Shown in pieces: positions 1 through 62,673 of a DNA stretch of 62,673 nucleotides; position 1 is the first letter of the stretch, and the number at the start of each line of letters is the position of its first letter. The DNA is from a virus. Its lineage: Duplodnaviria; Caudoviricetes. Under the pieces are notes generated by a model. It had not been told where the DNA came from. It saw only the letters and a list, made by a program, of their open reading frames with translations, and made no database searches. Made by a program: the position numbers and the translations under genes. The DNA lies in the IMG/VR virus record IMGVR_UViG_3300010397_000009, positions 1 through 62,673 of that record, one strand, 5' to 3'.

Positions 1-123
1 CTCGGCGGAGGTATCACGAACCGACCGTTCTTGAAGAACCTGATGCCGATCAACCTGTCCGAACTCAGCTTCAACGAGCCGGACCTGTCCAACAAGAAGG
101 AGAACGAGGTGGACCCGAAGCAG
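1..123. repeat. Terminal direct repeat (copy 1); circular assembly overlap
   Basis: 1-123 identical to 62551-62673; the protease ORF reads through the join in frame. Confidence 0.95.
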
Positions 124-769
124 GCGCGCAAGCGTCGGGCTGGCCGAGGATGCATCGGACGAGGAACTGGCCACCCGGCTTGGCTTGATCAAGCAGCTGG
201 GAGAGGCGTTCCCCAATGGTGCTCCGCAGGTCACGCCCCCGAAGGTCGAGACTCCGCCGGCTCCGCCGGCTCCTGCCTTCCAGCTTACGGAAGACATCAA
301 GACCCTGTCGGAGAACAACCCGCAGGTGAAGGCTCTTCTGACCTTCGTCGAGAGCACGGTGCAGGCCAACAAGGATAACGCGGTCAAGCTGCGCGAGCAG
401 AATGTCGCGATGAAGCTGACTGAGTTCGACAAGAGCGGCCTTGTGCTGACTCCGACGGCTCGCGAGGCTGTGTCTGCGATCATGCTCGATGAGGCAATGA
501 CTCCGGCTCTGTCGGAGAAGATCTGGGCGGTCCTGGCTGACGCTCGGAACAGCAACAAGTTCTTCATCCAGCTCGGCGAGATCGGTTCTAGCGCTACCGC
601 GCAGCGCCTGGTCTCCGGCGTGACTGCGACCGACAAGTACAACGGCTTGGTCAAGCAGCTCATGGAGCAGGACAAGCTGGGTTACGCCGACGCTGCAATT
701 CGCGTCTCGCAGGCACACCCGCAGCTGATGGAAGACTACCGTCAGGAATCGTTCGCTTTCAAGGAGTAA
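109..769 (+). CDS. Capsid scaffolding protein (C-terminal part of a Mu gpI/Z-like protease-scaffold gene), with apparent frame break near 136
   Basis: AAGGAG RBS + GTG at 109 (VDPKQARKR); frame 2 from 137 reads GLAEDASDEELATRLG... through ORF 185..769; helical, Pro-rich linker; lies between protease and capsid genes. Confidence 0.75.
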
Positions 770-785
770 GAAGGGAGGGTAGGTC

Positions 786-1238
786 ATGGCTGGTGGAGCT
801 AACTACATCTTGGACAAGGGTTTCCCTGTCCTGAAGACGTACAACTCTTCGAGTGTGAACGGTGTTCAGGCTTTCCGTGCGGTCAAGTTCTCCGTGTCCG
901 GCGGTAAAGCAAACATCGACCTGGCCACCGCAGCGACTACTCAGCCGCTCGGTGTCGTTCAGGAAAACATCGATGCGGTGAAGGTCGCGTACGGCAACGC
1001 TGTTGCTTCTGTGCGACTGGAAGGCATCACTAGGATGGTGGCTAACGCCACGCCGGGCGCTATCGCTCTCGGCTCTCCTATCATGGCTGGTTCTACGGGC
1101 GGTGCCGTTCTGGCTACAACTGGTGGCACCAACTTCGTCCTCGGCCTTTGCGTTGGTATGACCCAGCCGGGTGGTACTGTCCTGGCCGGCGACCTGATCG
1201 ACGTCCTGCTGACGCCCGGCCCGCAGAAGCTGGCCTAA
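786..1238 (+). CDS. Capsid decoration/cement protein (DUF2190-like)
   Basis: 150 aa, Gly/Ala-rich, ends AGDLIDVLL; immediately upstream of the major capsid gene. Confidence 0.7.
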   Translation: MAGGANYILDKGFPVLKTYNSSSVNGVQAFRAVKFSVSGGKANIDLATAATTQPLGVVQENIDAVKVAYGNAVASVRLEGITRMVANATPGAIALGSPIMAGSTGGAVLATTGGTNFVLGLCVGMTQPGGTVLAGDLIDVLLTPGPQKLA

Positions 1239-1264
1239 TACACACCTGAGGGGAGTGAAACAGA

Positions 1265-2242
1265 GTGGCAGCTTACAACCCGTCAGGTGGCGGCAACGTC
1301 CACGTCGATCAGATTCTTTCGCAGATCAGCATCGCGTGGCCCAACGCCGGACTAGTCGGTGAGAAGCTGTTCCCGAGCGTCACCGTTCGGAAGCAGACTG
1401 ACAAGTACTACATCTTCGGTCGTGAAGCATGGTTGCCGGAAGCCGGCGACTACCGTGCTCCTGGCACTGAGGCGAACGAGATTCCTGGTCTCCAGGTTTC
1501 GACCGACCAGTACTACGCGGCAGAGCACGCCCTGCAGATCGCGGTCACGGACGAGGAGCGCGAGAACGCAGACGCGCCGCTTGCACCAGACCGCGATGCA
1601 ACCGAGCTGGTGACTTCGCGCATCATGCTTGGTCGTGAGTTCGCGATGATGACGCTGGCAACCACTGCAGCGAACTACGCATCGACGAACACCGCAACGA
1701 TGTCCGGTACCACGCAGTGGAACGACTACGTCAACTCGGACCCGATCTCCGCCCTGCGGACCGGAAAGACTGCGATTCACAACCGCATCTTCATGGACCC
1801 GACTGTCGCGGTGGTCCCGTACCTGGTGATGGTCACCCTCGAGGACCACCCGGACTTCCTGGAGCGCATCAAGTACTCCGAGCGGGCGATCTTCTCGCCG
1901 GAGCTGCTGAACGCGGTCCTGGGCCTCGGCGAGATCGTGGTTCCTGGTGTCGGCTACAACAGCGCACACGAAGGTCAGACTACCTCGCTCGGCTACCTGT
2001 GGCCGAAGGACGTCGTGCTCGCATACGTCCCGCCGCGTCCGGGTCTCAAGATCCCGGCGTACGGCTACGAGTTCCAGTGGGGCGGTCAGTTCGTGGATCG
2101 GTGGCGTGAAGAGAAGCGCGCATCGGACCTTCTGCGAATCCGTCGTCGTTACGACCTCAAGCTGCCGGCCCAGGGCGACCCGGGTTCTGCAGACGCAGGT
2201 CTTTCCATCGCGGGCTACGTCATCAAGACCGCGATCGCGTAA
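1265..2242 (+). CDS. Major capsid protein (HK97 fold, lambda E-like)
   Basis: 325 aa; HVDQILSQISIAW, LFPSVTV, RAPGTEANE, SDPI motifs; strong codon bias; position in head module. Confidence 0.9.
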   Translation: MAAYNPSGGGNVHVDQILSQISIAWPNAGLVGEKLFPSVTVRKQTDKYYIFGREAWLPEAGDYRAPGTEANEIPGLQVSTDQYYAAEHALQIAVTDEERENADAPLAPDRDATELVTSRIMLGREFAMMTLATTAANYASTNTATMSGTTQWNDYVNSDPISALRTGKTAIHNRIFMDPTVAVVPYLVMVTLEDHPDFLERIKYSERAIFSPELLNAVLGLGEIVVPGVGYNSAHEGQTTSLGYLWPKDVVLAYVPPRPGLKIPAYGYEFQWGGQFVDRWREEKRASDLLRIRRRYDLKLPAQGDPGSADAGLSIAGYVIKTAIA

Positions 2243-2251
2243 GGAGAGATC

Positions 2252-2515
2252 ATGCCGCAGTTCAAAGCACTCTCGAACATCACCCACGGTGAAGAGCAGG
2301 AAGACGGCACTGTCGTCGAGACGCACTTCCCGTACGGTGCTGTCGTCGAGGGCATCAGCAAGGAAGCAATGAAGAACCTCTGGAACGCAGGGGTTCTGGA
2401 GCAGGTCGACGAGACGCCGGTTCCGGTTGCCACGTCGACGGTTAAGGCCCCTGCAGCACCGGCCGGTGATGGTGGCTCTGAAACCACTGATCCAGCGTCG
2501 GGGTCGGCGGAGTAG
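2252..2515 (+). CDS. Small head-associated hypothetical protein
   Basis: AAGGAG RBS; directly after the major capsid gene. Confidence 0.6.
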   Translation: MPQFKALSNITHGEEQEDGTVVETHFPYGAVVEGISKEAMKNLWNAGVLEQVDETPVPVATSTVKAPAAPAGDGGSETTDPASGSAE

Positions 2516-2542
2516 GAGTTCGGCTCGTAGAGCGCGGGGATA

Positions 2543-2575
2543 GGGCGGGCATCTCAGGCACCGGGGTGCCCGCCC
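2543..2575 (+). terminator. GC-rich stem-loop after head genes
   Basis: GGGCGGGCATCTC...GGGGTGCCCGCCC inverted repeat; no clear U-tract. Confidence 0.55.
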
Positions 2576-2603
2576 ACACGCCTAATAGGAGGGGGGTTAG
2601 GTT

Positions 2604-3059
2604 ATGGCTCGAATCAATGTCGCTGAGGCGCAGGCCTGGCTAGAGTCGACCAAGGGCAATTTGAACAACGCTCTTGACGGCAACCTTCTTGGCAACCTCG
2701 AAGAAGAGGTCCTCGACGAACTCGCTGCCGTCTACGACACCTCCACTTGGAGCGACCCAACCAACACTCCTAAGCTCGTTCGTACAATCATCTCGAAGAT
2801 GTACGCTGGCTGGTTCTATATGCGCCAGTACAGTGAGGACACCGACGCTAAGAATCCATACGCACAGTCGCTGCTGGACAACGCGCGCATGCTTATGGAT
2901 GGATTGCTTGACGGCTCGATTACCCTTCCGGGTGTACCGACCGCTATTTCGGGTCAGATTACCTTCTACCCGGATGACGCCAGTAGTGCAACAGATCCTC
3001 GTACGTCGGATGACCCTTCAGTTGGTCCTGCGGCGTTCTCTATGACTACGAGGTTCTGA
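2604..3059 (+). CDS. Head-to-tail adaptor (Mu gp36/DUF1320-like)
   Basis: P-x-LVRTIISKMYAGWFY and LLDGSITLPG pattern; synteny. Confidence 0.7.
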   Translation: MARINVAEAQAWLESTKGNLNNALDGNLLGNLEEEVLDELAAVYDTSTWSDPTNTPKLVRTIISKMYAGWFYMRQYSEDTDAKNPYAQSLLDNARMLMDGLLDGSITLPGVPTAISGQITFYPDDASSATDPRTSDDPSVGPAAFSMTTRF

Positions 3060-3727
3060 TGCCTGGCCTACCTCGTGAGCCTATTACGACGGGCTCAATC
3101 TCTTCGGGAATGATCGCCAATGCTATCCGAGGCCTTCGTTTTGATACGATTCGATCTGTCAAGTGGGAGCTCAAGCCTTCGGTAGGTATTGTCGCTAAGG
3201 ATGTCCAGCGTCTAGGTATGGACATTCGATCTTTCCATGAGCCTCTGGTAAAGATCGTTAAGCTTGTTTTGATTCCATCCATTCAGAAGAACTTCGCCGA
3301 GGGTGGACGACCGGCGTGGGAGCCTCTAGCCGAGAGCACGGTACGGGTCAGGCACTACTCCGCTTGGCCAATCCTGCAGGTTACGGGCAAGCTCAAGAAG
3401 CGTGCAACACAATTCAACATCTGGGACATCGGTTCAGGCACGGCGACCATTAGATCACTGCCTAGTGATGTGTTCTATGGTATGTTTCACCAAGCAGGTG
3501 TCGAGGGTCATGAAGCTGACATGAGCCGAGCACTGGCAGCTAAGCCAGCTAGGAAGGGCGTTGTCAGCGCTGCAGACATAATGCAGGCCTCAGGTGGTGA
3601 AGGGTGGAGCCTACCAGCTCGTCCGTTCATCATGTACCAAGAGCAAGACATTCCGAAGATGGAAGCTATCTTTGCTCAGTGGATGGAAGAGCGTGCTATC
3701 AGGTCCGGCCGCTTTAGGAGCATGTGA
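3059..3727 (+). CDS. Virion morphogenesis/neck protein (Mu gpG-like)
   Basis: NFAEGGRPAWEPLAEST, ILQVTGKL, YGMFHQAG, LPARPFI motifs. Confidence 0.8.
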   Translation: MPGLPREPITTGSISSGMIANAIRGLRFDTIRSVKWELKPSVGIVAKDVQRLGMDIRSFHEPLVKIVKLVLIPSIQKNFAEGGRPAWEPLAESTVRVRHYSAWPILQVTGKLKKRATQFNIWDIGSGTATIRSLPSDVFYGMFHQAGVEGHEADMSRALAAKPARKGVVSAADIMQASGGEGWSLPARPFIMYQEQDIPKMEAIFAQWMEERAIRSGRFRSM

Positions 3728-4203
3728 TGGCAAACATTGATTCACTGGACCTGGTCGCGCAGGCCTTGGTCAATAAGATCACCACAGCGGCTGCGAATGG
3801 TCTGCTCCATGATGCTCTCGGTGACACGATTCTTCAACCGGCGAACGTCTTCTACGGCGACCAGAGTAAGTACCCAGCAGTTCCGGCGGTTGCAATTGAG
3901 CCGAATAGTCGTCCGCGGACCCTTAACGGACTATCATTCCGTACGGACAACAACTTCACGGTTTACATCTTGTGCTACCACAGCCAGCTTGATCAGTCAA
4001 TACAGAAGACACGGCAGCAGATCCAACAGCTGTCCGAGAACATAGAAACACTAATCCACCAGGATCCGCAACTTGGAGGCCTGTTGGTTCATTGTTTCTG
4101 TGAGAACAATGAGTCCGGGTACACGTACCGTAGTGGAACGTTGTACAGGAGCAATCGCATCACGTTCAGTGGCTATTCCAAGACGATGCTGCGGAACCCG
4201 TAA
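3724..4203 (+). CDS. Tail terminator/completion protein
   Basis: Size and position before tail tube; DPQLGG motif. Confidence 0.6.
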   Translation: MMANIDSLDLVAQALVNKITTAAANGLLHDALGDTILQPANVFYGDQSKYPAVPAVAIEPNSRPRTLNGLSFRTDNNFTVYILCYHSQLDQSIQKTRQQIQQLSENIETLIHQDPQLGGLLVHCFCENNESGYTYRSGTLYRSNRITFSGYSKTMLRNP

Positions 4204-4212
4204 AGGAGAAGC

Positions 4213-4401
4213 ATGCTAGCGTACACGATCGAGGCGGACCGCAATGCCATTGTGGAAGGTCTGGCGCTGTTCAACGCAGGTGAGACTAAGACGTTCACTG
4301 AACAGGATGCCGAAGCCTTCTTCAACTTCCGCGGTCTGAAGCTGAACCAGGGCAACTTGCCGGAGGGTCTAACCCTCACTGTAACCGTTAAGGAGGACTA
4401 G
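4213..4401 (+). CDS. Small hypothetical protein
   Basis: AAGGAG RBS; stop overlaps the tail tube start. Confidence 0.6.
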   Translation: MLAYTIEADRNAIVEGLALFNAGETKTFTEQDAEAFFNFRGLKLNQGNLPEGLTLTVTVKED

Positions 4402-5666
4402 TGTCTCTTGGCATTGGTGCTGGTGGGTTCGCAGGCCTGGCCTTCGAGGCTCTGACCCCTCCAACCAACTTCGTAGGTACTCCCGCAGCTGGTGGTGCTC
4501 TTACCGCTGGCACGTACAAGTACTACATCACCGCGATCAACGCTGTCGGTGAGACGACCGTCAGCACTGAGGTTACCGTTACCACTTCGGCAGGTAACCT
4601 GACTTCAGCCCTCACCTGGAACGCTGTTGCAGGTGCTACGGGCTACAAGATTTATCGTACAGCAGCAGCAGGTGCTTCGAACTCCGAGCTTCTGCTCACC
4701 ACGCTCGGTGCAGTCACCTCGTTCAACGACACTGCAGTGGGTGCACCTTCTGGTGCCTTCCCGACCGTGAACACCGCATTCACTCCGGGTACCTACACTG
4801 CGCCGACTAAGTTCTTCCCGTTCAACAACGAGTCGATCAAGTTCGTGCAGGACACGGTCTGGCGTCGCCCAATCCGGAAGAGTGCCGACGTTGTTGGCGC
4901 TAGCCCGGGTAACTCGCACATCGAGGGTGACATCGAGATGGAGGCGTTCGAGGACGTCATCCCGTACTTCTGCTTCGCAGGACGTATGACGTGTGTCAAG
5001 AGCGGTTCGAACCCGAACTTCGTGTACACCTTCACTCCGATCGATACGGCGATTCCGCCGCGGACCTTGTCGATCACACTTCACCGTATCGACGTTGGCA
5101 TCTTCGGCTACGTCGGCTGTGTTGTCTCGGCAATCAAGTTCACGATCGACAACGGTGAGCTCATGTGCACCGTGAGCATCGTGGGCACGGATGAGGCTTC
5201 GCAGTCTGATCCTACGCCGACGTTCTCGACGGTTGGTTCGTTTGGTGCTGGTCAGTACAGCATCGAGGTTCCGACGGGTTCTCCGGTCTTCGATACGGAT
5301 ACGTTCGAGTTCACGATCGACGACCAAGCCGAAGCTCAGTTCCGTCTGAAGAACACAGGTCGTGGTGCACAGTTCGTCAAGTACGGCGAGCGTAACTGCA
5401 CCATGCACCTCGAGCGCGACTTCACCGCACGTACCGACTACGATGCCTTCAAGGCATACACGAGCCAGACGATCACGCTCACCGCAACCAAGGGCGTGAA
5501 CAACAGCATCTCGCTGCTGGCACCTGTTGCCATCAAGGACACCTTCGAGGTGAACCTGAGTGGTCAGGGCGACCTGCTTCGCGCTCAGATCAACTACCAG
5601 AACGTTCTGAATGCGGCTCCGGCTACGTACCAGATCACGATCAAGACGCAGGAGAGCCTCAGCTAA
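4401..5666 (+). CDS. Major tail tube protein with inserted FN3/Ig-like domain
   Basis: FE...PGTY-APTKFFPFNNESI tube motif split by a GTYKYYITAINAVGET...LTWNAVAGATGYKIYR FN3-like insert. Confidence 0.8.
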   Translation: MSLGIGAGGFAGLAFEALTPPTNFVGTPAAGGALTAGTYKYYITAINAVGETTVSTEVTVTTSAGNLTSALTWNAVAGATGYKIYRTAAAGASNSELLLTTLGAVTSFNDTAVGAPSGAFPTVNTAFTPGTYTAPTKFFPFNNESIKFVQDTVWRRPIRKSADVVGASPGNSHIEGDIEMEAFEDVIPYFCFAGRMTCVKSGSNPNFVYTFTPIDTAIPPRTLSITLHRIDVGIFGYVGCVVSAIKFTIDNGELMCTVSIVGTDEASQSDPTPTFSTVGSFGAGQYSIEVPTGSPVFDTDTFEFTIDDQAEAQFRLKNTGRGAQFVKYGERNCTMHLERDFTARTDYDAFKAYTSQTITLTATKGVNNSISLLAPVAIKDTFEVNLSGQGDLLRAQINYQNVLNAAPATYQITIKTQESLS

Positions 5667-5893
5667 TGGATCGTCACCCTAGTGTTGCAGCCATCATGCC
5701 GTTCTTTGAGTACGCGCATCTTACGCATCCGATCCTTCGTGAGGTTAGCCACAGGGTCGGAGACGTAGCATGGGCCATGTACAATGATGAGCGTCTTGAT
5801 GGTGCAGAACTTACCGTAGGTCTGAGGAAGCTTCTCGAGGCAAAGGATTGCTTTGTGCGAGCAGCACTGTCACCGAAGACTCAAGGTAGCTAG
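5666..5893 (+). CDS. Small helical-hairpin protein, possibly Acb2/Tad1-like
   Basis: FFEYAHL...ELTVGLRKLLEAKDCFVRA; inserted in tail operon; function is inference only. Confidence 0.55.
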   Translation: MDRHPSVAAIMPFFEYAHLTHPILREVSHRVGDVAWAMYNDERLDGAELTVGLRKLLEAKDCFVRAALSPKTQGS

Positions 5894-5897
5894 TTCA

Positions 5898-6005
5898 GTT
5901 AGACTCAGAATAGACTGTGTCTCTTAGAGTCTAACCGAGGATTCATACAACCCCAATAGAGCTACACGGGCTAGTGGAACACCAAGGTTAGACTCTAAGA
6001 GAGAC
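5898..6005 (+). repeat. Dispersed AGAC-box/attC-like element, copy 1
   Basis: GTTAGAC(5898)-TAGAC(5911)-GTCT(5919)-GTCTAAC(5929)-N51-GTTAGAC(5987)-GAGAC(6001). Confidence 0.9.
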
Positions 6006-6016
6006 TAGGAGGAAGA

Positions 6017-6220
6017 ATGTCAACGCTTTGGTATAAGGTGAACGGCGGACTAACCCGTCAATTCCAAACAGACCTTGCACCAGAAGACGGCTACTTCGAT
6101 CTGGTCATGGAAGTAGTGAAGGACGCGACCGAGCCACTCCAGATCGACATCTGGTTTAGTTCGAATACTTCTCTTACACCAGATCGTCGACACGAGCACG
6201 GCGGTACTGTCCAAGCATAA
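6017..6220 (+). CDS. Hypothetical protein
   Basis: AGGAGG RBS immediately after element copy 1. Confidence 0.6.
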   Translation: MSTLWYKVNGGLTRQFQTDLAPEDGYFDLVMEVVKDATEPLQIDIWFSSNTSLTPDRRHEHGGTVQA

Positions 6221-6280
6221 ACAGCGGCCCTGTGGAATTCTGTAACAGTCAGGGGCCCGGCATGATCAGAGGGAGATCAA

Positions 6281-6721
6281 ATGCCACTCGCAACAGGAGC
6301 AGGTGACAACCAGAAACGGTGCGATCTAGTTTCGTGCCCAGGGGGATATGTCGTTCTTCGTCGTATGACGTGGGGCGAGAAGATGCACCGCAAGTCGTTC
6401 ATGTCGAAGGTGAAGATCGGTCAGGAAGCTGCCAGCGGTAATCGCGCAGAGCGTCGTAGTGGTGCAGCGCAGGCTTTCAGTGCCGAGCTCGACATGATGA
6501 ACGAGCAGGTGTCCGCATACGAGTTCAGCGTGTCGATCCTCGACCACAACCTCGAGTACAAGGTCGGTACGAACGACGACGGTACTGATCAGCTTGCAAA
6601 GCTGGACTTCAAGAACCCGGCTCACCTCAAGATGCTCGACGGTACAATCGGTGAAGAGATCGACGATCTCATCACTAATCTGAACGACTTCGAGAATGAT
6701 CCTGACACGGGAAAATCATAG
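6281..6721 (+). CDS. Tail assembly chaperone (short form)
   Basis: Between tube and tape measure; ends in slippery G GGA AAA at 6709-6715. Confidence 0.85.
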   Translation: MPLATGAGDNQKRCDLVSCPGGYVVLRRMTWGEKMHRKSFMSKVKIGQEAASGNRAERRSGAAQAFSAELDMMNEQVSAYEFSVSILDHNLEYKVGTNDDGTDQLAKLDFKNPAHLKMLDGTIGEEIDDLITNLNDFENDPDTGKS

Positions 6722-6942
6722 CGTCGCTCGCTCGTGTCATCGTCAGCCGGATTAAAGAACCTAAAGACGAATACGACGAAGCGGCGTTCGAGATAGTGGG
6801 CGTATTCAGAATGTGTCAAGCACTTAAGACGCAGCCCGTTTCGGGTGGAGTACTTGAACAGGACAGTCTGTTTATGCACTACCTCGGATACATTCTCGAG
6901 TACGACGCAGCAAGGGCTGAATTGGATCAAAAGCAAAAGTGA
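6281..6942 (+). CDS. Tail assembly chaperone, -1 frameshifted long form
   Basis: -1 frame after GGGAAAA is open to TGA 6940-6942, encoding MCQALKTQPVSGGVLEQDS, a typical gpGT-like C-terminus. Confidence 0.85.
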
Positions 6943-6951
6943 GGTGGGATC

Positions 6952-9690
6952 GTGGGTATCACGGCGCGCGACCTCTTCTTCGTCCTGAAGGTTCGGGACG
7001 AAGCTTCTAGTGCGCTCAACAGTGTTACCCGCGATCTGTTTCGTATTGGCGCCGCGGCCGCTGCAGAAGATAAGAGGGCAGAGGCATCGCGGCTTCGTGA
7101 GCTTGCAGGACAGTCTCGACTTTCCGCAGCCGCACAACGCGAACTGGCCGAGCGACAGAAGCTGAATGGTGCCACTAAGCAGCAGATCGCGGCCACTCTT
7201 GCAGCTGCTCGTGCACACGAAGATGATGCCAAGCAAACATTTGCAGAGGCAACAAGTCTTGATCGTGAAGCAGCTTCACTAGAACGTTCGGCACGTAGTC
7301 ACCAGCGTGTAGCCAAGGCTATGTCCGATGCTGGTAAGGCTGCTACGATCGCCGGTATCGCAATGGCAGGCGCAGGCGCACTAGGAGTAGTTGCGCTGTT
7401 GTCGACTGCTAAGGCTGCCGAGGAATACGGTCGACAGGTTGCTCTGACGCAGACTCAGATCGATGGCTTCAGTGCTAGTCAGGCACAGCTAGCCAAGATC
7501 GGAATTGACACAGCTAATAGTATCGCAGCGCCCTTCGAACAGATGCAGGAAACTCTGTACGACATCTTCTCGTCGACAGATGCTAACCTTGCACAAGGTA
7601 CTGTTCTGCTTAAGGCGTTCAGCAAGGCTGCGGTTGCTGGTCAGGTCGCCATTCGTGATGCCGCTGACTCGACTATGGGAATCATGAACGCGTTCAAGAT
7701 TCCCTTCGAAGATGTCAACAACGTTCTAGACGTTCAGTTCCAGTTGGTCCGTAAGGGTGTTGGTACCTACGCACAGTTCTCGAGTGTGATCGGTCGAGCC
7801 GTTCCCTCCGCTGTGCGCTATGGTGCTAGCCTTCAGGACCTTGCCGGTTCTCTCGCGTTCTTGACCCGTAATGGTCTCAGCCCTGCAATGGCTGCTGCTT
7901 CCGTCGCACGTGCTTTTGATGCCTTGGATAACCCCAAGGCCATCAACAACATGAAGGAACTGGGCATCAATGTCTACGACACAACGGGCAAACTCCGACC
8001 CTTCACGGACGTTCTTGGTGATCTGCAAAAGAAGATTCTAGCACTGCCTCCGAAGGACCGACTTCAGGCTCTGACAGATGTCTTCAAGGGTGCTGGCGGC
8101 ACAATCCAGGCACGACGCTTCCTGGACCAGATCCTCATTGGTAAGAATGCGCCTGCGCAGCTGAAGGCCCTTAAGGGCTTCATTGATGATATGAAGAACT
8201 CCACTGGGCAGTTTGGCGCGGCCTACGATAAGATGTCCAAGACTGTCGCGGCGCAGAGTCAGTTGCTGCACAACCGGTGGGAGACGCTTAAGGTAACTCT
8301 GGGCGTTATCTTCCTACCGATTGCAGTTAAGGTCATCGGTTGGATCAGTAAGCTCTTCATGTGGTTCGAGAAGTTGTCGCCGACTACTCAAAAGTGGATT
8401 GGCTACATTCTGCTCGCCGCAGCTGCACTATCCACGGTTATAGGTTTTGCCGTTGTGCTCGTTGGTGGGTTCCTAACATTGGCTGGAGCTGCTGCGGCCC
8501 TGGGCATTGGCTTTACAGAGATCGCTGTTGCTGTTGGTGCCATCGTAGCAGCTATCGCTGGCGTTGTTCTGGGTATCATTTACTTTGCTAAGCACAGTGA
8601 TCAGCTTAAGGCGATCTGGGCTGTAATAAAGAAGGACGCTATAAGTCTTCGGGACACACTGATTCAGGTGTGGCAGAAGATTACGGATACGTACAACACC
8701 TACCTCAAGCCCGCACTTGAAGACTTCTGGCAGTTCCTCCAGAACAAGGTCATGCCTGTTATCATGCAGGTCGCTGGCCAAGCAATTACGCTTTGGAACA
8801 CCAAGATCAAGGAAGCGCTCCGAGTCATCGGTGACTTCATTGATAAGGGCCTTCAGGTTCTGGCAGACGTTATCACTGGCGTCATCAAGCCTATCTTCGC
8901 AGACATCGCAAAGTGGATTAAAGAGCACGGCGATACGATTCACAAGGTCATCACGGTCATTGGTCAGATCATTAAGTGGGTCATGATCATCTTCGGCGCG
9001 TTGATTGTACTGATCATCGGTGGCGTTATCGCAGCGTTCGTTGCATTCATTGCAATCGTGGATGGACTGCTTCACGTCATCGACTTCTTGGTTCATGCAG
9101 TTAAGCTCGCCTGGAGTTGGCTGAAGGAACTAGGCAGTGCAATCGCTACAGCGGCGAAGGCGCTTTGGAATTGGCTGATGAAGGCCGATGATGCCATGAT
9201 CAAGTTCGGTCAAGCCATCCCAGGTAAGATCACTGGCTTCTTCAAAGGCGCGGGTACTTGGTTGTACAACATCGGCAAGGATATTATCAATGGTCTGATT
9301 GATGGCTTTAAGTCCAAGATGTCGGACCTCGGTAACTTCCTCGGCGGCGTTGGCAGCTTCATCAAGAACCACAAGGGCCCGAAGTCGAAGGACCTTGTCA
9401 TGTTGAAGCCCCACGGTGGCTGGATTATGTCTGGTCTGATCAGAGGTATCAAGGAGTCGATTCCGAAGCTAAAGGGCGCTGTGGACTCTGTGACAAGGGT
9501 GATTAACCCGTTTGCCAGCGGCGTCAGTTCTGCCCACCCTGCATACGCAGGTACGACTTACAAGCCCACGCCGCCTCCATCAGAGTGGCAAGGTAAGACG
9601 ATCAACAATCACATCACAGTCAATACGCAGGAAGTCAACCCACGTAAGCAAGCAGCTGAACTGGGTTGGGAGCTTGCGAACAAGATGTAA
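6952..9690 (+). CDS. Tape measure protein
   Basis: 912 aa, Ala-rich helical, TP901-type core, hydrophobic and Trp-periodic segments. Confidence 0.95.
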   Translation: MGITARDLFFVLKVRDEASSALNSVTRDLFRIGAAAAAEDKRAEASRLRELAGQSRLSAAAQRELAERQKLNGATKQQIAATLAAARAHEDDAKQTFAEATSLDREAASLERSARSHQRVAKAMSDAGKAATIAGIAMAGAGALGVVALLSTAKAAEEYGRQVALTQTQIDGFSASQAQLAKIGIDTANSIAAPFEQMQETLYDIFSSTDANLAQGTVLLKAFSKAAVAGQVAIRDAADSTMGIMNAFKIPFEDVNNVLDVQFQLVRKGVGTYAQFSSVIGRAVPSAVRYGASLQDLAGSLAFLTRNGLSPAMAAASVARAFDALDNPKAINNMKELGINVYDTTGKLRPFTDVLGDLQKKILALPPKDRLQALTDVFKGAGGTIQARRFLDQILIGKNAPAQLKALKGFIDDMKNSTGQFGAAYDKMSKTVAAQSQLLHNRWETLKVTLGVIFLPIAVKVIGWISKLFMWFEKLSPTTQKWIGYILLAAAALSTVIGFAVVLVGGFLTLAGAAAALGIGFTEIAVAVGAIVAAIAGVVLGIIYFAKHSDQLKAIWAVIKKDAISLRDTLIQVWQKITDTYNTYLKPALEDFWQFLQNKVMPVIMQVAGQAITLWNTKIKEALRVIGDFIDKGLQVLADVITGVIKPIFADIAKWIKEHGDTIHKVITVIGQIIKWVMIIFGALIVLIIGGVIAAFVAFIAIVDGLLHVIDFLVHAVKLAWSWLKELGSAIATAAKALWNWLMKADDAMIKFGQAIPGKITGFFKGAGTWLYNIGKDIINGLIDGFKSKMSDLGNFLGGVGSFIKNHKGPKSKDLVMLKPHGGWIMSGLIRGIKESIPKLKGAVDSVTRVINPFASGVSSAHPAYAGTTYKPTPPPSEWQGKTINNHITVNTQEVNPRKQAAELGWELANKM

Positions 9691-9699
9691 GGGGGCCCG

Positions 9700-10563
9700 G
9701 TGACACTAACACAGGATTACACGTATCAGCTGGGTGACGCTGGTGTGCTCCTGAATTCGGATTTGACCTTGCTCCCGTTCGTGGACATCGACACGATCTC
9801 GGGTTTGGATTCGCCTGCCTTCCGGGAGTCGCAGCGCGACCACGAAGGTACCGATGGGGACTTCCTCGATGCCGAGTTCGAGCTAGGTAGGGATCTTCTA
9901 CTATCTGGGACAATCTATACCGACCCTAATGATCCCGAAACGTACTTGGATGCGCTACGTTTTAATTTTGCGCCCAGTCGTACGTTGGTCCCGTTCTACT
10001 TTAAGTCGCCTAACAAGCCAGAACGTGTACTGTTCGTCAAGCCACGCGGTGTGCGCTACGATATCAACTCACTACGTCGTACAGGTCTTAGTGCAGCACA
10101 GTTCCAGATGCATGCTGAGGACCCGCGCATTTACACCTCGCTGCTGAAGCAGACAGTACTATCTGCAGGCTCTGCGATCACGTTGGGTCGTGGCTACAAC
10201 AAGTCGTACAACCACGGCTATGGCACCATCGTTACTGTGCCAGACAGCTTCACTGTCACCAATGCAGGCAATCGTCCAGCGCCTGCAACGATCACCATTA
10301 CGGGTCCTGTTACTACACCTCAGATCGTTAGTGATACAGCAGGTGCGACGCTCACCTTCAATATCACTTTGGATGTATCAGATGTACTTGTGATCGATCT
10401 ATTGAATCACACAGTAGTCCTAAATGGGAGCACCAATCGAAGAGGCACGCTCCTAGCTGCGAACTGGTTCCTTCTTCAGCCCGGGGATAACATCATGCGG
10501 TACCGAACCGCCATTGGCAGTGTGACCACCGCGACCGTCGCGTGGCGAGACACCTGGAGATAA
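9700..10563 (+). CDS. Distal tail (Dit-like) protein
   Basis: AEDPRIY, VTNAGNRPAPATITITGP, WFLLQPGDN motifs; follows tape measure. Confidence 0.85.
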   Translation: MTLTQDYTYQLGDAGVLLNSDLTLLPFVDIDTISGLDSPAFRESQRDHEGTDGDFLDAEFELGRDLLLSGTIYTDPNDPETYLDALRFNFAPSRTLVPFYFKSPNKPERVLFVKPRGVRYDINSLRRTGLSAAQFQMHAEDPRIYTSLLKQTVLSAGSAITLGRGYNKSYNHGYGTIVTVPDSFTVTNAGNRPAPATITITGPVTTPQIVSDTAGATLTFNITLDVSDVLVIDLLNHTVVLNGSTNRRGTLLAANWFLLQPGDNIMRYRTAIGSVTTATVAWRDTWR

Positions 10564-10564
10564 C

Positions 10565-11590
10565 ATGACTGTCGTTGCGCCTGCTGGGTTCTTCCAGAAC
10601 CTAACAACGCACACTGCCGAAACAGACCGGAGTGTGCCTAACGTACTAACGGTGAACCCGATCGCTGCGAGCTCATTGAAGTCGCAGGGCGGTGTAGCTA
10701 TGACGCTCGGTGGTGGCTTGAAGGTTACGCAGTCAGGCGCACCAGCAATGTCCGTTGACGTTGCACTTGGTACATGTTTGGTGCCAGGTACAGAAGGCGC
10801 TAAGCAGGGACAGTACACGGTTGTGAACGATGCGACCGTCACACTCACAGTCACTGCTGCGCATGCAACGTTGCCTCGCATCGACCTTGTAACTATGACG
10901 ATTCAGGATGCACAGTATAGCGGCGCAGCTAATCAGGCACTGCTCGTTGTAACTGCTGGCACTCCTGCTGCATCACCTGTTGCACCTACTGCTCCTGCGA
11001 ATAGCTTGATCCTTGCACAAATCGCAGTTGGTGCTGCTGTGTCGTCGATCGTTAACGCCAACATCACTGACCGTCGTACCCCGATTACAGCATCGGGCGG
11101 TCTTCAGGTTGTGTCGAGTGCAAACCGTCCTACGAATGGTTTGTATGAGGGTGAATCACTTTATGTGACCGACCGTGACTGGTATGAAACCTACGACGGC
11201 ACTGCATGGAAGGTTCGGGGCACTGCAGTTGTTGCCAACTTCGCAGCACTGTCGAACATTACGAGTCCGTATGTTGGTCAGGTCGTAAACGATGCTGCAG
11301 GCAACGTCTGGTGGTGGACAGGCTCCATTTGGGCACCGAAGCTTTTGAGTGGTACTGCTTCGCTGTCGTTCACTTCCCTGAACTCGTTTAGTCAGAACGT
11401 TTCATTCGCGCAGGCATTCGCTGGCACACCAAACATCATGACCAATATTCACTCTGGAGCCGGCGCTACTGCCCAATGGGGTAGTCGTGCCATCAACGGT
11501 AGCACTACCCAGTTTGCGATCTTTGTTTTCGTCGGTTCGGGCACTTCTACATGGGCTGGTGTAACGGTCCAGTGGGTTGCAACACTGTAA
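10565..11590 (+). CDS. Minor tail protein
   Basis: LPRIDLV, GTPAASPVAP, ITDRR motifs typical of actinophage minor tail proteins. Confidence 0.8.
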   Translation: MTVVAPAGFFQNLTTHTAETDRSVPNVLTVNPIAASSLKSQGGVAMTLGGGLKVTQSGAPAMSVDVALGTCLVPGTEGAKQGQYTVVNDATVTLTVTAAHATLPRIDLVTMTIQDAQYSGAANQALLVVTAGTPAASPVAPTAPANSLILAQIAVGAAVSSIVNANITDRRTPITASGGLQVVSSANRPTNGLYEGESLYVTDRDWYETYDGTAWKVRGTAVVANFAALSNITSPYVGQVVNDAAGNVWWWTGSIWAPKLLSGTASLSFTSLNSFSQNVSFAQAFAGTPNIMTNIHSGAGATAQWGSRAINGSTTQFAIFVFVGSGTSTWAGVTVQWVATL

Positions 11591-11605
11591 TAGAGAGGAG
11601 GGATC

Positions 11606-12706
11606 ATGACCGCACACATGAACTATGTGTTCTGCAATATCCGTGATGGGCAAATTCTGGCTGAGATCCCTCTTGAGTCTGTGAACATAACGGGCCAGCT
11701 AGGCAACTCAGGCAACGGTGAACTACGTGGTTCATTCCATCTTGACTCAACGGGTTTTGATAATGACACCATCAACGTAGCAACCGCGCCCGGACTTCGA
11801 TTCTGTATTGCTGAACGTAATGGCATTCCGGTTTGGGGTGGATTCGTTTGGTCTCGCACCTATCAGAGTCAAGCCAAGGCGTTGCAGTTCTATTGCAAGA
11901 GCATTGAGGCGTATCCGTTCTATCGCTACATGCCTAACTTTGTTTCGCATGCTACAGATCAATTGACAATCTTCCGTAACCTTTGGAATTTGATGCAAGG
12001 TGAGGCTGGTAGCGATTTAGGTATTGTTGTTCCTACTTCATTTCCTTTCACACAGTCAATACTTTTGGATGCCGCTGTGCAATCAACGGATTACAAAACG
12101 TATGGCGACATGATAGATGATCTGGCGAATGGCGATCTAGGCTTCGATTGGCGAATTGACTGGACACGTGCAGGCAATGTGTACACGCGCACACTAAAGG
12201 CCGCTCAACCCACATTGGGTTCGCCCTTCGGTGCCAACACTCTGGTGTTCGATTATCCAGGCAACATTTTGAACTACTGGGAGACGGACTCACTATCCGA
12301 CGCGGGCAACAATATCATCACACTGGGTGCGGGTCAAGGTGAGAGTGCACTCACCTCAACAGTGTATCGACAAGACCTTATTGACAGTGGTTACATTCGT
12401 CTCGACGTTAGTGTGTCGAGCAAGAACACTACTGATCAAACGATCTTAGATGGCTTGGCGCAACGGCAGGCAGCACTTCATGCCGCACCAATCAATACGA
12501 TAAAAGTTCAGATGAAGGCGGATAAGGATCCCGAGTTTGGCTCCTACGCACTCGGTGACACTGTCACCCTTTCAATTGAAGATGCTTGGCACCCGGAGGG
12601 CTTCACCAAGGTCACTCGGTTTGTTGCGTACACCTACACACCCGCACAAGCTGGCGCTGTTGAAGAGACCGAGTTGATCTTTGAGGGATTGCAGGAGGAG
12701 GACTAA
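11606..12706 (+). CDS. Minor tail/baseplate hub protein (ReqiPepy6 gp37-like)
   Basis: ERNGIPVWGGFVWSR, FDYPGNI, YALGDTV motifs. Confidence 0.8.
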   Translation: MTAHMNYVFCNIRDGQILAEIPLESVNITGQLGNSGNGELRGSFHLDSTGFDNDTINVATAPGLRFCIAERNGIPVWGGFVWSRTYQSQAKALQFYCKSIEAYPFYRYMPNFVSHATDQLTIFRNLWNLMQGEAGSDLGIVVPTSFPFTQSILLDAAVQSTDYKTYGDMIDDLANGDLGFDWRIDWTRAGNVYTRTLKAAQPTLGSPFGANTLVFDYPGNILNYWETDSLSDAGNNIITLGAGQGESALTSTVYRQDLIDSGYIRLDVSVSSKNTTDQTILDGLAQRQAALHAAPINTIKVQMKADKDPEFGSYALGDTVTLSIEDAWHPEGFTKVTRFVAYTYTPAQAGAVEETELIFEGLQEED

Positions 12707-13734
12707 TGGGAGCGCAGCGGTACAATGGCGACGTTCCTGACCTCCTCGATCAGATCAAACAATTAAGAAAACGTATCGAAGCACTTGAACGTGGCCCTCA
12801 AGCAGCGTTCACTTCTGTGTCACAAGGTGCAATCAAGGTTTCCGATGGGGCCTCACTTATCATTGGTAGTAGTGTCACTGCCTCTGAAACGACGCCACAG
12901 GTGCCGATAGCAATTCTGACGTACTATGCAGGATTTGATATCCCGATCAAATCCATTACAAAGCTCTTTCCCCAAGATGGTGGTTATCATTACGCTGTCG
13001 TGGGCATGTTCGATCCCACCACGGAGTTCTACGCCGAAGGTTGGGTTAGCGCAAATGGTGTAGTTAACGAGTTCGTAAACCATTTGAGTGCCTTTGACGG
13101 AACGTCTGGTCAAGTTAACTATGGTACAGGACCGACTCCGATCGAGTCCCGGTTCCTTGGCGACGCATCCTTCCAGACTGGTGTATCAATTGAGGCAGGG
13201 TGCGTCTACCATATAGATTCGGGCGCACTGTATGACATTGGTGGCGTCTCTCAGGGTCGCGGCTTTGTTGCTCAAACCGTCTTCACCTCCAACATAGTTA
13301 CGGGCGCCATCAGCGGTACAGAGTACGCAGGCTATGTACTAGGTGAAATAACATTCCTAAATGGTCATGCTTATCGACTTGTAGTTTCTTCAGGTAAGAT
13401 GCGTTCTGCAACTGCACAGCAGCCAGCGATTAATCTTCGAACCTATACTCCTGGTTCACCACCTACGCCAGGGAACGCTTACGTTGGTGGTACAATACTC
13501 AATCAAGGTCCTCGAATGGCTCTCTCATCTACTGGCGTAGATCTATGCTTTGAACCCATAATTACATTCGTGAATAGTAGTGGTTCGGATGTTGTTTCAG
13601 GACTAACTATCACAGTTTCGCCCAACGCTGCACAAACTGTTCAACTCAGTGCCGGCGCCGGTGCCCTTGCAGTTGTTGTTGATATCATTGATATTGGTGC
13701 TGCTTCGGACTGGACCGGCGTACAGAGTTTGTAG
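12706..13734 (+). CDS. Minor tail protein / possible receptor-binding protein
   Basis: N-terminal coiled coil DLLDQIKQLRKRIEALER, then beta-rich region; lower GC. Confidence 0.7.
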   Translation: MGAQRYNGDVPDLLDQIKQLRKRIEALERGPQAAFTSVSQGAIKVSDGASLIIGSSVTASETTPQVPIAILTYYAGFDIPIKSITKLFPQDGGYHYAVVGMFDPTTEFYAEGWVSANGVVNEFVNHLSAFDGTSGQVNYGTGPTPIESRFLGDASFQTGVSIEAGCVYHIDSGALYDIGGVSQGRGFVAQTVFTSNIVTGAISGTEYAGYVLGEITFLNGHAYRLVVSSGKMRSATAQQPAINLRTYTPGSPPTPGNAYVGGTILNQGPRMALSSTGVDLCFEPIITFVNSSGSDVVSGLTITVSPNAAQTVQLSAGAGALAVVVDIIDIGAASDWTGVQSL

Positions 13735-13813
13735 CGCACACACCCAGAACCGGTTGAACACCTACGTCTATAAGAGATGACCAGCCGGGTCTAGAGAAGG
13801 AGAGGCAACGTGC

Positions 13814-14065
13814 GTGAAAATACAAGCCGCGATTACGGGGTTTCGCGACCTGCTGGTCACAGGGGTGGGTCTGTGGGGGGTAATCCACGAGGAGTTGACT
13901 GGCCAGGAACGCCCGTACCTATTGTTGCTTTACGCAATAATTCTCCAGGTCCCGGGAGCGATAGGGCTATTCCAAAAAATGGTGGCTGGCAGGCAAGTCA
14001 TCATGCCACCCGATACAACAACATCATCATCATCATCTCCAGTCTCCTTACCACCGTCGCAATAA
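13814..14065 (+). CDS. Membrane protein, holin-like
   Basis: Two hydrophobic segments; upstream of endolysin. Confidence 0.55.
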   Translation: MKIQAAITGFRDLLVTGVGLWGVIHEELTGQERPYLLLLYAIILQVPGAIGLFQKMVAGRQVIMPPDTTTSSSSSPVSLPPSQ

Positions 14066-14090
14066 TCCTAGCCATGATGGGGGAGATGAA

Positions 14091-14375
14091 ATGACCGAGC
14101 CAAAAAGGAAGCGGAGGATCAGTCGAGTTGCAGTCCTAATTGTACTCGGGTACGTTCTTACGAACAGTACCGCAATCATGTACACCAACATCGTATCCAA
14201 TCGCGACCAAGTTCGTGCAGAGCAATCGGCACGTAAGCAGTCACAACTGTTCTGCCAGGTATTTCAAACAATCGATCAAGCCTACCAAGAGACGCCTCCA
14301 GCAACGAAGACGGGCAAAAACTTTGCCCAAGCAATTCACCAGCTCGTGCTGGATCTCAGGTGCTTAGGGGGATAG
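14091..14375 (+). CDS. Membrane protein (lysis cassette)
   Basis: Basic N-terminus, one transmembrane helix, two Cys in the external part. Confidence 0.6.
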   Translation: MTEPKRKRRISRVAVLIVLGYVLTNSTAIMYTNIVSNRDQVRAEQSARKQSQLFCQVFQTIDQAYQETPPATKTGKNFAQAIHQLVLDLRCLGG

Positions 14376-14376
14376 T

Positions 14377-15405
14377 ATGACAATTTTTGCTAGTGACACT
14401 AGCCACTACGATGGTGATGTCACGCCTACGTGGGTTCGAAATGCCATGGCCGAAGGCATTTCAATTTTCACCCATAAGCTAGGGGAAGGTACTGGCGGAA
14501 TCGATAACGAGGCTGCGCAAGCGTTCGCTTCGTTTCGTTCAGCTGGTGCACCCGTCATTGGTCCGTACTGGGTGGTTCGTTCAGGCTCTGTTGGTCCTCA
14601 GGTCGATGCCCTGATCAGTGCTATGAACGCTAAGATCCCTGGTTGGAAGGACCTCGACAACTTCTTCATCCAGACTGACCTGGAACGTTGGGATTACGAT
14701 AACGTTCCTGCTTCGACCGGTATCAGCTTCTCAAACCTAGCTGCACAGGCTACAGGGAAGACTGTTGCGCTCTACGCTTCACATGGTCAGTACGGTGGTC
14801 AGCTTAGTACCTGGAAGGGTATGCTTTGGAACGCTGACTACGTTGGTGGTACAGCAGGCTTTAAGGCACTGTATCCTGGCGACAACTGGAAGCCCGACCA
14901 CGGTAGTTGGAATGGTGGCTGGACTTCCTATTCTGGCCAAGAGCCAGACCTTCTGCAATACACCTCGAAGGCAACGATTGCAGGTAAGACTACTTGTGAC
15001 GCATCTGCCTTCCGAGGCACACTAGATCAATTCAAAGCACTGATTGGTGGAGACATGGCAGACCTAACTGAGGACAACCTCAACGACATCGCTGACCGGG
15101 TGTGGGCGCGTGCGCAGATCGCCAACCCGCCGAACTACAGTAACCCGGGTACCAAGATCCCGCCGTCGCAAAGTCTGGCCTCGATCATGCAGTACAACTA
15201 CGAGGACGACGTCAACGGTCGCGCGACGAAGGCCGACGTCGACGACATCCAGGCCAAGCAGGCTGCGATGCAGGCGGACATCGACGCACAGAGTGCAAAG
15301 CTCGACCAGATCCTCGCAGCACTGAACACGCCTTCGAGTGGTGTTACCGTGGGCGGAGATGTTGAGGTTACTGGCACGCTGCACGTGACCGCCCCTACTG
15401 CGTAA
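14377..15405 (+). CDS. Endolysin, GH25 muramidase-like
   Basis: DTSHYDG, HKLGEG, QTDLE, LWNADY, LLQYTS, CDASAFRG motifs of GH25. Confidence 0.85.
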   Translation: MTIFASDTSHYDGDVTPTWVRNAMAEGISIFTHKLGEGTGGIDNEAAQAFASFRSAGAPVIGPYWVVRSGSVGPQVDALISAMNAKIPGWKDLDNFFIQTDLERWDYDNVPASTGISFSNLAAQATGKTVALYASHGQYGGQLSTWKGMLWNADYVGGTAGFKALYPGDNWKPDHGSWNGGWTSYSGQEPDLLQYTSKATIAGKTTCDASAFRGTLDQFKALIGGDMADLTEDNLNDIADRVWARAQIANPPNYSNPGTKIPPSQSLASIMQYNYEDDVNGRATKADVDDIQAKQAAMQADIDAQSAKLDQILAALNTPSSGVTVGGDVEVTGTLHVTAPTA

Positions 15406-15439
15406 CAAAGCACCACACCGCGTTGGCGGTGAACAGACT

Positions 15440-15504
15440 GCTGGCCCGCTAGCCTCGACTGATCTTCCCCCTCAGTCGTCCCTCAGCTAGCGGGCCAGCT
15501 TTTT
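15440..15504 (+). terminator. Intrinsic terminator at the convergence of the two arms
   Basis: GCTGGCCCGCTAGC/GCTAGCGGGCCAGC stem followed by TTTTT. Confidence 0.8.
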
Positions 15505-15507
15505 GCT

Positions 15508-15795
15508 CTACTCACCGTTACGCTTACGCCAGGCCTCTTCCCACCTGGTTCGATGTATGGTGGTGACAATGACGATCAGCTTGCCAACCCATACAAGAGG
15601 CCAGAGAAACATTGCAGCCCCAACACCCAACAGGATGTCGTCGTAGTGGGGCTCATCGCGTAGCGAATACTTGGAGTCGGTGTATTGCGAAGGCGCGTCG
15701 CGTTTGGACCACCCATACATTAGGTACACGGCGGTCTTGATGGTTAGTATTCCTCCGACCACATATATTATTGCGATCGCTAACTTCATATTCAC
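15508..15795 (-). CDS. Membrane protein
   Basis: Two hydrophobic segments, including LWPL. Confidence 0.6.
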   Translation of the reverse strand: MNMKLAIAIIYVVGGILTIKTAVYLMYGWSKRDAPSQYTDSKYSLRDEPHYDDILLGVGAAMFLWPLVWVGKLIVIVTTIHRTRWEEAWRKRNGE

Positions 15796-16292
15796 CCGCT
15801 TGAGAATTCCGCACGTAGTGCGTACAGGTAGTACTTGTCGTTCATCTTGAATGTCACGTACTGAAGTAGATGTCGCATAGCGTCCATGGCGTGACGCTTA
15901 CTCGGGAGATACAACCCGATCTTCTTTAGCTTTGCGTCGGTCCAGAATGCCTTCCCTTCCGCAGCCATCTGCATGTGCAATGGAACTTGGAAGCGCGAGC
16001 TGAACAACTTCACGACGCCGACGATCTCTGCTGGTGTGTAGATGATCTTCGTTCTGTCGCGTTCATCCTTACGGAAGTTGAACCGCTCACAGATGATCTC
16101 GAACTTCTCCCTAACAACGTTGTCGAGTGTATTACCGTTGACAATGAGATGCTGTCCAACGAGGTAGTCGAATAGGTCACTGTACTGTTGCGGCGTATCT
16201 ACTGGTAGCTGCTCAAAGGTCCAGATCCGGGAAGGCAAATCCAGAATTGCTATTCCTGTTGTCGGACCTGGATCGAGGGCTATCAGCTTCAA
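15792..16292 (-). CDS. RuvC-like Holliday junction resolvase
   Basis: IALDPGPTTGIA, ICERF, HAMDAMRH motifs. Confidence 0.85.
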   Translation of the reverse strand: MKLIALDPGPTTGIAILDLPSRIWTFEQLPVDTPQQYSDLFDYLVGQHLIVNGNTLDNVVREKFEIICERFNFRKDERDRTKIIYTPAEIVGVVKLFSSRFQVPLHMQMAAEGKAFWTDAKLKKIGLYLPSKRHAMDAMRHLLQYVTFKMNDKYYLYALRAEFSSG

Positions 16293-16686
16293 GGAGTACC
16301 ACGCTATCTGCCGTGATGGAAACGGCCGCCGGAGGATTCACATTGAGGACGTATGCAATGAATGCTTCGAGGTCGTCGACCGCATAGGTGTATTCACCCA
16401 GGCCACGTGTGCCGAACTGCCTAAAGGATTGGAAAGGCATGATCGCGTTCATGATCGCCTTCTCAACCACAATCGGGTGCATCGCATTCTTCGATCGACC
16501 CACCAGTGGATAGAACGCCTCTCTACCCCTAAGCTTGATCATGTGCTGAACGTGTTTGGCAGCGCTCAAGTGACTTGTCAGGATTACGCGATTCCAGTTC
16601 CCATGGGCATTCATGCTGCCTTCGAATAACCAATCGACCAGTTTGGTTGTACGACCAGATCCACGGTCACCAATGTACACCTTCAT
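16213..16686 (-). CDS. Hypothetical protein with degenerate P-loop
   Basis: GDRGSGRTT near the N-terminus and YAVDDLE. Confidence 0.5.
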   Translation of the reverse strand: MKVYIGDRGSGRTTKLVDWLFEGSMNAHGNWNRVILTSHLSAAKHVQHMIKLRGREAFYPLVGRSKNAMHPIVVEKAIMNAIMPFQSFRQFGTRGLGEYTYAVDDLEAFIAYVLNVNPPAAVSITADSVVLLEADSPRSRSDNRNSNSGFAFPDLDL

Positions 16687-16874
16687 ACCGAGTGACCCTT
16701 CGGCCTACGCAGCATGGTGAACTCCTGTCCGCCAGGCGTGATCAAGACGCACATGTGTTCCTCGGTCGTGTTTGCAATGGCGAACTGTACTGCGTCTTCG
16801 ATTGATGCAAACTGGTGCTGGACCAGGTCTTCCTTCTTAACCTTCCAAGGCTCTCTTACCATGTCAAAGTCCAA
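16683..16874 (-). CDS. Hypothetical protein
   Basis: ORF coupled to the next gene (ATGA overlap). Confidence 0.5.
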   Translation of the reverse strand: MDFDMVREPWKVKKEDLVQHQFASIEDAVQFAIANTTEEHMCVLITPGGQEFTMLRRPKGHSV

Positions 16875-16911
16875 TCGCCGTGTGGTTCTCTTTGGTCGTC
16901 AGGGTGCGTGT

Positions 16912-17020
16912 GTCTATCTTAAAGTCTAACACGCTTGTCCCGCAGCTCTACCTGCTTATATAGGCTATGCGAGTCAAACGCGTTAGACTTTAAGAGACTC
17001 GGTCTAATTACTAGTCTAAC
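16912..17020 (-). repeat. Dispersed AGAC-box/attC-like element, copy 2
   Basis: + strand: GTCTA(16912)-GTCTAAC(16924)-N51-GTTAGAC(16982)-GAGAC(16994)-GTCTA(17002)-GTCTAAC(17014). Confidence 0.9.
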
Positions 17021-17034
17021 TGAAGCTGCTAGTT

Positions 17035-17334
17035 TTAGCTTTGAAGCTCTTGGATCATTGCGTCTATCTCGGCACGTTGTGCTATCAGCTTTGCAAGTCG
17101 TGCACTAGCTGACTTCGTCTTCTTGGGCTCGACTACGATGTTGCTCGGATCCAAGTTAGCTCGATTGCCATCCTTGAAGCGGACGGTTTCCTTATCGGAA
17201 TCGATTGCTCGTCCGATCATTGCTTCCGCAACTAGGTGATGCGTTAGGCGCCAGCCGGTCTCAGTGCGGGTGTGACTGTAGCCATTCGCATTGATCATCG
17301 TGTCACCGAGTTGCGCTTGTTGTCCTCGGGGCAT
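17035..17334 (-). CDS. HNH_3-like protein with C-terminal coiled coil (first His apparently lost)
   Basis: THHLVAE..IGR...VRFKDGNRANLDPSNI. Confidence 0.7.
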   Translation of the reverse strand: MPRGQQAQLGDTMINANGYSHTRTETGWRLTHHLVAEAMIGRAIDSDKETVRFKDGNRANLDPSNIVVEPKKTKSASARLAKLIAQRAEIDAMIQELQS

Positions 17335-19706
17335 TACAGATCTCCATATGTCTTGCCGTAGGAGAGGTCTACGGCGAACGGAACGTAATCGGTAAACCTT
17401 CGACCTTCTTCAAGCATTGACTCCTGCAGGAGTGTTGACACAGTATCTCGATACCGTTCGGGACACTCCACGACCAGGGCGTCATGAACTGTGAGTCTGA
17501 TCCATCCCATACCACGGAGCATTGGACGCAGACGGATAAGTGCAGAGAGGCAAATATCGGATGCAGTAGACTGCGGCAGATAGGACAATGCCTCGTTAAG
17601 GACGTCCTTGCGATTCTCATCAGTGATGAGGTAGAAACGACGCTTGCGCCCGAAGGGGGTGACAAGGTCTTCACCGGACAGTACCCTTCTCTTAGTCTGT
17701 TCCTGCCACTTAGCTGTAGCAGGAATTAGATCCATGAAGTCACGAAGGCGCTTCTCGGCTTCACGCACTGTCATGTTATACTCCAGTGCGATGGAGAATG
17801 CTTCACGTCCATAGCTCAGACCGTAGAAGAATGCCTTCGTCCGAACACGATCTTCCTTCGTCCAGTTACCTGTGCCGTAGAGCGAATCAGACAACTCGTT
17901 GAACATGTCGATGTCCGGGTCGGCAAAGATTTCACGAAGGTAATCGTCCTGTGCAAGTGTTGCAATGACTCGGCCTTCCGCTTGCTTGTAGTCGGCCTGG
18001 ATGAAAATGTTGTCCTCATGCGTGACGCGGAACTGCTTCTTGATCATCTTGTCACGAACGATGTTCTGGAGGTTAGGGTTGCGACTTGCAAGTCGTCCAG
18101 AGGTTGTTCCATGTAGCAAGTACGTAGTGTGAATGCGTCGACGATAAACTCGTTTGCGCAGACCCTTTACATACGTACCGTATAGCTTTGTTTCCTTGCG
18201 ACTACGCAGTAGTGCCTGAATGAACTTGGCTGCAGTGCTTGCTGGGTTCAGGCGTTCGAGGATTCGCTTCAGTGTGTCTTCGTTGGTCGTACTAACTCGA
18301 ATACCTTGGTCGTGCAGGAACTCTTTTACTTGCTTGGGTGAACGGGGGTTAAAGGTGGGAATCTTAGTGAGCTCTTGGACAAGAGAGTCGACCTCATCGA
18401 GCCTCGTGAGGTAATCAGTTTGTAGTGCATTGGAGTATGCAATATCAAAACCAATTCCGTTGAGTTCCAAGTACATGAGCTGGTTAGATGCTGCGACAAG
18501 GAAGTCGTGGACGCGTCGAACTCCGTCTCGATCCAGCCGCTCTTGGAACAACTCAAACAAGTCCCAAGTGCAACTAACGTCATACGCGTTGTACTTGTAG
18601 AGTATCGGCCGAGGAATAAGGGCGTAATTTCCTCCGCGTGGCACAAATCGTTGGATCTCATCGTCGTACTTCGGCGCACCAAGAAGTTCGACGGCCAAGA
18701 CTTTGAGACCATGAAGCTGTCCTCCTACTCTTTCATCCAATGCATAATGTGCTAGCATTGTGTCAAAGAAGAGTTCAAGTCCCCCCAGGTGAGGGAAGAG
18801 TCCTGCTAGGTCAAACTTGCCATTGTGTGCGATGATCTTTGTGCGTTGCAAGAACCGCTTGAATACTTCCCAAACAAGACCTTTCTTATCGTCGTCGCTG
18901 ACTATCTGATCAACGCCGTCGACTTCGATTGTCTTCTTTGGGTTCAGTGCTTCTTCGCCTAGGATGTAGGCGAAGCCTTTCTCCATCTGTAGTCCCACGC
19001 AAAGCATTGCGTAGTTGTTCGGATGGTCGAAGCTGATATCCTTCTCGACACCAACCTCGATGTCCACGACTGTGTGTTCAGCTTGCAACGTACTTAGCCA
19101 GAGGATTGCCTCGTCGGCATCATCTATAACTCGATAACGTGGCGGCTTCCATCCTGAGCGATTAGAGTCGCGAAGTTTTCCGACATCGTTGAGGAGCGCG
19201 GGGAATGCGTCCGCATTTCTAAGACAGTAAGCTGGGTGCCATGACGCGACCACTCCTTCAATGCCTGCTTCGCGAACGTCTCCCAGGGCTGGCTTAGCGG
19301 GTCCAATGCGGAGGGTTGAAATCTTCCCTCCAGGATCAATGAGTACTTCTGTTGCAGTTGAACCAAGCGCAAGTGCAGTACTGGCGCCTGATTGCCGTAT
19401 CTCGTGAAGCAGGCGTCCTCGACAAGCAACTTGTGCCGCCTTAGGAGGAGACGAGTTACCCTCAGGACGACAGAGACAAGCATTGGTGAATCCAATCTCT
19501 GATGGTCGAAACTTGTGTGCCTTGAGTACATCCGTAAGCAACTTGCCCGAAGGCCCAACGAAGGGTTTCCCTCGTTGGGCATCCGCATATCCGGGCGCCT
19601 CTCCTACGACGATGACCTTCGGTGCAGGAGGGATGTTGCTTAGGACGTAGGCATTCCCGAACAGGGGACAAGCCTCGCAGTTCGCTTCTGGATGCCTACG
19701 CTCCAC
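17334..19706 (-). CDS. polA: DNA polymerase family A with N-terminal family-4 uracil-DNA glycosylase domain and 3'-5' exonuclease
   Basis: CxxC, VGEAPG, FVGPSG, HPAY (UDG4); DIE, HNGKFD, YNAYD (exo); GRLASRNPNLQNI, ADYKQAE, KAFFYGLSYG, TVHD (PolA). Confidence 0.95.
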   Translation of the reverse strand: MERRHPEANCEACPLFGNAYVLSNIPPAPKVIVVGEAPGYADAQRGKPFVGPSGKLLTDVLKAHKFRPSEIGFTNACLCRPEGNSSPPKAAQVACRGRLLHEIRQSGASTALALGSTATEVLIDPGGKISTLRIGPAKPALGDVREAGIEGVVASWHPAYCLRNADAFPALLNDVGKLRDSNRSGWKPPRYRVIDDADEAILWLSTLQAEHTVVDIEVGVEKDISFDHPNNYAMLCVGLQMEKGFAYILGEEALNPKKTIEVDGVDQIVSDDDKKGLVWEVFKRFLQRTKIIAHNGKFDLAGLFPHLGGLELFFDTMLAHYALDERVGGQLHGLKVLAVELLGAPKYDDEIQRFVPRGGNYALIPRPILYKYNAYDVSCTWDLFELFQERLDRDGVRRVHDFLVAASNQLMYLELNGIGFDIAYSNALQTDYLTRLDEVDSLVQELTKIPTFNPRSPKQVKEFLHDQGIRVSTTNEDTLKRILERLNPASTAAKFIQALLRSRKETKLYGTYVKGLRKRVYRRRIHTTYLLHGTTSGRLASRNPNLQNIVRDKMIKKQFRVTHEDNIFIQADYKQAEGRVIATLAQDDYLREIFADPDIDMFNELSDSLYGTGNWTKEDRVRTKAFFYGLSYGREAFSIALEYNMTVREAEKRLRDFMDLIPATAKWQEQTKRRVLSGEDLVTPFGRKRRFYLITDENRKDVLNEALSYLPQSTASDICLSALIRLRPMLRGMGWIRLTVHDALVVECPERYRDTVSTLLQESMLEEGRRFTDYVPFAVDLSYGKTYGDL

Positions 19707-19707
19707 G

Positions 19708-20499
19708 TTACTCTCCCTTAGCCCAACGCCGAAGCGTCATGATGTTGTCCTGCAGGAAGGGATTCTTGATCAGGTGTTTGTAGTCCCTGATGAAGTAATC
19801 CTTCGGTCGCTGAACTGGAAGGTGGGTCTCTGTTGCGACTCGCCAGATGCCCTTGTTCACCATAGCGAGGTTATACGGGAGTGAGGTGTCGATCGAACGG
19901 ACGAACGGTGCATAGCGTCCGACAGATCGTGTTTCACCATACCACTCGGAGTTCGTACCCAGCAAGTGGATCTCGAAGCGATCGTCGTACCGCTGCTTGA
20001 CCCAGGTTGCCAGATCGATACGAACTGCCTTGCTGAACTTACTGATCAGCCAGCGAGGAATGCCCAGCGTCGTGATCCATCCGTAGCCAGCGTAGAAGTC
20101 CACCATGTCGTACAGCTCGTCCAAGGTAACGCCCTGAACAACAGCCATGTACTTAATGGTCTCGTGAACGTTCTTGAACGCTGTTGCCTTGTCTGCGAAG
20201 CACTTGACCTGGTACTTGGTCTCTTCTGCATTCTGCAGAACGTCGGGACAAACAATTTCCGACGGGAGCAAGTCCTTGGCGATTTTGAGCAACGCATCCG
20301 GGGTGACCGTAGAGCCTTCGGCTGCACCGTTGTCGAGGATGGTAAACGCACCCATACGACATGCCTGAGTATAGGCCGAGTGGTAGTCGAAGTCACTGAA
20401 CATGTGTGCGAGGGACATTTGGGGGAACACATGACCACGAGGTCCTCGCATTGGAGTTGCGTACAACCCCTTCGGAGGGATGAGGATCAGGTTGGGCAC
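19708..20499 (-). CDS. TGT/DpdA-like guanine transglycosylase (TIM barrel)
   Basis: ILDNGA, CPDV, MAVVQG, IHLLG, RSIDTS motifs resemble the TGT fold; adjacent to que genes. Confidence 0.7.
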   Translation of the reverse strand: MPNLILIPPKGLYATPMRGPRGHVFPQMSLAHMFSDFDYHSAYTQACRMGAFTILDNGAAEGSTVTPDALLKIAKDLLPSEIVCPDVLQNAEETKYQVKCFADKATAFKNVHETIKYMAVVQGVTLDELYDMVDFYAGYGWITTLGIPRWLISKFSKAVRIDLATWVKQRYDDRFEIHLLGTNSEWYGETRSVGRYAPFVRSIDTSLPYNLAMVNKGIWRVATETHLPVQRPKDYFIRDYKHLIKNPFLQDNIMTLRRWAKGE

Positions 20500-20501
20500 A
20501 T

Positions 20502-20795
20502 CTAACCTTTCATGAACGTGGACGGACCGAGCATCTCCGGCTGGTCGCCAATCAGCTTCTGTATATCGTCATTGATCATACGGAGCTTGATGTACGTGTA
20601 CATTGCATAGTTGGCGAGGCCGCATACCTGATCCATTGCTTCGATCAAGGTGTTGGAATCGAAGAACTGGAGCTGCCCGTATTCCCGCTCGCCTTCGTCG
20701 TGCTTGATCTGGCACTGTGCAAAGAAGTCAGTAGTGTACTGCTGCACACGTGCATGGAGGTCTTGAGCGGCCTCAGCAGCCGCTTCCTCACTCAT
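20502..20795 (-). CDS. Hypothetical protein, possibly all-alpha NTP pyrophosphatase-like
   Basis: GEREYG...LIEAMDQVCGLANY helix pattern; acidic motif partly degenerate. Confidence 0.45.
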   Translation of the reverse strand: MSEEAAAEAAQDLHARVQQYTTDFFAQCQIKHDEGEREYGQLQFFDSNTLIEAMDQVCGLANYAMYTYIKLRMINDDIQKLIGDQPEMLGPSTFMKG

Positions 20796-21141
20796 CGGCC
20801 TTACCAAACCTTTCTGCGTTGAACTTACGCTTCGCATCGTATGCAGCTTCGAGGTCGATACTGAACATACCTGCGATGGAGAACACGTACGTCAGCACGT
20901 CAGGCAGTTCGTCCTTGAGCTTCTCGATCAGCTGCGTTTGATCAAAGGAACCTCTGTCGAACTTCTTGACGACGTTTGCTACCTCGCCTGCCTCACCTGC
21001 AAGCCCTAGAGCATGGTGAATAACATCGTTCGCAAGGTCCGGGAACCAGTCGATGTTATCTGCGAAGGCTTCAATCGATCTATTCTTCAAAGCCTTACCC
21101 GTATCAGCAACCACCTGGACAGGTATCGTTGTTACTGCCAT
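20788..21141 (-). CDS. MazG-like nucleotide pyrophosphohydrolase
   Basis: LGLAGEAGEVANVVKK...ELPDVLTY...KRKFN. Confidence 0.9.
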   Translation of the reverse strand: MAVTTIPVQVVADTGKALKNRSIEAFADNIDWFPDLANDVIHHALGLAGEAGEVANVVKKFDRGSFDQTQLIEKLKDELPDVLTYVFSIAGMFSIDLEAAYDAKRKFNAERFGKADE

Positions 21142-21346
21142 TCGTCGTCACCTCCGAGCATGCGAGCGTAAGGATGAACGTCTGTTTGACCTCACGCGTG
21201 GTGCTGTCTTGCAGCACCCATTTCATTTCGCCGTCCTGATCGTGCTTGATGAGTTCAACTCTATCGTTGGTACGATCAAGGTATGTGCTATCCAACCACT
21301 CATGTAGAACAGCGGTAGCTGTTTCGCGAAACTCGATCGGCGTCAT
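21104..21346 (-). CDS. Hypothetical protein
   Basis: Overlap-coupled ORF in the operon. Confidence 0.55.
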   Translation of the reverse strand: MTPIEFRETATAVLHEWLDSTYLDRTNDRVELIKHDQDGEMKWVLQDSTTREVKQTFILTLACSEVTTNGSNNDTCPGGC

Positions 21347-21921
21347 CGGCGTTGTCCGATCATCTGGAGGAACTCAGCCTTCGCCGTACGAGTGTGCTCA
21401 CCGAACACGCCACGCATAGTACTCGTCGTTGTGAATGTGCCAGGAGCTTGCACACCGCGAATAGTCATGCACTGGTGTTCAGCTGACATCACGATCGCCA
21501 CACCGCGAGGGTCAAGAGCCTTCTCAAGGTAATCGGCAATGTCAGAGGTAAGACGTTCTTGGACCTGCGGCCGCCGTGCGAAATGCTGAACCACACGGGC
21601 TGGCTTGGACAGACCAACGATTTTGCCATTCGGAACGTACCCGACGTTTGCGAGTCCTGTAAAGGGAAGAAGATGATGATTGCATACGCTTGTAAACGGA
21701 ATGTCTCGAATGATTACCATGTCATCACTGTTGCTTGGGAATGCTTTGAACTTCATGCAGGCATTCGCTGCCAGATCATTTTCCTTTGCGCACGCCGTCA
21801 GTTCGCTCAACATGTGAAGGAACCGAGCTGGCGTGTCCTTACCGTGCTCGTCCATTGCAAGACCCGCGTGACGCTGCAGAAGCCGCGCCGCCAGATCCAC
21901 ATCATCATCTTCAATGATCAT
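21343..21921 (-). CDS. folE: GTP cyclohydrolase I
   Basis: DTPARF, SVCNHHLLPF, GLSK, RRPQVQERLT, HQCMTIRG. Confidence 0.95.
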   Translation of the reverse strand: MIIEDDDVDLAARLLQRHAGLAMDEHGKDTPARFLHMLSELTACAKENDLAANACMKFKAFPSNSDDMVIIRDIPFTSVCNHHLLPFTGLANVGYVPNGKIVGLSKPARVVQHFARRPQVQERLTSDIADYLEKALDPRGVAIVMSAEHQCMTIRGVQAPGTFTTTSTMRGVFGEHTRTAKAEFLQMIGQRR

Positions 21922-22674
21922 CTACATGTCCTTGTCGTTCGGCCAGAGGAGTACGTGTAGCCGCATGCTGATACCCCAACCCTCGTGCAGTGCCGCGTTA
22001 GCGATGTCGCGCGCTACTTGAGCATTGTTCTCAGCGGTTGTCCCTTCAGGCATGATCATCACATTGGAGGAATCGATTTCGATCTCCTTGACAATCCTCC
22101 TGACTTCGTCCAAGTCACTCTTTGCACGAGCGACGAACTTGAACCTAGCCTTGCCTGTACCGTTCAGATCCTTCAACACACGAGGCCGATAACGTAGCGT
22201 TCCTGGGTTGCCACTGTGCTGCAGCTTCGGCGACACGTTATACTGTGTCACGTACTTATCGAAGCCCAAGTTCGGTGACAATGTACCAGCAGTCTCGATG
22301 TGCATCTGGTTGCCGTACATGTCAAGCTGTTCGAGCAGTGGTGCGAGCTGAGTCTGTTGAAGCATGGGCTCGCCACCCGAAATGACGATCAACGTTGGTC
22401 GAGTCCGAATAGGCCAAATCGCGCACAGCTCGTTGAGCACCGTAATTGGGTGCATTTCCTTTAGGCCGTAGACAGGCTCGTTACGATCGTACTTGATTCC
22501 CGATTCGGTCTGCGCTGCCTTGTTGTCTGTGTCAGCCCAAGTGTAGGCAGTGTCACACCACGTGCAGTGAAGGTTGCATCCGTAAGTACGAACGAACAAG
22601 CAGTGCTGTCCTGCTGCCGTACCTTCACCTTGGATGGTCGGACCGAAGATCTGACTAATTCTGATTGGCTTCAA
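21922..22674 (-). CDS. queE: 7-carboxy-7-deazaguanine synthase (radical SAM)
   Basis: TIQGEG, GCNLHCTWCDT, SGGEP, IETAG, NVSPKL; likely TTG start at 22674 after GGAGGG. Confidence 0.92.
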   Translation of the reverse strand: MKPIRISQIFGPTIQGEGTAAGQHCLFVRTYGCNLHCTWCDTAYTWADTDNKAAQTESGIKYDRNEPVYGLKEMHPITVLNELCAIWPIRTRPTLIVISGGEPMLQQTQLAPLLEQLDMYGNQMHIETAGTLSPNLGFDKYVTQYNVSPKLQHSGNPGTLRYRPRVLKDLNGTGKARFKFVARAKSDLDEVRRIVKEIEIDSSNVMIMPEGTTAENNAQVARDIANAALHEGWGISMRLHVLLWPNDKDM

Positions 22675-23230
22675 TTCCCCCTCCAATACCAATCTCGGGC
22701 GTCGCTGCGCCGTCGCTACCGATAACAACTTCAACACTCCCCTCGTATTCCCATACGACGCTGAAGGAGTTGGTATCGGTCTCGTGAAGGGTGATACTCA
22801 CGTTCGTTTCGAACACTGCGCTAGCCCACTGTGCAATGAGTCGAGCAATGTTCTCAGTCGTCGGATCGTTGTAGAAGGGCACGAGCCCTGGCAGCATCTG
22901 GAAGTCAGCTGCGGTCCAACGAACCTCTGCATCACCGCTTTCCTCGGGCAGAGCGATAAGCGGTCGGCACCACGGATCACGACTGTTCAGAAGCAGCTTG
23001 TGATCGAAGTTGGTGTCGAGGTACTCTCGAATGATCTTCTTCGCTGCCCCGAACTCGATGTCACCGATAGGTGTAACTAGGACACCTCGCTCGTTGACCT
23101 CACCCTCGATGCCGATCTCGATCGTCATGCAGTGACCGTGAATCTGCTGGCACTTGCCAGGCTGATCAAACAACCGATGTGCTACCTGAACCTGGTGGCT
23201 AAACTTGACCACTTCAAGCATTGCTGCCAT
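22655..23230 (-). CDS. queD: 6-carboxytetrahydropterin synthase
   Basis: AHRL, KCQQIHGH, FDH, PTTENIA, ETD motifs. Confidence 0.92.
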   Translation of the reverse strand: MAAMLEVVKFSHQVQVAHRLFDQPGKCQQIHGHCMTIEIGIEGEVNERGVLVTPIGDIEFGAAKKIIREYLDTNFDHKLLLNSRDPWCRPLIALPEESGDAEVRWTAADFQMLPGLVPFYNDPTTENIARLIAQWASAVFETNVSITLHETDTNSFSVVWEYEGSVEVVIGSDGAATPEIGIGGGIEANQN

Positions 23231-23657
23231 CGGACTCCTCTTTCTTGTAACGCTGCTTCAGGACCTTGATGTAGTGCTCGGCCTTCTCGAGGTCTTCCAG
23301 GCCATTCTTCTTGCTGAACCGTGACACGTACTTGATGACACAACCTTCTGCGAAACCAAGTCCGTTCGCTTCGATGTACTCTAGAGGACTAATTGCCATG
23401 TCCTGATAGTGGTCACCTCCGACCTGGCTACCTCGTAGCACGTCATCGGTGTCCGCTTTCAGGCCTTGCATCTCGGTCACTAATGCCTCCAGCTTCTGCA
23501 GTTCATCGGCGGTGTGGGGTTCTGGGACGACAGGGTCCCGGGGATGCCAGGGGCAAGGATCTGGCCAAGTGGTCGCTCCTGCGTCACAACAGGACCTTCC
23601 AAGAGCTACTTCGATAGGAAGGCGTGGGCGTGGGAGGTTTCCGTCACTCCCCGGCAT
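23214..23657 (-). CDS. DUF3310 (SaV/T7 gp1.7-related) protein
   Basis: QVGGDHY, GFAEGCVIKYVSR, KNGLEDLEKAEHY; start uncertain. Confidence 0.85.
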   Translation of the reverse strand: MPGSDGNLPRPRLPIEVALGRSCCDAGATTWPDPCPWHPRDPVVPEPHTADELQKLEALVTEMQGLKADTDDVLRGSQVGGDHYQDMAISPLEYIEANGLGFAEGCVIKYVSRFSKKNGLEDLEKAEHYIKVLKQRYKKEESDGSNA

Positions 23658-24504
23658 CAGGAGCCTTTGCGGTCTTCCAGAACTCGGTGTCCATGTAGTT
23701 GGTCCCATCATAACGAGGCGCGTCGAATCGGCCAAGTGCCTCGTGAATTGCTTCGAGACGCTCGACACAGGTTCCGCAGGTACCGCAGTGGTACTCACCA
23801 CCCTTGTAGCAAGACCATGTCTCGTGGAACGGAACACGCAACTCAAGTGCACGATAAGCGATGTCAGCCTTGGTCTTGTTCAAGAATGGTGCGTAGATAG
23901 TTCCGATCGCTTCTTCTTCTGGTGCGAAGCCCAACGACTCGGCAGCTTGTGCGTACTCCTGCTCACGTCCTTGTGCAATGTGGAAACCACCACTGGTACG
24001 AAGTGTGGCAGCCTCCAGATCGTGGAAGCCTTCGTTTGCAGTGAGGATCGCTTGTTCCATCTGCGAGATGAACTTCGGGCGGCAGTCCGGGTAGATAAAG
24101 TGATCACCTGCGTGAACGCCAATACCGATCGTACGTGCCTTCTCATTGACTGCGACGCCTGCTGCGATGCTCATCATGATCATGTTCCGGTTAGGAACAA
24201 CAGTCGCCTTCATGTTCTCTTCAGCGTAGTGCCCGTCAGGAACTTCCATGTCAGAAGTGAGTGACGAGTTGCTGATCAGATTCGTGATGTTACTCAGGTC
24301 GATGATGTCGTGCGGCAGATCCATCTTGGACGCTGTAGACTGTGCGTAGTACAGTTCCTTCTTGTGCTTCTGTCCATAGTTGAACGAGATCATGTGCGGG
24401 GTCAGTCCCCGCGAGAGCATGTCGTACACAAGAACTGTACTGTCCAAGCCGCCTGACACAATGGCGACGCTGTCGCTTATGCGACCATCCCTATGCGAGT
24501 GCAT
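23644..24504 (-). CDS. queC: 7-cyano-7-deazaguanine synthase
   Basis: SGGLDS, FNYGQKH, VPNRN, YPDCRP, TWSCY, HCGTCGTCVER; no glutaminase domain; acidic insertion. Confidence 0.95.
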   Translation of the reverse strand: MHSHRDGRISDSVAIVSGGLDSTVLVYDMLSRGLTPHMISFNYGQKHKKELYYAQSTASKMDLPHDIIDLSNITNLISNSSLTSDMEVPDGHYAEENMKATVVPNRNMIMMSIAAGVAVNEKARTIGIGVHAGDHFIYPDCRPKFISQMEQAILTANEGFHDLEAATLRTSGGFHIAQGREQEYAQAAESLGFAPEEEAIGTIYAPFLNKTKADIAYRALELRVPFHETWSCYKGGEYHCGTCGTCVERLEAIHEALGRFDAPRYDGTNYMDTEFWKTAKAPDAGE

Positions 24505-26677
24505 TGTAAACCAAACCCTTTCCAACTGGTGTCTTTGTAATGAGTCCACGTTGCTCCAGAGTTACGAACACTGCCTCAGCTTCGCGCGCCGAGAGATGGT
24601 AGTTGCGCATCAGCAGTGAACGAGAAACACCTGGGTGCTTCCTGATGTGCGTTAGGATCGTATCGATCTGATGTTCCGCTGCGGACTGGCCGATGCCGTT
24701 CACCACATCGATAGCGTATTCCAACCAACCTTCTGCGTACTTGATCCCCAACAAGATGTCGTCTACGTCGATCTCGACTTCACCATCTGGGTCGCGTTGC
24801 TCACTTGCTGCAAGAAGGATCACTGCCTTCAACATTGACTTGGAAAGTCGGTCGTATAAAGGCGTCATCAGATCAGCCCTGTTACCTGCTAGGGCAAGCT
24901 TCTGTGTATCCTTCTCAAACTTGTTGTACCGTTTCCATGCTTCAGGTGTTAGATGCGCCTCCCATTTCGTCTGCATAGGTATCTTAGCACCCTGCGGAGT
25001 AACGACGATCGACATTTGGTTGTAGAAGTCGTGCATGTCGATGAGGTACTGTTTGAGTCGATCACGTTCTCTTGTATCAAGGTTAGTCGGGGGTCCAAGT
25101 GGTCGAACTTTTGCAAGGTCCGATTCAGCCGTGAGGAAAAGGAACCGAGGGATGAATCCAGAAGAGACGTGGTCAAGCTTAAGAAGTTGCTGCACTCGAG
25201 TCTTAATGCCTCCTGCAAACAGGATAAGGTTGGGGTCTCGCACTTCGATAGTTTCTTTGCGTAGCATTCGCTTTTGCAATTTGCCATCGTAGAGCTTGGT
25301 GAGGACCTCCGCCATACCCGCATAATAGTCCTTCTTGGTAATCTGCTCGATCAGACCACTGAACTCATCTCGTAGGAAGATCGATGGCTTGCCTGGACGT
25401 GTCGATAGTCCCTGCATCAAACCTTCGATCGATCCATCTGTTGCCATGATGCTATCGGAATCCACTTCAGCCAACAAGTCCATTGCAATATCCATCGCGG
25501 TTGATTTACGTGTCAACGTCGTATCGGCTAGGATCATGAACCAGATGTTAGGCTTAATGTTTCCGAACGATGTTGGGAGGAAAACGTTTCCACTTAGTAG
25601 TGCACTGAGAATGATGAATGCGCCGCCTTGATGATACTGTGTTGCTGCATCACCTAACGAACTTGCCCAGTCAATGTACTCTTCTACGAATGTACGCTTC
25701 TCTGTTACTCGTGCGCGCTCTTCATCTGTAAGAAGCTGTGTATCCTCCAGGGGAACAACGATCTGAACCTTTCTTACGTTTTCAAGATGCCTTCCATAAG
25801 CTCTGCAAACGTCCTGCCACACATGGTCGTTCCCTAGTCCATTACGTCTGAACTTGTTACAAGCTGCATCGCGAACAACTACGTATACGTCTTCCTTATC
25901 CATTCCTGCTTCGTAGCAATCCATCTCAAGTGCAAAGAGCACCTTTGACCAATCACCTATTGGCATCTTCTCGAACGCGGTCCAGGTACTTTCCTTCAGC
26001 TTGAGGCGGAAGACCTCCATAGCTTCTCTACCCGTACCGTATCGAGTCCTATCTGGCATCGGGATCTTTTCGTAGTCCGTAAGGCTAACCTCGGGGAATA
26101 CGGAAAGCTCTTCGACGGAGTATGCCAACCCCGGGGACCCCAACAGCTCAACCACCACACGCCCGGTTTCATTTGCAAGGTGTGTGTACTTGTGGTTCGT
26201 AGTCCCAGGGACGCGAAGCAACTGTGTCAGGTCCCAACCTGATCGGTCGGCGCCCTCGTCTGCGTAGTGATACGCAATTCGTTTGCTGATGTCCATCGCT
26301 GTGCGAGGGTCTGTTCCACCCTCTACCAACCAAAGGGCCTGATACCGACCAGGCGACGATTCTACTAACAGCGACGGTTGAATTTCTAGGTTGTCTGGAC
26401 TACATTCATCCAGGTCCGCCCACACCGAAGGACAGATTGCAACGTTGTCCTTCCTGATTTCTCTTGACTTGAATATCTGGGGGCAGTAGTACACATCCTG
26501 CTCGCTGTTCTGCAGGCCTTCCATGTAGCGGACGAAGTCCTCCATTTGCCGAGGTAGTTCGAACCACATGTGCGACATACTGTCCTTAGCATCTGTGTTA
26601 CGCTGCAGTCGAGCTACGACAACCCAACCTGCATTGTTTCCATATGCTAGGCGAAAAAAAGTGTTAAGTGATACCAT
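24491..26677 (-). CDS. DNA primase/helicase: RepB'-type primase domain + DUF3987-like ATPase
   Basis: VWADLD, VESSPGRYQALW, LLRVPGTTNHKY; RKSTA, GSIEGL, RDEFSG, SGFIPRF. Confidence 0.85.
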   Translation of the reverse strand: MVSLNTFFRLAYGNNAGWVVVARLQRNTDAKDSMSHMWFELPRQMEDFVRYMEGLQNSEQDVYYCPQIFKSREIRKDNVAICPSVWADLDECSPDNLEIQPSLLVESSPGRYQALWLVEGGTDPRTAMDISKRIAYHYADEGADRSGWDLTQLLRVPGTTNHKYTHLANETGRVVVELLGSPGLAYSVEELSVFPEVSLTDYEKIPMPDRTRYGTGREAMEVFRLKLKESTWTAFEKMPIGDWSKVLFALEMDCYEAGMDKEDVYVVVRDAACNKFRRNGLGNDHVWQDVCRAYGRHLENVRKVQIVVPLEDTQLLTDEERARVTEKRTFVEEYIDWASSLGDAATQYHQGGAFIILSALLSGNVFLPTSFGNIKPNIWFMILADTTLTRKSTAMDIAMDLLAEVDSDSIMATDGSIEGLMQGLSTRPGKPSIFLRDEFSGLIEQITKKDYYAGMAEVLTKLYDGKLQKRMLRKETIEVRDPNLILFAGGIKTRVQQLLKLDHVSSGFIPRFLFLTAESDLAKVRPLGPPTNLDTRERDRLKQYLIDMHDFYNQMSIVVTPQGAKIPMQTKWEAHLTPEAWKRYNKFEKDTQKLALAGNRADLMTPLYDRLSKSMLKAVILLAASEQRDPDGEVEIDVDDILLGIKYAEGWLEYAIDVVNGIGQSAAEHQIDTILTHIRKHPGVSRSLLMRNYHLSAREAEAVFVTLEQRGLITKTPVGKGLVYNALA

Positions 26678-26713
26678 CTCACCTCCTTCACGGCCTAAAG
26701 GGGGAATAGAGAA

Positions 26714-26754
26714 GTGGAACGCCTCCGAAGGGGTTAAGTACGGAGGCGTTCCAC
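26714..26754. terminator. Perfect 14-bp stem-loop after the SSB gene
   Basis: GTGGAACGCCTCCG / CGGAGGCGTTCCAC. Confidence 0.6.
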
Positions 26755-26766
26755 CCGTACTACATG

Positions 26767-27321
26767 TTACGGCTCGAGCGAGCTAGCCTGGGAGACGATG
26801 CCACCCCGGCCACCACCCTTTGCCGGCCAGTAGCCCTTGACGACGGAACGGGCGTCGTAGTCCTTGCCCGTTTCCTTGTCGTGGCGTGCCGGCTGGATGC
26901 GAACGTTGATGCCGACAGGCTGGCCGATGATCTCTTCGAGCTGCGGCACACGGACCGAGCCCGCGTTGATGTCATAGCCGAGAGCCTTCATCAGGCCGCT
27001 CAGGGAGTACAGTGCGCCCTCGAACAACATGATGTTGTCGAAGATGCTTGCGCCAGCCTGCGGCTGACCTTCCTGAACCTTGAGGCGGAGCTTCCAGTAC
27101 GGCTTGCCCTTGTTCTTTGCGGACTGCGAGAACGCGACCTCGCCCGAGAAGATGGTGGCGAGATACCGGCCAGGCTTCAGCTCCTCGAAAGAAGCTTCCG
27201 CTTCCTGCTGGCTGAAGTTGACCCGAAGGTCGCCGAGGTCGACACCGCCAGTGTCAACATCCTCGTCGGCAGCCCAGGTCTCGCCCTCGGGCATGAGGTC
27301 GGTTTCGGTCACGTCGGTCAC
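26767..27321 (-). CDS. DUF669-like single-stranded DNA-binding protein
   Basis: FEELKPGRY, NKGKPYWKLRLKV, IFDN, LIGQPV-like motifs; follows Sak4-like ATPase. Confidence 0.75.
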   Translation of the reverse strand: MTDVTETDLMPEGETWAADEDVDTGGVDLGDLRVNFSQQEAEASFEELKPGRYLATIFSGEVAFSQSAKNKGKPYWKLRLKVQEGQPQAGASIFDNIMLFEGALYSLSGLMKALGYDINAGSVRVPQLEEIIGQPVGINVRIQPARHDKETGKDYDARSVVKGYWPAKGGGRGGIVSQASSLEP

Positions 27322-28106
27322 AGTGAATCTCCGATCATCTTAGTGTACAACTGTTCCATGGTGGGGTCAACTACGATGCGAGGCAGTCTGTCAGTTCGAT
27401 CCTTGGCCGTGATCCTGTCAGTAGCTGCAGTCATCAAAAGGCGATGTTCTTCCTTGATCTTGTTTCCCGCGTCGTCCTCCTTTTCAATATCCTTGACATA
27501 CATGTAGGCAACCACGTCGAAGAACCCCGCGATCTGCTTCTTGAGCTTCCCCGGCAGATCGGGAGCCTTCTTGATGATGCCTGTCTTATCATCCTTGTCA
27601 TCCGCGAGGTGGCAAGTCATGATAAAGCTTAGTGGCAGATCGCGGAAGCCTCGAACAAGGCGACGCACCTGCTCTGATGTGATGCCCCACTCACGAACGC
27701 TGGGCACCTCTGGATCACGTTCTGCATCCTTGGCGATCACCTTCTCCATGATACCTGACATGGAGTACTTCTGTGCCTCTGTAGCCGTGTCCAGAACGAG
27801 GGTGTTGAAGCCGTGATCTGGATTCGAGAAGAGGTCAGTGTAGACGCTGATCAGATCGGTCCAGGTCGTAACGCGGATCCGTTGAACGTTGGGGTACACT
27901 TCCTTTGCAGAAAGGGCACCGCCGTCCACGTCGAGGATAAGCACGTCACGCATTGCTGGGACCTGGTCAGCAGATGCCGCCAACCGAGTCTTACCAACAC
28001 CGGGGTCACCGTAGATGAGCATGTTCAGATGAGGGGCGAGATCGGCAACCTTGGTGATCTTCAGCCCGCCAATGGAAGTGGGGGTCAACCGGGCGGGAGC
28101 AGTCAT
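27318..28106 (-). CDS. AAA_24/Sak4-like ATPase (recombinase)
   Basis: IYGDPGVGKT, LVLDT, FFDVVAY, AKDR. Confidence 0.88.
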   Translation of the reverse strand: MTAPARLTPTSIGGLKITKVADLAPHLNMLIYGDPGVGKTRLAASADQVPAMRDVLILDVDGGALSAKEVYPNVQRIRVTTWTDLISVYTDLFSNPDHGFNTLVLDTATEAQKYSMSGIMEKVIAKDAERDPEVPSVREWGITSEQVRRLVRGFRDLPLSFIMTCHLADDKDDKTGIIKKAPDLPGKLKKQIAGFFDVVAYMYVKDIEKEDDAGNKIKEEHRLLMTAATDRITAKDRTDRLPRIVVDPTMEQLYTKMIGDSL

Positions 28107-28363
28107 TTGCGCAGGTCCTCCAGATCCAGAATCTTACGGCGCTCGATATCAATGTTCATAACTTCGGTCACATAGAAGTGCGGACAATCAAACGGCTCTG
28201 ACTGCTCGTAAGCCGCTTGGATAAGCTCCTCAGGCTGGATCTCCTCGTCTTCGAGTTGCGCCTGGGTGATCTCAGCAGGCGAACCGTTTTCGGGATTCCA
28301 GGCCTGTGTGTCGGTCTCATCGACCTCTTGGTACGTGACTATGACGATCTTAAGCATTTGCAT
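28103..28363 (-). CDS. Acidic hypothetical protein
   Basis: Coupled ORF in the recombination operon. Confidence 0.55.
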   Translation of the reverse strand: MQMLKIVIVTYQEVDETDTQAWNPENGSPAEITQAQLEDEEIQPEELIQAAYEQSEPFDCPHFYVTEVMNIDIERRKILDLEDLRK

Positions 28364-28364
28364 T

Positions 28365-29720
28365 CTAGCCTACCGAGGGTTTGTCAGTGGACGGGAGGGC
28401 AGTTTCATAGTAGAGTTTTGTTCGCTTCTCAAACAGAGAATCGAGCGTGAACTGTACATCTTCGCCTCGGTTCATACCAAGGCATGGTTCCCTGAACGCA
28501 CAAGTCGAACAAGAGAACCGACCGGGGTTGGGATACACCCGGAGATTAGGATCCGTCAGGTCAAGAGCTTCCAGCGCAAGCGTTTGTCCCGCTTGGATCA
28601 ACTCTTCTTGCGACCGGTGGATGATATGCCTCTTGTAGCTGGTTGATCCCTCCTCTTTAAGGTACTGGAGGAATTCGTCGTACCCACCTTCGGCAAACAT
28701 ACCGGGGTCATTTTCTTCTACGACCTTCTTGTAGGTCTCGTAGTCGAACCCAGCTGACTTGCTCGTGCTGAACAACAAGCCCTTCCGACGATGCTTCATC
28801 GGCTCAGGCTCAATGACCATTACCTTCTTGATCTCGTGGTAGATGAACCCAGCAACATCGATGCCGAGCAACCAGAGAGCGTAACAGTATGAAGTGATCT
28901 GATCATCGAGATAAAGGTAGTCGTCAGCTGCACCTGGATCACCGGTTGAAAGCCGAGCTGCTGTCTTCCAGTCCACGATCCAGTAACGACCATGACGATC
29001 TTGGAAGATGGCGTCGATGCGACCGCCTAGGGTTACTGGAAGACCCTGCCACACCTCTTCACGGTAATGTGCCTCTTCATTGATCGAAGGGTTCTCCGCG
29101 TGAATACGTTTCCAGTTAACTTCTTGCCACGTATCATGATGCTTAATGCCCTCTGCTGATGCCTTCCACTTAGACCAGCAGCGGTGGCACTTACACCAGA
29201 TGACGGTAGCTGAACTGTCAAAAGGCCCATTCGGGGCTCGAAGGACGATCGGGACCTCGAACGACGTCTCGACTCCGACAGGACGATACTCTGCGTCGAT
29301 CTCGTACGAGACCTTGAACATGTTCTGCAGCATGGCTTGACCAAGCTCGACGCGCTCGTTGTAGTCGGCCTCAACTTCGGGATTCATTTCCTCGAACTCG
29401 TTGATGCCTTGAGCACGGATCTTAGCCAGGTACTCCTTCTTCTGCCGTTCACACTCAAGCATGAACACACGAAGAGTTTCCAGCTCGCGGCTTGCGTCGT
29501 CAACACCCCATGCATTCGGATCGAACCAATGTTCCATCGCCTTGTGAAAAGCGATACCGAACTCGAGAGGCTTAGCCGTTACTGTTGGGTAGTACAGGTC
29601 TCGATAGATCCAAGCCCAACGTCGACGACAACCACGAAAGCTTTTACGTTCCGATACGTGAATACTGTGTACAAGGTCTGCTTCGATATACTGATCAACA
29701 GTACTAAGAATCATGTGCAC
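28365..29720 (-). CDS. Cas4-like PD-(D/E)XK exonuclease
   Basis: CRRRW, FGIAFH, GRIDA, IVDWKT, QITSY, C-x2-C-x5-C. Confidence 0.88.
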   Translation of the reverse strand: MHMILSTVDQYIEADLVHSIHVSERKSFRGCRRRWAWIYRDLYYPTVTAKPLEFGIAFHKAMEHWFDPNAWGVDDASRELETLRVFMLECERQKKEYLAKIRAQGINEFEEMNPEVEADYNERVELGQAMLQNMFKVSYEIDAEYRPVGVETSFEVPIVLRAPNGPFDSSATVIWCKCHRCWSKWKASAEGIKHHDTWQEVNWKRIHAENPSINEEAHYREEVWQGLPVTLGGRIDAIFQDRHGRYWIVDWKTAARLSTGDPGAADDYLYLDDQITSYCYALWLLGIDVAGFIYHEIKKVMVIEPEPMKHRRKGLLFSTSKSAGFDYETYKKVVEENDPGMFAEGGYDEFLQYLKEEGSTSYKRHIIHRSQEELIQAGQTLALEALDLTDPNLRVYPNPGRFSCSTCAFREPCLGMNRGEDVQFTLDSLFEKRTKLYYETALPSTDKPSVG

Positions 29721-29754
29721 TTCCCGTTATTCTATTATGGCGGCAATTACTTCT

Positions 29755-29816
29755 ATTATACTCTTAGCCACTTAGTAAGACAAGCTGGCAATTTTAGTTT
29801 CAGTTGGGTCAATTTT
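29755..29816 (-). promoter_or_regulatory. Sigma70/HrdB-type promoter with two upstream AAAATTGMC boxes
   Basis: TTGTCT-N17-TATAAT on - strand; boxes 21 bp apart. Confidence 0.75.
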
Positions 29817-29842
29817 AGTAACCTAGAAACGGGCAAACAGCT

Positions 29843-29883
29843 GCGCGGGCCCTGTGGTTCCCTTAGGAAGACAGGGTCCGCGC
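29843..29883 (-). terminator. Stem-loop after the bldC-like gene
   Basis: GCGCGGGCCCTGT / ACAGGGTCCGCGC. Confidence 0.55.
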
Positions 29884-29888
29884 TACTG

Positions 29889-30110
29889 TCAAACCGTTTC
29901 GGGAGTGTCTGGTCCTAGAAGGGCGAAGACGTCCGACATGTAGAAGCGTCGGTGCCCACCTGGGGTCAGAATCGACTTAAGCTTACCTGCAGTCGCCCAC
30001 CGACTGACGGTCTTCGGGTCGACACGGAACAGTGCAGCCACTTCACCCGGTGTTAGTAGACGATCGGGTTGCATGAGTGCCACACGCTCACTTGCCGTAA
30101 GTGTGCTCAT
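29889..30110 (-). CDS. bldC: BldC-family MerR-like DNA-binding protein
   Basis: LLTPGEVAALFRVDPKTVSRWATAGKLKSILTPGGHRRF closely matches the Streptomyces BldC core as I recall it. Confidence 0.88.
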   Translation of the reverse strand: MSTLTASERVALMQPDRLLTPGEVAALFRVDPKTVSRWATAGKLKSILTPGGHRRFYMSDVFALLGPDTPETV

Positions 30111-30123
30111 TAGTTCCTCACAA

Positions 30124-30519
30124 CTATCGGGTAATGTTCAAATTGGGGTGCTTCGCTAGCCATTCCACGTGTTCCTGAGTTGAGATGTAAACGAATGTAC
30201 GCAAGTCGCGTGGATGCTTTGCCACGTCAAGAAGGTTGTTCGGCATCTGCTGACGGCCAGGAGCCGGCTTGTTACAGCAAGTGTTGACCCACCAACCCAG
30301 CTTTGCGCCTCGAGCAGGTGCTTTTGGGTTAGCACATGTGCAGAATGAAGTCGGGTATGCGTACAAACCCATCACGTCTGCTTTGAGCTCGACCATATGG
30401 TACTCGCCGGTCTCAGGATCAGTTGCAGCGAAGACGGTCTTGCCATCGATGATTGACTGAATGTACTGCTCAGCCTGCTTGTCATCCGGAATGGCTAGCA
30501 GGACGTATCGTGCTCCCAT
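30124..30519 (-). CDS. Hypothetical Cys-containing protein
   Basis: PTSFCTC...WWVNTCCNKP. Confidence 0.6.
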   Translation of the reverse strand: MGARYVLLAIPDDKQAEQYIQSIIDGKTVFAATDPETGEYHMVELKADVMGLYAYPTSFCTCANPKAPARGAKLGWWVNTCCNKPAPGRQQMPNNLLDVAKHPRDLRTFVYISTQEHVEWLAKHPNLNITR

Positions 30520-30709
30520 TGTTTCCCTCCATCCATGGATACCAACCGTCTGCTGTTTCGTATACGTCTAAGCGTTCGTAAGTCGCATTAGGCTTATCAG
30601 CGGTCATATTAATGACCTCTTCGGGGTCACGCGACTCACACCACATAGTGCCATCTTCAAGCAGCGATCGATAGTAAGATCGAACTAACTTAAACTTAGA
30701 CTCTGTCAT
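30482..30709 (-). CDS. Hypothetical protein
   Basis: GGAGGT RBS; ORF in operon. Confidence 0.6.
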   Translation of the reverse strand: MTESKFKLVRSYYRSLLEDGTMWCESRDPEEVINMTADKPNATYERLDVYETADGWYPWMEGNNGSTIRPASHSG

Positions 30710-30833
30710 CCCACCTCCTTATCGATGTGAATGTTATTGACGGTGTGCCCTGTTCTCGACAAACGATAAACTACTACGGCAGCTCCAACGAGGACAACAG
30801 ATGCGGGCAAGAGCCACTTCATGAATCGACGTG

Positions 30834-31265
30834 TCATGCTGTCACGTCCGCTTGTGCGACCTCAATGAAGACACCGTTGTCTATGGTGTAGTATTCGTGC
30901 TGCGTACCGACACATGTGGCATGGGGACTATGTGACTTGCCTTCCGATACGTTGTAACGAGTGTGGTGGTGAATCACACTCTCTTCGTGTGCGCCGCGAA
31001 AGGAGCCAGTGCCATTAAGACGCTGCTGTGCTTCCTCGCGTATCTTCGAAAGGTCGAGTTCCTTCGGATTGCCGTAGTAGTAGTGGTGCATTCCCCAGCC
31101 TTTCCCACGATTGGGATCGTACACGATCCGTTGAATTGTGCGTACGCTTACTTCATGCCACGCGGCAAGTTGTTCCACGACTTCTTGTGCCGTAAGCTTG
31201 CCACGTCTTTTGAACCTATACCTGATCTGTGCTGCTTGGTGTCGGTCAAGGAGCCTGTACGTCAT
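30834..31265 (-). CDS. HTH-containing protein
   Basis: EQLAAWHEVSVRTIQRIV helix-turn-helix. Confidence 0.6.
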   Translation of the reverse strand: MTYRLLDRHQAAQIRYRFKRRGKLTAQEVVEQLAAWHEVSVRTIQRIVYDPNRGKGWGMHHYYYGNPKELDLSKIREEAQQRLNGTGSFRGAHEESVIHHHTRYNVSEGKSHSPHATCVGTQHEYYTIDNGVFIEVAQADVTA

Positions 31266-31302
31266 CAGATCACCACACCGCCTTGGACGGGTATTACTTG
31301 CG

Positions 31303-32127
31303 CTAGCTGTGATATAGCCCGTGCGGGTCTGAGAAGAGCGCAGTGAACGCTTCTGGTACCGAGTGTCCGCCAACAGCGAACATCCCCTGCACTGGTGCCC
31401 ATGCTTCGTACGCACGTCCTGCCATTACGACCCGAGCGGCATCCGCACCAATTGCGTTGACGCGTGCGACCGTAAGTCCAATGAACGACGATCCGTGGAG
31501 CTCCCACAGGATGAAGTACCGGCTCGAGCGCAACCACGTTGGTGCATCCACTGCGATGTTGTGCAGAGCGTTCCCGATCGCGAGATGATCGGGGTGATCC
31601 TCCGCGACGGTCTTGTACGTGTGCCCCTTCAGGTCGATCTGTCCACCGTATTGGTTCACGATCGTTTGAGCGTAGTTTTCCACTGCCGTTTGAACGCTAG
31701 TTGTGTCCACGCCACCATCTGGCAGTGACAAGTAGATGAACTCATCTACCTGCAGTGTCCGCATGGCGGTCTCGAACTCGCGGCGTCGAGCAGCCTTGAT
31801 GTCGTCTTGTGTTAGCGGTGCATAGTCCTCTGCGGTTGGGTTGTGCGTGTAGCCCGCCCAACTGGACGTTCCACTACCGTTCAGTAGATCCCGTACACCC
31901 GTAGCCTCGCCGTCAGTAACCATGATGACGAAGACCTTCTTGCCGGAGGCCTTCTCCGCAGCGATCGCTGCACCGCCACCGAGCGTATCGTCATCTGGAT
32001 GTGCCCAGACGAACAGCGAGTGGAACACTGTTGTCGTAGTGGTAGTGGTTGTTTTCGGTTTCGGTGATGGTAGTACCGCAGCAGTAGTCGCAGCAACACC
32101 CCCGATTAGCACTGTACGCCGATCCAT
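31303..32127 (-). CDS. PIG-L/LmbE-family deacetylase with Tat signal peptide
   Basis: MDRRTVLIGG twin-Arg signal; AHPDD, VTDGE, RRREF, LPDG, HPDH motifs. Confidence 0.85.
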   Translation of the reverse strand: MDRRTVLIGGVAATTAAVLPSPKPKTTTTTTTTVFHSLFVWAHPDDDTLGGGAAIAAEKASGKKVFVIMVTDGEATGVRDLLNGSGTSSWAGYTHNPTAEDYAPLTQDDIKAARRREFETAMRTLQVDEFIYLSLPDGGVDTTSVQTAVENYAQTIVNQYGGQIDLKGHTYKTVAEDHPDHLAIGNALHNIAVDAPTWLRSSRYFILWELHGSSFIGLTVARVNAIGADAARVVMAGRAYEAWAPVQGMFAVGGHSVPEAFTALFSDPHGLYHS

Positions 32128-32174
32128 GTTATGCTTCTCTCGTTGTTTGTACGTTTGGCTCGCTCGATTGTCAT

Positions 32175-32375
32175 TTACTCTTCCTCCGCAGTTTTGATCT
32201 GACCCGTCAGCATGAGCATCATGTTTGTGTTGGTCAGGGTGAGCGCTTCGTCTGGACTGAATCCAGCTTCCTTGAACTCTCCAAACAGATCAAAGAGTAG
32301 TCCGGCAAAAACCCTTATCGGAGTGCCTTGCATGGCGCCCTCAATAAGGGCTCTTGCCTTGTCGTCGTCATTCAA
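32175..32375 (-). CDS. Hypothetical protein
   Basis: EAGFSPDEALTL motif. Confidence 0.55.
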   Translation of the reverse strand: MNDDDKARALIEGAMQGTPIRVFAGLLFDLFGEFKEAGFSPDEALTLTNTNMMLMLTGQIKTAEEE

Positions 32376-32752
32376 TTTCGTGCCCTTCGTCGACTGCGCA
32401 TTCGCCGCACAGCATCATCCAACCTGTCCAGTAGGCGTTGTCGCCGTCTTCAATATCATCAGCACACATACCGCACAGGCGATGCCCAACGATCTCGTGC
32501 CAACCGACTTCAAGGCTCACTGACGAATGTCCATCCAAATCTGTAGATACGGAACTAGACTCATGCTGTTTGTTGCTTGGACAGACATTTGCTCCCAGGC
32601 GGCTTCCTCTCCTGGAAAGCTTTGGTGGATCAACGAACTCAATTCATCAAGGCTGATGTCCATGACGTAGTTGCCGTTTGCTTCGTCGATGATGTCCCAG
32701 ATTTTGAATTCGTCATCAGATTCGTTTTCGTTCGGACTGAGCTTGTAAACCA

Positions 32753-32944
32753 CTACGCATCCTGGAATGAATCGTGGATGATTGCCTGACGGAAGGCTTG
32801 CCACTCGTTTTCGTCGAACTTCAAGATCGGACTCGCATCCCCAAGCTTGGAGTCGCGGATGAGGACCTTGTCTTCCGTCTGTGCCTCTTCGACGCAACCG
32901 TCCGAATTGCAGAACGACGACTTCACGAACACAGGTTCAGTCAT
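32753..32944 (-). CDS. DUF397 (BldB-like) protein 1
   Basis: KSSFC..DGCVE...IRDSK....P.L.F...EW.AF. Confidence 0.88.
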   Translation of the reverse strand: MTEPVFVKSSFCNSDGCVEEAQTEDKVLIRDSKLGDASPILKFDENEWQAFRQAIIHDSFQDA

Positions 32945-33023
32945 GGTGCTCCTATCGGGTTAGGGCCGAGTTGCCCGAGTCGCCTACGGTTTGGAGTGCC
33001 GTAGACGAGTGCGCACTACTCGG

Positions 33024-34565
33024 TTATACGTATGCACCTTCCGGTTTAATTTTAGCGTCCTTATCACCTAGCAGGCGCTTGATGAAGTTCCAGCTCGATT
33101 CGATCCTCTGAAGACGACCAGCATCGATGGTATCACGTGCTATGATGTCGATGATGTGGACCGCGTTCTTCTGACCAATGCGATGGCAGCGATCTTCGGC
33201 CTGATGATTATGAGCAGGTGACCAAGCCCGATCAATGAATATAACCGTGGACGCTGCTGTAAGAGTGAGTCCGACACCTCCTGCGCTGATAGTCCCAGCG
33301 AATACACGCAACCTACCAGCCTGGAATTCCTTAACAATTGTACCACGCGCTTCTTGTGAGGTATCCCCAGTAAGAATACCATGCTCGATCCCTTTGTTCT
33401 CGAGACGGCGAGCCAGGAGGTTAATGATCTGCTTCGACTGGCTGAAGACGACGAATTGTTTGTCGGGGTTGTCACGTAGAATCTCCATCACGGCATCGAG
33501 CTTTGAGCTCGGTTCGATTAGAGTGACCTTGTTGACGACCTTCTCGTCCCAGACCTTATCACAGATCAGGTCGCCATCATCGTTGTAGCACTTCTGTTCG
33601 TCCGTATTCTCGTGCTCATGTTTCTTACGTACGAGTGTCGGAGTGAACTGTGCATACGCCATAGCGAGTTGCTGAAGTCGTACGAGCTTCGCAATTGCCA
33701 TCGGTGCCGGCAATGGCTCGTCTTCGTGTTCGCCGATCCACGCCAACATTTCATCGCGCATCTCATTGTAGACGCGGCGCTGTTGGGGATCAAGCTCGAC
33801 GGTGATCCTGCTGTAGTACTTCTCTGGGAGATCCGGAAGTACTTCTTCCTTCAGGCGCCTGATGTAGTAAGGCGCGATCTCACCGAGCAGTTCATTCTCG
33901 TGTGCAACACCGATGATCACCTTGAAGGCATTCTTGTGTTCTTTTCCGCAGAGGACTCCATTAGGATTAGCCATGCAGAAGTCACTCTTTTGGTGCTGTA
34001 CATAGATAACGTGGTGATCGAAGAAGCGGTTGTACGAACTGAATCGTTTCTTATCACACCAGTTAAGGAGCGACCAGAATTGCTCAGGTCGCGTAGTGCA
34101 AGGTGTACCCGTAAGCAGTGTCAAGTACTGACGCTTGATCTTCTTCGAGCGCATCGTAACTTGTGCTTCACGATTTGCAGCGCGATGTGCTTCGTCAGCG
34201 AGGATGTGGAACCAGGGATAAGTAGCGAGCTCAGGCAGGAGTCGCACGACGTCCCAGTGCATGATGTAGACGTCGTGCGACCCAGCCTTTACCTGAGCTA
34301 GGAACGAACCTCGGTCCTTCGGGTCAAGTGAGGTGACCTTCAGGTGCGGCTGCCATTCCGCAAAATGTTCAACCCAGACTGGGACAACGCTCTTGGGCGC
34401 GATGACCAAAGTCTTCTTAGCACCTGGATGCTTCTTGCGTCGTTCAGCATCTAGAGCCATGCCTTCGATCGTTTTACCCAAGCCCATGTCGTCTGCTACA
34501 ATGCAGAACGGTTGATCAACGAGTTTGTTGACGCACACTTCTTGGAACGGCAGCAGCTTGCCCAT
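33024..34565 (-). CDS. SNF2-family helicase
   Basis: DDMGLGKT, DEAH, LTGTP, RRLKEEV, GGVGLTL, QAEDRCHRIGQ. Confidence 0.95.
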   Translation of the reverse strand: MGKLLPFQEVCVNKLVDQPFCIVADDMGLGKTIEGMALDAERRKKHPGAKKTLVIAPKSVVPVWVEHFAEWQPHLKVTSLDPKDRGSFLAQVKAGSHDVYIMHWDVVRLLPELATYPWFHILADEAHRAANREAQVTMRSKKIKRQYLTLLTGTPCTTRPEQFWSLLNWCDKKRFSSYNRFFDHHVIYVQHQKSDFCMANPNGVLCGKEHKNAFKVIIGVAHENELLGEIAPYYIRRLKEEVLPDLPEKYYSRITVELDPQQRRVYNEMRDEMLAWIGEHEDEPLPAPMAIAKLVRLQQLAMAYAQFTPTLVRKKHEHENTDEQKCYNDDGDLICDKVWDEKVVNKVTLIEPSSKLDAVMEILRDNPDKQFVVFSQSKQIINLLARRLENKGIEHGILTGDTSQEARGTIVKEFQAGRLRVFAGTISAGGVGLTLTAASTVIFIDRAWSPAHNHQAEDRCHRIGQKNAVHIIDIIARDTIDAGRLQRIESSWNFIKRLLGDKDAKIKPEGAYV

Positions 34566-34567
34566 GG

Positions 34568-35242
34568 TTAGTTTTCTTCCTCCACGTCGTAGAATCGGAC
34601 GTTACTCAGCGGGATCTCGGTACGCGGAACTCCTCGACCAATCACCAGCAAGTTACGGTTGGGGTCGATCTTCCATCCAGTGGAATGGAAAGTCGGGAAG
34701 CGTCGTATATCCCAGTCCCAGTAGGTGATGGTCAGGTAGACGACTCGCTCCGTCATGTTAATCGCTTCGGCGATCTGCTCAAGCGCCGTTACCTCTTCAG
34801 GCAACAGGAGCGCCTTGCTGTCATCCTCGACGATGGTGTTCGGGTCACGGCCCTCAGCCAGCGCAACCGCGTCAGCCTTAGCAATGTGCTCCTTGAGGAC
34901 AGGATTACCCTTGTCGTCCAAGGTGAAGTTCATGCACGGGGTGAACATGCAGTCGTGACCAAACACCTTCGTGTGCTTGCGCTCCTGGTGTCGCGCGAAC
35001 GCAACCTTAGGATCACGAAGCTTGTAGCCCGGCACATGCTTAGAGGCATTCTTCGCCTCGTTCTTGTGCTTGCGCTGATGTGCGTTGAGTCCGGTTAGGG
35101 TTAGCGAGCGGAAGTCGCACTTCTTGCACTGCAGAGGATCGGTCTCCTCTGTCTTGTTACTCTTCTGCGTCGGAATCTTCCCCACCTCGAACCTCACTTC
35201 TGGAATCCGCTTCGAACCCGAAGCTTTCGTCTGCCTTGGCAA
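34568..35242 (-). CDS. C2H2 zinc-finger protein
   Basis: CKKCDFRSLTLTGLNAHQRKH = C-x2-C-x12-H-x3-H. Confidence 0.65.
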   Translation of the reverse strand: MPRQTKASGSKRIPEVRFEVGKIPTQKSNKTEETDPLQCKKCDFRSLTLTGLNAHQRKHKNEAKNASKHVPGYKLRDPKVAFARHQERKHTKVFGHDCMFTPCMNFTLDDKGNPVLKEHIAKADAVALAEGRDPNTIVEDDSKALLLPEEVTALEQIAEAINMTERVVYLTITYWDWDIRRFPTFHSTGWKIDPNRNLLVIGRGVPRTEIPLSNVRFYDVEEEN

Positions 35243-35435
35243 CGTCGATCACTTTCCTTCCACAAAGGCAACGTTCGATTTCCAATTTTCCGTTGCGAAT
35301 TTTTTGGTAAACGCGCTGAGGGGCTATTCCCCGAAGTTTGCCATAGTCGATTGGTGTCAACTTAGATTCGAGTTCAGCCCTGTCAGCGCGTTCGTCATCT
35401 TCGATCTGTTTGAAAAAGTCATCAATCGACGACAT
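35157..35435 (-). CDS. Excisionase/MerR-like HTH protein
   Basis: LTPIDYGKLRGIAPQRVYQKIRNGKL + CxCG wing. Confidence 0.7.
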   Translation of the reverse strand: MSSIDDFFKQIEDDERADRAELESKLTPIDYGKLRGIAPQRVYQKIRNGKLEIERCLCGRKVIDVAKADESFGFEADSRSEVRGGEDSDAEE

Positions 35436-35447
35436 GTGCGTTCCTTA

Positions 35448-36194
35448 CTAGCGGGTGGTACGGGTACTCCGCGAAAGGCTCTTGCTAGCGGTCTTCTTAG
35501 CCGGCTTCGGAGCCTCGAGCACACCAGCAGCGTTGAAGTCGCTGTCGAAGTGTGCGAGCTCCAGCGCGTCGAACGGAACCGACAGGTTGAAGTCGTGGCC
35601 GCTGACGAGCCAGAGCGCGAGGTCCTTCCAGGTGTACTGACGAGCACCCTGGGTCGGACCGCTCAGGTACCAGAGATTGTTAACCTTGATCGCGCCGTAG
35701 AGGAACTTGACGCCGTCCTTCTCGAACTGCTTCGTGAACCGGAAGATAGTCCCGTTCGGAAAGTCGTCGTCCGGGTACTCCTCGAGCAGAGCCAACTTGT
35801 GCTCGGTCTCTTCCTTCTCCTGCCGATCAAGTAGCATCTGTGCCAGCTTGGCGTCGACATTGGTCATACCCATTGCCTTGTTCTCCCTCGCTCGTTTCAT
35901 TTCCATTAGGTTAGCCACCTGAGCTGAAGTCAAGCGACCTGAATTCATGAACGCTACAGCCAGGTTCTGAAAGACTTCGAGGCTGTAGTTGTCCATATAC
36001 GCACGCATGGATTCAAAGACGTTGACCATCTCAGCCATGGCATGAATCTCTGAACCTTCAGGTGCAGTCCAACGACCCTCATGAAGGTTCAGCTCACGTG
36101 CCTTACGTCCGCGCACCATACGCGCGTAGTCCTCGTAATGAAAGTCACTACGCAGGTCTTTACGTACGTATTCGTTGAAATCGTCGTAGGTCAC
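35448..36194 (-). CDS. Hypothetical protein
   Basis: Long ORF with phage-like codon bias in its 3' half. Confidence 0.6.
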   Translation of the reverse strand: MTYDDFNEYVRKDLRSDFHYEDYARMVRGRKARELNLHEGRWTAPEGSEIHAMAEMVNVFESMRAYMDNYSLEVFQNLAVAFMNSGRLTSAQVANLMEMKRARENKAMGMTNVDAKLAQMLLDRQEKEETEHKLALLEEYPDDDFPNGTIFRFTKQFEKDGVKFLYGAIKVNNLWYLSGPTQGARQYTWKDLALWLVSGHDFNLSVPFDALELAHFDSDFNAAGVLEAPKPAKKTASKSLSRSTRTTR

Positions 36195-36505
36195 GGTTCC
36201 ACCGACCTTAGACTTGTCTCGAACACAAGCTCGTCCCCACGAACCTTACGTGTGAGGTAAACCGCTCCGACAAGACTCTTGTGAATGCTAGTGGACGTCG
36301 TTACCTGTCCAGGATTTCGCGCCTGAACATGATGCACAAGTGCACCTAGCTCTTCGTACGCCTCTTTACGTGTCGTGGCACGCTCGACCTCGGTGGCACG
36401 GAGAATTTCTATCTCCATCCGCGCACGCCAACGCTCGTCACGCTTTTCGCGTGCCTTCTTCAAGAGAGCCTTGACTTCGTCCTCTGTATAGAACTTCAGT
36501 GGCAT
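36191..36505 (-). CDS. Hypothetical protein
   Basis: MPLKFYTEDEV start after AAGGA RBS. Confidence 0.55.
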   Translation of the reverse strand: MPLKFYTEDEVKALLKKAREKRDERWRARMEIEILRATEVERATTRKEAYEELGALVHHVQARNPGQVTTSTSIHKSLVGAVYLTRKVRGDELVFETSLRSVEP

Positions 36506-36506
36506 G

Positions 36507-36689
36507 TTACTTGTCCTTCTTGACGAAGAGTGTGATCGTCGTGCCACAGTCCGGGCAAGGACCCTGCAGTGCGTTACGCTTGTTCTTCGTGACGACCTTC
36601 TGTCCACGGAAGAACTGCTTCACGTTGCACTTCACGCAGTAGCCCTCAGCCTTAGTGGCCTTAGGCTTGCTCTTTGTAAGGAATGTCAT
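36507..36689 (-). CDS. DUF5679-like basic zinc-ribbon protein
   Basis: YCVKC...KN.R.A..G.CPDCGT. Confidence 0.75.
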   Translation of the reverse strand: MTFLTKSKPKATKAEGYCVKCNVKQFFRGQKVVTKNKRNALQGPCPDCGTTITLFVKKDK

Positions 36690-36785
36690 GTTATCCTCCT
36701 CTCGATCGGTAACTCCCTAGGGCCTCCGTACAATACGGGCAATACGGGGACCCCAGCCAATCACGGATCTCCACACGGACTGTGT

Positions 36786-36986
36786 TCAGTCGAGCGGTGT
36801 TTCAGTGCCAGGAAGGAGTCCCATGATGATCGACTTGCGGAAGGCTAGCCACTCGTCTTCGTTGAACTGAATGACAGGACTGTTGTCTCCGAGCTTGCTG
36901 TCGCGAATCAGTGTGTCAGTGCCTTGCGCAGCTACCTCCACACACCCATCCGCATTGCAGGCGGACGACTTCTTCCACTCTGGCAT
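36786..36986 (-). CDS. DUF397 (BldB-like) protein 2
   Basis: WKKSSAC..DGCVEVA...IRDSK...EWLAF. Confidence 0.9.
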   Translation of the reverse strand: MPEWKKSSACNADGCVEVAAQGTDTLIRDSKLGDNSPVIQFNEDEWLAFRKSIIMGLLPGTETPLD

Positions 36987-37177
36987 TACAATTCCCCTGC
37001 TAGCACGGCTTGGCGAATTGCGTTGTAGGTGGCCTGCTCGATTTCGATCACTGGACTGTCCTCACCGATCTTCGAGTCGCGCATCAACACGACATCGTCG
37101 GTGAAAGCCAGCTCAACACATCCGTCGGACTGACAGAAACTGGACTTAATGAACTTCGGCGCAGTAGCTATTTCCAC
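36986..37177 (-). CDS. DUF397 (BldB-like) protein 3
   Basis: KSSFC..DGCVELA...MRDSK...AGEL; GTG start after GAGGAGG. Confidence 0.85.
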   Translation of the reverse strand: MEIATAPKFIKSSFCQSDGCVELAFTDDVVLMRDSKIGEDSPVIEIEQATYNAIRQAVLAGEL

Positions 37178-37431
37178 GCTTCTTCCTCCTCCCGCTGCTC
37201 GACATCCTCGGCCACGTTGGCCTTCCATTCTTCCCTCAGGGCGTAGAGTCCGGCGTATTTCTTGCCGAACGCTTCCCGGAGCTGTGTGTACTCCTGTACT
37301 GAAAGTTCGATGAACCCGCGCGGCGTCCCGACCGTAATGATCTCCGTACCTGGATCCAGATCACCCTGATCAGAACCACCAACACCAGTAACATCATACA
37401 GCACATCGATTTCGCTTCCCGGAAGTCTCAT
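37168..37431 (-). CDS. Hypothetical protein
   Basis: AAAGGA RBS + ATG downstream of element copy 3. Confidence 0.55.
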   Translation of the reverse strand: MRLPGSEIDVLYDVTGVGGSDQGDLDPGTEIITVGTPRGFIELSVQEYTQLREAFGKKYAGLYALREEWKANVAEDVEQREEEEAWK

Positions 37432-37478
37432 GTCAGTTCCTTTGGCGGTGTGGAGTTTTGTGTTGTAAGGGGCTCGGT

Positions 37479-37587
37479 GTCTATCTTGAAGTCTAACCTC
37501 GCCGGTCAAGCGGGGCTTATAGCTTATGTAGCTTCGCTATTCCAACTGGTTAGACACCGGTTAGACCGAGTCTATTTTCAGTCTAAA
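37479..37587 (-). repeat. Dispersed AGAC-box/attC-like element, copy 3
   Basis: + strand: GTCTA(37479)-GTCTAAC(37491)-N51-GTTAGAC(37549)-TAGAC(37562)-GTCTA(37570)-GTCTAAA(37581). Confidence 0.9.
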
Positions 37588-37885
37588 CTACTTCTGCTAT
37601 TAGGAGATTCTCGTCCTTCGGGTACAGCATTTCCTTCGACGTCTTCGGACTTAGAACGATGAAAACTTCGTAGCCCATGGCATTGGCAAATCGCGTCAGA
37701 GTTGGCAGTTTGATCTGGCTACCACGTGCAATGCACTTTCGCCACTGCGATGCGATCGACCGCTCTGCGCCCATCTTGTGTGCAAGACGGAGATCAGTTA
37801 TGCCCTTCTGCGTCTTGATTAGATCGAGAATGTGAAACAGTGGTCGAGTGTCCTTAACTGGACCGATCGGAATGTCAATCGGCAT
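37583..37885 (-). CDS. XRE-family HTH protein
   Basis: KGITDLRLAHKMG...IKLPTLTRFANAMGYEV. Confidence 0.7.
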   Translation of the reverse strand: MPIDIPIGPVKDTRPLFHILDLIKTQKGITDLRLAHKMGAERSIASQWRKCIARGSQIKLPTLTRFANAMGYEVFIVLSPKTSKEMLYPKDENLLIAEVV

Positions 37886-38208
37886 CAGCGTCCCCTTACT
37901 TCTCGTCCCTCCAGGGATGCAACATGTGCTGCCTCTGCAGCTGCTCGCATTTGAGCTGCAAGTGCCATATCGGGCTTCGGCATCTGCCGTTGACGCGGTG
38001 CTTCTGGGTCGGGAATGGTGCCATCCGCGTTGACCTGAACCTCCCACGGCGTGTTGTTCCAACGGCACCGTGGGTTGCGACAGTAGAACTTGTGCAGCTT
38101 GGCTCCCTTGGAACCAGACTTGACGGCACGTGTTTCACGTTCGACATGTTCGCCGACCTGGTCGCATCGAGGACAGCGCTTTGCTTCCTCCCAAGTTCCT
38201 GCGGGCAT
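37885..38208 (-). CDS. Zinc-ribbon protein
   Basis: CPRC...CRNPRC. Confidence 0.65.
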   Translation of the reverse strand: MPAGTWEEAKRCPRCDQVGEHVERETRAVKSGSKGAKLHKFYCRNPRCRWNNTPWEVQVNADGTIPDPEAPRQRQMPKPDMALAAQMRAAAEAAHVASLEGREVRGR

Positions 38209-38681
38209 TACTTCGCCTCCTCGGCCATCAGGCTCTCCAAGAGCGCGGTCATTTGTTCCTCGAGCAGGTCTACACGCTTAGTGAGATCGTTTACCTGCTT
38301 TGTGTTCATTGCCGTCTTGCTAGTGGGCTCTCGCCCTGAACCAATCGCGTCCGCCTTCATGTACAGCTCTTCGGTCGGCTCAGTAATCAGTCGCCACTTG
38401 CTCTTCTTCGCGCCACCGCCTCGGGAGACCTGCTCAGCACATCCCATGTTCCGAAGCATCTTTGTTACTGTCGTGTAGTAAGGCGCAGCCATGCCAGCTT
38501 CTGAGAAGAGCGAGGTCAGGTAACCTTCGTAGATGGCATACCCGGTAGCCTCTGTTGAGGTACTACCATCCTTACCCAGGACGTTAATGACCTCCGGTGT
38601 TGAGTCACGCAGCATCTTCTGGTAGATCGTACTGCAGTGCTCGAACATCGCAGGTACAGGGCTATCTGTCGGGTCAGTCAT
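38208..38681 (-). CDS. Winged-helix-like protein with C-terminal coiled coil
   Basis: YYTTVTKMLRNMGCAEQVSRGGG..S.W.L pattern. Confidence 0.6.
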   Translation of the reverse strand: MTDPTDSPVPAMFEHCSTIYQKMLRDSTPEVINVLGKDGSTSTEATGYAIYEGYLTSLFSEAGMAAPYYTTVTKMLRNMGCAEQVSRGGGAKKSKWRLITEPTEELYMKADAIGSGREPTSKTAMNTKQVNDLTKRVDLLEEQMTALLESLMAEEAK

Positions 38682-38910
38682 TATGTGTCACCTCCGTTGC
38701 GTCAAACAATTCCTGGAAGAAGCGGTTCTTATCTCTTTGCCGGTGAACCATGCCCGCATTCTTCTCAAGATCGTCGACGGTGGACCAGTCTCGATTGTCC
38801 TCAAGTTGCTGCAGTGTAGTTGCACCTTCATTAAGTGCCTGGTCGGCCAGCTCGTTAAGGTATTCCTGTTCATCCGCCGTGAATACCTCATCAAGCCTAC
38901 CTGTCTTCAT
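38674..38910 (-). CDS. Hypothetical protein
   Basis: AAGGAG RBS right after promoter. Confidence 0.6.
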   Translation of the reverse strand: MKTGRLDEVFTADEQEYLNELADQALNEGATTLQQLEDNRDWSTVDDLEKNAGMVHRQRDKNRFFQELFDATEVTHND

Positions 38911-38924
38911 TTGTGTCTCCTTTT

Positions 38925-38965
38925 ATTATACTCTGCACCCCTCGTGTACATCACGGGGGCAATTT
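38925..38965 (-). promoter_or_regulatory. Promoter with poor -35 and abutting AAATTGCCC box
   Basis: AAATTGCCC-CC-GTGATG-N18-TATAAT on - strand. Confidence 0.6.
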
Positions 38966-50803: not shown

Positions 50804-52157
50804 CACCGGAATTACGTAGGATTCGTGCTTGGCAACGATCTTCACACGATCAGGTGCGAACTGAGGCCGCTGCGCCAACGCCAACGTAGCGTCCGTCGCA
50901 ACTACGGTCTCAAGGATCTTGGTGTCCTTGTCGTTAAGCTCAAGGAATTCGTCGAGCGTCATACCTGGCATATCGACCGTCACTGCGGTCATTACGACGA
51001 ATTTCACTGCTTCCTCATGAAGTCGTTCTTCGCCTCCCAGTTGTACGACTTGCTGATCATCTCGCCCAGCAGGCCGTTCAGAATGTGGGTTCGCGCCGAC
51101 CAGTACAACTGCATCTGCGGCGTTTCCTCGGTCAGCTCCTGGTCGTCCTCAAAAATAGCTTGCCGGCGGCGCTCAGGGTAACTCGCGTAAGCGTTGTGCA
51201 AAGCGTTCTCGTGGCAGTACGCTTCGATCTTCGCGTCGTTGTACAGCAGCTCCTGCACGTACTGAACCGCGAGCTCCTTCGTATGCATCGGAAGATTCTC
51301 GAGGTACGTTGTCTCCGTACTCACGTCGTTGTCGTTCATGATACCTCTTTCCTCTTTTCGAACACCAACTGATTCGCGGCGGTAAGCGCCATCTCCATGA
51401 ACGCGAGCTCGCCCTTACTGAGCTCGCCCAGCATCAGATCGATCGTCTGATACGTATGCGGTTGCGCTACCAACTCGACGAGCTTTTGCGTAAGTTCGAC
51501 CAACTCGTCGATATTGCGCATTTCAGTCATTGGTCCACGATCCTTCGTTCCGCATTGCTAACCTCCTAACGTAGGTACTGATATCCGCCGACCAAATTAC
51601 CGTCACCCCGCGCTGTGGTGCTCTTCATGGGCTTTACCGGCTTGTTCTCTACGACGATACAACCCGTCTCAGCGGCATGAATCTGCGCCAACATCGCCTC
51701 GTACGCATTCCTTCCGCCTCCAGGGATTCCGCGGAACACCCTGTTCGCCGGAAGCATCTTCCGCGTCGACATCGCCTGCTTAACCGAACGCTTCGAAGGA
51801 TGCGTAGTGTGCTTAATGTCTACACACTCGAATCGAGCTAGCGCGTACACTGTAACGCCCTCAACCTCGATGTCAACGTACTCAGGATCTGCTACTTCGA
51901 ACGTAGCGCGACCGCTCACAGACCCATTCGACCGGCCCTGCTCAACGCCGCCCTTACGACGGCGGATCTCCACACGGGCGGTTGTACGCTTTGTAGCGGC
52001 CGGCATTCCGCCGGAGACCTTTCGCATTGAATTCGCAATAATCGCATCAAGGTCCATGTTTTACGCCTCCTTCGTCTCTTCCGTTACGCTAAATGCGTAT
52101 TTTAATTGCTATGAAATTATTATACATGAGGACACATTGGAATTGCTAGGCTTGGCC

Positions 52158-52883
52158 TTAAAGATCTTTGTCCGGCTGCTCGGTCTCTGGGCCTTGAAGG
52201 CCTCGTTCGACTGCATCCTCGTATTCTTCCATTGTTTGGCACCAGTCGTACAGCGGCGGGCGCTGTTCGAATTCAATCCGCCGCATCCAGGCTGCGTTCG
52301 CTTTTTGCTTCTCTTCCCGATTCGCAACCCACTCAGCGATCATCTGCCGCGTAGGCATCGGTTTGGTATCCTCAGCTGCGTTTGCGACGCCAGTGTACTC
52401 CGCCATCTCTTCCGGAAAACGCGCCCAAAGGTCTTCCTTTGGCTTATGCGGCGACGTCTTCCGCGCGAGCAGCATGTATTTCTGCCGACTCTGGGTATCG
52501 AACTGCGCCAGGAACTTCACCGCAGCGAAACACGTTCGACACACCATGATGTCGACTTCGTTGCCTGTCTCCGGGTTCGGCAGCAAATCTGCTGTCTGTC
52601 CCCGAATTACGCCACCACAGAGTTCGCACGTTCCTGCTGTCATTACTTTTCTCCGGTTCCTGATCGCTTCGTAGGCCTTTTGATACGCTTCTTCGTCCGT
52701 GTACCGACTTATGTGGCCGACTGACTTCAATGCGTACCGCTCCGCCATATAATCTGCCTGGCAGTCCTTACACTTACCGGTACCGATCTTAACACACAAG
52801 GCTCCGCAGCGAACGCAAGCCGTGAACTGGAGCTCAGGATCGTACCTTAATATGATCTTTCTGTGTCCGATTAGGTCTGACAT
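52158..52883 (-). CDS. Multi-Zn-finger protein, degenerate endonuclease VII-like
   Basis: CVRC..CKDC then CELC...PETG.V...VCRTC. Confidence 0.55.
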   Translation of the reverse strand: MSDLIGHRKIILRYDPELQFTACVRCGALCVKIGTGKCKDCQADYMAERYALKSVGHISRYTDEEAYQKAYEAIRNRRKVMTAGTCELCGGVIRGQTADLLPNPETGNEVDIMVCRTCFAAVKFLAQFDTQSRQKYMLLARKTSPHKPKEDLWARFPEEMAEYTGVANAAEDTKPMPTRQMIAEWVANREEKQKANAAWMRRIEFEQRPPLYDWCQTMEEYEDAVERGLQGPETEQPDKDL

Positions 52884-52904
52884 CGTTAACCACCTCCTCC
52901 CTTA

Positions 52905-52934
52905 ATTATAGAGTGTAACCTTCTGCCTACACAA
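52905..52934 (-). promoter_or_regulatory. Sigma70-type promoter
   Basis: TTGTGT-N18-TATAAT followed by GGAGGAGG RBS. Confidence 0.6.
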
Positions 52935-53278
52935 GCCGTCAGTTAGAAGTTAAAAGTTAGGACTAGTCGAAGCAAATGATTTGCCTTTTCAGGCGCCTTG
53001 GGAGGCGACTACTTGGAAAACCAAGAGAAAAATGATTCGCCTGATCCTAACTGTGAACTCGTAACTTACTATTAAAACTGATATGGATACTATATATTAT
53101 GTTATACGTGTATATACGTGTTTGTCAGGTCCTATCCGTATGTCCCTTGGGGGATTTAGAGGGATTTTCCGTATTGCCCACGTGAATTATACCGTGTGTA
53201 TAGCTGCCTTATTATAAGCTACCCCCTAGACTGGCTTTTATAGGTGACAAATAGACTTTTACAGTTGAAAGTAAGACA

Positions 53279-53323
53279 AATAGGGGCGAATCCCGGGTTA
53301 TTCGCCCGAAACTCGCCCCTATT
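53279..53323 (-). terminator. Stem-loop after the lipoprotein gene
   Basis: AATAGGGGCGA / TCGCCCCTATT. Confidence 0.6.
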
Positions 53324-53354
53324 GGGCCCTATCCGGACCGGACTAAATCACCGG

Positions 53355-53825
53355 TCAGTTCTCGTGGCGGAAGCCGTCTCCGCACACGAGTTCGAACCGG
53401 TCGCCTTCGCCCCGTCCGTAGCAGAGGGACGTGAGGTCGATCTGGCCGAAGTCAACGCCGGTACCCTTGAGCTGATTGCGGTTGGTGATCGGAACCCAAC
53501 CCTTGTTTTCGTAGCAGAAGAACCGGTACTCGTCGTCGGGTCCGGCGTTCGTCAAGTCCAGGAACAGGCACCCGTCGACGTCGGACTCCTTCTGGCACGT
53601 GTTCCGCTGAATCGACGGCGTCCAGCCTTCGAGACACGGGACGTGCGTACGCGTCGGAAGCTTCAGGTCGGGCTTCGACGTGTTCGGGTACTTGTTCCCA
53701 GCCGGCGTCCGGGTAGCCCCGGCACTGGGCGGTGTGGTGTTCTTGTCGGCCAGGGGCCGGCACGCCGAAAGCGCCGCCACGGTCAACAGACAGACTGCCG
53801 CCTTGGCAACGGTAGTGCGTCGCAT
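53355..53825 (-). CDS. Cys-rich lipoprotein
   Basis: MRR + hydrophobic stretch + LSAC lipobox; GGAGG RBS. Confidence 0.75.
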   Translation of the reverse strand: MRRTTVAKAAVCLLTVAALSACRPLADKNTTPPSAGATRTPAGNKYPNTSKPDLKLPTRTHVPCLEGWTPSIQRNTCQKESDVDGCLFLDLTNAGPDDEYRFFCYENKGWVPITNRNQLKGTGVDFGQIDLTSLCYGRGEGDRFELVCGDGFRHEN

Positions 53826-54118
53826 AGTACCTCCAGGGGTGAGCGACGGATAGGACCAACGGACGGTCCGTTAGCCCTACAGGTCGTTCACTCGCGGTCT
53901 TTGCGGTTGCCGACGTAAACGCGGCTGACTAGGAAGTAGACTAGTAGCAGGACGGCCAGCAAGCCGGCCGAGATGTCGGGCATTGTTCGTCTCCTTACGT
54001 AGTTCCGGAAGCGGCCACCGGGAGGCACTTGTCGTGCCGCCAGGGCAGACTTTTGGCGGGACGCGAACTATGTCCGCAGGGCAGCCTGAAGCCCGTAACC
54101 TCCGGGGAGGTTACCGTA

Positions 54119-54355
54119 CTAGCAGTTGCAGGAACCGTTCACGGAGTAGCGGGTGTAGCAGTCGGGGCAGGTCCGGCGGTCGGTGTAACCTCCGTCGATG
54201 CTCCGGTCGGCCTTCTCGTCCAGGTCACCCTGCGGTGCGAACCGGCCCTTCTGGAGGGCGTGGACCGCGTGAATGCGGGGCCCGGACGATCCGGCGAGCG
54301 GGTAGGCCGTCGTACTCTTCGCCTTGATGGCGGAGATGTAGGAACGTTTCGCCAT
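54119..54355 (-). CDS. Small Zn-binding protein
   Basis: CPDC...GSCNC C-terminus. Confidence 0.6.
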   Translation of the reverse strand: MAKRSYISAIKAKSTTAYPLAGSSGPRIHAVHALQKGRFAPQGDLDEKADRSIDGGYTDRRTCPDCYTRYSVNGSCNC

Positions 54356-54456
54356 TTTCATGATCCTTTCCAGGGGGAAACGATTTTCCGGATCTTGCGT
54401 GTGAGTGGAGTTGTGGGCCGGCCCCCGTCCGGTGTTACCGGATCTTGCTGGGGAGG

Positions 54457-54759
54457 TTACTTGATCTTGCGGGAAGCGATGACGCGTGCGACGAAGGCGG
54501 CAACCTCAGCCTCAGTGAACGTCTTGGCGCCCGGGACGCCGTTGATCCGACCCGACTTGCGGTAGCCGTACATCGCCTGCGGCGCGACCGGCTTGACGTC
54601 GTACTTGGTCTCGTCGAGCTGCGCCAGCGCGTCGTTGATGACGTGGTGGATCGCGTAGGCCGTCCAGATGCCGTCTGCCCCCGCCTCACGGCGGCGAGCG
54701 ACTGGGAGCGGCTGAGCGGTCTCGGAGGCCTTCAGGATCTTGTTGATGTCAATAGCCAT
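54457..54759 (-). CDS. First early gene, HTH-like protein
   Basis: TAYAIHHVIN...VAPQAMYGYRKSGRI; strong GC3 bias. Confidence 0.7.
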   Translation of the reverse strand: MAIDINKILKASETAQPLPVARRREAGADGIWTAYAIHHVINDALAQLDETKYDVKPVAPQAMYGYRKSGRINGVPGAKTFTEAEVAAFVARVIASRKIK

Positions 54760-54831
54760 GATCTTTTCCAATCTACGAATGAGTTAGTAAGTACCTATGC
54801 GTAGACGGAGGCCGACTCATAACCCCACTCA

Positions 54832-54854
54832 CACTGTTTAGTTTTCAAGGAACG
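54832..54854 (-). promoter_or_regulatory. rrn-type boxA-like antitermination signal
   Basis: CGTTCCTTGAAAACTAAACAGTG on - strand resembles the actinobacterial rRNA leader GTTCCTTGAGAACTCAACAG (from recall). Confidence 0.6.
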
Positions 54855-54856
54855 AG

Positions 54857-54934
54857 TTATAAATGAATTAATAAATTAATTAAGAATTAATTAATTAATA
54901 TTTAATTTATTAATTTATTTATAACTATAATATA
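54857..54934. other. Extremely AT-rich tract between the divergent arms
   Basis: About 78 bp with only three G/C bases; many AATT/TTAA. Confidence 0.85.
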
Positions 54935-55056
54935 GCAGCAATTTCAAGATCCTTAAAGGGTCGCTCCGGTCTAAACAAAGGTCGTAGAACCATGCATGTA
55001 TAACATTGTTAGCCAGTAAGAGAAGTGAAGCGATGCGGGAGAAGACAGTAGCGTAG

Positions 55057-55096
55057 AAACTGCCCGGTTGACTTCAGCTAGTGTACCAGTTATAAT
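55057..55096 (+). promoter_or_regulatory. Promoter for the packaging operon with upstream box
   Basis: AAACTGCCC-GG-TTGACT-N17-TATAAT. Confidence 0.8.
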
Positions 55097-55123
55097 CAAG
55101 GTAGGTAGTCCAAGGAGGACATT

Positions 55124-55486
55124 ATGCCCAGTACGCCAGACTGGATCCCAGAGGAAGAGCTTGCGGCTCTTGCAGCGGGACCGGCTCCGAGTACCATGAG
55201 CGGGAATACCGCGGAACAGCTCGCCATGCAAATCTTCCGCGATCACCTGCCACTGGCTGCTCAGGTCATCTGTGACATCGCTGTCAACAGCGATAACGAG
55301 CGTAACCAGATGCAGGCCTCGAAGTACATCGTTGAGCGCGTCATGGGCCGGACTCCAGATGCACGAGTCGACAACGGCGCTACCGACCCGCTCGCGAACA
55401 TCTTCACGGACGTGCTGCGAGAGCCTACGGCAGACGAGCGCGCACAAGGGTCGCGAGTCACGCGGCTCAGCACAAGCAAAGAGTAG
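55124..55486 (+). CDS. Probable terminase small subunit
   Basis: AAQVICDIA..SDNERNQMQASKYIVERVMG helical motif; first gene of the rightward arm. Confidence 0.6.
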   Translation: MPSTPDWIPEEELAALAAGPAPSTMSGNTAEQLAMQIFRDHLPLAAQVICDIAVNSDNERNQMQASKYIVERVMGRTPDARVDNGATDPLANIFTDVLREPTADERAQGSRVTRLSTSKE

Positions 55487-55503
55487 TAGAAGCTCTTAGG
55501 TTA

Positions 55504-55612
55504 GTTAGACTCAGAAGAGACCGAGTCTAACTAGGGTCTAACTAGAGTTCATACTACCCCCAATAGCTCTATAGGGGTAGCTGGGCTAGCGAGGTTAGAC
55601 TTGAAGATAGAC
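55504..55612 (+). repeat. Dispersed AGAC-box/attC-like element, copy 5
   Basis: GTTAGAC(55504)-GAGAC(55517)-GTCTA(55525)-GTCTAAC(55536)-N51-GTTAGAC(55594)-TAGAC(55608). Confidence 0.9.
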
Positions 55613-55654
55613 ACGAGTGTAAATCCGCCGTGTGGAGTTCTGAAGGAGGCAGGG

Positions 55655-56233
55655 ATGCCGCTGCAGTCGGCAGTACGGACGAAGCGCCAAGGGCGCACGA
55701 ATGTAATACTCCGGAATACAAAGGGTAAGACGCGGGCTGGTGTTGTGTTGGCGGCGGCAGCGAATAAGCTGATCCCGACGAACCTGGGTGCGACGCCTGT
55801 TGCCTCGGGTGGCACGTTGGCCGATGGCTCTTATTCCTACAGGGTGTCTGCAACTGTCGGTGGCGTCGAGGGTCTGGCTTGCGTTGCGGTCAGCGCGACT
55901 GTGTCTGGTGGTGCTGGCGCTGGAAGCGTGCAGTTGTCTTGGACGGCTGTGGCTGGTGCAACCGCTTACCAGGTCTACGGTCGGTCGGGTTCGTTGCTCC
56001 AGATCGTGTCGCAGGCTGGTACGACTTACACGGACACGGGCTCGGTGACCCCGTCGGGTGCGTTGCCGACGTTGGCGAAGAACACCGCGACGGTTGCAAC
56101 GCGGTATTCCAACAACCCGCCGAAGAGCGGTGTGACTGGCGTCGTGCAGGCTACTGCACTTCGCGGGGCGACGACCGTGTATTTCCTGCGGTTTGGTTCA
56201 CCTGCTGGGTACGCACAGCCGCAGAGGTCGTAA
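55655..56233 (+). CDS. FN3/Ig-like domain virion-type protein
   Basis: AAGGAGG RBS; GGTLADGSYSYRVSA...LSWTAVAGATAYQVYGR...TYTDTG. Confidence 0.7.
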   Translation: MPLQSAVRTKRQGRTNVILRNTKGKTRAGVVLAAAANKLIPTNLGATPVASGGTLADGSYSYRVSATVGGVEGLACVAVSATVSGGAGAGSVQLSWTAVAGATAYQVYGRSGSLLQIVSQAGTTYTDTGSVTPSGALPTLAKNTATVATRYSNNPPKSGVTGVVQATALRGATTVYFLRFGSPAGYAQPQRS

Positions 56234-56457
56234 TGGCCTGGAAGCCTAAGGTCAATCGACACATGACGGTTCTGGTTCAGAAAACCGTCGGAGGCAACGC
56301 AAACTACGTGAAGCGTCGGCCGGCTGTGATCACGGCGATCGTGTCGGGAACTACGGTTAACGGCCGGACGAAGCACGTAGGCATTACCCATTCGTCCGTG
56401 ACGCAGCTCAGGAATCATGTCGTGACGGCGCGTGGTGGCAACTACTACATGGGTTAG
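56233..56457 (+). CDS. Small basic hypothetical protein
   Basis: TAATG overlap with the upstream gene; RRPAVITAI. Confidence 0.6.
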   Translation: MAWKPKVNRHMTVLVQKTVGGNANYVKRRPAVITAIVSGTTVNGRTKHVGITHSSVTQLRNHVVTARGGNYYMG

Positions 56458-56465
56458 GAGTTCGC

Positions 56466-56693
56466 ATGAAGCTCACCGCAGTGGAGACCAAGGCGTACAA
56501 GACCGCGGTCACGTTCGTGGGTACGGCGCTCACGCTGGCGTCCACTCTTGGACTTCCACATCCGTGGGACATTATCGTCGGCCTCGTTCTTGGCGCTGGC
56601 ACTACCGCTGGCGTGTTCGTGGTGCGCAACCCGCTGACTAGTGCAGTCGTTGAACAAGCGGATGGCACCGAATCTAATCTGTCGGTCAAGTAA
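56466..56693 (+). CDS. Holin-like membrane protein
   Basis: Two transmembrane segments ending GVFVVRN. Confidence 0.65.
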   Translation: MKLTAVETKAYKTAVTFVGTALTLASTLGLPHPWDIIVGLVLGAGTTAGVFVVRNPLTSAVVEQADGTESNLSVK

Positions 56694-56705
56694 CGGATCT
56701 TGTGA

Positions 56706-56760
56706 GTCACGTTAAATTCATCTCATGAATTTAACGTGACCACCTATATAGATATATAGG
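56706..56760. repeat. Two adjacent perfect inverted repeats
   Basis: GTCACGTTAAATTCAT-ctc-ATGAATTTAACGTGAC and CCTATATA-ga-TATATAGG. Confidence 0.85.
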
Positions 56761-56802
56761 AAAGCAAAGCGTACCCGCGATTATGGTGGAAGGGAATGAG
56801 CT

Positions 56803-58290
56803 ATGCCGTTGCCCGCGGATCTCACGGTCGTGACCATTACTGGCACGTACCTTGATGACCTTGGAGCGCCACTCTCGGGTACAGTTACGATCGCAGCCTC
56901 ACAGGTCCTGCGGAATACACCTGATAACACCTTCGTGGTTATCGGATCGCACACTGCCACGTTGGATGCGAATGGTCACTTCGCGCTAGCCCTTCCGGCG
57001 TGTAATGACCCAGACTGGATTCCGCAGGGCTGGACTTACTCGGTCACGGAGAAGCTGAGCGGTCACATCGAGCCGAACATGTACAATGTGATGGTGCCCT
57101 ATAATCAGGGTTCCACCATTGACCTGACGGACCTTGCACCAGTGCCTGCTGTTACTGCACCGCCGATTTACGTACTCTTGTCCCAAGTGGGACTAGCTAA
57201 CGGAGTAGCAAGTCTTGACGGTTCAGGGAACGTACCACTGGCCCAGCTCAACAATGTATCCGGTGGTGCGACGCCTTCCGGAACTGTAGTTACTGAGGTT
57301 GGATATGGACAGTCAGCAACAGCGGGTGCGCTCGGTTCATACAGCCGAGGGGATCACACACATGGAACAGTCGCAGCACCCACTCCAGGAAGTATTGGCG
57401 CTCAGCCAGTCGACGCCGGTCTTACCGCCCTTGCTGGTCTCGACGCGACCGCAGGACTGGTCACCGAAACCGCGCTCGATACTTATACAAAGAGGAGCCT
57501 GGTCGCAGGCTCAAGTGCTGTCAGCATTACGAATGGAACAGGAGCGGCAGGCAACCCGTCGATCGATCTAAACACCCTGCTCAAGGCGATAGGTGCTCTT
57601 GCCTCGACAGGGTTCATTACACAGACTGCAGCAGGCACCGTTGCTGAGCGGCTTTTCGCGGCATCTAATGACGCGCTGACGATCACTAACGGTGATGGCA
57701 TTGCGGGTAACCCTACGTTCGCCTCTAACTGGGCAGAGCCGCTTGGCACCTTTGATGCAACCGATCAGGGGCTACTGGCGTGGGCCTTTGACGTTGCAGG
57801 CATTGGTGCAGCGTCCGCGAACCCAGGTTCAGGCAACGTTGCAATTGTAAAGGTGCCATGGCGAGGACTTCGTACCATTACAGGTATCTTCCTTGGCATT
57901 GGAACTGCTGGTTCAGGTCTTACCGCAGGACAATCACTCGTAGGCGTTCACAACTCCTCCGGTGTGCTTCTCGGGTCCTCTGCAGATCAGTCCGCGTCCT
58001 GGGCATCTTCGGGCCTGAAGAAGATTCCACTGACAGGAACTATTTCGCCTGCAGGCAGCACTAACGGGTTCCTGTGGATCTCTATCTTGTCAGTGGGCAC
58101 CACAACGCCGTTGTTCTGGCGCGCGCCTTCTGGTGGTCCAGGTACCTCGGACTTTTCACTCCAGGCACCAGCAGCTCAATCACGGTTCGGCGTTGCAGCT
58201 ACTGGCCAGACTGCGTTGGCTAGCTTTACACCATCAGGCATCAACAACAACGCAGCCGGTGGCCTAAGCATTTGGGCCGGACTATACTAG
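56803..58290 (+). CDS. Minor tail/fibre-like structural protein
   Basis: [49 protein letters not shown] motifs. Confidence 0.75.
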
Positions 58291-58296
58291 AAGGAG

Positions 58297-62673: not shown

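Follow-up and report, generated by a model that had tools for sequence, protein, structure and literature searches.

We consider here five repeats of about 108 bp in the genome of an uncultured soil phage (Duplodnaviria; Caudoviricetes; IMG/VR record IMGVR_UViG_3300010397_000009), the whole 62,673 nucleotides of which form the window of this analysis. The repeats are real elements and lie at the boundaries of gene modules. A preliminary description had defined them by an expression of six short boxes, and a search with this expression returns exactly five matches:

5898-6005, + strand: copy 1, with four boxes (> > < <), a 51-nt core and two boxes (> >)
16912-17020, - strand: copy 2, laid out as copy 1, after the PolA and HNH genes (17035-19706)
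37479-37587, - strand: copy 3, laid out as copy 1, downstream of the winged-helix gene at 38208-38681 and of ORF 37583-38068
46159-46266, + strand by layout: copy 4, between the - strand ORFs 46320-46631 and 45795-46127
55504-55612, + strand: copy 5, between ORF 55124-55486 (+ strand) and the packaging/head genes (ATG at 55656)

All five copies are intergenic, as had been claimed, and each of them ends 11-60 nt ahead of a ribosome binding site (RBS) and start codon. Copy 1, which follows a gene end at 5893 and precedes the ATG at 6017 with its RBS, stands at the head of the tail-gene block, and copy 3 precedes a replication block with DUF397 and SNF2 genes. The adjacency to stop codons is found for four copies, which start 0-17 nt past the upstream stop. 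The copy said to oppose transcription is copy 4, which does face the flanking - strand genes when it is oriented by its 4+2 box pattern. The same inversion is present in the relative G004 (10780-10875); the counterpart in G005 (tandem boxes from 4342) is co-directional with its genes. Beside copy 4 lies a further feature:

46287-46313, strand not applicable: perfect 10-bp hairpin that separates copy 4 from the end of ORF 46320-46631

This hairpin may mark where the leftward early block ends, and it is missed by a terminator scan because it has no T run.

The unit of the elements is a 7-bp box, GTTAGAC, with the weaker form KAGAC, and the boxes as read from the five copies show a GT-N3-AC frame in either orientation. 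They are grouped into arrays, with as many as four boxes on one flank of the core and no more than two on the opposite flank. The pattern GTCTAAC-N(45-57)-GTTAGAC is matched five times, always with a spacer of 51 nt, and dinucleotide shuffles (n=100) give a mean of 0.00 matches; TAGAC-N3-GTCT is matched six times against 0.41 expected, all six within the five elements. The spacer described as exactly 51 nt is so in this genome, but the closest complete relative has spacers of 49, 49, 50 and 51. The step of one helical turn (10-12 bp) between boxes on the same face holds: among 32 elements chosen by eye from 9 genomes, 83 of the 94 within-array centre distances are 10-12 bp, and the core-spanning distances are 46-47 (9), 56-58 (13), 68 (2), 40 (1) and 44 (1) bp. 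Left out of both tallies are ten distances (17-30 bp) due to chance or degenerate boxes. From one array to the other, the inner boxes stand 4.5 or 5.5 turns apart, which places the arrays on opposite faces of the helix. When 6-mers are ranked de novo by phasing, the boxes are the most strongly phased words in G000, G004, G010 and G017. An Rfam search of the window at the gathering threshold gives three tRNA-type matches only, and the elements correspond to no known RNA family.

The PolA protein has 515 relatives in IMG/VR, all from uncultured phages, which make up a large family. In G004 (65% PolA identity) all five sites are syntenic, with the partner of copy 1 in a cluster at 58714-58818 and that of copy 5 at 71087-71159; in other relatives 2-4 sites are syntenic. 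The 81 PolA loci hold 29 box clusters, all 0.3-2 kb downstream of PolA (the position of copy 2), and all 8 fetched relatives have a cluster 0.4-1.3 kb downstream of the winged-helix homologue (the position of copy 3). Of 22 related genomes, 17 carry tandem boxes, with 56 matches versus 9 for a reversed control pattern, and the box persists in phages that range from 45 to 68% in PolA identity and from 0.47 to 0.60 in GC content. Variant boxes, GATAGC and GATAAC, are seen in L169 and L171. Five genomes have no tandem box, G014 and G023-G025 among them, although these four are at least as close in PolA (48-51% identity) as G017 (45%), which does carry boxes. Another phased word, GGACA, is concentrated in one early region of G023-G025 and looks like a separate system. 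The number and orientation of the boxes differ among the relatives and the spacing is quantised; at orthologous sites, too, the orientation varies and the spacing is kept. This combination fits binding by a protein to double-stranded DNA and not pairing within a strand. Among cultured phages, a 20-kb megablast query finds no match in the phage collection, and the best tblastn PolA identity is about 32%. A collection scan for GTCTAAC-N49-53-GTTAGAC is too unspecific, giving single chance matches, one of them in G004. Nothing on the element was found in full-text searches of the literature, as represented by listings and the openings of abstracts.

The spacers had been presented as hairpins, and the elements as possible integron-like attC sites for folded single-strand recombination or gene capture, or as ssi-like priming hairpins. 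The fit of GTCTAAC...GTTAGAC to the attC consensus RYYYAAC...GTTRRRY, and of the length to the attC size range, stands for all five copies here, but the inverted arrangement often seems not to carry over to the relatives. These contribute 34 unique cores, about 8 of them chosen with doubt. Only 6 of the 34 have inner boxes inverted outward; in 22 the inversion is inward and in 6 the boxes run in the same direction, so the R''/R' pairing does not appear to be conserved. Folded alone, the 51-nt spacers are no better than shuffles on either strand (z from -1.43 to +0.24), and folds that include the boxes give z from -0.9 to -4.1. The supposed spacer palindromes are not confirmed either, with ungapped dyad symmetry at shuffle fractions of 0.06, 0.12, 0.28, 0.57 and 0.06. 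As for shared structure, the five copies have none outside the invariant boxes and show no covariation: the RNAalifold consensus has 14 pairs, made up of 7 from the invariant boxes and 7 weak ones, with a covariation term of +1.2.

Recombination finds no better footing in the gene content. The statement that no IntI or other tyrosine recombinase is recognised is borne out by a six-frame search of the whole phage, in which PF00589 has 0 matches (the control matched 14 of 14 genomes), and the six-frame search finds no serine recombinase either; a host integrase might conceivably act on the elements in trans. The copies are 9-21 kb apart and form no cassette array, and the relatives keep the sites at the same syntenic positions, whereas attC sites had been expected to mark rearrangements. 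Gene capture would be suited by some small ORFs beside the elements (6017, 16683 and 37168) that have no homologue match in the relatives. Because the spacer folds, the shared structure and the recombinase search all fail, and outward inversion of the inner boxes is infrequent in the relatives, we reject the attC reading; the priming hairpin is contradicted by the same folds, and we hold this whole class of explanations to be extremely improbable. A MITE or a transposon with terminal inverted repeats is ruled out by the syntenic sites and by an inverted arrangement that does not appear to be conserved. The third candidate of the preliminary description was a set of phased sites that a phage DNA-binding protein would bind or wrap, and it fits the strictly helical spacing and the free orientation. 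Most likely, the elements are transcription control sites rather than integron-type recombination sites.

The cores themselves are directional, with a word tied to the direction of the genes. A[GT]GA[AC] at core position 4-5 occurs in 15 of 30 cores in the gene direction and in 0 of 30 when reversed, and AGGA[ACT][TCG] occurs in 18 forward versus 2 in reverse; the strict pattern is absent from the four G000 cores tested. A sigma-70-type promoter has -35 and -10 hexamers 16-19 bp apart. A scan of the 30 cores with a sigma-70 weight matrix of approximate values shows no excess (forward 2.07, reverse 2.17, shuffles 2.45), and a consensus promoter scan finds none inside copies 1, 4 and 5. With no sigma-70-type promoter in the cores, a start site there is only putative. 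Elsewhere in the genome near-consensus promoters score 9.7-15.8, from which it follows that the host polymerase reads the phage. One of them precedes ORF 38674-38910 and the winged-helix gene:

38915-38965, - strand: near-consensus promoter GTGATG-18-TATAAT (score 9.7), with a AAATTGCCC word upstream

Since such promoters also serve some of the replication and head genes, the elements are not the sole drivers of these modules. A phage-encoded sigma factor is discarded, with 0 matches to PF04542 and PF08281 in the phage.

Given cores of this kind, the arrays could instead act as a protein roadblock or insulator, which would halt or gate polymerase arriving from the preceding gene with no transcript starting in the core, much as at the stoperators of mycobacteriophage L5. 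Such a role would agree with four copies that start 0-17 nt behind the stop of a gene read in the same direction, with the absence of a sigma-70-type promoter from the cores, with the dispersal of the copies over the genome, and with the position of copy 5 just downstream of ORF 55124-55486, a real gene driven by an 11-of-12 consensus promoter. A simple block, however, needs neither a fixed-length core nor two-sided arrays, and it leaves both the 4.5/5.5-turn quantisation and the direction-linked core word unexplained; no integrase or other lysogeny function is found to go with it. We consider the roadblock unlikely.

We turn to the proteins that could bind the boxes, for which two genes of the phage stand out:

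38208-38681, - strand: winged-helix protein, the leading candidate for the box-binder (predicted structure with a pLDDT of 81.4)
39946-40587, - strand: second protein that tracks the boxes, present in 20 of 24 relatives

In the predicted structure of the first protein, a winged-helix domain is joined through a linker of low confidence (residues 116-119) to a long helix at the C-terminus (122-156). Its fold matches are weak, to MarR and to plasmid Rep/RepA_N initiators (best E 4.8e-3, TM 0.3-0.45), and a homologous-protein search returns 3 matches only. The gene is present in 23 of 24 relatives, at E <= 1e-37 in 19 of them and at only 3e-13 to 4e-9 in G014 and G023-G025. The link between box and gene is drawn from one or two clades. 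The N-terminus of the second protein is acidic and its middle part is folded; it also has a helix rich in Lys and Ala and an invariant EAE at its C-terminus, and its fold search is without a match. PDB profile searches with either protein give nothing below E 0.5. This second protein follows the boxes just as closely, so the winged-helix protein is the leading but not the only candidate for the binder. An HTH_17/MerR-like protein at 29889-30110 is real (E 1.2e-10) and is a less likely binder, since only 3 of the 8 relatives fetched were found to have it. Pfam and PHROG scans of about 60 ORFs give almost nothing for the early region.

With moderate confidence, we propose that a phage protein binds the arrays and so controls transcription at the module boundaries; that the sites are bound, by which protein, and that the outcome is activation rather than blocking are steps that we infer. 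The sequences themselves show the anatomy, phasing, synteny and directionality of the elements and their lack of a hairpin. Each element, as double-stranded DNA, would be recognised by a sequence-specific phage protein, and the 7-bp boxes would each be bound by a single protein domain. Free orientation at a fixed spacing suggests that the DNA-binding domains are loosely tethered to an oligomer, and it is such an oligomer that would occupy the arrays. An assembly of this type would match the winged-helix, linker and long-helix build predicted for the protein of 38208-38681, which would be expressed from its own near-consensus promoter. The bound complex might activate a weak, non-canonical start in the core for the downstream module, or might gate RNA polymerase there, and the modules under control would be the tail, packaging/head, replication and post-PolA genes. 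Counting against the proposal are the orientation of copy 4 and its G004 counterpart towards the flanking genes, the absence of the strict core word from the four G000 cores, the lack of a sigma-70-type promoter in the cores and the weak fold matches of the candidate.

The same candidate binder raises the possibility of iteron-type origins, at which a winged-helix initiator would bind the arrays, open the core and pass it to a RepB-type primase-helicase. The phage does encode a RepB_primase-DUF3987 protein, phased repeats around a core resemble iterons, and plasmid Rep/RepA_N initiators are among the nearest (weak) structural neighbours of the winged-helix protein. Further words also accompany the elements, as at copy 5:

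55627-55635, - strand: CCACACGGC word adjoining copy 5

The CCACACGGC word is also present at 16877-16885 (- strand) beside copy 2 and at 37445-37453 (- strand) beside copy 3, and at 13 of 15 elements the CCACASGGC word nearby stays on one absolute strand, a point in favour of an origin. Against this, there is no AT-rich unwinding region (spacer GC 0.51-0.53 versus 0.54 for the genome) and no hairpin, the cores are tied to gene direction, and origins would not usually come as three to five syntenic copies in a genome, placed at operon boundaries; an origin is thus quite improbable.

Some T4 origins have one complex that serves as both origin and promoter. A more speculative picture, to which we give equally little credence, is that a hitherto undescribed winged-helix/coiled-coil protein forms an oligomer whose loosely tethered domains would clamp the 4+2 boxes on opposite faces and wrap about 110 bp, so that host RNA polymerase would start without -35 and -10 elements or origin and promoter would be combined. 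The RepB-type primase and the CCACASGGC word with its fixed strand would take part. If true, this picture would amount to a new, promoter-independent switching of phage gene modules common to hundreds of uncultured soil phages.

The boxes might also be read by a host regulator, for example a GntR/HutC-type factor, and not by a phage protein. Operators of GntR/HutC-type factors have GT..AC and GTCTAGAC-like cores, and the GT-N3-AC frame of the box in both orientations is reminiscent of them; the persistence of the box over the full range of PolA identity and GC content given above would also be compatible with a host factor. The presence of the box follows two phage proteins, however, and this makes a host regulator very unlikely.

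The host is probably an actinomycete, since the phage has two DUF397 genes, a family that we take to be linked to actinomycetes. Returning to control by a phage protein, the elements offer a testable regulatory grammar for a large soil-phage family known only from metagenomes: a 7-bp box, one-turn phasing, cores of 4.5 or 5.5 turns and candidate binder genes. Strict helical spacing with free box orientation is unusual and predicts loosely tethered DNA-binding domains. A false lead is also removed, as integron-like phage sites would have been far more surprising.

Finally, we compare the elements with known systems. The attC site carries L''/L' boxes and an imperfect stem with extrahelical bases in the folded single strand. 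The elements share with it a length of about 65-108 bp and, in this genome only, outer 7-mers that fit its consensus, but they have no conserved stem, recognised L boxes or extrahelical bases, integrase or cassette array, and in the relatives of this phage the inverted arrangement seems not to be kept. Iterons of plasmid and phage origins are likewise short, helically phased repeats, bound by winged-helix initiators such as the RepA_N family, which the candidate weakly matches in fold; they differ from the elements, whose three to five copies in each genome stand at operon boundaries, with direction-linked cores and no AT-rich region.

The stoperators of mycobacteriophage L5 and other cluster A phages and the dispersed C1 operators of phage P1 are single sites of 13-17 bp in a fixed orientation to transcription, and they belong to a lysogeny repressor. 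Like them, the boxes are many asymmetric short sites in intergenic gaps of both arms, which would serve one phage protein and be tied to transcription. In contrast to them, the boxes form arrays of 3-7 in mixed orientation that differ at orthologous sites, the arrays are phased around a fixed core, and lysogeny genes are not found.

P2/P4 (Ogr/Delta) and Mu (C, Mor) have activator-dependent late promoters. Mu C is treated in PMC4461284. The likeness here lies in four or five dispersed similar regions heading late operons, with a poor or absent -35 and a conserved upstream site, putative in the present case, for a small phage DNA-binding protein. The elements differ in that their 7-bp boxes, as many as six, flank the core on both sides with no set orientation; the spacing is in half-integer turns, no -10 is recognisable and start sites are only putative. 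Like dispersed phage operator or activator sites in general, they consist of a short box that is repeated, intergenic, conserved and helically phased.

We begin by considering the six-box elements of the window, in which a box is the 7-mer GTTAGAC (weaker form KAGAC) and the core, or spacer, is the stretch between the two inner boxes. The six-box expression matches exactly five intervals and no others:

5898-6005, + strand, copy 1
16912-17020, - strand, copy 2
37479-37587, - strand, copy 3
46159-46266, + strand, copy 4
55504-55612, + strand, copy 5

GTCTAAC-N51-GTTAGAC, the inner pair, is found five times in the window and never in 100 shuffles, and 16 of the 18 GTTAGAC words (6.1 expected) lie within the elements. 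As the preliminary description held, all five are intergenic; copies 1, 2, 3 and 5 follow the stop codon of a gene in the same direction by 0-17 nt and leave 11-60 nt before the next start. Taken in the orientation that its box pattern gives, copy 4 faces its neighbour genes. A perfect 10-bp hairpin (46287-46313) adjoins copy 4. In the 40 nt preceding each element, AGCT (6 versus 1.0 expected) and CTAG (3 versus 0.4) are enriched, and copies 2 and 4 have ACTAGCAGCT in common, 3-4 nt ahead of the first box; this could be one more, degenerate box or a buffer rich in stops.

At 62,673 bp, the window spans a complete IMG/VR virus record; it has a 123-bp terminal repeat and a GC content of 0.54, and no close cultured phage was found for it. 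The + strand gene block starts at ~55.06 kb, passes the ends and stops at 15.4 kb; it contains a portal gene and a 912-aa gene at the tape-measure position (both labelled from position and size only). The - strand block, from ~54.8 kb down to 15.5 kb, encodes a PD-(D/E)XK nuclease, an SNF2 helicase, two DUF397 genes and the following:

17334-19706, - strand, UDG-PolA fusion
24491-26677, - strand, RepB_primase-DUF3987

The N-terminus of this PolA is a uracil-DNA-glycosylase-superfamily domain (E 2.8e-23), and the fusion is retained across aligned relatives. ORF 55124-55486 (+) is 62% identical over 117 aa (E 1e-44) to its match in G004, a related phage genome of 72.8 kb, while the longer antisense ORF 54971-55447 (-) reaches 34% only; judged by this conservation, the former is the real gene and the latter its antisense shadow, which places the beginning of the rightward arm at ~55.06 kb. 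At 39707-39796 (-) is a tRNA-like gene (46.9 bits in the Rfam tRNA model), to which ARAGORN gives no normal anticodon ('ac'); its neighbours are tRNA-Met and tRNA-Ala.

We turn our attention to the proposed hairpin spacer, which did not survive folding. The 51-nt spacers alone fold at z-scores of -1.43 to +0.24 on either strand; 65-nt stretches including both 7-mers give -0.9 to -4.1, with shuffles that destroy the 7-bp inverted boxes. The cores of relatives (n=26) have mean folding z-scores of -0.10 and -0.33. In-register dyad symmetry is at most weak, with shuffle fractions of 0.06-0.57 across the five copies and a mean z of 0.71 in the relatives (4 of 26 above 2). The five copies fold to a consensus of seven invariant box pairs and seven poor pairs, whose covariation term is unfavourable. 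Therefore, the elements have no conserved single-strand structure.

Does the element exist in other phages? A PolA profile search of IMG/VR gives 515 relatives, from which 80 loci are retained. Clusters of at least three exact TTAGAC/GTCTAA words are found in 29 of 81 loci, all of them at the copy-2 position, 0.3-2.0 kb downstream of PolA. Where exact clusters are missing, weaker boxes are often arranged in the same way. With a looser detector, an element lies downstream of PolA in 40/81 loci, giving 34 unique cores (about 8 of them doubtful, and several loci are too short beyond PolA for testing). The tandem-box pattern is present in 17 of 22 further related genomes, with 56 matches versus 9 for the backward control. 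G004 (PolA identity 65%) has syntenic counterparts for all five sites, and two to four are kept in G002, G005, G010, G011, G016, G017 and G019. Three larger, more distant relatives, G023, G024 and G025, are without TTAGAC arrays. Their loci L237-L252 (G023 74.5-80 kb, G024 5-13 kb, G025 19-22.6 kb) hold GGACA/TGTCC words by the dozen, often in the form TGTCCG-N7-9-CGGACA right before a small gene's RBS within one region, which looks like a different operator system.

Comparison of the arrays shows that box sequence and spacing are conserved while box orientation and number vary. With > and < for box orientation, the window has > > < < core > >, G004 has < < < < core > > and > > core > >, G010 and G011 have < < > > core < <, and many relatives have > > core < <; over the 34 cores, the inner boxes are arranged > < in 22, < > in 6 and in direct orientation in 6. 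In 32 elements from nine genomes, curated by eye and measured between 7-mer centres, 83 of 94 within-array neighbour distances are 10-12 bp, and the inner boxes stand 46-47 bp (9) or 56-58 bp (13) apart across the core, otherwise 68 (2, with a degenerate inner box), 40 (1) or 44 (1); ten distances of 17-30 bp (chance or degenerate boxes) are excluded from both tallies. The two core classes are one helical turn apart, at ~4.5 and ~5.5 turns of ~10.4 bp, both close to half-integer turns. The exactly 51-nt spacer holds for all five copies in the window and gives way to 49-51 in G004; it is thus a single state of a spacing that is quantised. That orientation is free and phasing fixed speaks for protein domains on the duplex and against strand pairing. 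In loci L169 (~13205-13275) and L171 (~12975-13070) the weaker box becomes GATAAC or GATAGC with TTAGAC and spacing unchanged, possible material for a binder-box covariation test. One subgroup has two direct TTTGTCAAGC repeats, one turn apart, immediately upstream of the array (G005 ~4310-4340; L147 ~3960-3985; also L146, L152 and G001).

With a spacer GC of 0.51-0.53, the core is not AT-rich. Near-consensus promoters lie elsewhere in the genome, at:

55068-55096 (region 55057-55096), + strand, TTGACT-17-TATAAT
61503-61545, + strand, ahead of the gene at 61577
40600-40665, - strand
38915-38965, - strand
29745-29815, - strand

They drive ORF 55124-55486, the gene at 61577, both candidate regulators and the nuclease block, and each has AAAYTGMCM 2 nt ahead of its -35 (14 matches versus 3.5 expected). 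With a simple matrix of approximate values these promoters score 9.7-15.8, and 30 cores 2.07 (forward), 2.17 (reverse) and 2.45 (shuffled); the cores are therefore not ordinary promoters. They are nonetheless directional: A[GT]GA[AC] is at core position 4-5 in 15/30 in the gene direction and 0/30 reversed, and AGGA[ACT][TCG] occurs 18 times in the gene direction versus 2 reversed. The strict direction-linked pattern is absent from the four window cores tested; the core of copy 1 has AGGATT at position 3. A central TAG(A/C)(G/T)CTA-N1-3-GGGCT keeps one orientation in copies 1, 4 and 5 and their G004 counterparts, and by it copy 4 and the G004 element at 10780 are inverted relative to their own genes, the G005 counterpart not. 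An antisense or convergent role is a possible function of copy 4.

The word CCACA[CG][CGA]G[CGT] accompanies 15 of 32 elements, at 12-40 nt outside the end nearer the gene. The PolA-coding strand carries it in 13 of these 15, among them 5/6 structural-arm elements, in which it is antisense to the next gene; genome-wide it has no strand bias (10 + and 9 - in the window). Occurrences in the window include:

16877-16885, - strand, CCACA word
37445-37453, - strand, CCACA word
55627-55635, - strand, CCACA word
6227-6235, - strand, CCACA word
29849-29857, - strand, CCACA word

Which protein could occupy the boxes? No sigma factor was found in the window phage. The unknown-function proteins present in all eight fetched relatives include those of 38208-38681 (-) and 39946-40587 (-). 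The former, the leading candidate, has an invariant block PYYT...GC.EQ..RGGG..S.W, and its structure model (pLDDT 81) shows a winged helix followed by a low-confidence linker and a helix of 35 residues. Weak matches link it to MarR regulators and to plasmid Rep initiators (best E 4.8e-3; Atlas folds at TM 0.40-0.45). The gene has its own near-consensus promoter and is always just upstream of the copy-3 site. The protein is found in 23 of 24 relatives, strongly in 19, and is very divergent in G014 and G023-G025, which are without tandem boxes, yet have a PolA no more distant than that of the box-bearing G016 and G017. The 39946-40587 protein, for which no fold match was found, has the same presence pattern; the box-protein correlation comes from few clades and cannot tell the two candidates apart.

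This is a genuine cis element of duplex DNA, found across the phage family, and we hold with considerable confidence that it is a phased protein-binding array as opposed to a folded-strand site. That the phage winged-helix protein, on the element, would control transcription starts at module boundaries has about an even chance in our judgement; readings of the elements as a roadblock, as an origin or as sites for a host factor are less probable alternatives. The attC-like kinship is abandoned: conserved single-strand structure is absent, no recombinase was found in the window, and box orientation is free in relatives. The elements are akin to the dispersed operator or activator sites of other phages and are a novel form of such sites; they are neither a new kind of system nor an integron relative.
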